Of a DNA stretch of 64,000 bases, positions 1 to 64,000 are shown piece after piece. How positions within the stretch are numbered: the first letter of the stretch is position 1; every line of letters starts with the position of its first letter. The position numbers and the translations under genes are program-made. Origin of the DNA: Raja brachyura (lineage: Eukaryota). Under the pieces are notes generated by a model. It did no database searches, was not told where the DNA came from, and saw only the letters and a program-made list of their open reading frames with translations. Location: assembly GCA_963514005.1 (NCBI GenBank), contig OY740811.1, forward strand, positions 27,466,001 to 27,530,000. The letters run 5' to 3'.

Positions 1-1399
1 GAAAAGGAAGAGAGAGAGAGGGGCTGGATTATTCTCACAGACTCTCCATTGTGTGTCAGTCCCGTGACTAGTGGGAATAACTATGTCACATGGATTCTGC
101 TGTTTAAATAAATCAATTTACTCATAAATGAAATTAGTGAGTATTGTGACTGTTCATCGAACAAAGATTCAGTGATGACAATTCCAGTTTGACTGATACA
201 TTTACAACATTTAGTTAAACATCCAGCGGATAGAGGCTGGAAGATTGAACTGAGCTATGAGGTCACATTTATTTGGAGACAGGGAGGAATAATTAATTTT
301 AAAAAGGAAACAACTAAAGTCTTACGAATTCTAGAATATCTTCCATGTCTTGAAATTCTCCATATATTTATATCCAGGGAACGACTTTAGTCATTGTGGG
401 AAATGCTTCTGGTAAGAGTAATGTGACAATGGCCAAGGAACTTGTTGCTGGGGTTGAGGAATATATATTGTCAAAGTATTGGGGAAAACCTTGTGTCTTC
501 TCTGAAGCAGACACTTTGAGAATTCCACCATTTTTTGAATGCAGAGGGTTAAAATAACCTTCAGACAGGGAATGGCTGCTTAGATGAGATACTTTGGACC
601 TTCTGATACGAAACCTTGGACCTTCTGATACGGACCAAATAAATGAACAGGGATCTATACTCAATGGTGGAATCCCTTATCAGGCTTTCAGATAGGCACA
701 TGGATATGCAGGGAATGGAAGGATCACGAGCAGACAGAGGGGATTAGTTTAACTTTACATCATGTTCAGCACAGATATTGTGGGTCGAAGGGCCTGTTCC
801 TGTGCTCTGTATTGTCTGGATTGGGGACCATTAGTTTATACGGAGACGTTGGTCAAACTTAGATTGTTTACTCAGCAGTAAAGGACCTTCAGCAAAGCCA
901 TTTCTGGCCTCATTCATTGTTTTAATTCCAGCTGAGTTTGGTGATGAGAATTATGGTCCTGTTAAAAAATTCTGACTGCTGGTCTATATAGCAAATGGGA
1001 TTTAACAACACATTGCCTGTTTCACACAACAGGTTGTACACTGCAATCACCGCTGTCCGGCCACTTTAGGGAATCCAAAGTTCTTGAAAACAAAGACCCA
1101 GCCTTGTGAAACCACAAAAAAAAGCACAACATGCTGGAGTAACTGAGCAGGCCAGGCAGCATCTCTGGAGGGGTTGGATAAAGCTAGGCAAGTCATGCGT
1201 GAATACCACAAGTTGTTCAGAACAAGTTGTGAAACCACAACTTCAGACCAAATACATCTGTTCCAGGTAGAATCAGTGCTATAAACACTTGTGACTGATT
1301 GCTTGGTCAATGGATCATTTCAAAGGGCTGCCTTCCATTACACCTGCATGTGTACAAAAAATTAAAAGAACAATAGGAAAAGGACCTTCTATAAACCTC

Positions 1400-1755
1400 C
1401 ATCCTCAATGGGCCAGGAAAATGTATTGGAACATTCAGAAGCAGCAGCAGCCATGAGGGCTGGTGGATGAGGCACCTCTATGTCCTCCACTAGTTTTAAC
1501 CTTCACTGATGCTAGCCTTCAGCCAATTCAATTCAACCCATGACATAGCAAGGGACAGCTGAGGGCATTGGATTCATCCAACATTCATCCAGTAATATCC
1601 CATCCCACTGCATTGTTGAAGATCCATTGTCCAGACAGATGCAGTTTGCCAGACAGACCACTACAGTGATGTAGACAATTGGCCAAGTACGAACTGCCCA
1701 CTAAAAGCAAGACTGAATCAATCCAAGCCTGTTGCCATTCATCAGCCTACTGCCC
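1400..1755 (+). mobile_element. Ancient CR1/L2-group LINE ORF2 fragment
   Basis: gatgctagccttcagccaattcaattc and aagcaagactgaatcaatccaagcc...ccattcatcagcctac resemble a degraded RT N-terminal region (K.DKSNP.NYRPISL); no open frame. Confidence 0.45.
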
Positions 1756-2629
1756 ATCACTCCCCTCCCCTCCCTCTCCTCTCCCCTTCCTCTCGCTCCA
1801 CCTCCCCTCGCTCTACTCCCCCTCGTTCTTACCCCCCCCCTCCCTCCACTCCCTCTCGCTCCACTCACTATCGCTCCACTCCCTCTCGCTCCACTCCCTC
1901 TCGCTCCACACTCCCCCTCACACCCCCATCAGGGGCAATGGAGCAGCCATCGACTGCGCTAGTGCATAGCAATAAATCCATCAACATGAACTCAGCTACC
2001 CTTGCTAGAGAGGAGGACAAAATAGACAGCTGTTTCAAAGAGTCAGCCTGGACACGATAGTGCCGAATAGACCCTTTCTGAGCTAATAAGATCCTAGTAT
2101 TCTTATCGGCTTGCGAATAGCTGAGAGTTTTACACTTGTTTTGTTTCCGAATGAGTGAGGAGTGGAAAATCTTAAGCTTGCTTGTAAGAAGCAGTAATAA
2201 AGGTGACAGCTGTTGTCAGCTCGCATTCCAGAAGGATTTCTCACAGCCAGAGTCTGCCTCTTCCCACCACTTTCAAGCCCACCGATCCCGCAAACATTTT
2301 CTACATTTCAGTGTCGATCTCTCAGGCTCTCTGGGGCCTTCTGAAAAACTACAAACATTAATCACTGATATGCCTGCAGGATGCCATAATCTGCCCACTC
2401 CCTGCCCCCACAACTCAGGAGTAGTAAGCTGAGAGGGTCTAATGAGAACTGGAGGAATTAAGACCCTCACTAGTCAAGGAATCAGTCATGCCTGTGACTG
2501 ATAACTCTCTTCAATGGTGTGGAAACCTCAGAGCTCTTGAACATTGCACAAAACTAACCACTACCTCAGCAACTATGATCTATGGACTGTGTCTTTGGTT
2601 GCATTACAGACCTGGATTTTGCACTATGA

Positions 2630-2900
2630 TGGAGTCATGGAGTTATACAGCGTGGAAACAGGCCCGTCGGCCCAACTTGCCAACACCGACCAACATGTCC
2701 CATCTACACTAGTCCCACCTACCTGCGTTTAGCCCATATCATTCTAAACCTGTCCTATCCATGTACATGTTTAAATGTTTCTTAAACGCTACGATAGTAC
2801 CTGCCTCAACTACCTCCTCTGGCAGCTTGTTCCATACACCCACCACCCTTTGTGTGAAGAAGTTACCCCTCAAGTTCCTACTAAATGTTTCCCCCCTCAC
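2630..2900 (-). mobile_element. CR1-clade (HER1-like) LINE 3' end fragment
   Basis: Plus-strand aaacaggcccgtcggcccaac...ggcagcttgttccatacacccaccaccctttgtgtgaagaagttaccc is the reverse complement of a CR1 ORF2 C-terminus (FFTQRVV..WN.LP) and 3'UTR. Confidence 0.75.
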
Positions 2901-3709
2901 TTATTATGGTCACCTATTATTACTGTTATCAATACATTGTACTATTGATCTGTAGCATCTGTGGAGGGAATGAGCAGATGTTTCGGGTCGGAACCATTGT
3001 TCCCTCCACAGGTCGATTCCCTCCACAGATGCTGCCAGACCCGTTGAGTTTCTCCAGCACTTTGTGTTTTTTTCCCATCTAAAATCACTGCCCCATTATT
3101 GGTCACATTGCTGTTTGTGGGACTGTACGCAGCTTCAGATCTGCTACACAAACATCTCTACCTTCAGCAACATCCCTGACGTCCTGAGAACCTGCAGCTT
3201 GCATTGAATCCTGCACCTTTGGTTTCTGGTGCAGGTGCAGTTTCATAAATGTGAGATCTTCACTAACTGAACACAACAATGGTGGCTCACTAGTCCAACT
3301 TCTGCCCAGCATTGTCACTGACCAGTAAAAACTCTCATCTCCCTGTTCCCCCTTGTGCTTATACATCGCTGGAAACAATATCTGATGCTTGCCTCTTCAT
3401 GGCAGAGTTCTGTTAAAACCATGCTCAATGCCAGTGAGGTTTCCTTTGCTTCACTTATCTATTTTAAGGTGGGTGTAGTCTTGATCTTCCAACCTAACTA
3501 ATTTCAGACATTGGACTTTTTCTCTGTAACTGTAACGCTACAAAGATGTAATACTATTCTGCACTTTGATGTTTTTTTTTCTTTGCAGTACCAGTTGTAC
3601 TTGTGCATGGCTTGATGGAACTCGTGTATCGTATAATTTGATTTGACAGGATAGCACACAAACTCAAGCTTTTCATCGTATCATGGTACACTTGACAATA
3701 ATGAACCAA

Positions 3710-4010
3710 GTGGGTGGCACAGTGGTACAGCTGGTAGAGCTGCTGCCTCACAGCACCAGAGACTTTGCTTCACTTCTGACCTTGGGTGCTGTCCGTGTGG
3801 AGTTTGCACGTTCTCCCTGTGACCGCATGGGTTTTCTCCAGGTGCTCCGGTTTCCTACCACATCCCAAAGATACGCGGGTTTGTAAATTGCTCCCAATGT
3901 GTTAGGAGTGGATGAGAAACTGGGATAGCAGAGACCAAGTGAAAATGGGCGATTGATGGTTATGGTGGACTCGGTGGGCTGAAGGACCTTTCTCCATGCT
4001 GTATCTTTCA
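3710..4010 (+). mobile_element. tRNA-derived V-SINE (HE1-like)
   Basis: Head ggtggcacagtggtacagctggtagagctgctgcctcacagc, V-domain tgtccgtgtggagtttgcacgttctccctgtgacc, and CR1-like tail ggtgggctgaaggacctttctccatgctgtatc. Confidence 0.8.
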
Positions 4011-5319
4011 ATCAAACAATACCAATATCACTCAGTCAGAACACCCCAACATTAAAACTGGGAATACGGTGACCTTAAACCACAGGAGAAAGCAAAAGCT
4101 AATTTTCTGCTTCTATTAAAAATAAGATATTATCCCAAATAATTCACTTATACATATGACAGAACTGGTAAGAGACGTCACCAATGAAAGACACCATTCT
4201 ACACTCTGCCCCAGAAGCAAGATCGAAGGAAACTATTCAGCCCATTGTGCTACTGCTGGCCTCTGGGTACAGACAACCAATTACTCTCACTCCCCACACT
4301 TTCTCTGTAACCCTGTGTTTTTTGTCTTCCACTCAAATATTTATCCAATGCCTTTATGAAAGTTTCTATTGAATCTGCTGCCACATCATCCTCCAACACT
4401 CTTTCATGCAATACTTTCCAGATTAGAACAACTTGTTATGTTGCTGATTCATTTTCCTTTCATCTGTGTTCTCTGATCGCCAACTCTTCTGCAATGAATA
4501 AAATCCTTCCATCTCATTCTGCCAAAGGATTTCAGAGTTTGGAACATCTTTATCAAAGCTCCTCTGAAAATCCCAAGCTCGAAAGACAACATCTTACTTT
4601 CTCTAGTTTCCTTTCACGGAACTGAAGTCCTATAATGCCACCATGGATAATGTATCCTGGTCAGGACCTTCTGAATGGGACCACTGATCCCACTCTCAGA
4701 CTGGGCAATCCCACTCTAAGTGCATATTGAATGGAGAGCCAACTGAGGAATCAATGCAGTGATGTCTACTTCATGCTGTCTTCCTGTGTGATCTTCACAC
4801 AACTTTGGAATTTTACTCTCTTACAGGTCCTGAACTACCGTGAGTTTCAATGTTGAGCTGAGAACTTAGTCCTGTGGAGATATGGAATGCTCTGTCAGAG
4901 AGATGCAGCAAAACTTCACTGAGTGAATGGGAGCCATCCACCATTTCACAGAGGTGCACCTGTCAAAGGGCTGAGCCCCATGGAACAGAACTGTCCATCG
5001 TTTGAACCAGATTTACTTATCACCCTTGGCTGCAGAGAGGTTGGCATTGAGGGAGACAGAAAGATCGGGCAGGTTTCATTTTTCTGATTTCTTCTCCATG
5101 ATCCTTCTGTCTGTGGGCTTTAGGACAAAACAGTCACTGTGCTCTGCACTGCCAATACTCTCGGTTTTAATCACCTAGTAATGGAGGGCGTTTGGTGGCT
5201 GGATAACCATGTTCTGCAAAGATCGAAATTGCTCTTGTGGCATTGTTCAGTCACATTCTGCAGAATCCCAATGGACTTGAAACCTTTACAATTGACCCAC
5301 GGTTTGGTTTATCCCACCA

Positions 5320-5770
5320 AGAACATAGAACAGTACAGCACAGGGCAGGCCCTTCAGCCCACAAATGTCCATGCTGAACATGGTGCAAATTGATCTCCTC
5401 TGCCTGCATGTGATCCATATCTCTCCATTCCCTACATATCATATCTGCTTCCACCACCACCCTGGCGGCAAATGTCAGGCACCGACACCCTCTGCGTAAA
5501 AAACTCACCCCACACATCTCCTGTAAACTTCGCCCCTATTATCTTAAAGCTATCTTAAAGGTTCTGACTGTCTACTCTACCTATGACTCTCATAATTTTA
5601 TATATTTCTATCAGGTCTCCCCTCAACTTCTGATGTCCCAGAGCAAGCGATGCAAGTCTGTCCAACCACTTTTTCAGCTAATACAGCCCTCTATTCTATG
5701 ATATTTCCACCCTGGGGAAAAAAAGGTTCTACCTTTCCACCCTTTCCATGGCTCTCATCATTTTATATCA
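5320..5770 (-). mobile_element. CR1-clade LINE 3' fragments
   Basis: aagaacatagaacagtacagcacagggcaggcccttcagccc tail followed by degraded reverse-complement ORF2 C-terminus. Confidence 0.65.
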
Positions 5771-6796
5771 GGTTGTACACATCCATGTTCTATTGGAGTG
5801 GACTTCCAAAGTTCCTTTCTAATTAAGTCCCATTCACTATAACTCCATCTCTTACAAAAGGTGAAGACATGGCAATATTTTCATACAAATGTGTTGAGAG
5901 AGGGAGCTTTGCCGAATGTTTAGCAGTATGAAGGTCTGGTGAAGGGAGGAGTGCAATGTGATCTTAACCCCAGCTGTGATCTTCACACCCATCTGGTGGA
6001 GAGTTGTCAGGGCAAAGGCTCACTCACTGTTGCTGAGGTTTCTTTCTGAAACCATTCCCTGGGGCCTTGGTGTAATTACAAAACTAAACAAACATCTTGT
6101 ACAACCTCCACTCTCACATCTTGATGACGGTGATTTACTGGTCAACATATCGCTGCCCAAAGATTCCAATCCCAACGGACCAAGTCCTTTTCCATTCCCT
6201 TGTTCTGTCCAGAATCAAAATAAATCCAAACCTTTCCTATTTACTCCCATTGCATAATTCATAATAATGTCAAATACTTTACAATTCACTCCCCTTACAC
6301 AAGGGTGGCACAGTGGCACAGCAGTAGAGTTGTCAGAGACAGAGACCCGGGTTCGATCCTGACTACGGGTCCTGAAGGCATTTGAAAGCACAAAGCGGAA
6401 ACGTTGGATTGTTGTTCTTGGAACAGAAGAGACTGAGAAGGAATTTGGTGGAGGTTTTGAAAATGATGAAAGGTCTGGGCAGAACAGACAGAGAAAAATT
6501 GTTCACATTGGTAGAAGAGTCAAGAGCCATGAAGGTGATTGACAAGAAATGTTACAAAGGATGGTGGTTATTGTCTAGACTTCCCTGCCAGGGGAGGCTT
6601 CTGATAGCTGATTTAATTCCGTTTTTAAAAAGAAAGGAGTTACAGGCTTCAGGAAGTGGGGTGGATGGTGAGAATACCTGGGCTAGATTCAATGGACCCA
6701 ACGATGTCAGTTTACTTCTGGAGTCTGGTGACAATAGAATACGTATGCTGCGTCATGGATGTGGGCAAACCAGTGGGACTGGCACTTGCCCTTTCA

Positions 6797-7525
<729 letters not shown>

Positions 7526-7651
7526 TCACAATGACTGGAGAAACATCAGCTTTTGCCAGGGCCACAGTCAGTGAAGGACAGCCCAAAGCAGAGATTGTGG
7601 ACACAACTGCTCACAGGACTCGTGGCTATTCCACCATGCATTCCCCCAAGC

Positions 7652-7938
7652 GATAGACAATAGGTGCAGGAGTAGGCCATTAGGCCCTTCGAGCCAGCAC
7701 CGCCATTCAATGTGATCATGGATGATTATCCACAATCAGTACCCCGTTCCTGCCTTCTACCCATATCCCTTGACTCCGCTATCTTTAAGAGCTCTATCTA
7801 ACTATCTCTTGAAAGCATCCAGAGAATTGGCCTCCACTGCCTTCCGAGGCAGAGAATTCCATAGATTCACAACTCTCTGGGTGATTCCACAGATTCACAA
7901 CTCTCTGGGAGATTCCACAGATTCACAACTCTCTGGGT
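7652..7938 (-). mobile_element. 5'-truncated CR1 LINE 3' end with a 28-bp triplication at its 5' junction
   Basis: gacaataggtgcaggagtaggccat...ggcagagaattcc matches the same family at 28735-29070; agattcacaactctctggg recurs at 7863, 7891 and 7919. Confidence 0.8.
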
Positions 7939-8397
7939 CATCACTTTTGTGATGAATCAGGAGCCCATCATGAAAATCAAGAGAGGTCCATAACCCGCCC
8001 AAGACTAATTTCAATCCAGTCCCATCTCAAACCCATAGCACGTGTACTCTTAGATTATTATCACAATAGCAATGCTTCTAATCTGAATAAAAATCACTTA
8101 TGAACACATCAGGGCTTCTGATCTGATGGCCAACTGTAAATGGAGTAAAGAAAATCTTGGAGTCACAAGGAACTGCAGATGATGGTATCTTCAGCAAAAT
8201 ACAAAGTGCTGGAGGAACCCAACCATTCAGGCAGCATCTATGGACGGAATGGACAGGGACCCTTCTTCAAAACTTGATGCCCTGAAAAACCTCAATGCCC
8301 TGAATTCAGGTTTCCACCTCAAGGCAGGTCTAAGGCCCAGTGCAGTAACCCAGGCAAAAATACCCAGTGTGCAAGGCTGGGTTATTGCACTGGGCCA

Positions 8398-8565
8398 TAT
8401 CGACCGATTGACCAAATGGTGCCAGCACAATAACCTGGCTCTCAACACCAGGTAAACCAAGGAAATGATTGTGGACTTTGGAAGGGGTAGGATAGGGACC
8501 CACAATCCTGTTTATATCAACGATGGTGGAAAGGGTCAAGAACTGCAAATTCCTGGGCGTGCATA
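8398..8565 (+). mobile_element. Rex1/Babar LINE RT fragment, inverted relative to the adjacent copy
   Basis: Encodes IDRLTKWCQHNNLALNT; homologous to 9140-9303 on the opposite strand. Confidence 0.75.
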
Positions 8566-9812
8566 ATTCAAGTCAAGTCAAGAGAGTTTATTGTCATGTG
8601 TCCCAGATAAGACAATGAAATTCTTGCTTACTGCAGCTCAACAGGGTAATGTAAACAAAAATACAGAACAGTTCAGTTCAATATACATATAAATAAGCAG
8701 ATAAAGTGCAATAGGCTGTTACAGTTCAGAATCTGTTTCTTGGCGAGTTTAATAGCCTGATGGCTGTTCCTGAACCTGGATGTAACAGGTTTCAGGCTCC
8801 TGTACCTTCTGCCCGATGGAAGTGGAGAGATGAGTATGTGGCCAGGACGGTATGGGTCCTTGATGATGTTGGCTGCCTATTTGAGGCAGCGACTGCAATA
8901 GATCCCCTCGATGGTGGGGTGGTCGGAGCCGATGATGGACTGGGCAGAGGTTACGACTTTCTGCATCCTCTTCCGCTCCAGGACGATGCAACCAGCCACC
9001 ATGCTTTCTACTGTGCACTTGGAGAAGTTCGAGAGAGTCCTCTTTGACATGCCGACTCTCCTTAGTCATCTCAGGAAGTAGAGGCGCTGATGTGCTTTCT
9101 TTATGATTGCATCAGTGTGCTGGGACCAGGAAAGCCCTTTGGAAATGTGCACACCCAGGAATGTGAAGTTCTTAACCCTTTCCACCATTGTCCCGTTGTG
9201 GATTCCTATCCTACCCCTTCCAAAGTCCACAATAAGTTCCTTGGTTTTGCTCGTGTTGAGAGCCAGGTTATTGTGTGGGCACCATTTGGTCAATCAGTCG
9301 ATCTCACTTCTATACTCTGACTCGTCCCCATCAGTGATTCGTCCCACAACAGTGGTGTCGTCAGCGAACTTGATGATGGAGTTTGCGCTATGTCCGTCTA
9401 CGCAGTCATGAGTATAGAGTGAGTACAGCAGAGGGCTGAGCACGCAGCCTTGATGTGCTCCCATATTGATTGTTGTAGAGGATGACACATTTCCACAAAT
9501 ACGGACAGACTGTGGTCTGTGGATGAGGAAGTCGAGGATCCAAATGCAGAGGGATGCGCAGAGACCCAGATCTGAGAGCTTGGTAACTAGCTTGGAGGGG
9601 ATGATTGTATTAAACGTCGAGCTGTAGTGAATGAATAACAGCCTGACATATGAGTTTTTGTTGTCCAAGTGGTCCAGAGCGGAGTGGAGAGCCAGTGAGA
9701 CTGCATCCATCATTGATCTGTTATGGCAGTAAGCGAACTGCAATGGGTCGAGGTTCTTGTCGAGGTAGGAGTTGATATGCGCCATAATCAACCTCTAAAA
9801 GCACTTCATCAC
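8566..9812 (-). mobile_element. Rex1/Babar non-LTR retrotransposon, 5'-truncated, frameshifted RT
   Basis: ORFs 9294-9791 ([13 protein letters not shown]...[17 protein letters not shown]...[12 protein letters not shown]) and 9066-9293 (KWC..NNLALNTSKTKELIVDF...KAHQRLYFLR); the 3' end has AATAAA and a (CTTGA)n tail near 8570-8592. Confidence 0.9.
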
Positions 9813-9924
9813 CACAGAGGTTATGCTATCCAACTACCGAAGGCACCACAATGGACTGGTATTCTGCCCATTTCCATGTATGCACATAGGAGCTAATCCG
9901 TGGGGATAGGTGACAACACCTCTA

Positions 9925-10520
9925 CCACAATAATCAGCTGTCCATCGCACGGACCAGACTTCCCACCACTGACTCCATCTGCAATTCACACTGCCTCAGA
10001 AAAGCTGCCAAGACTTGTCCCATCCTGGTCATTCCTTCTTCTCCCTGCTCCCGTCTGGTAGAAGGTGCAGAAGCTTAAAACTGCACACCACCTGACTGGG
10101 GAACAGCTTCTTCCCCTCTGTTATCAGGCTTCCGAATGGTCCATTCATAATGTGTAGGAAGGAACTGCCGATGCAGGTTTACACTGTAGAGGAAGGGTCT
10201 CGACCTTCTATCCAGAGATGCTGCCTGTTCCTGATTTACTCCAGCATTTTGCGTCTATCTTTGGTCGATTCATAAGCGCGGGTTCTGTGCGATTCACAAC
10301 ACCATTGCGGACATTGGACTTTATCTGTGGAACTGGTGCGCTACAATGCTGACAACTATATTCTGCACTCTGTTTCATCCTCGTGATTCCATCTGTTGTC
10401 CTTGGCTTTGACTTGATTGCATTTATGTGCAGTATATCTGATTCCTATGGATAGCATGCAACACAACGCTTTTCACTGTACCTCGGTACACGTGACAATG
10501 ATACATGAAACCTAAACCAT
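9925..10520 (+). mobile_element. Rex1/Babar 3' end and 3'UTR, interrupted by a PLE-derived short element (about 10151-10267)
   Basis: HPGHSFFSLLPSGRRCRSL...NSFFPSVIRL-like sequence at 10021-10135; attcataa is repeated on both sides of the insert. Confidence 0.65.
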
Positions 10521-11009
10521 CCCAACACAGGTTGGTGAGTGGGTGCAGGAAGTACCTTTATCCTGCGAATCTCCAGGGCATTTTAGTTTCAGTTGAGCTG
10601 ATCTTAGCTCGGTGCGGGTTGGGGATGCCGGCAGCTTCCAGTGTGGTTGGACTGAAGGAGAAGGCTCGTCTCCAGCAAAGACCGGGGCTTGCGAAATTCG
10701 ACAGGTTTGAGCCCTAGAGAGGGTTAATGTCAGAACCGTGCTTTCTCGAAGGGTGAAGGATATTTAATCCAGTCAGGGGACTGGTTACAGGGAAGCAGCT
10801 GTCGAAGGCCAGTCCCGACCTGTGAGCATTGCTCAGCTTGGCTACCAGCGCGGCGCACATCACCGTGAGTCGCTGCAGGCTTCCGCGCGTCAGCGATGGG
10901 CGATGGCAGCCCAGGCCTCCCGACCTGATCTTTGCTGTGAGTTGTTGCAACGACTTGTAACGTTGTTACAGCATTGGTGGTTCCGATTACACGGACATCC
11001 AACAAGTTT

Positions 11010-11400
11010 AAGAGATGCAGCATGGAAACAGGCCCTTCGGCCCACCGAGCCATAGACTAGTTCTATCCTGCACACTGGGAACCTTTTCGTGGGCAATTAC
11101 AACTTACAACCTGCACGTCTTTGCAGTGTGGGAGGAAACCTGAAACCCGCAAATAAACCCCGAGACCCGGAGGAAACCCGCGTAGTCACCGGGAGAATGT
11201 ACAAACTCTGGCTTTCAAGAAGGGTCCCGATCCGAAACGTCACCCATCCTCTTTTCTTCAGCGATGCTGAGTTACTGCAGCACTGTGTGACTATCTTCGG
11301 TACAGACCCGCATCCGCAGTCCCTTTCTGCGCAGCACCCTAGTCAGGATCGAACCCGGGTTTTCTGGCACTGTGAGGCAGCAACTCTACCGCTGCGCCAC
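11010..11400 (-). mobile_element. HE1-like V-SINE interrupted by a hammerhead-bearing PLE-derived element (about 11213-11330)
   Basis: Reverse-complement tRNA head ggatcgaacccggg...ctctaccgctgcgccac at 11345-11400; insert tcaagaagggtcccgatccgaaacgtcaccc lies inside the V-domain. Confidence 0.75.
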
Positions 11401-11789
11401 CCCCTTGCCCAAAGTGAATGCCTCGCCACCAGCCTCCCACCGCGGCTTGCCAGGGGGCAATAAGTGGGCATGGCTTGAATGACAAAAGCTCTGTGGTTGC
11501 GGAGATTTATGACCCCACCACATGGTTCTTTCTAGCTGGGCGCCCATTCCCTCCGCAGGCCGCGCTCTCTGGGATATGCCAGTGACTAGATGCCTCCTGG
11601 TTTTGGAGCGGCACTGCCAGCGCTCCCCGCGGCTCCTCCGCCCGGCGTCGGTGCTGTGTGCGAGTGCAGCGTGGAGCTGTGCTCCATCCTGCCCCCACCC
11701 CCCTCACACACACGCTATCCCCCAGAGGAGGCCCGGGTTAATGAGCAACAGCGACAACCTTGGCTGCTTCCCCCTCCCTAACTCGGGGG

Positions 11790-11880
11790 CTCCTCAACTG
11801 CTGAACTGTCAGAGATAATCTAATTAACAACTGATTGCACGTCAAGCCTTCCCCTCACCGTGACTCCGTGATTTAATGCA
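11790..11880. promoter_or_regulatory. Candidate enhancer with a perfect paired-class homeodomain P3 site
   Basis: TAATCTAATTA at 11816-11826 (TAATYNRATTA), flanked by TGTCAG (11807) and TGATTG (11832). Confidence 0.4.
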
Positions 11881-11919
11881 TCCCACTCGGCGCTACCCTG
11901 GTACAACCTACCCACCATT

Positions 11920-12050
11920 TCTGAAGAAGGGTCTCGACCCGAAACGTCACCCATTCCTTCTCTCCAGAGATGCTGCCTGTCCCGCTGAGTTACTCCAGCT
12001 TTTGTGTCTAACTTCGGTTTAAATCAGCATCTGTAGTTCCATCTTACACA
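11920..12050 (+). mobile_element. PLE-derived short element with an intact minimal hammerhead core (11921-11948)
   Basis: ctgaagaagggtctcgacccgaaacgtc followed by the family body gatgctgcctgtcccgctgagttactccagc and tail cagcatctgtagttccatcttacaca. Confidence 0.8.
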
Positions 12051-13489
12051 ATGTACCCAGCAACCTGATATGACCAACCCTGCACTGCCATTGAAAGGTT
12101 TTAAATCAAACCGCAGATGCTGGAAATCTGAAATAAAAAGCTCAAAAAAACGCAACAAGTCTTGCAGCATCTGTGGAAAGAGAGACGGTCAACGTTTTGC
12201 GTCTGTGTCTCTTGGTCAGAACATTGCACTGAAACGCTTTAATGCATCTTAACCCTCAGTGCGATGCCCTGATATAGTCGTCCAGCACTCTGCCTCAACT
12301 CGCCCGCATCCAACCCTCCCTCTCCGCAATGGGAAACAAAGGTTTTATCTAACGCATGCCAAGCTGCGTAAGTCAGGGGTATGTTGCAACATTGCAACAC
12401 GCACCATGTGCGCTCGCATAAATAACTTGTATAACTGGGGGCTGCGTTTCTGTGTATATCAGGGAAGTTGTGATGGGGGGGAGCTTTTCAGAACCGAAAA
12501 CACGAGGAACTGCGGATGCTGGCAGCTTCAGCAAAACACAAAGCGGTGGAGGCATCTGTGGGGAAAATAGACCCGTGTGATCCCGTCCGTCCCCATCCAC
12601 AGACGCTGCCCGAGGCGCTGTGCTCCTCAGATACTTGGTATATAACGTTACATAACTCGCTGCGGGGATGTTGGGGCTGCCGGCGTTTATTGCTCCCCCT
12701 TGCTGCCTTGGGACTGGGACCATATCCAGGCCAGACCAGACCAGGGAAGAACATTAGCTGGATGTGTTCAAATCGTGCCATGCCAATGAGAGATTCTGAA
12801 TAGGAGAAATGGAATCTCATCCCATGTCGGAAGTGCAGCGGCAGTGACTTCATGGCCCGGGAAAGTTCAGCAGACATGGCCCAAAATCTAATGGATGGTT
12901 GCAACAACAACAAAAATAATTAATCGGGTTCACCACTATATTTTGGGAATGTAATATCGATTAAGGTCCATTTGTGAGTTCAGAAACTGGTTGATTTAAC
13001 TCTCTCCGAGGCAACCCAGCATAACATGCAGGTCCATGGATAGCAGGGACGCGCCTATGCCTGGTGTGAAGGGAAGCTGCACACTGCCGGTGCGGAGCCA
13101 GCCAGCCGGGGCGGGGATGTAACTGCGGCCGCGGTGCCCTCCTGTGTGAAGTGCAGGCAGCCCTCAGTGCCCGAGCAGGGGACAGGCGGCCGAGGAGCTG
13201 CGGAGGGAAATCGCAGTCAAAGCACCCTCTCTATCCCAGCTTCAAGATGCCCTAAGCCTCCCAACATCTACCCACAATACCTTCTCTCACACACACAAGC
13301 CTAACACACGCACAGCCTGACACACACACACGCAGCCCCCCGCACACACCCATACAGCGACGTACCCCACAGATACATACAAACAAGTGCACATACGTAT
13401 ACACAGCCCGACACACGCCCCACTCACAGATATACTCCACAGATATACACACACACAACAGGCACACACACAGTCCCCGATAATGAATA

Positions 13490-13826
13490 TGCAGGGATGA
13501 AGGGATATGGATCACGTGCAGGCAGATAAAATTAGTTTAATCTGGTATGTGTGGCACGAATATGATGGGCAGAAGGGCCTGTTCCTGCGCTGGACTATTT
13601 TACGTTCTAACCTGGCACTGTTCTGCTCCGGAGTAGGGTACGACCCGAAGCGTCACCTGTATTCAAGAGAGTTAGAAATAACTATTAGGGCTAACGGAAT
13701 AAAAGGATATGGGGAGAGAGCAGGAACGGGGTACTGATTTTGGATGATCACCCATGATCAAAGTGAATGGTGCTGGCTCGAAGGGACGAATGGCCTACTC
13801 CTGCACCTATTTTCTATGTTTCTATA
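13490..13826 (+). mobile_element. CR1-clade LINE 3' ends (two adjacent)
   Basis: gggcagaagggcctgttcctgcgctg and ggctcgaagggacgaatggcctactcctgcacctattttctatgtttctat tails. Confidence 0.7.
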
Positions 13827-15600
13827 TTCCTTTTTTTCCCCGGAGATGCTGCCTGACCTGCTGAGTTCTTCCAACGTTCAAAAGTCAAGAGTGTGCATTG
13901 TGTTATGTCCCAAACACAACTGCATTCTTACTTGTAGCAGCACAACAGAATATGTAAACATAGTATTCTGTAAACAATATAATAAACGATAAAGTTCCGT
14001 AAAAACAAACAATATTGCAAAAAGACTAAACCAATGCCCCCAAGTGTGTGTGTCTATCTCCGGTAAAGACCAGCATGTGGAGTTTCTTACTACAATGTTC
14101 TGCTCTGGCCCGGCTGCCAGCCTAAAGGATCCCGGCACAAAACGTCATCTATCCATTTTCTCGTGAGTTTTCGCGTTACTCCAGCACTTTGTGTCTTTTT
14201 ATTTTGTAAACCGGCATATGCAATTCCTTGTGTCCACACAATGAACCGTAGATGGTGGAATCTGGATGTAGGAAGGAACTGCAGATGGTGGTTTAACCCG
14301 AAGACAAGAGTGCTGGAGGAACTCCGCGGGTCGGGCAGCGTCTGCGGAGGGAATGGACGGACAGGCGACGTTTGGGGGTCGCGATCCTCCCTCAACCCCG
14401 TGTCTCTGCGACGTCCTTCCGCTGATGCCAGGGTGGCCGGAGGAAGTCACATGAAACGATGTAGGAGAAGCAGGGACTGGAATCTGGAGGATTAGGTGCA
14501 AATATACAAGCAAAGGACTTTCAGGGGGCGTAAATTCAATTTGGTAGCGGCGAGAGCCGGTAAACAATGTTTGCAGGTGTGATGCGGGCTGCGAGAGTGG
14601 AAAGATTGCAGCTTTGTGATGCAGTCTACCGTGAGCTAATGTGTAAATTAGTGAGTAGAAGTCAAGCAGTCAGGGCACATTCTCCAATAATAAATCCAAA
14701 CAAGCCCTAGAGTCATTAGAGGAGCGTATTCGCACAAGGAGGTTTGGATTACGGAGCGACGGATCTCGCTAGATTGGGGTGGGAGGGGGGAGGTGCGGGG
14801 GTTGGCAAATGGGACCAAGGTACGGCGCGAATCGGCAGTCTGCTGTGGTTTAATTAAATAAGGTGTTAAGGGATTAGGTGGAACTTGTCATTAAAATCCA
14901 TTCAGGACTAGGCGACGGTGTTTTACTTTCGAGAGGGAGATGCGGCTGGTTGGATTCATGAGGCTGCATTAATGAAATCAGATTGTACCACAGCCCCTTG
15001 TAGCAGCGTCGCGGCTGGGTTTTGTTTTCTGGGAATGACTGGGATCAGCGCTGCCCTTCACTTGGCCTGGCGCATCACGAGAACCCAATCATCCTCGCCC
15101 CCCCCCCCCCCCCCCCCCCCGAGAGAGAGTGGCTCACGGTTCTCACAGTCTGAGACCGGGAGAGTGGTGCCGTGTCTGTAGTGCCGTGGCCGAGGCTCGG
15201 TAGCAGAGGCGACCCCCGCCTTCTCCTGACCGACCAACAGGACTTGATACTGGGTCCGCGTTGTTGGGAGCAGAGGGCAGTGACTCCAGCGACATTGGGC
15301 TCGGCACGGTCTGGGAAATTCGGCTCAAATTATGGGGAGAAGGCAGAAGAATGGGGTTAGGAGGGAGAGATAGATCAGCCATGATGTGATGGGCCGAATG
15401 GCCTAATTCTGCTCCTATCACTTTGAATGTATGAAAACGGGAGGCAACACCTCAACCCTCGTGTTTCCTCTGCATGACCGTCAATCCCATCGATCCCAGT
15501 CCATAATGTTGGGTGAACGATGTAAGAAATGTGTGGGTTACACAAAAAGCTGGAGAAACTCAGCGGGTGCAGCAGCATCTAAGGAGCGAAGGAGATAGGC

Positions 15601-15628
15601 GACGTTTCGGGTCGAGACCCTTCTTCAG
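15601..15628 (-). ncRNA. Minimal type-I hammerhead ribozyme core (pax7 sense strand)
   Basis: CUGAAGA-A-GGGUC(UC)GACCC-GAA-ACGU-C: conserved CUGANGA and GAAA boxes, stem II, palindromic ACGU in place of helix III, and UC cleavage site. Helix I is only about 2 bp. Confidence 0.65.
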
Positions 15629-15636
15629 ACTGTTTT

Positions 15637-15664
15637 CTGAAGAAGGGTCTCGACCCGAAACGTC
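15637..15664 (+). ncRNA. Minimal hammerhead ribozyme core (antisense to pax7)
   Basis: Identical 28-nt core on the plus strand. Confidence 0.6.
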
Positions 15665-15949
15665 GCCTATCTCCTTCGCTCCTTAGATGCTGCTGCACCC
15701 GCTGAGTTTCTCCAGCTTTTTGTGTAACCCTCGATTCTCCAGCATCTGCAGTTCCTTCTTTAACACATAAGAAATGTGTGTGTGGGGTGGGTGGGGGATG
15801 GCGAAAATGAAGGGGAAAATACGATGAATTAAAGACTATAACAAATATCTAAACGGTCATGAGATTGTGGAAGGGTTGGGTCTTAGAGTCATAACGCTAT
15901 GCAGCACGGAATGAGGCCCTTCGGCGCATTTTGTCCATGCCAACCAAGT

Positions 15950-16740
15950 TGGCATACAGGGCTGCAGTGAAGAAGTGTGCAAAAGAGAAAAGAACAGTGT
16001 GCAGAATACAGTGTTACAGCTAGAGAAATTTCTGTTAATATTTATACCTCGGAACCTGAAGCTCATGACCATCTCCACTTTAGCACCACTGGTACAGACT
16101 GGGGCGTGTACCCCACCCCCCCTCCCAGCGTTGGTGATCAGCTTCTTTGTTTTGCTGATGTTGAGGGGGAGGTTGTTGTCTGGACCCTGCTCTTAAGCTC
16201 TCAATCCCCTTCCCGTACCCTGTCTCATCATTGTTTGAGACCTGGTCCACTACAGAGGTGTCATCTGCAAACTTGTAGCTCAAGTTAGAGCAGAAGTTGG
16301 CCACACAGTGGTGTGTAATTAGGGAGTTTGGCAAGGGATTGAGAAAGCAGCCTTGCAGAGGTCCGGTGTTGAGAATAATCGTGGAGGATGTTTTGTCCCC
16401 AATTCCTACTGAGTTCAGACCCAAAGGTACCGACAGTCGACAAATCTCCCTCCTGATTACGGTCTATGGGTCAGAAAGTCGATCCAATTGCAGCGGGGGG
16501 GGGGGGGGGGTTCTGAGTCCTAAGTCCAGTTTGGAGATGAGTTTGGGTAGAATTATGGTGTTGACGGTGGAGCTTTGGTCAATAAATAGTAGTCTAATGA
16601 AGGTGACTTTGTTATCCAGATGTTCCAGAGACAGGGTCAGGGTCAGAGAGCTGGCATCTGCAATGGACCTGTTGCAGCAGACGGCAAATTGAGGCTGTAT
16701 GGGAGGCTGAAGTTAATGTGTGCCATGACCAGACTGGTCG
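15950..16740 (-). mobile_element. Rex1/Babar RT fragment, degraded
   Basis: ORF 16080-16424: ILNTGPLQGCFLNPL...YKFADDTSVV. Confidence 0.8.
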
Positions 16741-17254
16741 GGATACTTCCACCTAGTGCAGGGAGTAGAGAAACATCAGGCAAATCCCCGCTCTGTGTCA
16801 CCCTGCAGAACCCTCCAATGCATGGAGATAAGGTGGTGATGGTACAAAGCCCCTCGTGCTTGACTATCTGTACTGAATGGAAGGGTTTATGTATGGAAAA
16901 TAACCCTGTGCCCTAGGAACTGGAGGGTGACAAATGCCCTGGTGAGGATGTGGACAAAAGTGGTGAATAAAACTTATAAAATTAAAGCAAAGGAGAAAGG
17001 AGATTAAGGAGGAGCAGAGGGAACTGACCTTGTTACCCAAATGCCACAGTCTGTGCAGCAACAGATGCAATGAGCATCAAACCCAGCCACTCTTTGCTTT
17101 CACATCCACAAGCTGGGGTCTGACCTTGCAGTCGGCCGAGATCTGGTGGGGCCTCAGCCAGCATCTCTCTACATCTGTGAAGTCTATTATAGGCTCTCAT
17201 TGCACATTCATTGGCAGTCACAGGGACCTGCTGAGGAATCTGTGTGAGTGGCTG

Positions 17255-17790
17255 GGCAGAGAGAGAGATAAAGCGAGCAAGATAACAAGAGAGAGATAAC
17301 GAAAGAGATCAACTGGAGAAGAAAGAAAGGTGGAAGAGAGTTACTGTGGTAGACACTGGATAAGTGAGGATAACAGGCATAGAAATCTAGAGAGATCGAT
17401 AAGGAGAGGGAGAAAAAGACAGATAAAGCAAGAGAGATCGACAGGAGCAGAGAGAAAAGAGCAAGAGAGTGACAGAGCCAAACACTAGCAAAGAGAGGGT
17501 AGCAGACATATATATCTAGAGAGATCGATGAAGAGGAGAGCGAAAGGGATATTAAGTAGAGAGAGAGAGAAAGGGAAAACACAGATTATGGCCAGAGAGA
17601 TGCACAGCCAAACACAATGAGAGGCAAACAAAACAAACAGGAGATAGAGAGAGAAAGGAAGTATGGGGGAAATAAAGAGGAAGAAATAGAGAGAGGGAGA
17701 ATGAGAAAGGAAAAATAAACATACACAAAGAACTAAAAACAGTGAGGAAGGAATAAATGAAGAGAGCGAGTCCGTGTCTGAGAGGAATGC
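17255..17790. repeat. GA-rich low-complexity tract
   Basis: Purine-rich degenerate (GA)n; source of spurious Ser/Leu ORFs. Confidence 0.85.
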
Positions 17791-17799
17791 AAGGACTGA

Positions 17800-18620
17800 C
17801 ACATATTCTGCAGTTCACTGCTTTATTGTCTGCCTGATTAAGCAAAACAATAGAGAGATAAAACTTTTTTTTATGAATTTCGGTGTATTAACCCTCACAC
17901 AAACGCTCAAAAACAAGTAGAATTCCAGGGCCTCACTTGGTGCGGTAAAAATTGCTTCACAAACTGTCGTACTTTTTAAGTTTCAGAAACAGTATAAATT
18001 ATTTATTTTTTGAGCTCAAGTGAATGAAAACCCTCTCCTCTTTTATTTTTTCGTTGATAATAGTTCCTTTTGAAGGATGGGGAATCTCGGCCTTCAACTG
18101 AGCAGTTGGGCCTCCTCCCTTTTAGCACACAAAAACCTGGCACCATTTGGCTTTTAATAGCTCTTGTCATGTGTGCTGTGTGCACTCTGATTTTTTTGTC
18201 TCACCTAGGACAAAACAGAGGCCCATGGACCCTTTCAGCACTCTGCAGCCCGCACCTTAGGGGTCCATTAGTGAGTGAATACAGCACTGACAAACCCGTG
18301 CAGCCCAATGTGATATCTATAAACGCTGACATATTTACTCGATGTGCAGCACTGTGAAGGAAGGTGCTGCCTGAATATTAAAACATTAAGCAGCGGGGGG
18401 TGGGATCACAGGGTCTCGGGCTGTTTCAGGCATAACAAAGGTACCTGCTCTTCAGGCCTAGTGGCTAAGACAGGCTGTCATTATGACTGGCCCTTTTCAC
18501 ACTTCTAGCCTCTCCATTGATTTTTTTTTTGGATGGGAGGGAGGTGGAGAAAGTTTAAATTGAGGCTGTGAACTTATTTTTCTGCACTGATAAGCAGGCT
18601 TCGGCTTTTAACCATTTCTT
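17800..18620. promoter_or_regulatory. Candidate conserved intronic enhancer
   Basis: Repeat-free; TATTGT-TGATTAA-AACAAT cluster at 17824-17851, several TGACA/TGTCA, and AACAAAG near 18434. Confidence 0.35.
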
Positions 18621-21600
18621 GCCTGGGACGACTTTGGGACCAGAACTAAGCAGATGCAGGCCTCTCAAGCCGGGTACGGATCAGTTTGGTGGAGACAGTG
18701 ATATGAGCAGGTCAGAGTAAATGTCTCCAAACTCTCCTCCCTCCCCACTCAGATGCTCTCTTCCCTCACTCAGCCCCTCCCTCACTATCATGGACATGTC
18801 GTCCCAAATGCCAGGAGTCAAAGGGTTAATGGTTTAATAGTTTGCAGCCTTACTCCAGGACAGTTCGAAGAATGTACTTTACATGGATATTCCGACCTCC
18901 AATTCTCACCAACCCCCCTCTTCCCCCCCCCGGCCGTAGCACCTGTGCACTGTGACTTGTTTCAAACCCTTCCCTCACCCTCAGCATCGTCCCAGCTGAG
19001 ACTTTGTATAGAATCTGAGGAAAGTTATTTACACTGAGCGTGTCACAGGATTAAAGTCTCAACTCCATCCTCTCATCTTATGACCAGGGGAAGTGGAGCT
19101 GTGCCATTCAGCCCATCATAGAGTTACATAGCATGGGAACAGGTCTTTCGGCCCAACTCATTCATGCTGACTGAGAAACCTATCTACCTTAATCCTGTTT
19201 TCCTGCGTTTGGCCAATATGCCTCTATTCCTTTCCTATCCAGCTACTATCAGGTCTGGGGCTGTGGCTGCTCCACATAATTCTGGCCAACGTTAGCTCAT
19301 CCCACGTTTTTCTACCTAATGGATTTCCTTTTAATACATCTCTGCCATGCACCTCAACCACACCCAATGATGGTGAACTTTACGCTCAGGCCACTCCCTT
19401 TCGGATGTTTCTCACTGTCTTACATATACGGCCCTTTTGGATATACCCACAACTGGAAATATCCTCTCCATCTTCACAGAACTTTAAAAAACTATCAATA
19501 CATTTTGATGATATTAAGCTAGGGTACTGTCCGATTCACCTCTACCTCACTGCGGACAGATTAATTTGTCTCTGGAACTGTTGTGCTATAATGCTGAGAA
19601 CTACATGCTGCACTCTGTATCTTTCCCTGTATCTACCTATTATACTTGTATTTGTACACATGATCATACTAAATCTAAAACTAAACCTTATTCTGAAAAG
19701 ATCCCAATCTGTTCAATATTTTATTTCATTTCTGATGTCATACTATTAAATCCATATTCTTTGTGTCTCCCATATTATTTGTACATCTGGAGGGCTAGAG
19801 ATGTGTATAGGACCTGATACAAGTTTGAGAGAATTTCTCCTCATTTCAATCGCCTGTCCAGAAACAAACCGCAATGTTTGGATTTACCATTCTTTGTTGG
19901 CTACGTTTAAAGCTATGCCCTTCCCCGTCTACAGATAAGATTAGGGGAAAGAGAGCAGAGGTCCATATCAGTCACGATGGGCCAAACAGCTCACTTCTAG
20001 GTGTAAAGTTCCTCAATCCAAAGCAACAGACATAACTTTCCATCATTTTAAACATGTTTAGAAAGAATTATGTTTCAGCTGTGCTGAAACGTTTGTCCGT
20101 TAGACATTTGACTGTCTGCACCCCCGGCCCCTGTGGTGATTTACAGATATATTGGATTACTCTACCCATCGGTGCCAGCACTGAGCCAATGGCATTCCCA
20201 TTCATCTCCAGGTCACCCAATGTTTTCCCTCCCAAGTATCACTGTCTCTTGAGCAGACACTGACCACACTCCTGTCATCCACACTAAATTCCACTCACAA
20301 TCCAGACACATCTAACACATTGAGAATGTTGTCAATGATCCTGAAAGATTTAGCATGGAGATCAAAACTACAAGCACACTGATCTCATCTGGGCAGTGAA
20401 GGGGGCTCTGAAATCCAGTGTGTAAGTCCTTTACAGGGAAAGAGAAAGCGAGCTAGGGTTCTCAATCCCGTAATTATTCTCTGGGGCTGTGTGTAACTTT
20501 GTGTGTGACTGTCTGTCTCTCTGTGTGCATGTGTCTGTATCTCTCTCTGTGCACGTGTGTGCGTGCGTATGTGTGCGTGTTGAATACTTGAGGATATCTG
20601 TGTTCATGTGTGTAAATGAGCAATTGAATTAATGCATGCTAAATTTATGTACATGGATGCAAATGAGTGAGTTTATGTGTGTGGCTGTATAAGCATAACT
20701 GTTTGTAAAATTGAAAGCAATTGTATGTGGATGAAGAACTCAGATATAAAAATAGAAAGTGCTAAAAATCTCAGCAGGTCCTTAAGATTACACTCAAAAT
20801 GTTGACTGTTTCGCTTTCCACAGATGCTGCCTAACTTGCTGATTTTTCCAGCTTTATTCTGTCTGTGGGTCGATGTGTGCATGGTTTTCTGAGTGTGCCT
20901 GTCAATGTGTGGTTGAGCATGAGAATTTGTGAGTGAGTGAATTGAGTGTGGGTACGTACACATCCTGTAGATCAGTCTTCACTGCCGCCAGGATTTCACA
21001 AAGACTCTTTCTAAACTTTATTCCGCTTGAAGGCCAGACCCAGACATAGTCTGGATCAACAGCTTCGTTTCAAATAGATTTATTTCAGTCCCTGATCAAT
21101 CCTAAAGAACCACATTTGACCAGAGCATGAAGTTTGAAGCAGATACTGCAACTGAATCTCTCAGATGCATAGGTCTTTAATCTACTTGAAATTGAAGCTC
21201 TCTGCCACTGGGTTCAAGTGCTTTCCCTGGTAGGGACCAGCTGGCAAACTCTGCCAGGCAACTGGGTGTAATACTTGGCACGATTGGGATGTGATATCTG
21301 ACAGGAGGCTAAGATCTGCTTAATCAACAATCACAAAAAGGTTTTGTCAGGCAATTCTCAGCATATTAAAAATGCAATTTAACTAGCCAGAGGCAAGGGG
21401 AGTGGTTATAAGGAGGACGTGGCAGATACAGTCGGTATCCTCGAAGAGTCCAGTGAGAAAAACCCTATGAATGGTCCAAATGCCTGTAGTGGGAACATTT
21501 CCTGCAGTTTCTACTCGGGTCCTACAACCTAATTACCTAATTCTGCAGAAACGGATAACTTTGTGTTTGTGCATTTTAACCATTTCTTACCTAAACTGTC

Positions 21601-22607
21601 CCTCTTTCCTTTCACTGAAATTCATTGTCATAATTTGGTGATTGCTGGCAGGACTGTATCTACTGTGCATGAACATTGGCCCAGAAAAGCAGCCATGCAT
21701 GGCATTCATGAGCCACAAACAGTTTCAATGCAGCCAAGTACCCTTGCTGGATTAGTTCAGAAGGGAGGTGACTCTCAGTCACATGGCAATTTTGTTTAGT
21801 TTAGTTTATTGTCACGTATACCGAGGTACAGTGAAAAGCTTTCACTATACACACATGTGGGACTGGAGTCACCTGTGTGTTCAGACCAGATGAGGCCAAC
21901 ACACACCTTCCCCTACAGACAATAATGAAACAGTTTGGTGTTTTGGGTGTCTTAACACATTCACGGTTACTTTTGCTGTTTCTGCGTTTCAAATCAAATT
22001 ATGAAAATGCCTGTGTCGCGGAACCTGTACTGTACAGACAACAGCCATTGAGCCTCTCGTGTCTAGGTCAGACCCTGGTCTCTTGGTCTGTCTGCATTGC
22101 TCTGCAAAGCATTTCCCCTCAAATGCCTATCGAATTCTTTTTTCGGGCACTGATTAATTTTATTTCCATCACTAATTTAGATCATAACTAAAGAAGCTTA
22201 CATATCCTTTGTTACTTTTCCCAAGTTTTCACATCTATGCCCCTGGGCTTTGAACTGCCGGTAAGTGACAATGGGAACAACTTCTCTCTTTTGTCATGAC
22301 CTAACCCAGTCCTGATTTTGTACACTTCTATTAAGTTCCAGGCCTCCCGTTCTAAACACCAAGTTGATGCACAAATTTGAGACACCAATTATAAGCTCCA
22401 ACCAGAACTAGAGCTATTCAACCAAAAATACCAATTGGTACAGCTTGCAAGATAGATACTACAACTGGAGACCAGAGACACCAAATCAAGGCACTGTCCA
22501 GAGGGAGTTACCAAATAATTTGCCTGGAGACAACAGTTGTGTGCATCGCTGAATCTGTCCTTAATCAAGGGCTAGACGTAACCAAATGTGATCTTACATA
22601 TTTAGTG

Positions 22608-22703
22608 TATGTAGATAAAAATATTGGAGAAACTCAGCTGGTGAGGCAGCATCTATGGAGCGAAGGAATAGGTGATGTATCGGGTCGAGACCCTTCTTCA
22701 GCT
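22608..22703 (-). mobile_element. 96-bp solo PLE-derived hammerhead element with a 14-bp TSD
   Basis: ttacatatttagtg at 22594-22607 and 22704-22717; the core is mutated (GAUAC instead of GAAAC). Confidence 0.88.
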
Positions 22704-24101
22704 TTACATATTTAGTGCATCAGAGACATTGAGCGAGGTCCAGATCACACCTAACTATAATGCCTTCATTGGTTGAATAGCTCCTACTGGAGTCTAGACT
22801 CTCAGACACACAGAGACATGATATTCATAAACCTGCTTCAATGTTTTAAAAACACCTAAAGTGGCTCTCATTGTCAGTTAAAATAAATTTTAAGGAGTGG
22901 CTTAAAGGTGAAGAGTTAGATATAGAGTTAAACTTTAGGGAGGAAATTTCAAAATGTAAAGCCTCAGAAACTCCAATAAAGGAGGGATAAAAATCAGCAG
23001 TTATCTTGGGAGTGTTTTGGGCTGGTGGAACCTGCAGAGAATGGACGAGGCAGGGGAGTGAGGGATGAGGATTGAGGCAGCACCAATGCTGCGGGACTTG
23101 TGTTCCCTTGAAATGAATAGAAGCAAAATCAATCCACCTTTTGTTTTAAACGGTGCCAATCTGTTCTCTCCAAAACAGATAGGGTTCTTTCACAAAATAC
23201 ACACCGTTTGAGAAGTGTAATTTGCAAAGAAAGTTTCCAAAACTTTTGTTGCATGCAAATGTATTTTAAAAAGAATTGTTCACGTTCTACCTCAGTTAAT
23301 TTAGGAATATATAAAAGCTGAAGATCAAGGAAAGCCAGCCAGCCATCAATGAAGCTTTCCCCTCCCCCCACCACCGCCTCCTGTCCCCCACAGAAGAGGA
23401 ATGGGAACAGTGAGAGGGCCCACAGCTGGTCAGTCCCTGCTGCTGAGCCCACAGTTCACCTCATTGATACATTAAGTTGGTGTAAAAGTCTGAACAAATT
23501 ACTGATTTGCAACACTCAGAGAAGGACCGTTTACCGCCTTTGTTTGTGTGAAAATCTCACGTGGAAATGAATCTGCTGACAGTCGCTGGCAAACTCACTG
23601 AAAAGCATAAAATGGGAAATTTTCTGCCCGTAAGTGGCATGAGCTAATGTCCATGTTTGAGCCACTGGACCATGCTGCTCGTTAGTGCAACGGGCTCTGT
23701 GATCTCACCGGGTATCTGACTTCTTAATTAGTGCAGAATTGTGACACAAAGGAGTTGTGATTTACTCTCCCTCGAAGGCTCAGTGGGTACATGCACTGTC
23801 CTCCTCTCAATCGAGCGAATGTAGGTCCCAGCACAACCATGTTCTATGCCTATCACCACAAAAAGGCCGATGGGGGTGCAGTGAATCAGTTTCATCGTTT
23901 GCTGGGCTAATCAGGCTTGGTTCCCATTCCAGATTATTACCCAGAGAATGCCTGCTGCCAGATCATCTTGTGGACAACAAGCAGTCTTGGCTGAGACAGC
24001 AAAATCAGTTCAATTACCTTTTGCCTGTTGCCCGTAAAAATTGGGCACTGGGGAGAGATAGGAGAGGACATCTAAAACAATTCAGGAAACAACCTGTACC
24101 C

Positions 24102-24268
24102 CAGGGAGAGTCGGCACTTGCAGGTCTGGATCCCCTGGCCAGTCAGCACCTTCAGGGGCAGGTAACTGGGCCTCAGGGATTATCAGCACCTTCAGGGGAG
24201 GGGGTCGGGACGCCAGGAAGAGTCAGAACCGTCAAGGGCAGGTAACTGGCCTCCATGGAGAGTCAGTA
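24102..24268. repeat. Degenerate minisatellite, unit about 41 bp, about 4 units
   Basis: Recurrent agtcagcaccttcaggggcaggtaactgg. Confidence 0.6.
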
Positions 24269-26439
24269 GTTACCATTGCGCGGTAGGATGACCCCGCACA
24301 GTCCCTCTCACCCATCAGTAAGACGATCTCTCCGGGAGGCCTCTGCCTGGCTGCGGTTTGTTGACATAAACTCTTCATTGGTAAAATAATCTGGCCGCGC
24401 GTTTTTTCTACAGTTACCCTTGTGCTTAATCATACTTTTCGAATTGTCCGACCCCAGAATGTGTGTTTGTGCTGCAGGAAGGCGGGAGCCGCGCCGGGCC
24501 TGGTCGGGCCTCGGGCCTACCCGGCACCGACCCGGGACACCCGCCACCCGGCCGCGGGGTGGAAACTAAACGACGGATCAAGTTGGATAAAAAACGAGAG
24601 AGGAAGAACAAAATTTAAAAATGAGCTCGGAGCAATTTAAACGCCGCCGACGACGACGACATCCCCAGGCGCAGACACCGCCTCCATGACACATTCCGCG
24701 TTCGCCCGTGGGGAGAGGCGGGCCTTGGTTTTCCTCTGACATTCAGCATCTCCTCAGCACCACTTTATAGACTCACCCTTCCCACTTCAGTTCCTACACG
24801 ATGACCGGGCGGCGGCGGCGGCAGGCAGCGCTCACGGGGCCGGGCCGGGGTGCGCCAACAAGATGGCGCCGCAGAATAGGCCAAGGCCAGCAGCCACTCG
24901 CAGGCGTCGTTGCTCCCCTCCTCTGTGAGCTTCCACTGTACCCGCGTGTGGACGGACTGCTCGCAAAACAAGTCGGGGTACACGTGGGATCCAGCAGCAA
25001 GCGTTTACTGGCCTTAACCAGAACTTACTGTGACACAACCAGGTAAAGATAGACACAACCAGGTAAAGATAGACATACAGTGCACAAAACCGCCAGTTTT
25101 GGTTGCCACCACCTCATAAATAATAAAATGGGGTTAGTGTAGAATTTGGTATAAATGTATGCTTGATGGTTAGCGTGACCTGTGTGGACCAAGAGCCTGT
25201 TTCTGTGGTGTGTGGCACTGTTTATAAAGGATTATGTGGGTGCAAGCACATCCGTCATTGGAGACGCAAGAAACTGCAGATGCTGGAATCTGTAATCAGG
25301 CTTTGTTATCTGGGCATGTGTCTGAGCAGAATGTGGCTTGGTTTTCCCTATTGAGAAACAGGTGGGGACAGACCTGGGATCAAGAGAGATTCTTGATCAT
25401 GAAAGGCTTAGAATTGCCTCTCCCTGTTTTTTTAAGTGCCTGTATGGGTTATTGAGTGACATTTTGATTCTCGACTTACCCAGTCGCGCAGGCAACTTTC
25501 CTTAGTTGACTGTACAGCCAGAAACTATTCACTTCCTCTTTGAAAGTCGTTGTACACTCCCTCTTTAACCTGAACATGGACTGCCTTAAACAACATGTCC
25601 AACTGTCATCCTTCACGCCAGGCCATTTTCATTTTCTTTAAGAATATGCTCGGTACATTAGTGAACGGTGATGCTGACTTTGGAAGATGAAGATCCTTTT
25701 TGGTGCAAAATAAAGGGAAAATATATCACTGCTGAAATAGCTCCAAAGCTTTGAACTGTTGATACCGTAAGGGCAAAATGTAAATTCAGAAGGGGATGGG
25801 ACAGGCAGCAAGAAGAAGAAATGGGTGATGTTTCGGGTTGAGTCCCTTCTTCAGACTGATGGACAGTCTCATAAGTGTTCTCAGGACAGGTCATTCACAT
25901 AATATATTGTGGAACCAACAACAATAGAATTTCACCTTCAGTTTGAGAATGAGAAATGTAACTAATAACTTCATCTTTACCAAAGGCTGCCAAAAGGTAA
26001 GAAGACATAATTGATTGGTGGGAAAATAGATTAGATGGTAAAGCGGTGGATAAGCAATGCAAACATTTAAGGTGTTATATCATAATACTCAAGCTATGTT
26101 TCATGACGGCAGGTACGGGATACTGAGTTGGATGATCAGCCATGATATTATTGAATGGCGGTGCAAGCTTGAAGGGCCGAATGGCCTACTCCTGCACCTA
26201 ATTTCTATGTTTCTATGACTAACTTAGAAAGTATGAAATCAAACTAAATGAAAGTGCGCACAAGGTTGCAAAGATTAGTGATACACCGGAAACTGAGGAA
26301 ACTAGCATGGGATGACCAAATAAATAGCAAAGAGATTATAAGAGTTAGCCATTAAGTATAAGAAAAGATAGCAAGAACTTCCAGAAGTTTATAAAAGGGA
26401 AGAGAGTAACTAAAGTAGATATTGGTTTCTTATAGTCAA

Positions 26440-26735
26440 AGATACAGCACAAATACAGGCCCCTTGGCCCACTGAGTATTTATCAACCTGCAAGTGTCCT
26501 TTGCATTAATCCCATTCTTAATTCTCCGCACATTCTCATCAACACCCCACATTCTACCACTCACCCAAGGGATAATTTGCAAAGGCCAATTAAATCACCA
26601 TCTTTGGGAGGAGGAAACCTACGCGGTCACAGGAAGAATGTGCAAAGTCCATACAGACAGTAATCAAGATCAGTATTCAACCTAGGTCTCTGCCATTGTA
26701 AACCAGAGGTTCCACTGGCTTTGCCACTGTGCTGT
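26440..26735 (-). mobile_element. HE1-like V-SINE, degraded
   Basis: ggaaacctacgcggtcacaggaagaatgtgcaaagtccatacagacag is the reverse-complement V-domain. Confidence 0.7.
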
Positions 26736-26899
26736 CCACTCCTAGAGGAGGAGTTGAATTAATAATGGGAAATAAGGAAAGTTAGTGATATGGAACTAAT
26801 ATTTTTTATCTGTCCTCTTGCCAGATGACATTTGAAGTATCCCAATTAAAATAGTAAAATCTGGGGGCGGGGGGTGGGGCATAATAACTATTAGTGGAG

Positions 26900-28190
26900 T
26901 AAATACAAGGGAAACCAAAGGGATTAATGGCTGACAGGAGGCTAGTATTCCAGAGTATTAAAACGAGTAGTGCGGAAAAAGTGGGTGCAGTGGTTGTGTT
27001 CTTCCAAAATATTCTCAATTTTGAACGGATTGGAAAACTGAAAATGTAATGTCTCCATTGAATAGGGTCGAGGAGCTGAAACCAGGAAACTCTAGCCAGT
27101 TAGGCTAACATCTATCACTGGGAAAATGCTGGAATCCATTATCAAGGAAATAGTAGAAGAATGTTTAGAAAAATGATAACACTATCAAGCAGAGTCAACA
27201 TGGTTTTATAAAAGGAAAGTCTATTACAAATCTTTGAGGATGTAATGAATAGGTGGATAAAAGGGAACAGTAGATGTAGTATATTTGAATTTCCAAAAGA
27301 TAATCAGCAATGTGGCATTTGAAAGATAAGAGCTTATTGCACTGGGGGGTAATGTATTATTGTGGAGAGAGATTGGCTAACCAAGAAAAACAGATAGATG
27401 GTTAAATGATTATTTTTATGTTGGAAGCTGCACCTTGTGGGGTGCTGCAGGGATTAGTGTTGGGCCACAGATATTTATTACAATCTGCATTTATGATAGA
27501 TGAAGGAACTGAGTTTATTATTGCTAAATTTACTAACAACACTGTGATAGATGGGAGAACAAAGTTGTTCGAAGGGTACAAAGAAACAGCAAAGGGTTTT
27601 TGCCTGGTTACATGAGTGGGCAAAACATTGGCTGATTAAATATAATGTGGGATATGAAATTATTCATTTTTGTAGGTGGATTGGGAAAGCAGAATGTTGT
27701 TTTAAGTGGAATGAGACCAAAGGAAGGAACTGAAGGAAAGGGATCTTGGTAAGACACAGGAAATTTGTTTGTCCATACAATAAGTTCTTTGGAAGTATTG
27801 GCCATTATTTCAAGGAGGTTGGATGATAAAAATAGGGATGTCTTTTTACACCTCTACAGAGCGAGTCCATACCTGAAGTACTGCATACAGTTCTAGTCTT
27901 ATTTAAAGAGGGATATGCTTTCAGTTCAGGGAAGATTCACAAGGTTGACTTCTGGGATGAAGGTACTTACATAAAAGGAAATGTTTGGGCAGGTTGTGCC
28001 AATAATAACTGAAGTTTAAGTGAATGAGAGCTGAACATATTCAAATGTATATGATTCTGTGGGATCTGACAGGGTGGGAGGACCCACCAAGGAATTTGGA
28101 ACTAGGAGGCAAAGTATAAGGACAAACATTTGCCTATTTAAGATGGAGATGAAGAAGAATTTCTTCTCGCAGTTTTTGGAACTTAGATAG
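26900..28190 (+). mobile_element. Old CR1 LINE ORF2/RT, heavily mutated
   Basis: Remnants of NYRPVSLTS..GKMLESII, VDVVYL.FQK, GV.QG.VLG, AKF..D and LYR...RP.LEYC.QF motifs. Confidence 0.75.
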
Positions 28191-28730
28191 ACAAACGTTT
28201 AGAAAAATAGAAAATAGGAGAAGGCTATTCAAGCTACTTCAATGATTTGACTCAATCATGACTGATCATCCATTTCACTCCTCCATTCTTGCCTTCCCCC
28301 CCCCCCATATGTTTGATCTCTTTGCATGAAGAATTATATCAACTTTCTTTCTGAATATGTTTAATACATTTTGGGCTGAAAAGTTGAGGTGATGCCAAGG
28401 TCTGATCAGCCATGATGATTTTGAATGGCAGGACAGGATCGATTGGCCAGTTCCTTCTTCAATTTTTCATGTTCCATCTTCACCATAGCACACACAGAAA
28501 CCTTGGAATTTATTCAGACTAAAAAAAAAGACACAAAGTGCAGATGTAACTTAGTGGGTCAGGCTGCATCTCTGGAGAACATGGATAGGCAACGTTTTGT
28601 GACCCTTCTTCAGAATGATTGTGTATTTGGAGATTTGGAAGGAGGAGGCGGGGCAAAGCCTGGCAAGTGATAGGTAGATACAGGTAAAGAGGGTTTGATT
28701 GGCAGATGGTTGGATAAAGAACAGAGATTA

Positions 28731-29790
28731 AAACATAGAAGAATAGGTGCAGGAGTAGGCCAGGACCGCCATTCAATATGATCAAGGCTGATCATCTAAA
28801 ATCAGTATCCCATTCCTGCTTTTTCCCCATATCCCTTGATTCCTTTAGGCTTAAAAGCTAAATCTAACTCCCTCTTGAAAACATCCAGTGACTTGGCCTC
28901 CACTGCCTTCTGTGGCAGAGAATTCCACAGATTCATAACTCTCTGGGTGAAAATGTTTTTCCTCATCTCAGTCCTAAATGGCCTACCCCTTATTCTTAAA
29001 CTGTGCACCCTGTCTCTGGACTCTCCCAACATCAGGAAAATTTTTCTGCATCTAGTCTGTCCAATCCTTTAAGAATTTTATGTTCTTAAAGCCCTCGGGA
29101 AAAAGATACCGCAGCATAAGGAGCAGAACATCAAGGTTCTGCAACAGCTTCTTCCCACGAGCCATCAGACTCCTGAATGCCATGTAATAGGCTGCCACTA
29201 GTGTCTATTTATCCTTTTCACCCATGCCTATCCTTCGGTTAATTTATTGTGTTGCACAGGGAGCCAAATGCAACGTAATTTCGTTTGGAACTGCATGTAT
29301 CAATGTATTTCTAAATGACAATAAAGTTTGTTTGACTTTGACTTTGACTTGTTTCTATAAGATGATCTCTCAACTTTCTAAATTCCAGTGAATCCAAGCC
29401 CAGTCGACCCATTCTTTCATAATATGTCAGTCCCGCCTTCCCGGGAATTAACCTGGTGAACCTACGCTGCACTCGCTCAATAGCAATAATGTCCTTCCTC
29501 AAATTAGGAGACTAAAATTGCACATAATACTCCAGGTGCGGTCTCACCAGGGCTCTGTTCAACTGCAGTAGGACCTCCTAGCTCCTAAGCTAAAAACCTC
29601 ACGCAATGAAGGTCAACATGCCATTAGCTTTCTTTACTTCCTGCTGTACCTGCATGTTTACCTTCAGTGACTGATAGACAAGCACACCCAGGTTTTGTTG
29701 CACCTCGTTTTTTCCTAATCTGACACCATTCAGATAATAATCTGTCTTCCTGCTCTTGCCACCAAAGTGGATAACTCACATTTATCCACA
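28731..29790 (-). mobile_element. CR1 LINE 3' 800 bp inserted in the PLE
   Basis: ORFs 29311-29502 (RKDIIAIERVQRRFTRLIPG) and 28802-29032 (HSLRIRGRPFRTEMRKNIFTQRVMNLWNSLP). Confidence 0.9.
29087..29350 (+). mobile_element. Rex1/Babar 3' end nested inside the CR1
   Basis: GKRYRSIRSRTSRFCNSFFPRAIRLLN, then AATAAA and a (GACTTT)n tail. Confidence 0.85.
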
Positions 29791-31259
29791 ATAACCACAA
29801 TAATGTGAAGCCAGAGGAAGGGATGCAGATGGGGAGGGGTTGGGGGGAGGGAGAGGGGAAAAGGCGGCTGGATAGTGGGAGAAATGGATGTGCTTCCAGG
29901 TGGGACATATGGAAGAGGAGGACTGGGGGTAGAAGGGAAAAGGGGAGGAATTCTTGGTTAGTAGTTACCTAAAATTGGAGATTCAGTGCACATACCGCTG
30001 GGTTGTAAACTATTCAAGGTGCTGTTCCTCCAGTCTCCGTGTGGCCTCACACCGGCAATGGAGGATGCCCAAGACAGAAAGGTCAGTATGGGAATGGGAA
30101 GGAGAGTTAAAATGGTTAGCAAGCATTCACGCTGATGTATTGGAATAGATAATGGTGAAGCCTGTCTATGGTACAGGGGCAGCCTGGAGTTGAGGAACAT
30201 AGGTAATTGCTTTGTATGGAGTTGATATCCCTTCAAACAGTGTGGTCCCAGATGTGTGAAGGATCCTGCAAGATATCAGTTAACCACCGAAGCAGACACC
30301 CATGCGATCTGATACACATTATAGGCTGGACCCAAACACACCGTGGATAAGGAAAAGAGAATGACTCCCTCATCAATCACAGGGATTTTGGGATTTCACA
30401 TTCAATAAGGAGAAATAAATCAAGTTCTCCATAAAACAACATCCTGACCAAAAACATTTATCGGTTGTGGGGGGTTAATGGATGGAATAATTCCAGGTAA
30501 TGTATCGCAAAAAGCCAGAAACTACGCATGGACCTGACTATTCACGACGCCACCGTTTACTGTAGATAGCTTTTCTTGTTCCTGTTTCTAATTTTTCACC
30601 CAAACTGCCAGGCTGTGGTCGCAGAGTACCAAAGGCTTGTGAGGGTGGTGAGGTGGGGGTGGGAGACATGTGCTCTCCCTCCCTTTCATTGCCTTGTTGC
30701 ACCATCTTCTCACCAATCATCCCCACTCTCAGCCCACGCCCCATCCTCCCACTCCACACAATCAGGTGTCAGGGCATCATAAACAAGGCTTTGAAGTGCT
30801 GCCTGTCTCCAGGCAACAGGAGGTGACACCCAAAGCACTGGCTCCTTGTCGGCAAACAGCAAGGCACAGACACTGCAAAGCCTTTCAAAGCATCTCACGT
30901 AAAATGGAAGCGTTTTGGAGCCTTATGATCCCTTGTAAAACCAGGGCAAGCCTGTTACCAACTCTCAGAATTAACAGGTTGCAAGAGACATTTCAAAAGT
31001 CACCTGAACTGCTTGTCAAGAGTTTAAAGAATTAAAGATAGATGCTCAGTGTCTCTGTCTGTGTGGCAGCATTTATACATCAGTTCTCTCTCTGTCCATC
31101 CCTGGGATTCTTGCTTTCTGCCTCCTCTCGCTACTCCCACAGACTTTCCTCTCTGTCTTGTCTTTTCCTTTGATCTTTTTCACTCTATTGCTCAACACAA
31201 GTCATTCTCGGACTTGTTGTATCCAAACTTGAGGAAAGAGAAAGGAAAATAAAATGATT

Positions 31260-31760
31260 GTGAATGAGCCCAAGACATGGCAGATGACTGATTAAAGCTG
31301 AGGCAGGGTTGGGGGTGGTTTGAACTGTGACACTGATCAATGCAGTAAACACTCTGTTTATTGCAGGGCTGGTCTCCTGGGGAAGTTAATGCCTAAATGC
31401 ATTGTCTTGCTAGTTAATTAATTGAGTTAATATGTACTTAACTATTGTGTGCTGTCCAAGTGACCCAGCTGGAGTCTGCGCTGTTGTTTAAAATATCTGC
31501 ACAGTGGTCGTCTCTCAAGGAGTGAGGGAGCAGAGAAGTCCAGAAAACACTGTAACAATCTCAGTGGAGGAGGGGGAGCCACCCATTTTACAATGAGAAA
31601 CACGAGGAGGGGGTCTGGGAATAGCAGGAGTAAATCAAAGGCATCCTTGCTGGCTGCTGGTTTACAATTATGGCTGAACAGCTTATGATGAAACCAGATG
31701 CTGCCTCTGATCACTTGGTCAGAGCCAAACTTTAAAGGGAAGCAACGAGGAACAAGATAT
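31260..31760. promoter_or_regulatory. Candidate conserved intronic enhancer
   Basis: Repeat-free; TGATTAA, TGATCAAT, inverted Fox pair GTAAACA-ctc-TGTTTAT (31345-31361), Sox CATTGT, TTAATTAATTG (31414) and TCF ATCAAAG (31634). Confidence 0.4.
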
Positions 31761-34700
31761 TGAAATGGAACATTTTACTGAAGCTCACTCAACTCCAGCT
31801 TTTCACTTACAATTCTTCCTGATATTTTATGGAAGTATCTGTCTTTCCCGCCCTGGGGTTCAGTCCCCTCCCCTGATGGAACTGACTCCCTTGGGTCTAG
31901 TCCCCATATTGAAGGTGATGACTTTTATCAAAGTTTAACATCCTCTTACCAGATGACAATTCTTAATGTAGAAATCTGAAAAAGTTAGCACATTAGCTAA
32001 CTATTGAACTGTAGAGATGACCAAAATACGACTTGTCACTATCTAATGCTGCATTTAAACTGGACAGTGCTCAGAAGCAGGAATTTCAACAGGTTCATCT
32101 CTGCCCTTCAGGGACTAAAATTGTTGCTGAGGCCAATTGGTGTGCCCTCACTGTTGCCCCATATGAAGTACAGCCTGGGCATGCCGCTTGATGCCAATTG
32201 GACTCCAGGCACTACATCTACAAATGGACGCTGCAGGAGACCACGGTTCAGTGACTATGGCTCTGCTTTGTCCTGAGAAAGGAGGTGAAGGGTTAATTCA
32301 GTCGTGGCCTCTGTCCTTTTGCCACTTGGCCCCGCGCTTGGCCTGAGAGGAGCGTTACGTCTGTGCCTCCCGCTGGCCCTGTGATCCCGTGCTACTCCAG
32401 GTCAAATCCCACTGGCACTTGTTCCCCTTTCAATGTGCTAAGTATAGGTTAGTGAGGTCATAAGTCAGGGGGCAGTCTGTGCTCAGTCAGCTATGAACAG
32501 GCGTCCAGTTCTTTGAGAGCAAGCAAGAGAGGCACACACACTCATAAACTGACAAAGGAACTCCCCTTTGCAAAGCTTTAATCTATCTTCTGATTCCGTG
32601 GCTAGGTTCAGGAGTGTCGCAAAATCTGTTCGATTTAGTTTTTATGAATGGTTTATCATTGTATTTCTCCGTTGTGATGCTTGTCCCAGAGAACAGCTGG
32701 CAAAGGGTATTAGAAATCATGAGTTCTCTACCCGGATCAGATGAAGTATTTAGTTTTGACACTGGTAGAGTCTGTTGCATAGGGATATGTGGTATGGGGA
32801 GCAAGACTGGACTAGGATTCGAGGGGGAGACTAACAATGGTGTCAAGGAATGGTGGATGGGGATGCAGTTCATTTTATTAATTTATGGGGCATGGATGTC
32901 ACTGGCAAGGCCCCAATGTTTATTGCCCATCATTAATAATAACTCTAATTGCTCTCATGAAATCATAAAATTACACAGCACAGGGGGAGTCCGTTTGGAT
33001 TGCTTTCTTTAACCGAACTATTAAAAGCATCCAACTACGTCCCTACATTTCAGGCTGTCTAGTTCAGGCTGGCTTTGTGCACAGCATGGACAAGTTGGGC
33101 TGAAGGGCCTGTTTCCATGCTGTGTAACTATGACCCCGCCAAACTCCACATGATTTTAAACTCTTCCATCAAATCCCTCCTTTGCTCAAAAGAAAACAAT
33201 TTGAGTCTCTCTAATCGGGGAAGATAAATGCCAATTTTTTTGCCTGGCATCACTGTCGTAAATTGGGTTTGTATTTTTGTCGGAAGCTTTCGTCAGTGTA
33301 GTATCAGAAATAGATAACAAATTCTCCAGCTCACAATGAACCAGTTTTTTTTAACAAAGTTTCCCTACTTTTGCAGCCTTTGTTCTGAGAGCAGGGATCT
33401 CAACATTGACCGTGTGGACACCACCGCAAAGGTTCCTACTGTCATAAACACGTCCCCTATTCTCCTCTGATTCCTGTCCTTTGGATCATTATATATCCAT
33501 GTATTCACCACCCTTCCCATCCCATGTGCTTCTGTCACATCAGTTGATGGCTGATGCCAACGCACTTGCCTCTAAGTCAATAGTTTTTAACTTTCCCACT
33601 GTAAGGATTTGAACACAAATGTTGAGCTCCTGGGACAGTGCTGAGGAGTGTCGCAACACTAGATGTCTGTATTTGGAATGGGACTTTAATCCTTACCTCT
33701 GCCTCCTCCATCAAATGGAGGTAATTGAACCCACAGAAGTTGTTCCTGGTGCATTGTTCAATATTTAGCCCAAAAATAATTTTGTGTAGCTATAATTTAT
33801 CAGTCTATGCCTCAATCCCCTGCCTGGAGCTTGTACAAAAACACTTGGCTGCTTCTCCTACTTTGCACCAGTTACCACACTTCCAAAGCACTTGGCTGTT
33901 TGGAAAGGGATATGGGATAGATATTGTAACAACAATATAATTGCTGATTATTTTTTTCAATTTTGTGCAAAATTCTCTACACGTAGTGCTTTGTCAAATT
34001 TCTGTTGAAGCTCCGTGTACTCAACAGCATGACTTTCCCTCGTCTACCTGCTCCTTACATCGTCAAAGTGAAGGGTACAAATCACCTGGTATTCTTACAT
34101 GAATGATTAGCAGCACCAATTGCAACGAGGAGAAAGTGACAGCGTTGATCTTATCACTACCTGCCAATTTTTGCTTTTATCCTCCCCACCTACCACCCTC
34201 ACCTCACTTCTCCTGTCCTTTGCTCCACAGCCTCTCATCACCCTCCCCATCCCACCTATACACCCTCCCCACCCCGTCCCCTGCATCCTTCCCACCCCCA
34301 CCTTGCACATGCTCCTTTCTGCATTACACACCATCTTCCCCCCCCCCCCCGCATCCTGCACACTCTCCCCATCCCTTCCTTCCACACCCTCCGTACCGCC
34401 ACCTTGCACATGCTCCCTACCCCTGCCCTACACAGCCTCCACAGTTCCACCCCTCACTCCGCATATGCCTCATTCCACAACACACAGCCAGATACAGCAC
34501 ACCCATCCCCCACTCTGCCTCACAAACCCTCCCCACGCCTGCATTGTATATGATCCCATTCCTCAGTGCACAAAAATTACTGGTGGAATTCCAGTAGTGT
34601 GGATCAGTGATTAAATTGGTTCAAATATTGCAGAAATGAGGAGTTTCAGGCTACAAAAGCACGGAAACAAAAACACAGTTCTTATCCAGTTGTTTTACAT

Positions 34701-35449
34701 GTGACTCCAGTCCTAACGCCAAAAATCTCCCCCGTTCTGACAGACTCTCTGAGGAAATATCAGTGTTCTCTCTCTTTTTCACTCTCTGTCATATGTAACG
34801 GTCTCATTCCTTCTATCTATTTCATTGTTTGTCCTTCCTATCTCTCTCTCTCTCCATTGTCTTTGAGTGCTCATCTCTCTATATCTCTGTCTACTCCCTT
34901 TGCTTCTTTTGACAAGTCTTTCTCTGTCTACTCTTTGCTTCCTATTTTTCATTAGACTGTACCCCCCCCCCCCCCGAGACTCTGTTAGTTCAGATTGTCA
35001 CAAATCTCACTAGTTTCATGCTCCAGATTGTCAGGATTCACAGATTTTTCACGTCATCTCTCAGGTACATCAGAATCACTTGTTGCTGAGGAGCTGTAAT
35101 CTCTTTCACACCACTCTGAACCTGCTTGCTTGCATTTAGTTCCCAGAATCTTTGTGGCTGATGATTATCACAGTAGCACAAAGAAACACATGGTTGCTGA
35201 TCAGTGAGCAGTTTACATTCCTGAGAGACATGGTTTTGCCAAAGGGAAACTCGTGGTCCAGAGTATTTGAAAATTTCCTCAATCAATTAATGAAGCAGCC
35301 ACTGGAACAATAACTTTCCCTGTAGTCAGGCTTGTCCCTCACCGCGTGTTCACTCTGACACAGTGCAATGCGAATATTCCTACTCTCCTGGCTGTCTCAT
35401 GAATTATCACTTTAAGAATCTGCTGCATTGGAAAGCTTTACTTGCCATC

Positions 35450-35910
35450 AGTACCTGGGATGTACCCCAGCTTCTGAAGCCAGGTATAACCAGGGTACGC
35501 CCAGGTTCATTGTACAGTGAATATCAGGTTCATTGTACAGGGTATACCCCAAGTTCAGGGTACAGGCTATACCAAGGGTACAGCGTATACCCAGCTTCAG
35601 GGTACAGGGTGTACTCATGGTACAGGGTATACGCAGGTTCAGGTCACAGGTTATAACCCATGTTCAGGGTACAGGATATACCCAGGTTCAGTGTACAGGG
35701 TATACCCAGGTTCAGTATACAGGGTATACCCAGATTCCGTGTACAGGGTATACCCAGGTTCAGTATACAGGGTACACCAGGTACCGTGTACAGGGTATAC
35801 CCACGTACAGGGTATGTCCCAGGTTCTGTGCAGGTATATCCAGGTACAGTGTACAGGCCATGTTCAGGGTACAGAGTATACCCAGACTCAGTGCCCGGAG
35901 TATATACTGG
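35450..35910. repeat. 24-bp minisatellite containing the palindrome GGGTATACCC
   Basis: Consensus gggtatacccaggttcagtgtaca; palindrome at 35698, 35722 and 35746 (period 24); about 18-19 degenerate units. Confidence 0.85.
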
Positions 35911-38439
35911 ATTCTTGCTCCTGATGACTCTTGCTGGACGAAGAACCCTTACTAAACTTGACTGGGACAGATCAGACTTCCCGCTGACCAGTTGACCAAT
36001 TGGTTCATACTCGTGCCATTGGGGACACAAGGCTTTCACCAGGGTGAGGTCCTCAGCTGAGCAATTGGTGGTGCTTTGGACACATATTTGATCTGCAAGT
36101 GTGGACAAAAGAGTGGAGGAAACTCATTCGAGAACAGTTACACCTCAACCTGTCCTCAGTAATTTCCCAGCACTGGTGCCCAGCCAGGATCAGTAATAGG
36201 AAAGATGCAAAATGCTGGTGGAATAGGATCATTCCCAGACAAACATGGTTCATTTCTTATCAATAATCTCTGGCTGCCTGGCCACAGTCAGAGGTTGTCC
36301 CATTGTCACTTCCAGTTGGTTGGGGGGGGGGAAAACAGTTGCATTTCACCGAAGCTATAAAAACCATTTACACGCGGACAACCCCAGTCCAGCTCTGGTT
36401 CGGAGTCGAGCTCTTTGAAAATGGATCACAAAAATATTGACGGGACCAAAGGACTGGGCCATTCCTTGCTCTCTCAACACCAGACATGGTACAAGATCTC
36501 CAGGCACCTGGTAAACAGCCATCAATTGGTAGTGAGTGCTGGCAGGGATTACAACCACATCAAGGTATAAAGAACTCCTTGAGTTCTTTATACCTTCACT
36601 GGTCAGGATTTTCTGATTGGCCATGGCGGAACCCTGGCAGTCGTCAATGTAACAGCCAGTGAAGCTATAACACATCTGGCTGGAACATTTTCAGAAGTAG
36701 AGTTTACAGACTGGACAAATAATCCCAAAATAGTTAGGTCAGGTCCTACCGCTTCAGGCTACAAAAGCACGGAAACAAAAACACAGTTCTTATCCAGTTG
36801 CTCTACATGTGACTCCAGTCCAACACCAACATGATGTGACTGGCCTCTGAAATTGTCAGGTAAATGCCTAAGGATCAGCTTCTGGGGCATTTCAGGACAG
36901 GCAGTAAATCTGGGCTCAGCAAAGGCAACATATCAAGAGTGAAATACATGAATAATTGAAACAAGAATCACATTCTGAAGAAGGGTTCCATCCCGAAATG
37001 CCATCTATACATGATTCCCAGAGAAGCTGCCTGATCCTGTTGAGTTACTCCAGCACTTTGTTTTTATTTTTTAAACCAGCATCTGTATTTTCCTGTCTCC
37101 ACATCGAATTTACGTCCTCATCAGGGAGCTGTCCCTGACGGACCCTCTCACTCTGCCTGAGATGTACACTGTTCCTTTCCTTCCTCTTGCAAAATGGCTC
37201 CCGGTACGCCCTCGGTATTAAAATCCTCCTCCTGATGTCCATGGCTCTCATCCCCTCCCAATCCTTAGAACTTCCTCCAGCCTCTCTTTCCCTGAGATCT
37301 CTGCATTCCTCCCTGTTGATCCCTTAAGCATTTATAATCTCCATCATTGGCAGCTGTGTCTTCCACTGCCTGGGCTCCACACGCAAATTCCCACCCCACT
37401 CTCTCTATTACGCCCTTAAAATCTAGTTCCTTGACCAAACGTTACCTGCCCGATGTGTATCATTTAGTTGAGGACCGGTAAATTACTTGTTAACATTGCT
37501 GTGATTGCTAATTTAAAGGTGTTATTTAATTACCAACCGTTAGGGTGTCAGTCAGGGCTGCAATGTGCAATGACCAGTGTATTGTGGGCTGACTTGTGTG
37601 TACAACCCTTGAGCAGACCCTAGCCTGGTGTGACTGACCTCCATGCACATGGTTGGATTAAGCCTCTGAACCTGAACTGTCCATGTACTGGAAGGGGGGT
37701 ATCCTTGGAGACCGAGATGGAATGAGGCGTCTGCAGACACAAAGTATAATTTCTCTTCACAGCAAGGCTCAAGCACAAGTAACTGGTCATCTCGCGGCAA
37801 GAGATCTCAGCCTCTGACTGTGTTGTGACAGAGTGAACACCATTAACAATTCTCACACAGACAACAGGGCAACACCTTGCAATTACTATCTTGCAGTTTT
37901 AGTGCAGGGGCTGAACATCATGTGGCAGGTTTGGTGCTTTGCCTAAAATCAGCAGTCACTGCTCCATGGCTGGATACTGTGTCCAGTATGCCATTCAGTT
38001 GCAGTCAGTCATGTTACTGTGATTGCAGTGAGAGGGGAAACCAGTGCTGGAGAATAAACAGGAACAAGCTAGCAAGTTTCCATTCAAAGAGAAAGCTGGG
38101 CTGATTGTAAACTGATTTGCATTATATGACCATGAGAACATCCCCACAGGGAAGAGGCCATCCAGTCTATACCTGTGCTTATACTTCTGCTCCAAGCCTT
38201 CCTTTCAATTCTCCGCTTCATGCCCTCCAGTGGGACTCTCAATCTCACCACATACCATGCTCTCAGATCCCTTGCATAGAACAGTACAGCGCACAACAGG
38301 CCCTTCAGCCCACAATATCCATGCCGAACATGATGCCAAGTTAAACTAATCTCCTCCATGTGTATGCTCTCCATTCTTTGCATATCCATGTGCCAATCTA
38401 AAAGCCTCTTAAACGCCACCCTTGCGCCTTATCACTATC

Positions 38440-38690
38440 CCAAACTGTGCAATCTCACTGTCCCATACTGTATATTCTAACTGTGTCATATTGTGCATTT
38501 TCACTGTTCCCTATTGCAAATTCTCACTGTCCCCTATCGTGCATTCTCACGCCCCCATACTGCTTGCTCTCACTGATTCACACTGTTCCCCACTAGGCAC
38601 TCTCACTGGATGCACACTGCATTCTCACTTCCCTACATTGTGCATTCTCACTGTCCCATACTGTGCATTCCCAATATCCTTTACTGTCTG
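38440..38690. repeat. Degenerate 23-24 bp minisatellite
   Basis: Recurrent gcattctcactgtcccatactgt. Confidence 0.7.
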
Positions 38691-40284
38691 AATCACATTG
38701 TGTTTCAACTACCTTTTACTACTTGTTCTGTATCCTGTGTGCTTACTGTCATTACCATCTACTCTGTAGAGTGTGATCTGAGTGCCCTCTGCACCTCTGC
38801 TACATCCTGTGTTCCCACCGTCCTTCACCACATGTGTCAGCAACTTGCTCTGTTCACCCTATATCTCTGGTCTATGTTTTTCTCTGCTTTTTAAACAAAT
38901 TCCTTCTCCTGTCAACCTAATCAAAACCACTCTGTTCCCACAAATGATATTGTTATAGATTGCATCTAGTCAGTTGTTAAATTACAATTTGTTAGCTCAT
39001 CCATTTAATGGTGGTAAATAAAACCAAAACTATATAAAGTAAACAAAAAAGCGGTAAGAAGTGAAACTTAAAATGGCTCTTGAATATGCAATTAAACATT
39101 TTAAGAAGTATAATATTTTCCTATCTGGGACGTAACGTGTAGTTATGACACCAGAAAGGGTAAGGTCGACCTGGCAGGCCAGGGTCAGACAGCTTGTGCA
39201 GAGAGAGGCAGGTAGGCTGAACCGTTCCGATCCAGCACCGTCCAGCAGAAGCCAAACGTTTTGTTCCCTCCTTTGTGGCTGTGATGGCAGACAATTGGCA
39301 GTGAAGTGGCCAGGCTGACACGGAGAGGGCTCAGAGGGAACCTTCGCACTCTGCCGAGTGCAGATGTACATTAATGCAGAAAGCAGCCCCGAACCATAGA
39401 TTTAAAAAAAAGGGAGACTGAAATAAGTCCCCTTCCCTTTTAACGTTCTGTTGTCTGGTTTGATGGTGTCACTTTTGTGAGAGGTCCTATTGGGAAGTAT
39501 TCAAGCAGCAGCTTTTGTGAGAGGGGCCTGATTGGGAGTTGATGAACTCGCTTGCCTACTTGCTTCTACCCTTTAGTCCCCATTGTTTTCTGGCCTCTTA
39601 ATAAACTTTTTGGAGGAGTTAATTAATCCGCTTGAATTGGTTGATGGAGTGATTCTCAGAAGTTGAAATAACAGACGGTTCCCTTTTTGAAGAGGGTGAG
39701 AAGGAGAGTGTGTGACAGACATCAGCTTGTCACATAATCAAAGCCAGGAAAGAAACAAAACAAAAACAGCCTCCAACTTGGAGAAAAGAGAGTTGGAGTT
39801 GGAAGCGAGTTCTCTTTTCACTGTCCAAGTGCCCTGTGTTAACAACCCATCAGTTCAATCTGCCAAAGCTGACGAATATATCAAGATCTGCCGCTTTATA
39901 GAATTTAAAATGTGATTTATTTTGAGAAGGTCATGTCAAGGAGAATTAATTTAAGCTCTTTATTTAGTCTATTCCTTTTTAAATTGTATGAATTATAACT
40001 TTTTTACTTCTTGCAATAATTCAATTAAATTGTGTTTCGTTCACTAAAGTCCTATGATGGAGGCATCCACCCACCCTGTGGATTATTAGGATGAAAAGCA
40101 GTTTAGAATGTGTGTGTGGATGAAGGAGCTGGTTAAGTGTGGCTGTGCAGCCTGTTATGAGACAGATCCGTTACTTGTACTCTGACCATTGGGTTTCTGC
40201 AGTGTTTGGAGGGAATCTGTTAGGACCGCAGGCCGGACAGCTGGGAGATGGGAGCAGGCTCTAGGGATCATGGACCCTGGGAAT

Positions 40285-40663
40285 CAGTCTGAAGAGTGTG
40301 TCCGAGCCCAGGACATTCAGTTCTAGACCAGTTTGCAGAGTGTATCAGAGCCCAGGACACTAATTTCAGACTCAGTCTGCAGAATTAATCAGAGCCCAGG
40401 ATGCTCAGTACTGCATCAGTCTGCAGATTGTATCAGAGCCCAGGTTGCTCAGTACTAGAGTAGTCTGCTGTGTATCAGAGCCCAGAACACTCAGTACAGA
40501 CTCAGTCTGCAGAGTCTATCAGAGCCCAGACCACTCAGTACTAAACCAGTCTGCAGGGTGTATCAGAGCCCAGACCACTCAGTACTAAACCAGTCTGCAG
40601 AGTGTATCAGAGCCCTGGTCAATCAGTATTGAATGTGGCTGCAGCAGTATATCAAAGCCCAGG
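40285..40663. repeat. 44-bp minisatellite, about 8.5 units
   Basis: cagtctgcagagtgtatcagagcccagaccactcagtactaaac starting at 40503, 40547 and 40591; more diverged at the flanks. Confidence 0.88.
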
Positions 40664-42559
40664 AAAGGAGATGAGCCGCAAAATATCACTGGCCCAGCAC
40701 AGTGAGAATTACAATCTGATATCATTACACCAGGCCTGTCAGAGTTTCATTGCAATTTCAATGCAAAATGTAAGGGTAAAATTCCCATTATCAGAGCCCA
40801 GGCCACTAAATACATAAGCGCGGGCCAGTCCCCAATCCAGTTGGTGGGCAGGATGGGACCAGAGTTCCAGATGAGTGGAGCTCCTCCAGAAGGAGCAGCC
40901 TAGGGTTCTGACCCTCTCTGCTACACGGACCAGCCCATAATGTTGGGGCATTCACCACAGGGTGGTCAGTCAGACCCAGCTGCTGGATGTTTTCAGGTAA
41001 TGACATCCGTTGTGGATATTAATGAGAAATGTACGCACGCATACAACAACATAGGTGAAGCCTACTTCTAGACTCACAGAATAGTGCATTGCTGGTACAG
41101 GCCCTATAGCTCACAATGCTGGTTCTGACCATGATGCCAATTTAAACTGCACATCTGCCTGCAGGTGATCTGTATCCCTCCATCCATGCCACCTGACAAA
41201 ATACTTCCCACCTTTCATCTGTAAATTGAACTAAATTATTTTAAAAAATCTGCTTCTCTTATGTTTGGTCCCTTTTTATTGAATCTGAATTCTTCTCTCT
41301 TTTCTTATAAATATTTAGGGGCCAACTTGGTTACCACTCCCATTTTATAAAATACATCAAAACACACTGAAAAACAGTAGCAAGTGGAATATCACACTCT
41401 AGGTTACAAAAAAGTAAATAAATTGTGGGAAGGAGTGCATAGTTTAACCTGCAGGAATGTTGAGGAATGAAACGGGAAGGAAGGAGGAAGCGATTGAGAA
41501 AGATAGAGACTTGCAGTGATGAGCAATAAATGTGTATTTAAAATTTACAGGCCTACATCACTTCCATCTGCAATGGACATCACGCAGTTGCAATTCTCAG
41601 TATACTACAGTAAACAGAATATGTTATTAATATCCCACTTCACTTAAATGATGTTGGCGTTCTTGAAATTATATAATGTTAAAGCTGCATGCAATCAAGC
41701 AGTGACTATGGCAATCGGCACTCTCCTTACTGCCCTGGCTTCTTGCTTTCGTTATAAATTCTAAATATTTTCCATTCTTAATCCCTTGGATTATCAGTGG
41801 TCATCCTGCGAAATATCAGCACTGAAGTGTTCCACGTTAGCCCTCATGGTGAATCAAATTCACAGTTCAAAAGTTCACAGGATTTCTAAGACTGAGAAAT
41901 CACAGGTAAAACTTGGCAGCTAATTCACACTTTCCAATATATCCTAATGGGTGTCTCCTGGAACCTGGTCTACTACAAGTGATAGTTTGCTCCTGTTTCT
42001 GTCAAACTAAAATGAGTGTGCTGTTTACATGCTGATAGTCTACATTCATTGCTATTCTATTAACTCCACGCTGTGGTATTTTGATTGTACATGCAGTTGC
42101 ACTCTGTGCTTTGTATGCTGAATGGTGCTTCTGATTGTATGTGTTCCTGACCCTATTATTACGTAATATGCATTGATGCTTTTTACAGCCATGTTAATCT
42201 GTCTATAATCCCATCTGTGTCTGAAACTGTTTTGGCCATGTATTATGCTCACTGCCAGAGACAAGTGTTTCTGACAGGTTTACTTTATCCTCGGCTCACC
42301 TGTAGCCCACATCTAGCTTATGCCTTCCCAGAAGGAACTCTCACACTGGATCCTATCCTCGGCCTTTATCCACTCTGCCCCCCTCCCCCCCCCCCCCCCC
42401 CACCCCATCCCGCACACCACCATCTGGTCTAGGATGCATCTTTTCATAAAGGTCACGATCATCAACGGAACAAAAATTAAATATTGTGTCCTATGTATGA
42501 CGTTACATGATGTGCAGATTGAGGAGCCTTTATATTAAATGTAGACTGATTTATTATTT

Positions 42560-43548
42560 TTGCCTTATCTTTCACTTTTCATCTCTAGGCCTTTGTCCTA
42601 CCATCTGCCATCGAATCTCCCCCCCCACCTGTATCCACCTGTCACTGTGTAGGTAGGAAGCGCAGATGCTGGTTTGCTTCAAAGACATACACAAAATGCT
42701 CGAGCTACTCAGCGAGTCAAGCAACATCTCTGGATAGAAGGAAGAGATGATGTTTCAGATCGGGATTTGTTCTTTTCATCCCTTTCATTCATTTATTTGT
42801 ATTTTTTTTACCACTAATTTCCCTCTCCCCAGTCTGAAGAAGGGCCTCGAACTGAAAAGTCACCTATTGCTTTTCTCCAGAGATGCTGCCTGACCCGCTG
42901 AGTTACTGCAGCATCTTTTCCACCAATCTCTTCCATTCCCCCCCCCCCCCCCATACCAAGCCGAAAAGTCACCTATCCATGTCCTCCACAGATGCTGCCT
43001 GACCCGCTGAGTTACTCCAGCACTGTCTTTCTCTTTTGAAAACCAGCATCTGCAGTTCCTTGTATCTATATCTCTCTGATTTATCCGCTCCTGTTTTATA
43101 GCCTACCTGAGACTGATTTATAATCAACTCTCCAAACTTGGCATAGCTAAGCACTGTGCTCTGTGAGGATAGATAAGAGACAGAACGAAAGATAAGCACT
43201 TTTCTGAAGCTGATGTGGCCTTTGAACTGCTCGCTGCTCGCCTCAAGGACTTATTGGCAGTTTACCTGAAGCTGATGCAACTCGACCAACCCCCCTGAAG
43301 GACACTATGACTGAGAAGTGACCTGTGGACGTATATTCTCCGTGTCTGTGCTAACCCGTCCCCACTGTCAGGGTGACATGTTCATCTGGAGACACAAAGT
43401 GTTGGAGTGTCTAACCCGCTGATTCACTCCAGCACTTTGTATCTTTTTTAATCTGAAGATGGTCCCGTCCTGAAACGCCGCCTGTCCATCCCTTCCCCAG
43501 ATGCTGCCTGACCCGCTGAGTTACTCCAGCACTTTGTGTCTTTTTTCA
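42560..43548. mobile_element. Cluster of PLE terminal-repeat-derived elements in tandem and inverted arrangement
   Basis: Family body gatgctgcctgacccgctgagttact recurs near 42881, 42991 and 43500; degenerate cores near 42834, 42960 and 43453; reverse copy at about 42646-42765. Confidence 0.75.
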
Positions 43549-45690
43549 CATGTTCATCTGCAGCCGGGCCTCCTCGTCACCTGCACACTTAACTTTAAGG
43601 CCGGTGCTTTTGGAAATACTTTGTGTTGTTGTTAATTTCATGTAAAAGCCGCCTCCGTCAACTTTCCCTTTAAATACAACCATGATCGACCGAACAAAGA
43701 CCAGCCACTTGTTCCTTTTACGGATCCATTATGCAAAACCCGGCCGTGCACAGGAGCATTGGTCACCGCCACGCTTCCCCTCGGCGACCCTTTCCCAGTC
43801 TCGCCCTCCCCCGCAGTCACTGTTTAATTAAAGGCTGATTATACACTGGGTTGCTGCCGACACCCGGAGCCTGTTATCCAGGTGCGACTCCCCAAAGGCA
43901 GAGAAATTACAGAGCAAGTGCAAATAAGTGGAGTTTACATCCAATCGGCTTCAAACTCCGAGGAGCCGCCGCCAAATCCCCGCGCAGCGATGCCAATCCA
44001 GCCAAAGAGGACCAAGTTAACTGGGAAAACAAACAGCGCTTCACAGAACTCTCAGCAGTCTTCCCTCAAACGGGCAACAGATTTCCACCGCAGGGAGAAT
44101 TTGTGAATCTGACTTTGCCGACATTGGACATTGTCTCTGGAACTGATGCGCTTCAATGCCGAGAACTATACACTGTTTTAGACACAAAATGTTGAAACTC
44201 ACTCCAGCTTTTTGTGTCTATCTTCGGTTCAAACCAGCATCTGCAGTCTCTTTCTACACACTTAAAAACAAATCAGAGTTATATGTACTTCTTATCCCAT
44301 TCTTTAGCATGAATGCGATAATCAGTTCTGTTTACTATAAGTTTAAGAAGGAACTGCAGATGCTGGAAAATCGAAGGTAGTTTCAATATTAAGTGGGAAC
44401 GATCCAATCTGTATCAAAGGACTGTCCCAGTTCTACACAATTTAGGGATTTTAAAGTGGGAATATCAGAATTATTTAATGTCAAAAGAACCAGACGGACA
44501 CCTTTAGCCCATTCCGGACATTGGACTTTATCTCAATGCTGAGAACTATATTGTCGGCTCTTTATCTACCCCTTTGCTCGATCTACTGTACACGAGTTTG
44601 GCATGATTGTATTTAAGTGTGCTATCATCTCACCCGATTGGGCAGCATGCAAAACGAAGTTTTTCCCTGTACCTCGGTACATGTGCCAATAATAAACCTC
44701 ACCAGGGCCGGAACATAGAGCCTAAAACAGCAAGTTGGTGACAGTGGAGCTACTGACACACACGCCGACACTCCCGCACCAGCCCGCTCGTGTCACAGTG
44801 CCTGCAGGCAGGACAAAACAACATAGGGGCTCCTCGTCAGGCAAGGGCCTTGCAGGCGGGGTACGGGAGAGACGGGGTTTCTGGGGAAGAGGGGTTGGGG
44901 ATGGGGCAATTCTTCCATCAATAACTAGCCAAACATTCTAGAAAGGAACATGGTGTTAAAGTGAAGCTGTAGTGTCGGAGATGGTCGTTTCCGACAGTGC
45001 TGCAACATTCGCCAAGGCGGCACCCGGGCTGCTTGGTCTAATCCTCTCCCAGTTCAATTTAGTGTAAATGCCGTGAACCCGGGAGGGAGTGTTCATCAGT
45101 TCAAAGAAAGCCGCGGGTAGACTGGCTGATTAAAGGGCAAAGGGTCCACTTGGAAATTGTACACATTCTCAGCACAGCCCCTGGTTCAACAGGTTGGATT
45201 ATATTCCACACTAGTCCGCCCACCCCATCCCCATATCTCCCAACGAGTCCTTTCTCCTCAATATCTGAATCAGAACCAGCTCCCCTATAAATTGTGACAC
45301 TGTTAACTGTTGACGGTGGAAGCATCAGTAAACCACAAAGTGCTGGAGTAACTCAGCGGGTCAGACAGCATCTGGGGAGGGAATGCACAGATGACGTTTA
45401 GACTGTCTGAAGAAGAATCCGGAGCCGAACGGACGTTGTCTGTCCATTCCTCCCTTCCACACTGCACACATTAAACAACTTTGGATCAATTGGTGTTGAT
45501 CGCCGCTCCCATCCCCATGTGGGACCACTCCACCTCTACTCCAGCGAGTCTCCTCATTATAATGGTGTTGTTCACTTCTAGTTTTCTCTGCTGGGTAATG
45601 TAAATATATTGACCGAGTTAAACGAGAATCATCACCCATTTCCAAGTTCGGGCAGTTGTAATGTTGCATTGTTATCAAACCGAAAACTCA

Positions 45691-45837
45691 ATCGGGAATC
45701 ACTCCAACCCGCCCCACTCCATCAGGAATCACTCCAACCCGCCCCACTCCATCGGGAATCACTCCAACCCGCCCCACTCCATCGGGAATCACTCCAACCC
45801 GCCCCACTCCATCGGGAATCACTCCAACCCGTCCCAC
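45691..45837. repeat. 30-bp near-perfect minisatellite, about 4.9 units
   Basis: atcgggaatcactccaacccgccccactcc at 45691, 45721, 45751, 45781 and 45811. Confidence 0.95.
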
Positions 45838-47836
45838 CGGAGAAAGCGAATCTGCAAATTGTCCTTGGCCGTAGTTTCTTTTTATTAAACGAGCATCTAA
45901 CAAAGGTTTCGAATCGGTGATAACTATAATAGTGGATGGTTCCATTTTTGTGCGGTAGACATGGGTCTAGAAACATACAGAGAGAGAGAGAGAGAGAGAA
46001 CGACACGGAAAGTGAGGAATGGAGCGGGCACAGTTGTGCTGAAGAAGCCGAGTTACTCCAGCACTCTGTGTCTTGTTTGTAAACCAGCATCTGCAATTCC
46101 TTGTGTCTACAATCTATGCTCGAGTGACTCAATGGATCGGGCAGCATCTCTGTTAAATGATAGGTTTGACCAAGTTCTTTGTATTTTCTGCTTCTTTTTT
46201 TTCAGATTCCGAGAACTTTCGGATGAATCGGTGGGGCTTCTGCCCCGCTCACTAATCTCCTGCATCCAGGGCTCAAAGATCTTTCGCATTTGGCCTGGGT
46301 CTAACTAACGGGAGCGGCTTCACTTCACCAGATATCCATATCGGTAACCAGTTATGTATAAGCATTAGACCTAGTCTGCGGGATTTGCCGAGTGAATGAT
46401 GCATGTGTCTCAGCTTTTACTCCGGCCAGCCCTCGCCGCTTTCTCCTTTGTGCAATCACCAGCTTTTGTTAGATAATCAGTCGCCTGATGGGATGAGGAA
46501 TAGATAAAGATTCTTGGCATCTGGCGGCTAAAATGAAAGGGGGATTAGGTACCGGCCGCTGCACACTCCATGGCACATGGGCTTGCTATTCCCCTCATTC
46601 AGGATACCATTGATTATATCCAACCCTCCGTGTTTCGTTACATCTCTCCGAGATGTTTGTATTCGCCGGACAATTCGCCGGACAAAACAAAAAGCTAATA
46701 GCTCTGGTGCATGTGAACTACTGAGACCCTTAAAGGGGCAGTCCCATCGCTCCCCGCAGTGGCTATCATTTAGTTGAACAGTGAAATAGGAACGGTGCTT
46801 GTTTAGTTTAGAGATACAGCAGGGAAACTGACCATTTGGCCCACCGTGTCCACGCCATTTCGGCCCACCATCGATCACTCGTTCACACTAGTTCTAAGTT
46901 ACCCCACTTTCTCACCCACTGTCGCTTTCCTCCCACATTAGGGGCACCGGCCCCTGAAATATCTGCATCTAGTATAGGCCATTTGCAGCACACAATTGAA
47001 ATAGTTCCTGCAGTGTGTGATGTGGGGATAAGGTGTAGCCTGGAATGGTGCCCATAGGACAACAACTGTCCATTTTACCCCGGGCTCTGCAAAAGCTGTT
47101 AACGTTAATAATCAGGAAAAAGTTATAGGCACGTGGAGACTTTTGAGTTAATAAAGGAGATTGGTTAAAGGCAAATAATGTTTGACTGAGGAAGGTTCTG
47201 AAGAGGTAATGGACAAGGTTGGTTCAGGACATGTGGTTATTATAATTTTGTTTGAGAGAATCCACACAAAGGCTGGTTTGGGAAATGACACCTGTGACCT
47301 CAGGATCAGTGGCTGCATGAATATGAAATTGGCAAAGCGACAAAAGTTAAGAATCATGGTGATCTTCAGAAATGAAGATGATAGATGTGCTATTCCCCAG
47401 GGATCTATGCCAGGACAAATGCTTTTGTTTCAACCTAAAGTAATGACTGGGAGGAGGTAACATTTCAGAATTTGCATGACAGTAATACACTGCAAAAGAC
47501 CACGGCTAAACTGGCACAACAAAGAGAGGTGATATACTTTAACAGGAAGAACAAACACAGAACAGTGGATAATGCTACTACCCCACAGCCCCAGTGACAC
47601 AGATTAATTGTTGACATTGGGCACTACTGTAAATTCCCTCCCCAATATGCAAGTAAATGGTAAAATAAATTCTAAAAAGTTGGAAATTAATTGGCAGCAA
47701 TAACATGCAATGCCATGAGAAAATAAGACAATGGGGAATTGGACGAGAGGTTTTTCTGTTAGGAAACAACATGAATTTAATGATCCAAATGGTCTTTTGT
47801 AATAAATAAGTGTGTGACATTGACTTAAGCAATATT

Positions 47837-48035
47837 ACCCCTCTCCACCCCCTCCTCTCCCTGCTCCCTCACTCCTCACCTCTCCCCTATCGCACTTACC
47901 CACTAAACACAATGTTTAAATAAGCGGGGGAGGGGAGGAGGAGAAATTTTATTTAAACATTGTGTTTAGTGGGTAAGTGCGATAGGGGAGAGGTGAGGAG
48001 TGAGGGAGCAGGGAGAGGAGGGGGTGGAGAGGGGT
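47837..48035. repeat. Perfect 87-bp inverted repeat with a 25-nt spacer
   Basis: 47837-47923 is the exact reverse complement of 47949-48035. Confidence 0.92.
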
Positions 48036-48299
48036 TATGGATGGAGGGAGGGAGTGACTGAGGGTAGGGAGTGACTGAGGATAGGGTAAAGGTGAAGGAG
48101 GGAATGGAGGAGGAGAGGGGAAAGAAGAGGGATGGTGAAGAGGAGGGGGAGGGAGTGTATGAGCCACGCCTGCGCGGTTGGGCCCTATGGGTGAGTGATG
48201 GATATTGTGTTGGGGGAACAGGTTGCGTTGGGGGAACGTGTGAGTGGTGGAATATTGCATTGGGTGAACGGGGCCCAACAAGTACCACTTGGTTTAGTT

Positions 48300-48770
48300 A
48301 TTTATAAAACTCTCATTGGACCACAGTTAAAGTGTTGCAATCAATTTTGGTTATCGCATTTTAGGAAAACTCCAGCGATTATGTTAATAAAGATTTGTTA
48401 AGAATATTTCCAATGAAGAGGGATTTCCACCACAAAGTTAGAATCTGGGATTGGCTACGCAAAAATCCTTGAGCAGAAAACGTTCAGAGGAGTACCAAAT
48501 TGTAGCCGATTTAGAAATGGTAACCAGAGAGAAGTTGCCCCAATTAGCAGATGGCATAAGGACTTGGGACCAGTTATGAGTAAACAATACTGGGTGAGGA
48601 GCGTTGTGTGGCAGAACTGGTTTGCACAGAATGTAGATGAGGTAGAAGGTAGAACTCACAGCCTTGAAAGCCAGTGGAAATAATCCATGATCAAAGGGAT
48701 ATTATTAGGCAGAAGAAATGAAAAAATGTAAGAGATAGAGCAGAGGGGTGGAACTAACTGGGTTCCTCCA
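48300..48770 (+). mobile_element. Old CR1 3' fragment
   Basis: YKTLIGPQLKCCNQFWLSHFRK resembles the CR1 motif LYKTLVRPQLEYCVQFWSP. Confidence 0.65.
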
Positions 48771-51609
48771 TAAAGAGTGGACAAAGAATTGGTGGACTAG
48801 TAACGATTCTGAAGTCTGTCAAACTGAGATACACCATTTATTTTGTGGAAGCTTTAGTTCAGGATTAGAATTGTCAGGTGTAGAGAGGTACAGTTTTGCA
48901 TGCTATCCTGTCTGATCAAATAATACAATACATAAACACACTCAAGCCAAACACTCGTGCAATAGGTAGAGCAAAGAGGAAGATACAGATTGCAGAATAT
49001 AGTTCTCAGCATTGTCATACACCAGTTCTAGAGACAAAGTCCAATGTCCACAATGGGATAGATGTGTGGGACTGGTTCCTTTGACGTAAAGAATTCTGAT
49101 ATTCTCACATTTTAAAAACTGAGATATTCCCCAAATATTATAGAAATAGGACAGTCCTTACAAGGTACAGAATGGATATAGTTCCCAATTACCATAACAA
49201 ATAAATGATTCTTATACTATACAGAACTGAGTATCTCATTCTATTCGAGTATCTAAAGAATGGGATAAATAGTACATCAAACTCTGATACAATAAAAAAC
49301 AGTGTATAGAACTTGGAAATTAGATATAGAATTAGGATAACTTTAAAACCAATAGACTTAGATATTTTCTGCAATGCATATTGCTGCCATTGTTCTTACT
49401 GTGTATAAAAAATAGAGTTATCCCTTGTTTGGAACTGCAGAATCATTAAAAAAAACAGTGGACTTGCAAAAGATTAGGGGTCCAAGTACATAAATATATA
49501 AAGGATGTGTTAAAAAATTAATCACAAATGAATGATGCCTTTTTTATATTAACGACGGGAGAACAGGGACCGGTGGGGGTGGAAGTTCTGACACTCATAA
49601 GATCAGATCTGGTGAACATTGCTCAAAGGCACAACCTGCATTTATTTCAAAGTTCCAGCATCTATTCATTCACAGATTGATTCAGGAGGATTTATTGGCC
49701 TTGGCAAGTGTGCACCCTGAATTTGTAAAACTATACCTGGACTCCAGGGTGCAGTTAGCACGAGAAACTATAGAAACAATATACGTTCAATTGAGTACGT
49801 TTAGTGGTAATCAGAGTAAAGTTTCAATTGAGCATAAGCATAGACTGATGGAAACTAATTTTGGGGAGTGTGTGACTGGGAACATTGTCAAAATAACAGA
49901 TCCAAACCTTTGAGGTTTGAAGCTGGGCTATACTTCTAAGAGCAGATTGAGGTAGAAGATTAGAAATCTCTTGTACAAATGATAGTCAATGCTGGGTCAA
50001 TTGCCCATCTTAAATCTGGAATTAAATTGTTTTTTGTTAATAGAAGGCATTAGGAAATAAGATGGATATGTAGAGTTAAGTCACTAATCAGCTGTGATCT
50101 GACTGAGGAACAAGCTTGAGGGATAATCGGTCTCCTTCTGTTCCTACATTCCCTGTTTGTGTGCTTTGATTGTCCCTGTTATGAATTGAACTCTGGACCT
50201 ATTACAGTATGTAGATATTTTCTACAATGTTTAAAGCTGTCTTAGCTTTTGTATATTGGATGTCCCCATAGAGCATAGAACTGGGATATTCCTACAATAT
50301 CTAGATCTGGAATAGATGCTGCAGGATGTGAAACTGTGGAGTTCCTGCAGAATATTTAGCAGAGATTGCCCCTGTAGCATACGGATCTGAGGTAGTCCTA
50401 ATGCTGTTCTGCACTGCACATTTACGGGTTTAGTAGAGCCCTCTGTGTCTGGAGCTAAACAGTTCATACAGAGTGCAAGACCAGGAAAGTTCCTAAATTG
50501 TGTAAGACTGAACATGTATAAGTGTTTAGGAAACTGCAATCATTCCCACAGTTTACAAAAGTGGGATTGTTCCAATGTAATAGAATATGTTTCCCTGGTC
50601 CTGAGAACTGGAATTATCACCATTCTCTGCATTACTGTGGTTGGATTCAGTGAATGAAGCTAATATTCATTCAGTTTGTAGAATTGGAATGGTTCATTGA
50701 GTGTGTGGAAGTTACACATCGCTCGTAAAACTGGGATATGGTGTCGCAGGCAGATGTGGAAGTGGGTTTATCCCTGTATTATATTGAATTGGGATTACTG
50801 CTGCAACATTTTGAACTGTGTAGATCAGGAGAAGCCCTGAAGTATAAATAATTCTGAATCTCGCAGCATGTACAGATGGGATAGATTTCAATGTATGTAA
50901 GAACGGAAGAGCTCCCATACTGCAATAAAAAGACCACACAGATTATAAAACTATGTAAACTGCAATAGTCCTTACAGTATATAACACTAGGTTGGTTGCT
51001 ACATTTTGAAAGAGTTTTAGAACTGAAAGGGTTAAGGGTGTACGTGCAGAGGAGGAACTTTAACAATTTCATAAAATAGTTATCTCCACATTTGCAAAAT
51101 GAGTTGGGCATTTAAAACTGGGATAATTTCAATTAATCTCACCCTGAAAGAACCAGATTGAGATTGCCCCAGTAGTGTGTGCAATAGTGTACAGCGCTGA
51201 GTTAATACAGTCTGGAAAGCTATATAAATTCTGGACTGCAATGTCCACACAATGTGAACATGCTGTTCGAATAGTTCATGCATCTGGCACAATCTGTACA
51301 AAGTCCAGAATTAACCGAAGGACCCTGGAGTGTTTAGAAATAGGTTTATGTAATGGGTGCAGTTCCTCCATGACTTGGATTTGGTACAGTGCCGTCATTA
51401 TAGACAACACATGTGTTCTCTCTGCTTATGAAGCAAGTATGGTCCATCCACCATAGGACAGGTGCTACTTCTCCACACTATTGTAATGGTATGTTATGTC
51501 CATTTTATGGAATAGGGTGCAATTCTTACACTACGGACCCGGGGAGGATATATATCCTCCTCTGCTACATGGATATGTAGTCATCCGGATATTGGTCAGT
51601 TGTAGTCCC

Positions 51610-52605
51610 TCCAACGCATAGAACACATTCGCCAACATTTCTGCCAAATTCAACGTGATCCCACCAAATGTCCCTGCCCCACCCCTTTCTGTGTTTCTGT
51701 AGAGACCACTCTCTTTATAACTCCTTAATTCGCTCATCCCTTCCCACCTAACATACACCCTTCTCCATGTAGTTTCCTCAACACGTGTCCCTACACCTCC
51801 TCTCCCACCTCCATCCAGAGACCCCCACCATCACTTCCAGATGAGACGTAGGTCCACGTGCACCTCCCCCAACCTTGTCTATTGCATTCAGTGCTCCCAA
51901 TGTGTCCTTTACATTGGCGAGACCAACCGTAGACTGGGCGACCGATTCGCTGAAAGCTTGCACGTTGTCTGTCAAGGCCTACTCGCTCCACCGGTTGCTA
52001 ACCGTGTTCTCAATCCCACGCCGGCCTCCTCCTCTGCCAGCGAGAGGCCACACACAAACTGGAGGAACCGCACCCTCATATTCCGTTTACGTAGCTTACA
52101 ACCCAATGGTATGAACATTGAATTCTCCAATTCAAGTAATACCCATTGACACCTCCTCTCTTTCCCCTCTTCCTCACTTCCCCCCACCCCCATACCAATG
52201 CGCAAACATCTCTCCCACCACCCCAGTAACTCATCGCCAAGTCCCATATTTCATTTCATCTCTTTCCCCTCCCCTGTACCGTTTCACTCCTATCCCTCCC
52301 TCTGGCTTTACATTTCACCCTTCCCTCATCTCTCCATATCTGACACCTTTTTATCTTCTTTTGCTCTGTAGCCTTTGTCACTTATTCCACCCATCAGCCA
52401 ATTAAACCCCACCCCCCTCACTTGAGTCCAACTATCACTTGTCAAACTCTGTCCTACTCCCTCTCTCTTTTGTAGCTTTCTCCGCCCTTTTCCATCAGTC
52501 TGAAGAGACGTAAAGACCCGAAACGGCGCCTGTCCGTCCATTCCGTTCACCGATGCTGCTTGACCCGCTGAGTTCCTCCAGCACTTTGTGTTTTGCTTAC
52601 ACAAC
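51610..52605 (+). mobile_element. Penelope-like retroelement (Neptune-type) 3' part: linker, GIY-YIG endonuclease pseudogene and terminal repeat with a decayed hammerhead
   Basis: ORF 51841-52149: TCTSPNLVYCIQCSQCVLYIGETNRRLGDRFAE...LIFRLRSLQPNGMNIEFSN (VY..YIG.T.R...RF). Upstream NTCPYTSS linker. Downstream cagtctgaagagacgtaaagacccgaaacggc at 52496-52527 plus the family body. Confidence 0.9.
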
Positions 52606-53794
52606 AATGTTGCGTTTACCGCAGTAGCGGGCATTGTCCCTCAACTATATGGAGATGTTTGTCCCCTCTCCTTTATAGAAATGCCATTCTACGAGATGCG
52701 CAGGTCGCTACTCTGTGGTGCTGAAGTAGTCCTTGCTTCAAGACCGTGCGCAGTGTAGAACTAGTAGAGTGAGTTGAGCCGAGGTGGTGACTGGAGTACC
52801 TGCAACTGGGATATCCCCTGCATTATTTATCACCTGAAAATTCCCCATAGCTTTGAGAAGCGGCATGTTCCCTGCAGTGTGCAGGCTGTGTGGAAGCGGT
52901 CTGTGATACCCTTCAGACCAGCGGAGATGGTCAATGTTTAAAACGCGTTCCTCCAATCGGAGTCAAGCGATCATCTCACTTCCTCAATCCGTGCCAATTT
53001 TTGGTGTGCCGGCCCCGGCCCACAGAGGCGGGGAACCGCCAGTGGAGACGGTGCAGACAGGCAGGCGGTTCGTCCGTTAGAAATGGGACTGGTGAGGCGA
53101 CGGGTGGCACTGAGTCAGGAGGCAGGAGCCAAGGAGACACAGGGAACTGCAGATGTTGGAATCTTGAGCAAAACACAAAGAGTTGGAGGAACTCAGCGGG
53201 ATATAGGCGGCATTGCGGGTCGGGACCCTTCTTCGGACTGATGGCGTTGGGGGGGGGGGGGGGGAGCTGGAACAAAGCCTGGCAAGTGATAGGTAGATAC
53301 ACGTGAGGGGGGAGCGGAACCCTCTCCCTGCTTATTAAAGCCATTCGGACACCCAGCCCGTTTACGCCGGCCCCCGGAGGAGTGGATGCCAACAGAGGGG
53401 GGCCCGCAGGAGGCGAGCAGAGGCGGTGTCTCCCCAAATTTCAGAGCCTTGTTCCCGCAGCTGACTAGCATCCCGACGCAAACAGCGCCGCTGAAGAGCC
53501 CGGGGAGCCGGCGCTGACTTCAGCTCAGTCGCACTTTACAGGAAGGCGTGTTTCCTGCAGCTACTTGCGACGGCTGGAAACCGGTTAGGAGGCGGATGTA
53601 TTTGGCGGAGAGTAAATCAGGTTCTTGGACATGTCTCCGTAAACAGAGACAGTGGCGTCTGTTACCGGAGCCGCTGTCCCACCCGGTCTCACACTCCACG
53701 CTCCTTGCTTCCTTGGACACGTTTCATCGGCTTCAGACGAACACTTTGTGACAACTTTACCGACTGCCACAAATCCGATGTATTTTGTACTTTT

Positions 53795-53970
53795 TAAAAA
53801 ACTGGAGGAATTCAGCAGGTCAGGCAGCATCTCTGGAGAACATGGAGAGGTGGCGTTCGGGTCGGGTCCGAAAAAGGGTCCCGATTCGAAATATCACCCA
53901 TCTATCTATGTTCTCTAGAGATGTTGCCTGACCCGCTGAGTTGCTCCAGCACTTTGTGTCTTTTTTTTCC
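53795..53970. mobile_element. Older inverted pair of PLE-derived elements
   Basis: ctggaggaattcagcaggtcaggcagcatctctggagaacat...atgttctctagagatgttgcctgacccgctgagttgctccag, imperfect palindrome. Confidence 0.75.
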
Positions 53971-55224
53971 TCCCTACAAGATCGTTGCTGGGGTTGACAG
54001 GGTGGGTGCAGGGATGATGCTCTTGGCCGGAATCTCCAGAACAGGAAATCAAAACCGAGGTGCGAATGTTTCTTAATGAATCTTTGGAATTCTCCACCCA
54101 AGGCCCCGTGGATCTCAGTTGCCGAGTATAGTCGAGGCAGAGAATGCTCATTGTTTTGTAATACGAAGGGACTCTGGGATGTGGGGTTAGTGCAAGAAAG
54201 TGGTGCCGAGCTAATGGTTCAAGCGCGATCATATTGAATGGCTGAACAGGCACAGGCGGCTTCCAGTTCTGAACCATCCAGGAATGCAGTGAGATTCCTG
54301 AATCACTCCAGCACACAGCTATTATGTGCGAATGGCAAACAAAACACAGATCCCACCAACCTACCCATCACGTTCTCCTGAAGAAGGGTTTCGGCCCGAA
54401 TCGTCGCCTATTTCCTTCGCTCCATAGATGCTGCTGCACCCGTTGAGTTTCTCCAACATTTTTGTCTCCCTTCGATTTTCCAGCATCTGGATCCTGACTC
54501 AGTCACCTCAGCACCCACAGAATCACAGTGGGAAGTGTTACCATTACCCCCACATATTCCCCACACAAGACCAATATATAGTTCACTTTCTTATGTGAGT
54601 TGTTTGACCTACATTTTTTTCCTCACCCCCCCCCCCCCCAGTATTTTGTATTTTTATATGAATTCCTTGTATATCCTTCCTATATCTTGTGTAAATATAC
54701 CATGGAATCTGTCCACATCGTTCTTCATTCTCTACATATTCACCAGCATCGGCCGTGCCTTGTTTCTCTCCGTGTTTTGCACTCTATGTCTGTTGCAGAG
54801 AACAAGTCCGAGCGCTCCGCTGCCGCTGGCGAACCACCAATTGATTGAAACTTCTCGCCTGCAGCCGCTGACAGACCGCGGCGAGTCACATGCTCTTTAT
54901 TAATTAACCAGCAAGTTGATAAACAAAGGCCGCTCCGGACGCGGGACATTCATGCAGATATCAGCAGCGTCAGTTTCGGAAAACTTCCCTTTATTTTCGT
55001 TCGTGAAATCTCTCCCATTGTAGATTTGAGGCTGTTCCCCGATCTCAGTTCACGTACTCAGCTTCTTATAAGAGTCTCGACTTGATTGTATTTATGTATA
55101 GTATTGACATTAGATTGGATCGCAGGCAAAACAAAGCTTTTCATTGTACTTCGGTACACGTGACAATAATAGACCCAAACCCAAATCAGATTCACTCCGA
55201 TAAAGTTGGATTCCTGCACACTGG

Positions 55225-55405
55225 ATGGATTTAAGAGAGTTGGATAAAGCTCTAGGGGCTAGTGGAGTCAAGGGATATGGGGAGAAGGCAGGCAGGCACG
55301 GGTTATTGATCGTGGACGACCAGCCATGATCACAATGAATGGCGGTGCTGGCTCGAAGGGCCGAGTGGCCTCCTCCTGCACCTATTTTCTATGTTTCTAT
55401 GTTTC
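55225..55405 (+). mobile_element. CR1 LINE 3' end
   Basis: ggctcgaagggccgagtggcctcctcctgcacctattttctatgtttctatgtttc. Confidence 0.8.
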
Positions 55406-55747
55406 ACACTGCTGGACTAAATTCGTCTGATACTTCTTTGGAGTTTGAAATATAGGAAGGGTGATCTTATCTAAATAACTTAGGGGTCATGGCTGGATGA
55501 ATGTTGAGTTCATTCTGCAAATGGGAAGGTCTTGAGCAAGGAGAGAAACATCGTTATGAGATGTACCTCATTACACGTGACAATGAACTAAGCTAAACTA
55601 AACTAAACTAAGATGGTGATCTCTGAAAACGGAGGCGTACAGGAACCTCTTGCATTTGAATCTCTGGGATTTGGAGCCCCAGAGGTTTGTGGAGATTATT
55701 GGAGAAGGTTGATAGATAATCGTTTTGAAGCACCAAAGAACTGACCA

Positions 55748-55977
55748 TAGACACTAAATGCTGGAGTAACTCAGCGGGTGAGGCAGCATCTCTGGATAGA
55801 AGGAATGGGCGACGTTTTCGGGTCGAGACCCTTCTTCACAGACGTTCTTCAGAGAAGGTCCCGACCCAAAACATCACCCATTCCTTCCCTCCAGAGATGC
55901 TGCCTCACCCGCAGAGTTACTCCAGCATTTTGTGTCTACCTTCGATATAAACCAGCATCTGTAGTTCTTTCTTACAC
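55748..55977 (+). mobile_element. Inverted PLE terminal-repeat pair plus tail (diverged)
   Basis: Arms at about 55748-55838 and 55851-55938, tail to 55977; same architecture as 15535-15767. Confidence 0.82.
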
Positions 55978-56665
55978 TAAGACTGAGGGCGATGTGAAAC
56001 TGGCATAGAACTGACATAGAAAATAAGATGAGGCCAAGGGCAGATCAGCACGATTATATTCAATGGAGGGGATTAAGGGGGAGGTCTGAGAGGCCTATTC
56101 CTGCTCCTATTTTTTTGTATTCTTGTGCGGGATGTTATGGTTGTGGCAGCACATAACCTTGAGTGACTGAGTGTGGTCACAAAGATTTTATTTGCCTGAA
56201 TTGTTGCAATAAGAAACACAAACCTGATCTTATACAGGTTTCCAAGATCAACTCTATCCTGAATTCTCCAAATTCACTGTTAAGCTAAGTGGCCATCTCC
56301 CAGATCAACATACCCAGTCATCAGACCACAGTTACATATTGCTTGCACGCCCAGAACTAGACTCACAACGCAGGCAGTCTGTTCCATGCCCTCTCACAGA
56401 TAGAGATGTCCAGGTGGACAGAGGAGAAGATTCAAGGAACGTGCTCAAAGCCTCCTGGAAAAGAAGAATCCCAAGACACTACCACCAAAGGAGGAGTGTT
56501 GAAGGAGTTATGAGTGCAGCACTGTTGAGGGTGTCTTGAGTCTCTAGTGGGGTGGTCTTTGTCAATTGAGTTAATGGGGAGGGCAGCAATACTGAAGGGT
56601 TGGCAAGTGCAGCAGCATTGAAGTAGGAGCAGGTTTAGCCATGCAAAAGCAACATAATACATTGG

Positions 56666-56761
56666 GGGTTACACAAAAAGCTGGAGAAACTCAGCGGGTG
56701 CAGCAGCATCTAAGGAGCGAAGGAGATAGGCGACGTTTCGGGTCGAGACCCTTCTTCAGAC
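56666..56761 (-). mobile_element. 96-bp solo PLE-derived hammerhead element with a 10-bp TSD; intact core at 56732-56759
   Basis: Identical to 15535-15630; tacattgggg at 56658-56667 and 56765-56774. Confidence 0.9.
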
Positions 56762-57689
56762 CAGTACATTGGGGAATTGATGCAGCTGTGAATGTCAGCA
56801 GTACTGAGCAACTGCAACATTTTGGATGGAGCAGCAAGGGCAGCAATACTGAGTGAGTAGTGGCCGCAGTAGAATCAATGAAGATGTAATATTGCAAAGA
56901 ATTGGAAGCAGGCGAGTAGCAGTATTGAGGGGCCAGACTGTCCTGAGATCTGGGTCTCAGTGATGATTAAGCAATGAGTAGAAAGCTTTGAAGAAGCAAC
57001 AGTGTTGAGAGGGCGAGGAGAGCAGCAGGTGTGAGAAAGTACCCAGAACCACAGAGCTGATGGATGAACGAGTGTAACAGTACATTTTGGAAGAAACTGC
57101 AGATGCTGGAAAATCGAAGGTAGACAAAAATGCTGGAGAAACTTAGCGGGTGAGGCAGCATCTATGGAACGAAGGAAATAGGCAACGCTTCGGGCCGAAA
57201 CCCTTCTTCAGTTGTGAATGCTGCAAGAGTGAGCAGTGTAAAATGAGTGCTTGCACTGGGACTGAGAATGTGACATAACAGTGAACCCTCAATACTGCTG
57301 CACTCACAACATGCTCACACGGTATCACTTGCTGCTCCCATAATAATCCTGCAGTCAATGCTATCCCAGTACCATTGCACTTCATTCTCCACACCACTCA
57401 TTCTTCCCAAGTGCAGCGCTCCCTCCTCACTGCTACTGCAGTGCAGTGGGAGTTGTGGGTGCAGCAATATGGGAGGAGCGTGTTGCACGTAGTCTGGGAA
57501 TGAGGCAGCAATAGAAGGTCTGCACTGCCACATTGCTGCCTTACAAGGTGACGGTCCCAGCATTATATACAATAATTCACTCAAACTCTTCATTCTGGGC
57601 TTCTTTTAAAAAAATTCTAAGCTGAGCTGAATATGGCCATAATGTTCCAAACACCTACATGTCAGGGATGATGGCTGAGCAATATAATT

Positions 57690-59400
57690 TTGCCAATATT
57701 ACACCCTTGCTGAAAACAAATCAGTACAAATTGACCAGTCAGTTTAACCTTGGTGGTGGATAATGTTCTGGAAACAATAATCAGGGACAGAATTTGCCGC
57801 CACTCAAGTAAGTGTGGATTGATAAAGTAATCTAGCAAGGATGTGTTTAGGCCAATCAAGTTTAATTAACTTAATGGTGTTTTTTTTGTTGTAGTAATAG
57901 AGAGAATAGATGAGGGAAGTATTGCTGGGCTGGTGTTTGGATGTTAATAAAGTGCTACACAATGAACTCGTCGTCAAGATTAAAGTTCATATAATGAAAA
58001 GGACAGTAGCAGCATGGATAGAGAATTGACTCTGTGACAGGAAACACAGCGGCAGTAAACGACTGCTTTTTGGACTGGGAAGAAATGTACAGTTGGGTTC
58101 TCAGAGTCATCCAGCAGGGAAACAGGCTCTTCGGCCCAACTCGTCCGTGCCGACCAAGATTCCCCATCTAAGCTAATTTGACGCTGTTTCTCCAGAGGTC
58201 GGTAAAAGGGCCGTGTCTTTTCTGAATGTATCATAAAGATTTTGTTACTATCTACAAATTTTCAAATGAGACAAAACCCGTGGGCAAAGGAGACAGTGAG
58301 GAGGATAGCAGTAGGCTTCAGGGAAATGTGAAGAGGCAGGTAGAACAGATGGACGTGGCAGATGAAGCTTAATGCTGAGAAATGTGAAGTGTTATATTTG
58401 GATGGGAAGAACGAGAAGAAAGGATAACAAAGTGGAGGTTGCAATTGTTAAAAGGATATCAAAACCCAGGGATCTGTGGATACATGTGTGTGGAAACACA
58501 AGGAACTGCAGGTGCTGGTTTTGAAAATAACACAATGTGCTGGAATAACTCAGCGGGTCAGGCAGCATCTCTGGAGGGCATGCATAGAGACATTTTGGGT
58601 CAGGACTCTTTTGCAGACTGCTAGTAGGAGCGGGTAGTGATCTGGAAAAGTGATGGGGCAAGACATGTGGATGGTTTGTTGAAAGAGCAGGACGGGTTGC
58701 AAAGTTATGATGATATTTTATGAAACTGGTTTATCCACAATACAGTAATGGGTGCTGTGCTTTAGAAATATGGGAAGGATTTAGAGACAGGGTTGTACAG
58801 CCAGAAGCGGGCTATCGGGCACATTGGACCCACGCTGATCAACAAGCACCTGGATACACTAATCCTATGCAGACCCCAGTTTATTTGGCCTGCATCCACC
58901 TAGATTTCATCCTTCACACAAGGCAGACACCAGTGCACAAGGGCAAGTAACCTACAATCCGGGGGCAACACATGCAGACTTTGTACGTTGCACCGGAGGT
59001 CAGGATTGAACCCACAACTCTGACTCTGGAGGCAGCTGTTTCCACAAGGTGCGGATGTCAAGAAGGGGCTTCCTGATTCCAGTGATGAGGGACTTTAATA
59101 ATGGTGATAGGCAGGGTTCTCGAGATACAACAGACACAATATTCATAATACAACAGAGGAGTTTGTATCATCGATACAACTGTGAAGTATGCAGGCACAG
59201 TAGATAGAAATAAACTAATCCCATTAGCGGAGAGGTCAAACTAAGGGTCAGGGAATAAAGATGATTGGCAAAAGAACCAAAAAGGACATGGGGAGAAACC
59301 TTTCCATGCAACAAGTGTTTTGGTTCGGGATTGTGCTGCCCAGGGGAGTAGCAGTCTGGTTCAGTTACAGTGCCCACATGTGAGCTGGATACATGTTTGT
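57690..59400 (+). mobile_element. Fragmented old CR1 ORF2 interrupted by SINE and PLE-derived inserts
   Basis: Remnants of N.RPVSLT.VV..LETIIRD, WQMKLNAEKCEVL.FG and YSNGCCA/DMGRNL..Q; inserts near 58105-58180, 58495-58620 and 58790-59050. Confidence 0.6.
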
Positions 59401-59707
59401 AAAGAAAGAATGAGCAGAACTGCCAGGAGAGTGCCACAGCCTGGGACTAGCTGGTCCGCTCTAATGCAGAGTCAACATGGAGTTGATGGGATGAATAGGA
59501 CTCCATCATCCTGTGGTTCCACTGAGAAAGTGGTGGGTGCAACAGTATGGAGAGCATGGTGAATATATCTGCCCTGGGAGGGTACTGGCAGGTGACAATC
59601 ACATTGGTGCTCCAGGAGTCCCGCTCAGCCCTGGTCTGCCTGGTGCTGGAATGTAGGATTAACCCAGCCACCCCTTCTTTGACCGGCACCGACTCGATGG
59701 GTGAATT

Positions 59708-59902
59708 CAAAATGTTGGAGGACCTCAATGGCTCAGGCAGCATCTGTGGTGGGAATGGGCAGACAACGTTTGGGTCCGAGACTCTTCTTCAGAATTGAAA
59801 TGTCATCTGTCCATTTCTTCAACGGGGATGCTGCCTGGCCCGCTGAGTTCCTCCAGAGCTCTTGTGCTTTGCTGAAGATTCCAGCATCTGCAGTTCCTTG
59901 TA
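59708..59902. mobile_element. Older inverted pair of PLE-derived elements with tail
   Basis: ggaggacctcaatggctcaggcagcatc...tcttcttcagaattgaaatgtc...gatgctgcctggcccgctgagttcctccag...cagcatctgcagttccttg. Confidence 0.7.
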
Positions 59903-61749
59903 TTTCGGTGGGCTGTTTGGATTATATTATTCCGATACTATGGAGCAGTGATGAGCGTGCAGTGAGGTGGCGGGGCTGTAAGTGGAGCAATGCGGAGATG
60001 CCAATGAGATGAGAACATGACCATGGAGATTACAACAGGTAGTGCAGTAGTATTGAGGGAAGAGTGAATGCAAGAAATCTGAACGAGCAGTCAGTGCAGC
60101 GGGGAGAGGTGAGGTGAAAGCGGCGGGGAGAGGTCAAAGGATACAGGAGTGCAGCAATATAAAGAGAACATTTAGGCAGAAGTGCATTTAGCTAAAATAA
60201 AGAGCATGAGAGAGAGTAGCGTCGTTTGTCATCGCAGAAGGATGTTCTCCGGACACACACGCCAGTCATATTAAGCTTACCAACGGCGATTCTATCCTAT
60301 ACTTGTAATATTTTATGTCGCGCATCATTTAAGGACCCTCCGTCTTATCCCACCCTTCACGACCCTTCTCTGATTCAAGGCAGACACCAGTCGGATGTGC
60401 AACTGGCGCGGTCCCTGCACTTCACGCAGCCGGCCCGGATCCACAACTGCTGGGCTATCTCCCAGACACGAGGAACTGCAGATGCTGGAATGTTGGGCAA
60501 AACACAAAGTGCGGGAGGAACTCTGCTTGTCATGTAGCATCTGTAGAGTCTGAAGAAGGGCCCAGTCAGAAAGGTGGTCTATCCATTCCCTCCACAGATG
60601 CTGCCTGTTGACGGCGAAGTTCCTCCAGTGCTTTGTGTTTTGAATGGACTCCCTTTTGTTATATATAATGTGCTCAATCGCTCGTCAAACGCTTGGTTGG
60701 ACTGGAGGCGCTGTTTTCCAAGGCCCAGGCCAAGGTGGGAAGCTCAAATCCTAACCCCGCGGGACAGCGAGGACCAATCTGCTGAACCCATCCTCACGAA
60801 CTGATAGGATCCTGTCCCGTGGACAATGACATTCGAGTTTCCAAACATTGTAACCGAGGCACGTACCCGCTGCAATTGCGGATTAGTCTCTGTGCAGGAT
60901 CGTTCGCCTTAGCAACATCGAAAGACGAAACAATCATGAAAGGATAAATTACAGAGAGAGGCCACTCGGCTCATCGTGGATGTCCCAGCTGGGAAAGACC
61001 TGTCCAATTGCCACCCGCGCCGACCCTGTCCCCGCAACCAAACGACGTTCTCCATTTCGCAAAGTTACCCGTTTATTTCGCAGACGTCTAGAATGTGTTC
61101 TGTGGGGCTTCAGCTGCTTGAACTGTGACCCAGGAGATGGGTCGGACACGGCTCTCTCTCTCCTAGTAATCGGTGGAAACCGAGTGCACTGACGGCTCCA
61201 GGAGTGGAATGATACACATCTATTTAGCCCAAAGCTGTTTACAGGTTGCGCCACGGTTTAGCCCGGTGGCGGTTTTCTTTGAATGGATTTACTCGGTATT
61301 AAGCGCAAGGCCCTGGCGGTGGATACACTCCCACGAAGCGTCAATGATCACAGCAGTGACAATGTTCACAGATTTGAGGTTACGGAGCCACATTTCTCGT
61401 TTTTGTTTTCACGTCTAAGGGGGATCTGGATTGGTAAATACCAAAGGCGTTATCGGAGACAACTCTGATAGAGCCTTGAATGCCTGCAATGCACTGAACT
61501 GCGTGGGCGCACTGAGGGTCGTCAAGAGGGAACGAGGCCTCCTTAGCCTCTGCCCAACGACCCACAACCATCCATCCCCCATCAACGTCCACAGTGACAA
61601 GATCACACCTATGCACTAATGTACACGTCTTCTCATCAACATATACAGGCACAACGACGGACATTCACAAATCCACAGCTGATAGCCTCTTCTCTTGTTA
61701 GACTGTCCCTAAGAGTTGGGCAAGACTTGTTCCCACTATAGAACTGTGG

Positions 61750-63150
61750 GTTCTTCACGAGGACAGACTCTGCCACAGATGGGGCAGGAGATGTTCGGTG
61801 CGGTTTGGTGGGGCAGGTGAGGGGTAGTTTGGGAGACTCGTCATTCACGCTGCCATGTGTGTGCTCCTGGTTTAAGGACTCGTGGTTTGTTAATGCAACT
61901 CCAGACGCTCCACCTCGATTTTCATTGATCATGGGACAGAATCCCATCAGACAATGAGAATGGTAACCTTTTTCCAAGGAGGTTTGGAGAGTAGCATGGA
62001 ATCTGTCCTTCCGTCCATTAGTATTCCCTTGCAATAGAGAAACAGCTGTGGGAGTTTGGTGTCAGACATACCAACAATATGGTTAGTCCTTTGGAGTGTT
62101 TAATGCCCTTTAGATGTGGGCGCTGGCTCAAATAAGCAAATAGTCTCAGAGAATGTTGCACAAACAGCATGGATGGTATCCCCCCCAGTGGTTTGAGATG
62201 CCTGCTGTTAATAGTCCATGTTTCAGAAATATGGGCAGGGATCGCTGCTACACTGTAGGGTGTGAACTCTGTATTGGCCTTGCAGTAAGGATCTTCTCAA
62301 AACTCCAAGGGCTGTACAGATGAATTGGGTGTACTGATGGCATTCATAATCAGTGTTTGTCTTCATTGAGGAATGAATCCCAAGACATGGCAAGAAGTTA
62401 GCATTTCCGGGGCTTCATGGTGGATGTTTATTGTTGGAGGGGGGTAGATTGGTTGAAGTGATTTGTTTTGCAGATGCTCTTGCTTGCTTCATTGAATGGG
62501 TTGACAATGATTGGAGCACAGCAGATGACCATTGGGAATTACATATGTTATCTGTGTACCACATCGGGTTGGGCCAATGTTGGGTGACTTTGATTCAGCA
62601 GTGAAGTGTCTTTGGTTGAGCAGTTCCCCATTAGTCCTATCAGTTCGCCTGTACTGCAGCATCAGACATGCTGGAAGTAACTTGCAACACTGTCCTGAGA
62701 AAGACAGGGCAATTACTGGGGCGATTACCTGCTTTGCTTGAGCTCAGCTGCGCTAAGGTGGGGGCCTGATGTGGACCTGGAGGTTAAAATCTTCTTGAAC
62801 CCAACGTAAGATGAAGATGCATTTCTGCTGACAGCCACATTTGTGAGTGAGTTCAGTTTCCAGTTGATGGAGTAAAAGGCACTTGTGACGTCAAAAACAG
62901 GCTACGTTTAGTACTTGTTGCTGCTCCCCGCACTTATCCTGGAGCTGATGTCTGTTTTTTCCTGTGCATCTAAGTGGTCAGAATTCACACTGTGATGGGG
63001 GGAACTGTCTCGGCCAGTGAGATGAGGTGGTGGAGCTGGATTATGTCAGTTGCCCTTCTCAGTGATGGGTTTCCAGGAGAGCATCCATTGGGCATCTCCT
63101 CTCTTAAAGAGGTTCATGAGAAGTCCTTGGACACATTTTTCTTTCCCAAA
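61750..63150 (-). mobile_element. Ancient RTE-clade LINE RT and C-terminus, heavily decayed
   Basis: Minus-strand remnants QLQDKCGEQQQ...FDVTSAFYSIN, VIAP, RTNGELLN, LG.....K...DYE and GRKDRFHATLQTSL, corresponding to RTE motifs RQLQEKCREQ..FIDLTKAFD, YRTDG.LFN and QKKRFKDTLK.SL. Confidence 0.65.
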
Positions 63151-63289
63151 TACAGGTGAGGACATATAAAAACCACAACACAAAAAAAAATGCTGAAAGT
63201 CCCAAGGACTTCACCAGGTACCCATCTTAGACAGTACCTTACAGATAATGTGGTGACCCTCGACCAACCGGAACTGCAGCGTATTTAGA

Positions 63290-63760
63290 TCATCTGAAAT
63301 GCACTGAATTCCAGCATATTTAGCACATGTGAAGATTCCTAGTCCCTCTTCCACCAGAAACGTGTTTGATAAAGACTATCAAAAGATCCAGGAGCTGATT
63401 CCGTTGCAATCTCCAGCTCCATGAAAACGTAGCAGGCAACTGAAGATAGAGGTAAAACAGAAAACCCACAACCGGAGAGCAGACAGTGAGTGGCATAGCC
63501 ATGACAGCCATCAATGCATTGGTAAATATGCCATGTAGGCATATAATCCTTCAGGATTGTCAAGGCCAGCGATGGCCCAAACATCTATGATGACCTTTCT
63601 CATGGATATGAATGAAGGTGAATTTATCAAGGCTAGAGAGGGAGTTCGTCATGTGTTTGAAGGCACACTCAGGCAACCCCTCAACTGTGTCTGTTCCATC
63701 TGAACAGAGCATCTTTGACTCCATCCTACAGCGATCAGATCATCTCACCGCTGTTCAAAC
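63290..63760 (+). mobile_element. RTE LINE endonuclease-RT linker fragment, inverted relative to 61750-63150
   Basis: FDKDYQKIQELI...LKIEVKQKT...IVKASDGP...GEFIKAREGV...SIFDSILQR resembles RTE WFDEND.EIQ.L...K..YGP...LI.D...LDSIPQ. Confidence 0.55.
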
Positions 63761-63869
63761 TGACAAGAAATCAAGGGACACACATGGCAATTTATACACA
63801 CCAAGCTGCAAGAGTAGATGGTATAGTATTATATTCACATTGAGAGGAATAGAAGTTACTCATGTACAC

Positions 63870-63990
63870 ACAGTTACTGACACACGCAGTCACTGACACA
63901 CACACACTGACTCACACAACACTAACACACACAGTCACCTACACACACTGACTCACCGCACTAACACACACAGTCACCTACACACACGCG
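63870..63990. repeat. CA-rich tandem/low-complexity repeat
   Basis: acacactgactcac...cactaacacacacagtcacct duplicated. Confidence 0.8.
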
Positions 63991-64000
63991 CGCTGAAACA

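Follow-up and report, generated by a model that had tools for sequence, protein, structure and literature searches.

Minimal hammerhead ribozymes have been described in Penelope-like elements (PLEs), and the self-cleavage published for them is low or protein-assisted. The available part of the survey by Cervera and De la Pena (2014, PMC4209133) names fishes, coelacanth, Xenopus and reptiles as hosts, with neither a cartilaginous fish nor a mapping of 5' ends. According to Frangieh et al. (2024, PMC11167929), PLE reverse transcriptase (RT) initiates at two internal sites bounding a tail, and the template is unprocessed RNA; no genomic pile-up of 5' ends and no extra G are described in the main text of that paper. 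The repeats examined here are, as a repeat family, an ordinary and abundant PLE with a described ribozyme motif. Their value lies instead in the evidence on two questions about PLEs: namely, at what point with respect to the hammerhead the RNA starts and whether its cleaved form ever serves as template.

The repeats as end modules of a Penelope-like element

The window, i.e., the whole stretch analysed, comprises 64,000 nt of Raja brachyura (contig OY740811.1:27,466,001-27,530,000, forward strand, assembly GCA_963514005.1; position 1 is its first letter). An earlier note on this DNA had proposed a non-autonomous, retrozyme-like family derived from Penelope and scattered through a pax7 intron. 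Its placement of the repeats is sound, as the host gene on the minus strand is Pax7-like (named homologs are Pax-7). The octapeptide exon and the paired-box exons both lie past the window end, so that a single intron apparently occupies ~7.5-64 kb, a reading taken from exon positions.

The 28-mer from which the family had been recognised is exact at all four of its places, 11921-11948 (+), 15601-15628 (-), 15637-15664 (+) and 56732-56759 (-), and at up to three mismatches it has 7 matches in the window vs 0 in 100 shuffles. A profile built on six window copies gave 41 matches (1, 0, 0, 0 and 0 in five shuffles), and a longer profile gave 45. All 18 variant positions listed earlier land on a profile match, two of them weak (13627-13662, E 0.029, with the shorter profile only; 45405-45456, E 0.047), and the motif is placed, as had been stated, at the 5' end of a body 95 or 130 nt long.

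A density of about one copy per 2-3 kb had been proposed; the window has 7 per 10 kb, which is not special to this intron, since 58 evenly placed 10-kb pieces of the genome contained 282 matches in 579,800 bases, or one per 2.1 kb (0-12 per sample), with pieces of the pseudo-LTR (pLTR) making up ~4.4% of the sampled bases. Enrichment in the pax7 intron was hence rejected, the window density being ordinary for the genome. Selection against sense copies was likewise rejected for want of any signal in the strand counts: 21 copies are plus and 21 minus, and 3 of the 5 core-intact window copies are in the sense of the Pax7-like gene. Genome-wide, a 38-mer starting at C3 of the hammerhead occurs exactly 29,497 times, and 8,713 times when extended by ten upstream bases (one UTR variant).

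Table 1. Repeat copies and landmarks in the window (family letters and L numbers are our own handles)
Feature	Positions	Strand	Remarks
Homeobox part of Pax7-like exon, downstream end of host intron	7238..7375	-	Pfam Homeodomain E 2e-15; homologs Pax-7
Older decayed pieces	8162..14395		at 8162, 10189, 11217, 12107, 12502, 13627, 13835, 14124, 14268
Solo pLTR, family C, intact core, 35-nt tail	11921..12049	+	98.9% over 89 nt to endonuclease-linked pLTR in L219
Left arm of head-to-head pair, family A, intact core, no tail	15535..15632	-	100% over 94 nt to L265 3' pLTR
Right arm of head-to-head pair, family A, intact core, tail	15636..15765	+	100% over 129 nt to 3' pLTR of full-length L265 (copy at 15637)
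Older decayed pieces	20792..37099		at 20792, 25263, 25798, 28525, 36974
Solo, family B type, core damaged	22612..22701	-	14-bp duplication; 5' junction with 2 untemplated bases, the last a G
Five decayed pLTR pieces	42648..43563		42648-42766 -, 42832-42921 +, 42960-43065 +, 43408-43446 +, 43451-43563 +
Decayed pieces	44201..46152		at 44201, 44342, 45305, 45405, 46038, 46116
Remnant of PLE GIY-YIG endonuclease coding end	51817..52131	+	tblastn with L265 frame, 46% identity, E 7e-20
Decayed pLTR closing the coding remnant 51817..52131	52498..52597	+	the window's one endonuclease-linked copy (L011)
Decayed copy, internal deletion, tail	53137..53238	-
Head-to-head pair, decayed	53796..53965		53796-53868 minus, 53866-53965 plus
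Solo, family B type (U-G closing pair, UUCG loop), GAAA damaged	54378..54491	+	92.9% over 112 nt to endonuclease-linked L095
Head-to-head pair, decayed	55739..55976		55739-55838 minus, 55854-55976 plus
Solo, family A, intact core, no tail	56661..56761	-	10-bp duplication; 5' junction with 3 untemplated bases, the last a G
Solo, family B type, tail, core damaged	57086..57212	-
Decayed copy, tail	58496..58618	-
Head-to-head pair, old, decayed	59704..59903
Head-to-head pair, old, decayed	60468..60640

The derivation from Penelope was borne out letter for letter: the module is the pLTR of coding PLEs (Table 1). The full-length L265 has an open RT/GIY-YIG frame of 1,204 codons, the module flanks the frame on both sides in L264-L268 and L270, and 3 of the 8 full-length elements fetched have open frames of 1,203-1,204 codons. 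Both the RT and the GIY-YIG matches to Pfam are under the curated cut-off. That the coding partner is of Neptune type, as had been supposed, is likely: the cysteine linker, CNRKRCYTC, precedes the GIY-YIG domain and fits the CX2-5CxxC motif given for Neptune (PMC8557442), a linker that Nematis has too. Inverted 5' copies and partial tandems are present in L021 and L265; 34 of 122 anchored random copies are inverted. In the same unselected sample, upstream element sequence is absent from 95 copies, and the other 27 are coding-linked.

A distinct non-autonomous family, in contrast, did not hold up, given the identity to pLTRs, shared alleles, few tandems and ends that avoid the cleavage site. 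Among 314 anchored copies, 5 have an upstream direct tandem copy; the sequence read amounts to ~1.7 Mb of the genome, and tandem arrays may still exist elsewhere. The short copies do represent separate insertions, as the earlier note had it, since target-site duplications were detected in 30 of 143 solo copies by a strict test (9-18 bp; swapped-flank control, 0-2). Only those 30 passed, a point to be counted on the other side. The repeats are individually inserted copies of the end module (pLTR) of an abundant PLE, of a kind and with a ribozyme motif already known.

The hammerhead motif and the ends of the copies

The motif reads, as proposed, as a PLE-type minimal type I hammerhead, in which CUGANGA, GAAA and UH follow in type I order with an extra base after A9, G10.1-C11.1, a palindromic ACGU at 15.2-16.2 and no helix III. 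The extra base is A in 141 of 142 descriptor matches, the G10.1-C11.1 position is G-C in 31 of 34, and ACGUC is the commonest form (41/126), with CpG decay and an ACGUU variant beside it. The stem II suggested earlier, GGGUC/GACCC, is impossible because it leaves a 2-nt loop; it gives way to a 4-bp stem, GGGU/ACCC, with CUCG or UUCG as its tetraloop. Every core base is intact in 5 of 43 aligned window copies. In the helices 91% of cells pair, there is no two-sided change in stem II, and the covariation score is at shuffle level (133/500), the families being too close to one another. Conservation of the core, which had been expected to stand out, exceeds that of the rest of the body (0.945 vs 0.845, p 0.009) but not that of other conserved blocks (0.939, p 0.33), a weak comparison because the profile was seeded with intact cores. 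No hammerhead family was hit at E <= 1 in an Rfam scan of the window, which is uninformative for a motif without helix III. Predicted folding gave z of -1.3 to -2.1 for the whole module and of -0.1 and +1.1 for 47-60-nt pieces, a hammerhead-like fold of the monomer came to -4.2 vs -9.5 kcal/mol for the best fold, and the ACGU helix did not form on co-folding of two copies; these fold energies and co-foldings count neither for nor against ribozyme activity.

With C3 numbered 0 and the predicted cleavage site at +28, the 5' ends of 202 family A copies, most of them drawn from the opening 4.8 Mb of a single contig, gather at the front edge of the ribozyme: 105 fall within -5..+4, a per-base-at-risk rate of 0.075 vs 0.0006-0.0055 in seven other intervals, and 2 are at the cleavage site, ends 3' of C3 being undercounted because part of the loci were picked by a pattern starting at C3. 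Among solo copies, a G precedes the edge in 20 of 28 at -2 (27% expected, p 1e-6) and in 18 of 33 at -3 (26% expected, p 4e-4), but in only 3 of 27 at 0. Untemplated bases occur at 11 of 12 duplication-anchored purine edges, ending in G at 8 of those 11. The 3' ends lie at +88..+96 in 133 and at +126..+132 in 53 of the 202 copies, i.e., at two fixed points, ~+94 and ~+130, separated by an optional 35-nt tail that 29 of 106 short family A copies have. Exactly one tail is found in 19 of 20 head-to-head pairs, a rule that constrains how inverted pairs form.

Origin of the short copies

The sharp 5' edge, often after an extra G, likely marks where capped PLE RNA starts. We consider it probable that the short copies, or stubs, are stand-alone pLTR insertions, for which RT, with uncleaved RNA as its template, begins inside the module and continues to run-off at a likely capped 5' end at the ribozyme edge, leaving 95-130 nt. 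Pol II would start transcription at the edge, where YCAGTCT resembles an initiator, and the extra G would be a copied cap; a study on L1 (PMC11702581) reports that an extra-G contrast likewise marks full-length vs truncated insertions. Of the helix I 5' strand, RNA from the edge would keep no more than three bases; the hammerhead at the mRNA 5' end would then be weak or off, and the one at the 3' end would retain its upstream bases. Long insertions would arise by initiation in the downstream pLTR. Against the proposed reading, none of the eight long copies reaching the upstream pLTR starts at -5..+4 (three start farther upstream and five inside the module), and long copies thus use templates passing the proposed start. 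The short copies may have been made in cis from element mRNA or in trans from pLTR-initiated transcripts. Assembled contigs of 4 of 21 runs, the type of which is our guess, were aligned to L021:3330-3900, with loose ends at the 5' edge in two of the four; contigs cannot show RNA ends. It should also be mentioned that end-addition by RT at any RNA end, capped or not, could give a G, that several junctions carry two or more G, and that the palindrome CAG-T-CTG can account for the -4 ends in head-to-head pairs.

An origin at the PLE 3' end is shared by a rival explanation, in which the edge reflects no capped start but joining at the palindrome, or else a structure or a protein footprint at the hammerhead's front edge, where RT stalls or the RNA breaks. 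In its favour, the 105 edge copies include 31 inverted arms, of which 13 end within the palindrome, at -4; +1..+9 pairs with the tail end in the folded tailed module; and long copies read through the site. The same edge is, however, found in the 74 non-inverted copies and in tail-less copies, and the G excess is limited to purine edges, being missing at truncations farther upstream (9/54). We therefore regard this explanation as unlikely.

Somewhat less likely still is a self-propagating non-autonomous element with its own internal promoter and lineages, re-copied in trans by the PLE protein. Short copies do outnumber coding-linked ones (see above), have duplications and fixed ends, and would contain both RT start sites; trans-mobilisation by pLTRs has also been reported in a rotifer (PMC3846280). 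Nonetheless, no position separates the 106 short from the 65 long family A copies at p < 0.05, although re-copying of young identical stubs would escape this test on 171 copies of one young family. Endonuclease-linked members exist for families A, B and C, furthermore, and neither retrozyme-like tandem arrays nor cleavage-site ends were found in the part of the genome read.

That the edge is a 3' splice site, with short copies made from spliced or back-spliced RNA, is very improbable: a pyrimidine run and CAG directly before the core of coding copies do read as a splice acceptor, and a donor-like AAG/GTATGC lies near +162, but solo copies have no constant upstream exon or donor-side sequence 5' of them, duplications adjoin the edge with 0-7 extra bases, and exon ends would not be expected to give the G seen at -3 where the edge is at -2. 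In favour of a splice site, the intron end of D. virilis Penelope maps to the helix I 5' end (PMC4209133). A rolling-circle or back-spliced origin was rejected on the same absence of donor-side sequence upstream of solo copies.

Returning to run-off from the RNA 5' end, the junction statistics point to uncleaved RNA as the likely template, with a capped end likely at the ribozyme edge; this agrees with one in vitro study and gives exact, testable positions. More tentatively, and with some doubt on our part, the stubs might be an in vivo fossil map of the PLE cycle: edge start, 5' ribozyme off, coupled priming, cap copying and strong-stop insertions, in hundreds of thousands of stubs, as the main product. 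One tail per inverted pair would then follow from two coupled internal priming sites, one per nicked strand. If this were true, any stub whose internal promoter works could then spread in the manner of a SINE, transcribed by Pol II and with no need for a defined 3' end.

Comparison with described systems

With the minimal PLE hammerheads of PMC4209133, the present motif shares the lack of helix III, the extra base between 9 and 10.1, G10.1-C11.1 and the palindromic 15.2-16.2. It likewise occurs in each of the two pLTRs and for the most part as a dispersed single motif, which that paper ascribes to truncated PLEs, with some close opposite-strand pairs. Helices II and I are 4 and 2 bp here; for Schistosoma, an example in that paper, the lengths are 7-8 and 4-5 bp. 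Poseidon PAc of Anolis carolinensis (PMC11167929) is similar in that its hammerhead lies where pLTR and ORF meet, a pair of RT start sites bounds an optional tail, the main template is uncleaved RNA and no reads end at the cleavage site. PAc is, however, a member of the Penelope/Poseidon clade with an ORF that begins in stem II, whereas the long frame here has its first ATG at +163 and the cysteine linker is of Neptune type.

Neptune EN+ PLEs, as described by Craig et al. (2021, PMC8557442) and Arkhipova et al. (2013, PMC3846280), similarly have RT followed by a C-terminal GIY-YIG, a CX4CX2C linker, partial tandems, inverted 5' copies, a 30-40 bp tail at only one end and solo pLTRs; the solo pLTRs here differ in being the majority class, in having duplications of their own and in the fixed 5' edge. 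Non-LTR retrozymes (PMC7229834; bioRxiv 10.64898/2026.07.22.740005) are also short, non-coding and kin to PLE pLTRs, with a type I hammerhead, but they are tandem repeats with a hammerhead per unit and circles from cut site to cut site, whereas the copies here are dispersed monomers or inverted pairs spanning the cut site. Full-length L1 insertions, finally, share, according to PMC11702581, run-off 5' junctions with an extra G and scant microhomology, other junctions having microhomology; run-off yields the whole element in L1 because priming is at the RNA 3' end, whereas internal priming here would give a stub of 95-130 nt.

Identity of the repeats in the window

The 28-mer for which the earlier note had claimed four sites in the window was exact at all of them and had 0 matches in 100 shuffles; furthermore, two profile searches detected 41 and 45 related pieces, and all 18 listed variants were recovered, two of them weakly. 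The host gene, taken in that note as pax7, is indeed Pax7-like, with its paired-box and octapeptide exons past the window end. The hammerhead-bearing repeats of the window are real and explained.

When the genome was searched with a GIY-YIG remnant from the window and the best loci were read, the same module (hammerhead motif, body and optional 35-nt tail) was found ~170-250 nt 3' of the stop codons of Penelope-like element (PLE) frames, and a query from the 5' part of the frame gave copies with the module upstream as well. In three of the eight elements fetched whole, two module copies enclose an open frame of 1,203-1,204 codons. Pfam matches of the frames to RT and GIY-YIG are weak; the frame contains a CX4CX2C linker, a Neptune-type feature according to PMC8557442. 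Because coding PLEs carry the module and window copies match their pseudo-LTRs (pLTRs), the module is identified by sequence as the pLTR of PLEs, and the proposed Penelope-derived origin is supported.

In an unselected sample (140/166 passed anchoring, including 18 from the window), 122 anchored copies comprised 13 linked to an endonuclease, 14 with some UTR, 34 inverted arms and 61 stand-alone (solo) copies. Matches occupied 4.4% of the bases in 58 evenly placed 10-kb samples of the 2.7-Gb genome (282 matches in 579,800 bases), with 0 profile matches in two shuffles of the sampled sequence, and extrapolation suggests a total of ~1.3 million pieces. A family A body 38-mer has 51,713 exact occurrences genome-wide and a 40-mer of family C, another of the three main families, has 15,343; the density in the window (7 per 10 kb) is inside the sampled range of 0-12.

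In the upstream pLTR of L265, a full-length PLE locus, a 41-codon upstream frame extends from +50 to +175 (hammerhead C3 = 0), its ATG at +50 lying within the module, and overlaps the first ATG (+163) of the long frame, where a splice-donor-like site is also located. Given this frame, the description of the body as non-coding is uncertain, because the conserved body blocks could encode the upstream-frame peptide or reflect RNA stems.

Features of the window
Position (strand)	Feature	Detail
9294-9794	Remnant of other non-LTR reverse transcriptase, unrelated to PLE	Pfam RVT_1, E 2e-13
11921	pLTR copy	98.9% identity with an endonuclease-linked copy (89 nt)
15535-15765	pLTR pair	100% identity with the 3' pLTR of L265
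15683-15752	Predicted body-tail pairing	One of four tailed copies folded
16080-16463 (minus)	Remnant of other non-LTR reverse transcriptase, unrelated to PLE	No Pfam RVT_1 match
30016-30123 (-)	Second short GIY-YIG remnant	E 5e-8; no adjoining pLTR match
35300-36100	Degenerate short-period tandem repeat	Repetitive open frames, both strands
47833-48039	Long near-perfect inverted repeat, arms ~95 bp; perhaps a MITE or fold-back insertion	Spurious Rfam microRNA matches

Ends of the copies and their possible origin

Among 202 family A copies, mostly from the first 4.8 Mb of one contig and with some loci chosen by a C3-anchored pattern, 3' ends are at +88..+96 in 133 and at +126..+132 in 53. They correspond to copies without and with the PLE tail, whose two limits are taken in PMC11167929 as internal RT start sites. 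Exactly one arm was tailed in 19/20 head-to-head pairs, versus ~42% expected from the 48/162 unpaired copies with a tail. In the predicted folds of four tailed copies, the conserved block +47..+55 forms a stem with the tail in all four, and the end of the tail is paired with +1..+9 in three; the two 3' end points flank the 3' strand of the predicted body-tail stem.

As for 5' ends of the same copies, 105 are at -5..+4, a rate of 0.075 per base versus 0.0006-0.0055 elsewhere, and two are at the cleavage site (+28). The unselected sample has the same edge, as do whole-genome exact counts, 29,497 for a 38-mer starting at C3 versus 8,713 with ten extra upstream bases, the latter covering one UTR variant among at least two. 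A small cluster at +22/+23 includes inverted family A pairs (L190, L194) joined at the ACGT palindrome and not at the cleavage site.

Across 143 solo copies drawn from all families, G was the first non-matching base in 20/28 with the edge at -2 and 18/33 at -3 (26-27% expected), in only 3/27 at 0, and in 9/54 truncations further upstream. Among 30 copies with strict target-site duplication, untemplated bases were present at 11/12 purine edges, eight with terminal G; other edges overlap the duplication in 13/18, an overlap partly inherent in edge calling. Coding copies read YCAGTCT at the 5' edge, which fits the initiator consensus, YYANWYY. Full-length L1 ends copied from the cap have an extra G and little microhomology (PMC11702581).

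Module identity, fixed ends, the G excess and duplications were directly observed in the stubs, and PLE RT initiates internally on unprocessed RNA (PMC11167929). We propose that PLE RNA would begin, capped, near -3; RT priming at +94 or +130 in the upstream pLTR and run-off at the RNA 5' end would then insert a stub, and priming in the downstream pLTR would give long, randomly truncated copies. RNA begun at -3 would retain no more than three nucleotides on the 5' side of helix I, so that its own 5' hammerhead would be weak.

Counter to the capped start, 0/8 long copies reaching the upstream pLTR begin at the 5' edge. Alternatively, the extra bases may be added by RT at any template end, and the ends of inverted arms can be explained by the palindrome CAG-T-CTG. 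Young stubs may also be re-copied in trans. A separate retrozyme-like family, as the earlier note proposed, is not supported: no position was found at which alleles distinguish the short family A copies (106) from the long ones (65), each of the three main families has coding partners, and, unlike retrozymes as defined in PMC7229834 and bioRxiv 10.64898/2026.07.22.740005, tandem neighbours are rare (5/314 copies) and copy ends avoid the cleavage site. The chief interest of the repeats lies in the junction evidence for a capped start at the ribozyme edge and in the one-tail rule.

The hammerhead motif and known PLEs

The extra base after A9 was found in 141/142 descriptor matches. Helix I is 2 bp, within the range first suggested, but stem II has 4 bp and a tetraloop in place of GGGUC/GACCC. 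In 34 coding- or UTR-linked copies (38 non-redundant copies minus four with shifted or deleted segments), 91% of cells are base-paired, stem II changes are one-sided only, and the covariation score is not above shuffles. The core bases are conserved equally to, and no higher than, two or three other body blocks; every core base is retained in 37/126 spanning copies and in 5/43 in the window.

PMC4209133 already describes dispersed single hammerhead motifs that come from truncated PLEs, and the sample of bioRxiv 10.64898/2026.07.22.740005 includes one chondrichthyan; in titles and abstract openings, no report was found on PLE hammerheads, or on stubs of pLTRs, from cartilaginous fishes. The activity of PLE-type minimal hammerheads is described as low or PLE-protein-dependent (PMC4209133, PMC11167929). 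The motif of Raja brachyura pLTRs has the features of a putative PLE-type minimal hammerhead, sharing with those of metazoan PLEs described in PMC4209133 the extra base after A9, G10.1-C11.1, the palindromic ACGU and the lack of helix III.

Follow-up and report, generated by a model that had tools for sequence, protein, structure and literature searches.

A recent palindromic insertion in the pax7 gene of a skate as the probable stump of a Neptune-type Penelope-like element

A stretch of 64,000 nt from the skate Raja brachyura, referred to here as the window, contains an insertion whose two halves mirror each other without a single mismatch, with a hammerhead motif in each half and a tail on one half only. 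How does such a structure arise, how long has it been in its place, and does the hairpin that it would form in the RNA of its host gene, pax7, serve any purpose? We consider it probable that the insert of 245 nt is the truncated stump of a recently active Penelope-like element (PLE) of the Neptune type, and that the palindrome was not inherited as such but built at the insertion itself, by priming at two sites.

The two arms of the focal palindrome (15535-15629 and 15636-15730) are 95 nt each, 100% complementary and separated by 6 nt. The zero-mismatch arms, the tail on one arm and the target-site duplication (TSD) of 12-13 bp, all of which had been listed in an initial annotation, are confirmed from the sequence, and so is the architecture of a Penelope-like insertion, i.e. 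an adjacent inverted copy and a 30-40 bp tail on one end; here the tail has 37 nt (15731-15767) and is carried by the right arm only. The element comprises 233 nt without the TSD, and the insert of 245 nt is made up of these and one 12-bp TSD. An exact repeat of at least 12 nt in the geometry of this TSD occurs at 0.6% of 2000 random window positions. The 6-nt spacer (ctgttt) described earlier holds as the distance between the 95-nt arms, but not as a linker: contigs of the family align through 15632 and then continue into natural upstream sequence, and older copies carry CAG there, so the CTG belongs to the element, being its upstream CAG in reverse complement, the left arm extends to 98 nt, and the real linker is TTT. 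The unit landed recently, at an AT-rich site that was cut with a stagger of 12-13 nt. Beside the insertion site, at 15330-15423, lies the 3' end of another very abundant repeat, which is LINE-like and has a short tandem tail in other copies. The features discussed here are collected in Table 1.

Table 1. Positions of the focal insertion, related copies, candidate parent remnants and the host exon in the window
Feature	Position	Strand	Remarks
Left TSD	15523..15534	+	12 bp; 13 counting G15535, common to TSD and arm
Inverted tail-less arm	15535..15632	-	unit nt 1-95 + 3 nt natural upstream sequence (CAG)
Minimal type-I hammerhead core, left arm	15601..15628	-	sense to pax7 pre-mRNA; helix I 2 contiguous bp
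TTT linker between the two 5' ends	15633..15635	no strand	presumably an untemplated or microhomology join
Direct arm	15636..15730	+	unit nt 1-95
Minimal type-I hammerhead core, right arm	15637..15664	+	helix I only 1 bp (G-U)
ATG-led frame, 27 codons	15687..15767	+	open to tail end; possible ORF start of parent element, unproven
Tail	15731..15767	+	37 nt, between proximal (nt 93-95) and distal (nt 132) 3' ends
Right TSD	15768..15779	+	12 bp, repeats 15523-15534
Solo tail-less arm with own TSD	56658..56774	-	arm 56666-56760, 95/95 identical to focal left arm
Solo tail-less copy	22594..22717	-	14-bp TSD, stops at proximal site
Older head-to-head insertion	10143..10275	no strand	nearly non-overlapping arms (inverted tail piece + direct tail-less arm); 8-bp TSD
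5'-truncated PLE	51783..52600	+	decayed C-terminal GIY-YIG nuclease 51783-52140, ~350 nt pyrimidine-rich, family copy 52499-52600
Second nuclease-end remnant + family copy	28521..30153	-	remnant 29979-30153, copy 28521-28630, another repeat between
pax7 homeodomain exon	7241..7443	-	AG/GT-flanked; 100% identical to elasmobranch Pax-7

The age of the insertion was approached through four of 21 listed public runs (X17, X15, X18 and X5), which were compared as contigs with positions 14800-16600. In run X17, from a related species (organism G), 11 differences are found in 304 nt of flank, and contig 11 (649 nt) matches 15406-15535 and 15802-15975, two parts that are 21 letters apart in the contig and 266 in the window. 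The 245 letters that it lacks correspond to the element (233) together with one 12-bp TSD, and the contig therefore represents the empty site; the check proposed earlier, for an empty allele with a single TSD copy in a sister species, came out positive here. In run X15 (organism F), four contigs agree with the flank throughout 1,443 nt. Contig 3 follows the window as far as 15535 and then departs from the filled allele for 17 letters, and contig 8 carries 34 letters ahead of 15802; if these contigs were assembled from 31-letter words, as is assumed here, such overhangs are of the length expected for an empty allele that breaks at the first base of the TSD. An empty allele is thus most likely present in the species of the window itself, perhaps next to the filled one, as read from the geometry of the contigs and not from their letters. 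X15 may be the sample of the window itself, and no listed contig spans a filled junction. Among the pieces listed for runs X18 and X5 no contig bridges the site, which is uninformative either way. The identity of the arms alone bounds their divergence at 3.1% and could also be kept by conversion, and the empty site is the stronger evidence of age. The insertion is very recent and probably polymorphic, in line with the earlier suggestion.

Could the palindrome be an artefact of assembly or of fold-back in long reads? Perfect palindromes are a known hazard of assembly (PMC8557442), no contig shown spans the filled junction, and X15 most likely presents the empty site. However, the flank resumes correctly after the insert, with a duplication of 12-13 bp, the arms differ by the tail and by 3 arm-unique nt, nine older pairs share the same design, and the break in the X15 contig coincides with the first base of the TSD, the point at which a filled allele would merge; an artefact is thus extremely improbable.

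A family HMM built from 17 copies in the window yields 49 matches, which cover 6.6% of the window, and none on the reversed window. Among the 42 strong matches the 3' end lies at model positions 106-123 in 19 cases, at 138-150 in 20, earlier in three and at 124-137 in none; local alignments that end early in a variable stretch may exaggerate this gap, and the HMM itself comes from 17 of the same copies. The family unit has two alternative 3' ends, 37-39 nt apart, one with and one without the tail. Adjacent members form 16 pairs, 10 of them head-to-head, three tail-to-tail and three in the same direction (p = 0.0016), and the tail occurs on one arm in 7/10 head-to-head pairs, on neither arm in 3/10 and on both in 0/10, where two of the counted arms are weak matches. 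All five older loci that had been listed as sharing the focal design (near 2947, 53795, 55748, 59708 and 60467) are indeed head-to-head, but those at 2947 and 53795 are tail-less, and the one at 60467 has its tail on the other arm. Absent from the initial annotation are five more pairs, the identical solo arm at 56666-56760 and the nuclease remnants. The form at 10143-10275 is to be read with the caveat that its tail piece is a weak HMM match (E 0.023) and that 7.9% of random sites also show an 8-bp repeat. Tail-to-tail neighbours (11919-12219, 14117-14395 and 46047-46152) are rarer than head-to-head ones. At 55737-56021 lies an older palindrome with arms 92% alike and a likely TSD of 14-15 bp, in which the tail is separated from the right TSD by about 30 additional nt. 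Another near-perfect palindrome (47834-48038; 90-nt arms, 99%, 25-nt centre, 87 nt perfect) is unrelated to the hammerhead family and is possibly a MITE or other young insertion.

The family is a very abundant repeat common to four organisms: the depth on the arm is about 10^5 times that of the unique flank in all four runs (in X15 the summed depth is 3-4 million, against about 9 on the unique flank, which is not a copy number), and there are at least about 1,500 different joints among those listed for the compared runs. The palindromes within it differ in their centres and arm lengths, and their TSDs measure 8, 10, 12-13 or 14 bp. The differing centres indicate that each palindrome arose anew when it was inserted, with no palindromic master behind it; a MITE or another palindromic non-autonomous master was also rejected on account of the varying arm and TSD lengths and of the existence of solo arms.

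Solo copies in the window show the arm on its own. The twin of the focal left arm at 56666-56760 is enclosed in a 10-bp TSD (56658-56667 and 56765-56774, with two G common to TSD and arm) and stops in the same C-run (nt 93-95) as the focal tail-less arm about 41 kb away. Segmental duplication was rejected as the origin of this twin because its flanks are unrelated to those at 15.5 kb. It follows from this copy and from the one at 22594-22717 that use of the proximal end does not depend on a partner arm, and, as an identical arm exists alone with a TSD, the perfect identity of the focal arms needs no fold-back.

These features may be accounted for by the following series of events. Each nicked target strand would prime reverse transcription on element RNA: priming at the distal site (nt 132) would yield the tailed arm, whereas priming at the proximal site, in the C-run at nt 93-95 and with 1-2 nt of G:C microhomology, would yield the tail-less one. 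Both cDNAs would stop near the 5' edge of the hammerhead, for which run-off at the 5' end of the RNA would be the likeliest reason, and would be joined head to head via the TTT/AAA linker; complete overlap of the arms would need two RNAs, a tandem RNA or strand displacement. A PLE protein has been reported to cut and extend both target strands, with two internal starts of reverse transcription that bracket the tail, and it is a predicted dimer for which hammerhead cleavage was unneeded in vitro (PMC11167929).

It was proposed, on the other hand, that inverted ends arise by fold-back, where a single cDNA, or an antisense RNA template, folds and is copied back into a perfect inverted arm; the account in PMC3846280 proposes an antisense RNA template and favours self-priming for head-to-head junctions. 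Arms that are 100% identical, head-to-head and separated by a 6-nt loop are what such a process would leave, and two of the seven tailed pairs (12503-12638 and 55742-55974) are compatible with it, although they do not discriminate. In 5/7 tailed pairs, however, each arm has sequence absent from its partner, which favours two separate primings, as fold-back should leave one arm fully contained in the other; the tail-less arm has 18-90 unique model positions in four older pairs. In the focal palindrome itself the arm-unique sequence is no longer than 3 nt (chance about 1 in 64), i.e. the natural upstream sequence of the tail-less arm that is missing from the tailed one. With an identical arm also occurring alone within its own TSD, fold-back is an unlikely origin of the palindrome, and two-site priming remains the preferred one.

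A separate issue is the nature of the template. The youngest copies could be templated by a short non-autonomous PLE derivative of about 135 nt, SINE- or retrozyme-like, which would have its own transcript and be mobilised in trans; it is compatible with two-site priming. In line with this, 6/8 of the youngest arms start within 3 nt of the hammerhead 5' edge, the family is very abundant (with 6.6% of the window, and an arm depth far above that of the unique flank), and non-autonomous pLTR derivatives have been described (bioRxiv 10.64898/2026.07.22.740005; PMC8557442). Yet the copies are not a tandem array, they begin about 30 nt before the cleavage site and not at it, and older copies extend into the nuclease ORF. 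A 27-codon frame also speaks against the derivative: it begins at an ATG 22 nt past the hammerhead cleavage site and is open in the three youngest tailed sequences (15636, 54378 and 57211), though broken at 11920 and 55853. As a possible ORF start the frame is unproven: in comparison with the N-termini of 110 full-length relatives it has no match above reversed controls. On balance we regard a short template as the less probable of the possibilities, but a serious one. The idea, put forward in the initial annotation, of a minimal PLE without coding sequence survives only in this form, as its palindromic part finds no support in view of the differing centres, of the arm that occurs alone and of the older copies that run into the end of the nuclease ORF.

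Candidate causes of the common 5' end of the arms are an initiator-like TCAGT start, a 3' splice site at the CAG, which may be the end of a pyrimidine-rich intron, and a short template. Downstream of the initiator-like site there is an MTE-like match of 9/12 (chance 0.5% at a fixed place), which was noticed post hoc and is not counted as evidence. An alignment of 24 copies revealed no common spliced leader; in D. virilis an intron end maps to helix I (PMC4209133). Run-off has to be reconciled with the fact that two of the eight youngest arms share a 14-nt upstream word and that at least four older copies retain 50-350 nt upstream. The 14-nt word (11904-11917 and 54357-54370) has only these two exact matches in the window, with a 7-nt word common further upstream, and it may be a subfamily leader or a shared target. 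We tentatively entertain a more specific picture, namely of a Neptune-type PLE that is transposing now and most of whose insertions are run-off products of an RNA 5' leader starting at the hammerhead 5' edge, with a protein dimer priming two RNAs at two fixed sites from two nicks.

Which element did the stump come from? Two older copies in the window are preceded by remnants of a nuclease. The one at 51783-52140, with a CxxC between its two motifs, has 581 phmmer matches (best 2.7e-16), falls in a GIY-YIG cluster of the Atlas (0.93) and is also identified by tblastn; searches of Pfam, of word-seeded homologues and of PDB gave no match for it. Ten of the phmmer relatives were looked up, and the two best-scoring ones are from skate and stingray; among 18 matches that were scanned, 14 have a GIY-YIG match, most of them below the Pfam cut-off. 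The remnant aligns to the C-terminus of ORFs of 760-900 aa with a reverse transcriptase (RT) and a GIY-YIG domain. A CX2-5CxxC linker, of which the remnant keeps only the last half, is present in 90/110 full-length relatives, and in the account of PMC8557442 this linker is assigned to Neptune, Nematis and Naiad but not to Penelope/Poseidon. The family is the terminal repeat of a PLE, probably of the Neptune type, a clade assignment that comes from a decayed nuclease and not from an RT tree, and the link to the nuclease is known from older copies, 76% identical to the focal unit, and not from the youngest subfamily. No telomerase-like RT of the PLE type was found in the 64-kb window, while it is present in relatives of the remnant; an intact parent element was likewise not found in the window, and pattern scans of viral contigs, metagenome contigs and prokaryote genomes gave 0 loci.

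Both remnants (~52135-52145, +, and ~29955-29965, -) finish in a splice-donor-like GTAA at the ORF stop. A pyrimidine-rich region comes next, and in most copies where it is preserved it ends in CAG at the hammerhead. The 3' region of the PLE could be spanned by an intron from the GTAA donor to the CAG. In the upstream part of one copy (42810-42832) the sequence reads as branch point, pyrimidine tract and CAG, and this copy seems to start at about the branch point. The older PLE remnant is split by a LINE-like insertion at ~28740-29790, and a non-PLE reverse transcriptase fragment lies at 9294-9794 on the minus strand (Pfam RVT_1, 2e-13).

The focal insertion had been described as two back-to-back hammerheads. 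A descriptor of the minimal type-I hammerhead finds four sites in the window, both focal arms included, and none in each of 20 shuffles, which bears out the core in both arms, but a full helix I is missing: it has two contiguous bp in the left arm and one in the right, and there is no helix III in the monomer. In computed folding, the probability of helix II is 0 inside the focal hairpin and 0.005 in the unpaired twin, where the core pairs elsewhere. An active hammerhead is improbable, since the predicted three-helix structure is incomplete (helix I of 1-2 bp, no helix III in the monomer, helix II at 0-0.005). A scan with Rfam gave 0 matches at the gathering score and 17 weak matches, none of them to a hammerhead and mostly to miRNA models that fit the hairpin shape; a miRNA precursor was rejected, as the best match (MIR1858) reaches 117.8 bits against a cut-off of 137, with the hairpin shape behind the score. 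Across 24 copies and 18 pairs, 86% of cells are paired, a value reached by 121/500 shuffles, and covariation leaves the helices unsupported. The minimum-energy fold of the tailed unit (15636-15767) brings the tail end into pairing with the hammerhead core and encloses the proximal start site in an 8-bp stem; the z-score of this fold is only -1.7, and it is not accompanied by covariation. Single minimal hammerheads showed no cleavage in the work reported in PMC4209133, and the cleavage of an anole hammerhead required protein (PMC11167929).

The host gene had been named as pax7, and in agreement with this the homeodomain exon at 7241-7443 is 100% identical to that of elasmobranch Pax-7. Since no other pax7 exon was found in the window, we infer that the insertion is intronic, in the intron upstream of this exon. 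The pre-mRNA strand folds into a hairpin of 95 bp (-220 kcal/mol, z = -22, mean pair probability 0.998). It had been argued that the antisense arm is transcribed first, so that the sense ribozyme is trapped and silenced; the order of the arms holds, but it would be the same on either strand of any head-to-head palindrome and is not specific to pax7, and the hairpin does fold as proposed, but silencing does not follow, as the probability of helix II is as low as 0.005 even in the unpaired twin. Judging from these folding computations, silencing is probably moot, with nothing to silence in the hairpin.

The hairpin might nevertheless be functional in pax7 RNA, by trapping a harmful ribozyme or by feeding ADAR or small-RNA pathways, with palindromes being tolerated for that reason. 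The energy of the fold and the zero probability of helix II within it agree with such a role, and a perfect duplex of 95 bp is a plausible ADAR substrate. However, an identical core without a partner lies in sense orientation in the same intron (56759), with its helix II at 0.005, and the sense strand of the intron shows no deficit of solo copies that reach the hammerhead (10/17 are sense to pax7, p = 0.63). Helix I is truncated, the insertion is missing from a relative, and an unrelated 90-bp palindrome is present in the same intron; the lack of cleavage of single minimal hammerheads (PMC4209133) and the protein requirement of the anole one (PMC11167929) also argue against it. We therefore consider a function of the hairpin very unlikely. 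The insert is probably a neutral intronic passenger of pax7 that would form a long dsRNA hairpin.

The focal locus has a known architecture, that of an extremely 5'-truncated, inverted plus direct insertion of the terminal repeat of a PLE of probable Neptune type, and its mirror-image shape is an ordinary by-product of insertion and not a designed RNA switch; the new points are the allele without the insert, the solo twin of identical sequence and the link to the nuclease. The locus itself, one of very many stumps in a large intron, is of little weight. The probably polymorphic insertion, the empty site and the identical twin 41 kb away, on the other hand, indicate recent PLE activity in a cartilaginous fish, and the focal insertion gives exact positions of nicks and priming. 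The step in which the head-to-head repeats of PLEs originate is called still undefined in PMC8557442, and the test for arm-unique sequence, applied genome-wide, can choose between two published ideas on the inverted ends. If the run-off leader reading is true, the huge family is an in-vivo record that would decide between two-nick priming and self-priming. Stumps of PLEs are also usable as presence/absence markers.

In LINE-1 twin priming, both nicks prime on the RNA and an inverted 5' part results. The insertion at 10143-10275 has the same non-overlapping form, but the family differs in its fixed second priming site and in arms that can overlap fully. The papers searched include none that deals with twin priming in PLEs or describes this family from a skate or ray; the family may well have an entry elsewhere, such as in Repbase, Dfam or a supplement.

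Non-LTR retrozymes (bioRxiv 10.64898/2026.07.22.740005) resemble the family in being non-coding and pLTR-related, in having a type-I hammerhead and in their presence in a chondrichthyan genome. They are, however, head-to-tail tandems with a hammerhead per unit, whereas the focal insertion is head-to-head, flanked by a TSD and does not start at the cleavage site; a retrozyme was rejected because the copies are head-to-head or solo, with only 3/16 adjacent pairs in the same direction and none of these with two intact cores. The hammerheads themselves are like the minimal type-I motifs of metazoan PLEs (PMC4209133), with which they share the CUGANGA + GAAA core, the extra base before helix II, G10.1-C11.1, the palindromic 15.2-16.2 and the absence of loop 3; the focal helix II has 4 bp, and helix I has 1-2 bp against 4-5 bp in metazoan PLEs (2 bp in D. 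virilis). Dual hammerhead motifs on opposite strands, 100-700 bp apart, have been described in Schistosoma in the same paper.

PAc, a Poseidon element of Anolis carolinensis (PMC11167929), is similar to the family in the starts of reverse transcription that bracket the tail, in the cutting and extension of both strands, in its AT-rich target and in AC-rich starts, and its hammerhead was unneeded for insertion in vitro. It belongs to a different clade, and its ORF starts in stem II of the hammerhead, whereas the first ATG of the skate family lies 22 nt past the cleavage site. Endonuclease-positive (EN+) PLEs of the Neptune type (PMC8557442, PMC3846280) have the adjacent inverted copy, the one-sided tail, the TSD, the hammerhead in the terminal repeat and the upstream GIY-YIG domain in common with the skate family; in a PLE of A. 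vaga (PMC3846280), the pLTR holds 12 and the tail 22 ORF codons, compared with about 14 and 27 after the ATG in the skate. What sets the focal insertion apart from these EN+ PLEs is that only the terminal 95-132 nt remain of both its copies, which makes the whole insert a single hairpin.

Follow-up and report, generated by a model that had tools for sequence, protein, structure and literature searches.

In a 64,000-nt stretch of the genome of the ray Raja brachyura (the window), short inserts of about 96 nt begin and end at nearly the same points of a common repeat, and some of them are bounded by their own TSDs. The question raised by this locus is what defines these ends. A sequence-only reading of the window had proposed that they are mechanistically defined, by an endonuclease nick or priming at the boundary between the repeat and its tail, and that the inserts represent a discrete ultra-short mobile unit. 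Position 1 of the repeat is here window 15636 (plus strand), the base preceding the CUGAAGA box, and negative values lie upstream. A query of positions 1-135 gives 37 matches in the 64,000 nt.

The insert at 22608-22703 (minus strand) is a tail-less solo head of an older subfamily, 78% identical to the young one. It covers about −2 to 95 by sequence match, with TSD-defined ends at −1 and 95, and its 14-bp TSD is exact (22594-22607 and 22704-22717), as had been reported. For a second insert, placed earlier at 56666-56761, the 10-bp TSD is also exact (56658-56667 and 56765-56774), but the insert between the two copies is 56668-56764 (minus strand), a 97-nt tail-less solo of the young subfamily identified by sequence match and TSD. 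It has three additional bases at the 5′ junction, and its 3′ end overlaps the TSD by 2 bases. The identity noted between 56666-56761 and 15535-15630 extends over 96/96 bases and ends at both edges. The latter sequence had been grouped with the solos, whereas it is the tail-less arm (15536-15630, minus strand, sequence match) of a head-to-head insertion spanning 15536-15767, with a 13-bp TSD (15523-15535 and 15768-15780, repeat match). The opposite arm, matching positions 1-131 (15636-15766, plus strand), exceeds its partner by 36 bases, the tail. This tail (positions 96-131; 15731-15766, plus strand) would lie between two RT start sites, as suggested by the end counts given below and by published data (PMC11167929). 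A tail-only piece had been described at about 44341-44380; it is present and belongs to a sibling subfamily (positions 92-129), but its bounds are 44341-44378 (minus strand) and no TSD of at least 6 bp was found around it. Older-subfamily head-to-head pairs are also found at 55743-55977, where one arm is tailed, and at 53786-53966.

Other repeats are present in the window. Two nearly perfect inverted arms of 90 nt around a 25-nt loop (47834-48038) are unrelated to the head and unmatched in the sampled loci. At 8399-9302, inverted ends of 107 nt (91%) flank 690 nt whose interior has 39 matches in the sampled loci, so that some other retroelement has probably inserted here in inverted form. Tandem arrays occur at 35491-35885 (period 24), 40285-40664 (44), and 45686-45837 (30).

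The inserts of about 96 nt are the pseudo-LTR (pLTR) heads of an autonomous Penelope-like element (PLE). A 37-nt core of the head occurs 40,640 times without mismatch in the 2.7-Gb assembly, and copies extending upstream enter an ORF which contains RT followed by a C-terminal GIY-YIG domain. Pfam returns RVT_1 (E 7.7e-5) and then GIY-YIG (E 5.1e-4), both below the gathering score, and assigns no family to a shorter 420-aa piece. The translation also contains a YIDD motif, two cysteines between GIY and YIG (the cysteine half of a CCHH motif), and, before the endonuclease, a CX4CxxC linker which fits the CX2-5CxxC of Neptune/Nematis. For these groups, the consulted part of PMC8557442 gives linker cysteines and a CCHH motif in which GIY and YIG are separated by a stretch with two cysteines. 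As judged on its cysteine motifs, the parent would thus fit a Neptune/Nematis-type EN+ PLE.

The layout of the parent is seen at locus L141, a tandem whose 4,038-nt unit consists of head, tail, ATG at +165, ORF, and 3′ UTR, with broken frames. In the same locus (reverse strand), the N-terminal half of the ORF includes, at unit positions of about 670-1500, a long stretch which is rich in Pro/Ala/Ser and internally repeated. The same layout is seen in the window at 51781-52591 (plus strand; tblastn E 2e-21), where the decayed 3′ part of a parent-type PLE comprises a GIY-YIG fragment (51817-52131), 3′ UTR, and a tail-less pLTR (52499-52591). Both tandem and inverted pLTRs are found, the former as the 4,038-nt unit and the latter as 35 head-to-head pairs, and the optional tail of 36 nt is within the 30-40 nt given for PLEs. 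The element shares with the Neptune/Nematis EN+ PLEs, as they appear in the sections seen of PMC8557442, the order of RT and C-terminal GIY-YIG, the cysteine motifs with the CX4CxxC linker, tandem and inverted pLTRs, a hammerhead-like core, and an optional 36-nt tail at one end. Half of the ray copies sampled share one 5′ start, and no clustering of this kind was found described in those sections.

The head contains a minimal hammerhead-like core (15637-15664, plus strand), recognized by comparison with the features in PMC4209133 and consisting of CUGANGA, stem II, and GAAA, with predicted cleavage after position 29. The features of a type I minimal hammerhead are present, that is, the CUGANGA and GAAA boxes and an extra base ahead of stem II. 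Stem II pairs are retained in 39/51 to 49/54 rows. Helix I has just 2 bp (pairs kept in 42/48 and 32/48), short of the 4-5 bp criterion, and a similarly short helix I has been reported for a hammerhead variant of D. virilis. An Rfam scan of the window gave no hammerhead match, the hits being hairpin artefacts below the gathering score. A stem between body and tail (50-57/105-112) is conserved; it is invariant and therefore has no covariation support, and the tail-less form is devoid of one of its sides. Consensus folding of 55 diverse copies returned no structure.

The 3′ ends were counted in 100 exact-core matches, those listed for the initial 4.2 Mb of contig C1, a sample which is not a random draw. 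They fall into two classes, 63 at 90-99 and 32 at 128-137, with 5 between. In a cross-subfamily survey of 206 copies, where the 5′ search reached 20 nt upstream and 3′ ends alone are usable, a close TSD of at least 9 bp was found in 19 copies as compared with 0-3 after swapping flanks; 14 of the 19 end at 88-95 and 5 at 116-137. TSDs are present in 7/94 older-subfamily copies. Genome-wide, the junction between tail and body is spanned by only 582 exact copies. Tail-only pieces make up 5/73 of the tail-bearing matches examined.

These two classes match the internal RT starts published for an anole PLE and are already explained in print. In vitro, RT of this element starts at two internal sites flanking the tail, both target strands are nicked and extended, and hammerhead cleavage is dispensable, according to the parts of PMC11167929 available. 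The proposed priming at the tail boundary agrees with these data. The ray element resembles the anole one (Poseidon PAc) in its two tail-bounding 3′ classes, in the extension of both strands, and in copy ends not set by hammerhead cleavage. However, PAc, from which the in vitro data stem, belongs to the Poseidon clade, other than that of the present element. The tail lies inside the ORF in PAc, whereas in the ray it precedes the ATG (+165), and in vitro the two strands do not differ in their start site for PAc, whereas ray inverted insertions pair one site with the other (PMC11167929, as far as seen).

At the opposite end, 50 of the same 100 copies start at −7 to +5 (mode −2), a main cluster spread across about 12 bases, against 2 at −20 to −8 and 8 at +6 to +17. 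Among the remaining copies, 4 start at +18 to +30 and 36 are scattered farther upstream. The 5′ point is combined with the near 3′ end in 32/100 copies and with the tail in 15/100. Half of the copies (50/100) belong to an insertion bounded by its own TSD, where swapped flanks give 1-6. With half of the 5′ ends in one cluster and 95/100 3′ ends in two narrow classes, the endpoints are strongly clustered and not uniform, and the view that they are mechanistically defined and not coincidental is borne out. The supposedly fixed length of 96 nt is approximate, the simple TSD-bounded tail-less solos (10/100) measuring 83-112 nt; by extrapolation, a few thousand of these solos would exist genome-wide. 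End histograms at the edge of the profile were discarded because the profile itself starts at this boundary. Positions 1-47 have 19,346 exact matches genome-wide, of which 6,063 carry the 13 upstream bases without change; this 31% undercounts upstream-bearing copies, as it leaves out those with a one-base variant or with mutations. The start at −7 to +5 is also seen in 10/30 body-bearing rows.

We infer from sequence features that the fixed 5′ point is a capped Pol II transcription start at an initiator. Positions −4 to +3 match the initiator consensus YYANWYY, and its A falls at −2, the modal 5′ end. In 18 older-subfamily heads A−2 is found in 14, G−1 in 13, and T+1 in 17, and the bases farther upstream are variable. 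The non-templated base preceding the start is G in 1,410 copies genome-wide, A in 828, and T in 483 (G 52% of 2,721). This excess of G is modest, and A too is more frequent than T. Some of the G bases derive from junctions, because 13/30 examined G-preceded copies were flagged beside an inverted arm. An internal promoter with a start inside the pLTR is described for Penelope of D. virilis in the portion of PMC2377424 seen; the analogy is loose because the fly start is some 120 nt 5′ of the hammerhead, from which an intron separates it. Contigs from four sequence runs, three of them of uncertain RNA status, show loose ends at −1 to −3 in three runs. Such ends may reflect DNA or subfamily divergence and were left out as support.

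It is probable that the inserts arise when RT starts at one of two fixed internal sites of the RNA's 5′ repeat and runs off the 5′ end. The two nicked target strands would each be primed, at different start sites, and synthesis from this repeat to run-off at the capped 5′ end would give products of about 96 or about 131 nt. One product retained would appear as a solo, both products joined as a head-to-head insertion, and a run-off cDNA which jumps to another RNA as a partial tandem. In retroviruses, minus-strand strong-stop DNA is a short cDNA which begins internally and extends as far as the RNA 5′ end, and it can jump; in L1 twin priming, both target strands prime. The ray model is target-primed, whereas strong-stop synthesis is tRNA-primed, and it differs from both in that the two ray arms have fixed start sites and are copied from one and the same region.

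The head-to-head insertions provide evidence on this pairing of start sites. Among 35 pairs, 22 have a flanking match of at least 10 bp, and 21 of these carry exactly one tail. After removal of one repeat-derived match and one duplicate, exactly one tail is found in 19/20 TSD-bounded insertions, p 2e-6 against independent choice. The 13 pairs without TSD carry one tail in 7 cases, none in 4, and two in 2. TSDs were found in 16/20 examined tail-only second arms; a stricter expectation of the model, that such arms stop at the point where the other cDNA began, gives 65 arms against 45 in a control window, which is not significant (p 0.07). At loci L034, L053, and L083 the head-to-head arms overlap at 7 near-palindromic bases (−3 to +4), which could allow two run-off cDNA ends to anneal. 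Longer inverted insertions, whose arms measure 1-2 kb and whose TSDs are 15-16 bp, were seen at L065 (2847-6686), L086, and L157, and at L065 and L086 the 5′ truncation points are almost equal on both arms.

Half of the rows which span the junction between tail and body (15/30, 12 distinct insertions) consist of a piece which breaks off at 176-759 and, next to it, a new copy whose start lies at −6 to +4. Such partial tandems are as expected if run-off cDNA jumps. The junctions at loci L161-L188 (unit positions 176-270) cluster at about 200-209, 227-232, and 260-269, possibly the ends of short pLTR transcripts.

A different account of the 5′ point is a structural stop, in which RT copying a long read-through RNA drops off at the 5′ edge of the hammerhead/tail fold, so that the point would be a hot spot of truncation and not a transcription start. 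The ends are immediately upstream of the core, head positions 3-12 pair with the end of the tail in the predicted fold of 1-131, and about one-third of copies do extend past the 5′ point, all of which would suit such a stop. However, RT reaches the structure from its 3′ side and should halt before it, not after it. The head-tail pairing is kept only partly across the 55 diverse copies, and the G excess and the conserved initiator-like bases are left unexplained. This explanation appears unlikely.

RNA processing could also set the 5′ point, either by some cleavage or by splicing at the CAG, preceded by pyrimidines, which lies just before +1. The 60 nt upstream do resemble a 3′ splice site, and in D. 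virilis an intron ends where hammerhead helix I begins (PMC4209133, in the part available). Splicing is disfavoured because the 133 head-starting copies have no common first exon: they abut unrelated DNA (76), an antisense arm (41), or scattered sense pieces (16, with 1 GT donor). Moreover, the modal end at −2/−3 is upstream of the putative junction, and CAG is replaced by CAT in a sibling subfamily. Cleavage by the hammerhead predicts 5′ ends at position 30, where 1/100 copies was seen, and was rejected as their origin. Altogether, processing is quite improbable as the source of the 5′ point.

Little weight is given to the reading of the 96- or 131-nt unit as a self-propagating non-autonomous element, expressed from an internal promoter and mobilised in trans, which we regard as highly improbable. 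Its copy number is very high, its TSDs are clean, the solos would retain the internal promoter, and the 131-nt form could serve as a template. Non-autonomous PLE derivatives are known, such as MRC1 (PMC8557442) and the retrozymes (10.64898/2026.07.22.740005), both sources being seen in part. However, solos and ORF-linked copies have their sequence variants in common, which speaks against a discrete ultra-short mobile unit. Identity to the L141 pLTR over 2-90 is found in 42/141 head-starting and 24/77 upstream-bearing copies, and common variants occur in both. No solo-specific variant was found in 220 copies, a comparison of low power in a young subfamily. The sole skewed pair (14C>T and 18A>G; 10 vs 0, p 0.016, uncorrected among 25 listed) was rejected as solo-specific, as it marks a sibling subfamily with its own upstream sequence. 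Tail-less solos also miss half of the 50-57/105-112 stem, and no tandem array of the unit occurs in the window.

Metazoan non-LTR retrozymes are likewise short non-coding relatives of PLE pLTRs with type I hammerhead motifs, but they form head-to-tail arrays with a hammerhead per unit, whereas the ray inserts are single or head-to-head, with ends away from the cleavage site (10.64898/2026.07.22.740005, from the part seen). No head-to-tail arrays of short hammerhead units, which define retrozymes, were found in the 64,000-nt window. Single hammerhead motifs are regarded as probable truncated PLEs, and the PLE tail is usually one-ended, in the available parts of several reports (PMC11167929, PMC4209133, PMC2377424, 10.64898/2026.07.22.740005, PMC8557442, PMC3846280, PMC8969392).

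Finally, it is hardly tenable that the 5′ ends reflect random truncation or inter-repeat recombination and that the three copies in the window agree by chance: the 36/100 scattered upstream 5′ ends would suit it, and rotifer solo pLTRs without TSD have been ascribed to recombination (PMC3846280, in part), but for the 100-copy sample it is refuted by the end clustering (50 in a 12-base span vs 2 and 8 in the flanking windows) and by the TSDs (50 vs 1-6).

Under the run-off model, the inserts are likely by-products which record the copying of the element, not a separate mobile unit, and the tail-less solos are likely dead ends. Both the fixed 5′ end and the near-strict pairing of the two start sites seem to be undescribed. 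In the literature covered (titles, abstract openings, and few subscription papers), neither a fixed 5′ end of PLE solos nor a strong-stop model was found. The ends of genomic copies are plotted in Fig. S2 of PMC11167929, where a 5′ pile-up may be visible.

A simple, testable model of PLE copying follows from the fixed 5′ end together with the paired start sites. As regards annotation, inserts of this kind risk being miscalled as a SINE family, whereas they belong to a PLE. The origin of tandem, inverted, and one-tailed PLE insertions has been called undefined (PMC8557442 and PMC2377424, both consulted in part). A broader possibility, plausible but held tentatively, is that PLEs use a coupled two-site, two-strand cycle with a strong stop like that of retroviruses, in which one RT subunit would serve each strand, one at the near and one at the far site. 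Both subunits would run off the capped 5′ end, and their products would be kept singly, joined, or transferred by jumping. If this is true, such a cycle would explain the inverted and one-tailed architecture of PLEs, and tens of thousands of natural products would stand as its record.

What the first reader, a model, noticed from the sequence alone, without database searches (positions are those of the whole stretch)
51610..52605. Autonomous-type partner in the same window: GIY-YIG PLE ending in the same hammerhead terminal repeat
Seen: the GIY-YIG endonuclease reading frame is followed by a pyrimidine-rich UTR, then cagtctgaaga...gacccgaaac and the same body (gatgctgcttgacccgctgagttcctccagcactttgtg) as the short elements. 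A second copy lies on the minus strand at 28516-30125. This links the short elements physically to a PLE and indicates which RT/endonuclease family mobilises them. Both copies here are truncated and dead.
Basis: partly seen in the sequence, partly recalled or inferred. Interest (0 to 1): 0.7.

Follow-up and report, generated by a model that had tools for sequence, protein, structure and literature searches.

The report
Dead Penelope-like retrotransposon end in elasmobranch
This is the broken tail end of a known kind of jumping gene in a shark or ray genome, and its last 100 letters are the same repeat that litters the region as dozens of tiny copies, so the tiny copies are products of this jumping-gene family rather than an unrelated element.

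Summary
Largely confirmed, but ordinary. 51606-52601(+) is a 5'-truncated, frameshifted Penelope-like element (PLE), probably Neptune clade: end of RT thumb, zinc-linker remnant, GIY-YIG endonuclease, ~360-nt pyrimidine-rich UTR, decayed minimal hammerhead and terminal-repeat body. Named relatives are from rays, skates and sharks. The second copy is real but split by a 1.05-kb insert; a third copy keeps UTR only. The terminal repeat has 44 hits in the window (6% of it) with PLE hallmarks: head-to-head inversions, optional one-sided tail, 10-14-nt target duplications in three units. A zebra-shark RT-endonuclease protein reads through into hammerhead-compatible codons 381 nt past the endonuclease (383 nt here). 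Corrections: neither endonuclease-linked copy has an intact hammerhead or any RT core, and their repeats are only 73-76% identical to the young 15636 element, so the link is family-level; 'autonomous partner' is unproven (no genome held). One open point: 27 of 30 copies reaching the hammerhead's 5' edge stop there, not at its cleavage site, suggesting a fixed RNA start or reverse-transcription stop. The scan noted similar stubs on other genomes before.

The parts
51606..51745 (+). 5'-truncation point and remnant of the C-terminal end of the PLE RT thumb region (frameshifted)
   Evidence: Frameshift-aware alignment to P0152 runs 51606-52125, 105 of 168 aligned residues identical; summed contig depth rises from single-copy level in bin 51606-51656 in 4 of 4 runs
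51746..51834 (+). Remnant of the CX2-5CxxC zinc-finger-like linker (partly deleted)
   Evidence: tblastn to P0017/P0033/P0006; relatives show C-X3/4-C-XX-C upstream of the endonuclease
51835..52139 (+). GIY-YIG endonuclease, dead: two cysteines between the VY and YIG motifs kept, both histidines of the CCHH finger lost, internal deletion and frameshifts near 52008 and 52075
52140..52498 (+). Pyrimidine-rich 3' UTR (upstream part of the pseudo-LTR), ending in TCAG
   Evidence: Collinear with copies 2 and 3, above 500 of 500 shuffles; in other genomic copies contigs join the endonuclease end to the block at 52291-52296 (table 5)
52500..52527 (+). Decayed minimal type-I hammerhead core (CTGAAGA, broken stem II, GAAA, CGGC)
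   Evidence: not among the 6 of 44 intact cores
52528..52601 (+). Terminal-repeat body shared with the short elements; this copy lacks the optional tail
   Evidence: HMM hit 52499-52601, model positions 1-99 of 118; loose ends behind 52597 in 4 of 4 runs give the tail sequence that other copies carry (table 7)
29802..30153 (-). Copy 2, upstream half: last third of the endonuclease and first part of the UTR
28750..29801 (-). Insert splitting copy 2; reads like a CR1-type LINE 3' fragment with a nested opposite-strand non-LTR fragment (labels recalled from motifs; no Pfam hit)
   Evidence: translations; Pfam 0 of 5
28522..28749 (-). Copy 2, downstream half: rest of UTR, hammerhead with stem II deletion, body, no tail
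53143..53317 (-).
   Evidence: 115 of 150 identical to copy 1; HMM positions 2-118
15537..15755 (.). Young short element: head-to-head inverted pair, arms 93 of 93 identical, tail on the + arm only, 13-nt target-site duplication, both hammerhead cores intact
56668..56760 (-). Young solo short element, 93 of 93 identical to the 15636 element, 10-nt target-site duplication, begins 5 nt before the hammerhead core
22617..22701 (-). Solo short element with a 14-nt target-site duplication, begins 2 nt before the hammerhead core

Best explanation
51606-52601 is an old, fixed, 5'-truncated insertion of an endonuclease-positive Penelope-like retrotransposon of the Neptune type in a cartilaginous-fish genome. 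It does nothing now. In the active element the RT-GIY-YIG protein nicks DNA and reverse-transcribes its RNA starting inside the terminal repeat (at the end of the body, or about 25-35 nt further on, which gives the optional tail), running back through the uncut hammerhead, the UTR and the ORF until it stops. This copy ran about 1 kb, copy 2 about 0.6 kb, copy 3 about 0.17 kb. The 41 other hits are the same 3' end made by the same family of proteins, but most stop at one place, the 5' edge of the hammerhead. Shown: homology, collinearity, truncation, decay, tail/no-tail ends, head-to-head pairs, target duplications, the pile-up of 5' ends. Inferred from published PLE work: target priming, internal initiation, use of uncleaved RNA. 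My guess for the pile-up (not shown): the RNA's own 5' end lies there (about 0.4; an initiator-like TCAKTC sits at that spot), so internal priming in the 5' repeat of a full transcript or in a mini-transcript gives a complete 95-125-nt cDNA; otherwise an RT stall at the folded ribozyme (about 0.25) or other causes.
For: Protein: 544 relatives; the named ones are mostly skate, stingray, devil ray and shark proteins, with longer relatives carrying RT plus C-terminal endonuclease; linker cysteines and CCHH conserved in relatives, as defined for Neptune/Nematis in PMC8557442 (passages). Link in a near-complete element: P0161 (Stegostoma tigrinum, RT C-half + thumb + linker + endonuclease) reads through its UTR and ends in codons compatible with CTGANGA-N-GGG-N6-YCC-GAAA-CGT, 381 nt after the endonuclease end motif versus 383 nt in copy 1; 3 of 276 proteins fit the strict pattern (P0161, P0028 at 187 nt after its endonuclease end, P0141 near its C-terminus), 0 hits in 3 shuffles of all proteins (the shuffles used loop lengths 5-7, the real scan 4-8). 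Other genomic copies: contigs joining the endonuclease end (52132) to the body (52552-52569) number 9 in X1, 10 in X4, 5 in X11, 0 in X3, among 15 of 676 joints shown. PLE hallmarks in the short copies: model ends are bimodal, 19 of 44 at positions 83-99, 22 of 44 at 113-118, none at 100-112, 3 shorter; 9 of 14 close pairs are head-to-head, 7 of these 9 with the tail on one arm only and none with two; duplications of 13, 14 and 10 nt in 3 of 30 units (null >=10 nt: 1%). These match PMC3846280 (tail optionally on one of the inverted pLTRs, head-to-head most frequent, solo pLTRs; passages) and PMC11167929 (internal initiation explains the tail; uncleaved RNA is the main substrate). Age: the 5' junction is bridged by contigs of organisms A, B and D (12 differences in about 630 nt, 32 in about 570 nt, table 8). 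Pile-up: 27 of 30 copies that reach model position <=12 have no clear UTR homology upstream; about 4 expected under uniform truncation; the three units with target duplications begin 2-5 nt before the core or at an inverted junction.
Against: No intact full-length element was seen as DNA (collection scans empty). The P0161 evidence is back-translation compatibility, not sequence. With a stub every 1.5 kb, some endonuclease-to-body joints could be chance neighbours; the spacing in those contigs is not given. The one-sided tail pattern is not significant on its own (P about 0.09 for 7 of 9), and 3 of 12 close opposite-strand pairs are tail-to-tail. 27 of 30 units show no clear target duplication. 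No covariation supports the proposed hairpins (85% of cells paired, but 195 of 500 shuffles as high), RNAalifold predicted no pair, and body-plus-tail folding z-scores were only -1.8 to +0.6 in 4 copies. Stem I of the hammerhead is only about 2 bp by eye. Neptune versus Nematis was not resolved by a tree. The initiator match rests on four homologous copies (effectively one observation), overlaps the ribozyme's own letters, and the DPE consensus is missed at +28 in the best-preserved copies. Short or decayed UTR remnants under about 20 nt would escape the upstream test (25798 and 58502 are borderline).
Confidence: 0.85

Rival explanations
1. One reading: the short elements are a separate non-autonomous family with its own short master copies, transcribed by themselves and mobilised in trans by this PLE's protein (a SINE-like partnership). 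Compatible with the PLE identity; it differs in where the short RNA comes from.
For: Sharp shared 5' edge (27 of 30). A young subfamily exists: 15537, 15636 and 56668 are 93 of 93 identical, and 54378, 57095, 22617 are 87-89% identical to 15636; all six start at the hammerhead and none has UTR. The endonuclease-linked repeats differ by 24-27% from it. pLTRs can act as cis signals in trans (PMC3846280); non-autonomous PLE derivatives are published (PMC8557442; bioRxiv 10.64898/2026.07.22.740005).
Against: Only three long copies were sampled, so a young full-length master may simply lie elsewhere. The majority sequence of loose ends before 52552 in 4 of 4 runs resembles the repeat of endonuclease-linked copy 2 (table 7), i.e. 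the commonest subfamily is attached to an endonuclease. No Pol III boxes. Most solo copies have lost the letters upstream of the putative start.
Confidence: 0.3
2. The short elements are non-LTR retrozymes: hammerhead cleavage of tandem arrays gives unit-length circular RNAs that are reverse-transcribed and reinserted.
For: Retrozymes are proposed to derive from pLTRs and were found in the one chondrichthyan sampled (average consensus 363 bp; bioRxiv 10.64898/2026.07.22.740005). Two tandem neighbours exist in the window and some contigs show short tandem repeats of the body ('goes back 40').
Against: Copies are not tandem arrays (2 of 14 close pairs tandem); they begin at the 5' edge of an uncut hammerhead, not at the cleavage site, and end at body or tail; head-to-head inversions and tails are PLE insertion features.
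Confidence: 0.07
3. The short repeat is unrelated (tRNA-, 7SL- or LINE-derived SINE) and sits behind the endonuclease fragments by chance or by secondary insertion, since it is so dense.
For: One stub per about 1.5 kb makes chance neighbours common. The stem II hairpin looks superficially like a tRNA T-arm (my impression).
Against: Three copies show collinear UTR-plus-repeat; same spacing in P0161; no tRNA, A-box 0 of 44, B-box 1 of 44; no poly-A or microsatellite 3' end in the alignment.
Confidence: 0.02

Closest known systems
Neptune clade of endonuclease-positive Penelope-like elements (PMC8557442, passages)
   Same: Single ORF order RT - CX2-5CxxC linker - C-terminal GIY-YIG with CCHH finger (in relatives); 5' truncation; inverted 5'-adjacent copies; optional tail; hammerhead in the pseudo-LTR.
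   Different: This copy is dead and lacks the RT core; targeting to microsatellites, suggested for Neptune, was not seen at the three insertion sites with clear duplications; clade not confirmed by a tree, Nematis not formally excluded.
Minimal type-I hammerheads in PLE pseudo-LTRs (Cervera and De la Pena 2014, PMC4209133, parts 1-2 of 4 read)
   Same: CUGANGA, one unpaired base, G10.1-C11.1 stem II, GAAA, palindromic ACGU with no helix III; mostly solo copies 'probably related to truncated PLEs', some pairs on opposite strands.
   Different: Stem II here is 3-4 bp (paper: 7-8 bp in Schistosoma), stem I about 2 bp; density is far higher (44 hits in 64 kb, against about 4,000-9,000 per genome reported for coelacanth and Xenopus); cartilaginous fish are not mentioned in the parts read. 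The core of the finding's own copy is broken.
PAc (Poseidon of Anolis carolinensis), internal initiation of reverse transcription (PMC11167929, parts 1-2 of 4 read)
   Same: Hammerhead followed about 60-100 nt later by two alternative ends (tail or no tail); inserted copies contain the uncut ribozyme.
   Different: Poseidon lacks the zinc linker; whether the ORF starts inside the hammerhead here is unknown; the paper does not describe a pile-up of 5' ends at the ribozyme edge in the parts read.
Animal non-LTR retrozymes as non-autonomous PLE derivatives (bioRxiv 10.64898/2026.07.22.740005, parts 1-3 of 5 read)
   Same: Short hammerhead-bearing repeats homologous to the pLTR of a PLE in the same genome.
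   Different: Retrozymes are defined as tandem arrays with a hammerhead in each unit; these are dispersed solo or inverted copies with tails and target duplications.

Membership tests
EN+ Penelope-like element | [quoted passage not shown] | tested here: met
   LVYCIQCSQCVLYIGET in P0001; relatives keep both histidines, the window copy has lost them by decay; Pfam GIY-YIG in relatives, none in the window copy
EN+ Penelope-like element | Telomerase-like RT upstream in the same ORF | tested here: inconclusive
   Truncated away in the window; present in relatives that are 58-63% identical over the retained part (P0152, P0158)
EN+ Penelope-like element | Pseudo-LTR with hammerhead downstream of the ORF | tested here: met
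   Copies 1 and 2; P0161 read-through at matching spacing
EN+ Penelope-like element | Partial-tandem structure: the same repeat also upstream of a full-length ORF | not testable with these tools
   No genome held; no elasmobranch DNA in the scanned collections
EN+ Penelope-like element | Inverted 5'-adjacent copies and optional 30-40-nt tail | tested here: met
   9 head-to-head pairs; bimodal 3' ends; tail on one arm in 7 of 9, P about 0.09 alone. The finding's own copy has neither inversion nor tail.
Neptune clade | CX2-5CxxC linker between RT and endonuclease (absent in Penelope/Poseidon, reduced in Nematis, modified in Hydra) | tested here: met
   Full motif in most relatives aligned; remnant in copy 1
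Neptune clade | RT phylogeny with named Neptune references | not testable with these tools
Minimal type-I hammerhead ribozyme | Intact core CUGANGA / stem II / GAAA / UH cleavage triplet | tested here: not met
   Broken in the finding's copy and in copy 2; complete in 6 of 44 copies
Minimal type-I hammerhead ribozyme | Self-cleavage (as dimer or protein-assisted) | not testable with these tools
   Needs in vitro transcription; no Rfam hammerhead match at E<=1; no covariation in stem II
Non-LTR retrozyme | Tandem array with a hammerhead in every unit | tested here: not met
   2 of 14 close pairs are tandem, neither with two intact cores
tRNA-derived SINE | tRNA-like head with Pol III A and B boxes | tested here: not met
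   ARAGORN 0 genes; A-box 0 of 44, B-box 1 of 44 with recalled consensus patterns
Non-autonomous PLE partner | Own short master lineage, distinct from the repeat of any full-length element | tested here: inconclusive
   Young subfamily has no endonuclease-linked member among the three long copies of the window; genome-wide test not possible

The most novel reading that the evidence does not exclude
The sharp 5' edge of the stubs is the transcription start of the element (initiator-like TCAKTC, +1 three bases before the hammerhead core). Internal priming then copies a complete 95-125-nt unit holding start site, ribozyme and priming signal, so cartilaginous fishes carry a minimal Pol II-transcribed, PLE-driven short element, or a strong-stop-like PLE product, at very high copy number. 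Their genomes would be a ready record of both the start and the stop of PLE reverse transcription.
Probability: 0.25. Interest if true: 0.6.

Novelty: new member of a known kind. Interest (0 to 1): 0.28.

Why it matters
The element itself is debris. Its value is as an anchor: it ties one of the densest repeats of this region (44 hits, 3,853 of 64,000 bases) to a Neptune-type PLE, so repeat libraries should file it there and not as a SINE or unknown. How PLEs start and end reverse transcription, and what the hammerhead is for, is still open in the papers read (PMC11167929, PMC8557442). The pile-up of 5' ends at the ribozyme edge, and not at its cleavage site, is a cheap genome-wide test of that question.

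Tried and rejected
Word-indexed search of P0001 against longer proteins: 0 of 170 candidates; the exhaustive search then found the family. Collection scans for elasmobranch DNA: viral contigs 0, metagenome contigs 74 stretches with none confirmed and 0, prokaryote genome contigs 0. Rfam: no hammerhead family among 13 matches at E<=1. No RNA holder listed among 21 runs. RNAalifold: no consensus pair; a first pair count used a mis-registered structure and was discarded, the corrected one shows no covariation above shuffles. blastp of repeat translations against 267 proteins gave nothing significant (best E 0.075); a loose back-translation pattern gave 21 hits, mostly inside the RT region, and was replaced by a stricter one. 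Splice-acceptor idea (polypyrimidine + CAG before the core, as for the D. virilis intron ending at helix I, PMC4209133 and PMC2377424): not favoured, because 17 solo copies share no upstream exon-like sequence (4 of 136 pairs above the 99% null, all involving UTR-bearing copies), copies with target duplications leave only 2-5 nt before the core, and copy 2 has CAT instead of CAG. DPE at +28: missed in the best-preserved copies. No target duplication found for copy 1. Summed contig depth rises from about 9 in the flanks to about 1.2e5 at the endonuclease end and 1.2e6 in the body in X1, same shape in 4 of 4 runs; the tool says this is no copy number, so it is not used as one. The 3' junction is covered by contigs of organisms B and D with only 28-30 nt on the element side, just under the tool's 31-nt bridging rule. 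Pax paired-box and octapeptide motifs (recalled) were not found in the window. Literature: searches returned no description of this repeat in sharks or rays; Repbase and Dfam could not be searched and may well hold it; PMC5785218 (dimer cleavage of PLE hammerheads) is not held; the bioRxiv supplements that list chondrichthyan retrozyme and PLE families could not be seen and may bear on novelty.

Full report
Setting. No genome is held for this window. It contains a homeodomain exon on the minus strand inside ORF 6794-7525 (Pfam Homeodomain, E 2e-15), which I read from memory as Pax3/7-type; the rest is repeat-rich non-coding DNA. The named relatives of the endonuclease are mostly from skate, stingray, devil ray, whale shark, zebra shark and bamboo shark, so the host is inferred to be a shark or ray.

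The observation. The stretch described is there. The frame 51826-52146 has no Pfam hit, but an exhaustive search gave 544 relatives at E<=0.001, best 2.8e-15, and the longer relatives carry RT and GIY-YIG domains in one ORF. Both histidines of the CCHH finger are lost. A tblastn of 267 relatives finds no RT core anywhere in the window. After about 360 nt of pyrimidine-rich UTR comes the hammerhead-like core at 52500-52527 and the body to 52601. The core is decayed: stem II is broken and the cleavage triplet reads GGC.

Second and third copies. The minus-strand copy is real but in two pieces, 30153-29802 and 28749-28522, with 1.05 kb of other sequence between; the halves align to copy 1 at 212 of 280 and 156 of 211 identities, and UTR-to-UTR scores beat 500 of 500 local shuffles. 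The insert translates like a CR1-type LINE end with a nested opposite-strand fragment (labels recalled, Pfam 0 of 5). A third copy at 53317-53143 keeps about 80 nt of UTR and has the tail.

Is the link general? DNA of an intact element could not be had. Two substitutes agree. First, P0161 from Stegostoma tigrinum is an RT-linker-endonuclease protein whose frame stays open through the UTR; its last codons fit CTGANGA-N-GGG-N6-YCC-GAAA-CGT, 381 nt after the endonuclease end motif, against 383 nt in copy 1. Only 3 of 276 proteins fit that pattern, the other two also downstream of or near the end of an endonuclease, and three shuffles of all proteins gave none. This is compatibility by back-translation, not sequence. 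Second, in public assemblies of organisms A, B and D, 9, 10 and 5 contigs (0 in the smaller run X3) join the endonuclease end to the body, and more join it to a UTR block, among 15 of 676 joints shown; the distance in those contigs is not given and some could be chance neighbours. The same call shows that the 5' junction of copy 1 is shared by organisms A, B and D, so the insertion is old and fixed.

The short elements. A profile of the terminal repeat finds 44 hits covering 3,853 of 64,000 bases (six shorter blastn hits were left out of the seed alignment). Their 3' ends are bimodal: 19 at model positions 83-99, 22 at 113-118, none at 100-112, 3 shorter. Of 14 close pairs, 9 are head-to-head, 3 tail-to-tail, 2 tandem; 7 of the 9 head-to-head pairs have the tail on one arm only and none on both (P about 0.09 by itself). 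Three of 30 units have 10-14-nt target duplications. These are the features described for PLE insertions in PMC3846280 (passages), PMC8557442 (passages) and PMC8969392 (passages). Six of 44 copies keep a complete minimal hammerhead core with the palindromic ACGT, as defined in PMC4209133 (parts 1-2 of 4). No tRNA, Pol III box or Rfam family supports another origin. Hairpins drawn for stem II and for body-plus-tail are 85% paired but show no covariation above shuffles, so structure is not demonstrated.

The repeats of the two endonuclease-linked copies are 76 of 100 and 68 of 93 identical to the 15636 element, about the same as most old stubs, whereas 15537, 15636 and 56668 are identical over 93 nt. 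The link is therefore at family level; the source of the young subfamily is not in this window. And a shared 3' end does not by itself make the stubs a separate non-autonomous family: solo copies are the expected product of 5' truncation (PMC4209133 says as much).

The one unexplained feature. Of 30 copies that reach model position 12 or less, only the three long copies show clear UTR homology upstream (0 of 200 shuffles), with 25798 and 58502 borderline; solo copies share no other upstream sequence (4 of 136 pairs above the 99% null). A uniform truncation rate taken from the 14 copies that end inside the repeat predicts about 4 stops in that zone, not 27 (rough, since some of the 14 are inversion junctions or later decay). 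The stop is at the 5' edge of the ribozyme, about 28 nt upstream of its cleavage site, so it is not made by self-cleavage; this fits PMC11167929 (parts 1-2 of 4), where uncut RNA is the substrate and RT starts inside the RNA, the tail being the stretch between two start sites. The four copies that keep their upstream letters match both initiator consensus sequences in full (TCAKTY, YYANWYY; Table 1 of PMC4581360, passages), with +1 three bases before the core; background 210 in 128,000 positions. These four are homologous, the match overlaps the ribozyme's letters, and the DPE consensus is missed at +28, so this is a lead only. In D. virilis Penelope the start lies 46 nt plus a 75-nt intron further upstream (PMC2377424, passages and section 15), so the arrangement would differ from the one mapped case.

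Mechanism, committed. An active Neptune-type element is transcribed from its upstream pseudo-LTR; its protein nicks DNA and primes cDNA inside the repeat; copies end wherever synthesis stops (inferred from the papers above). Copy 1 stopped after about 1 kb and then decayed (shown). The stubs are made by the same protein family; most likely they run to the RNA's 5' end (about 0.4), less likely they stall at the ribozyme (about 0.25). Whether the short RNA comes from full-length elements or from short masters of their own (about 0.3) is open.

Novelty. PLE pseudo-LTRs with minimal hammerheads, solo and inverted copies, and pLTR-derived non-autonomous repeats are all published (PMC4209133; PMC6765202, passages; bioRxiv 10.64898/2026.07.22.740005, parts 1-3 of 5, supplements not visible). 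Searches showed no paper on this repeat in sharks or rays (PMC3747384 and others seen as listings only), but curated repeat databases were not available. Two earlier notes of this scan on other genomes reached the same reading; they are not independent support. Verdict: a new member of a known kind, interest 0.28, with a testable side observation.

Noticed in passing
window 47833-48039: Long near-perfect inverted repeat, arms about 90 nt at 98.9% identity around a short G/A-rich loop; no clear second copy in the window; hits miRNA models only as a generic hairpin below gathering scores. Not related to the PLE repeat.
   Followed up: partly
window ORF 6794-7525 (-), residues 51-96: Homeodomain exon (Pfam E 2e-15), read from memory as Pax3/7-type; recalled paired-box and octapeptide motifs were not found in the window, so most of the window, the finding included, may be one long intron.
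   Followed up: partly
window 28750-29801 (-): Nested insertions inside PLE copy 2: CR1-like LINE 3' fragment interrupted at about 29056-29330 by an opposite-strand non-LTR fragment with a short repeated tail (labels recalled).
   Followed up: partly
window 9294-9794 (-), 16080-16463 (-): Fragments of a non-LTR reverse transcriptase unrelated to the PLE (Pfam RVT_1, E 2e-13, for the first).
   Followed up: no
window 35490-35995 and 45722-45966: Tandem minisatellites seen as repetitive translations in the ORF list.
   Followed up: no
protein P0272 (Rhinoraja longicauda, named receptor-transporting protein 3-like): A host 3CxxC zinc-ribbon domain followed by the linker and GIY-YIG domain of this PLE family in one predicted protein: exonised element, gene-model artefact or domestication; not examined.
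   Followed up: no
window 59279-59371 (+): Single weak tblastn hit (E 0.001) to the endonuclease C-terminus of one relative; may be chance.
   Followed up: no
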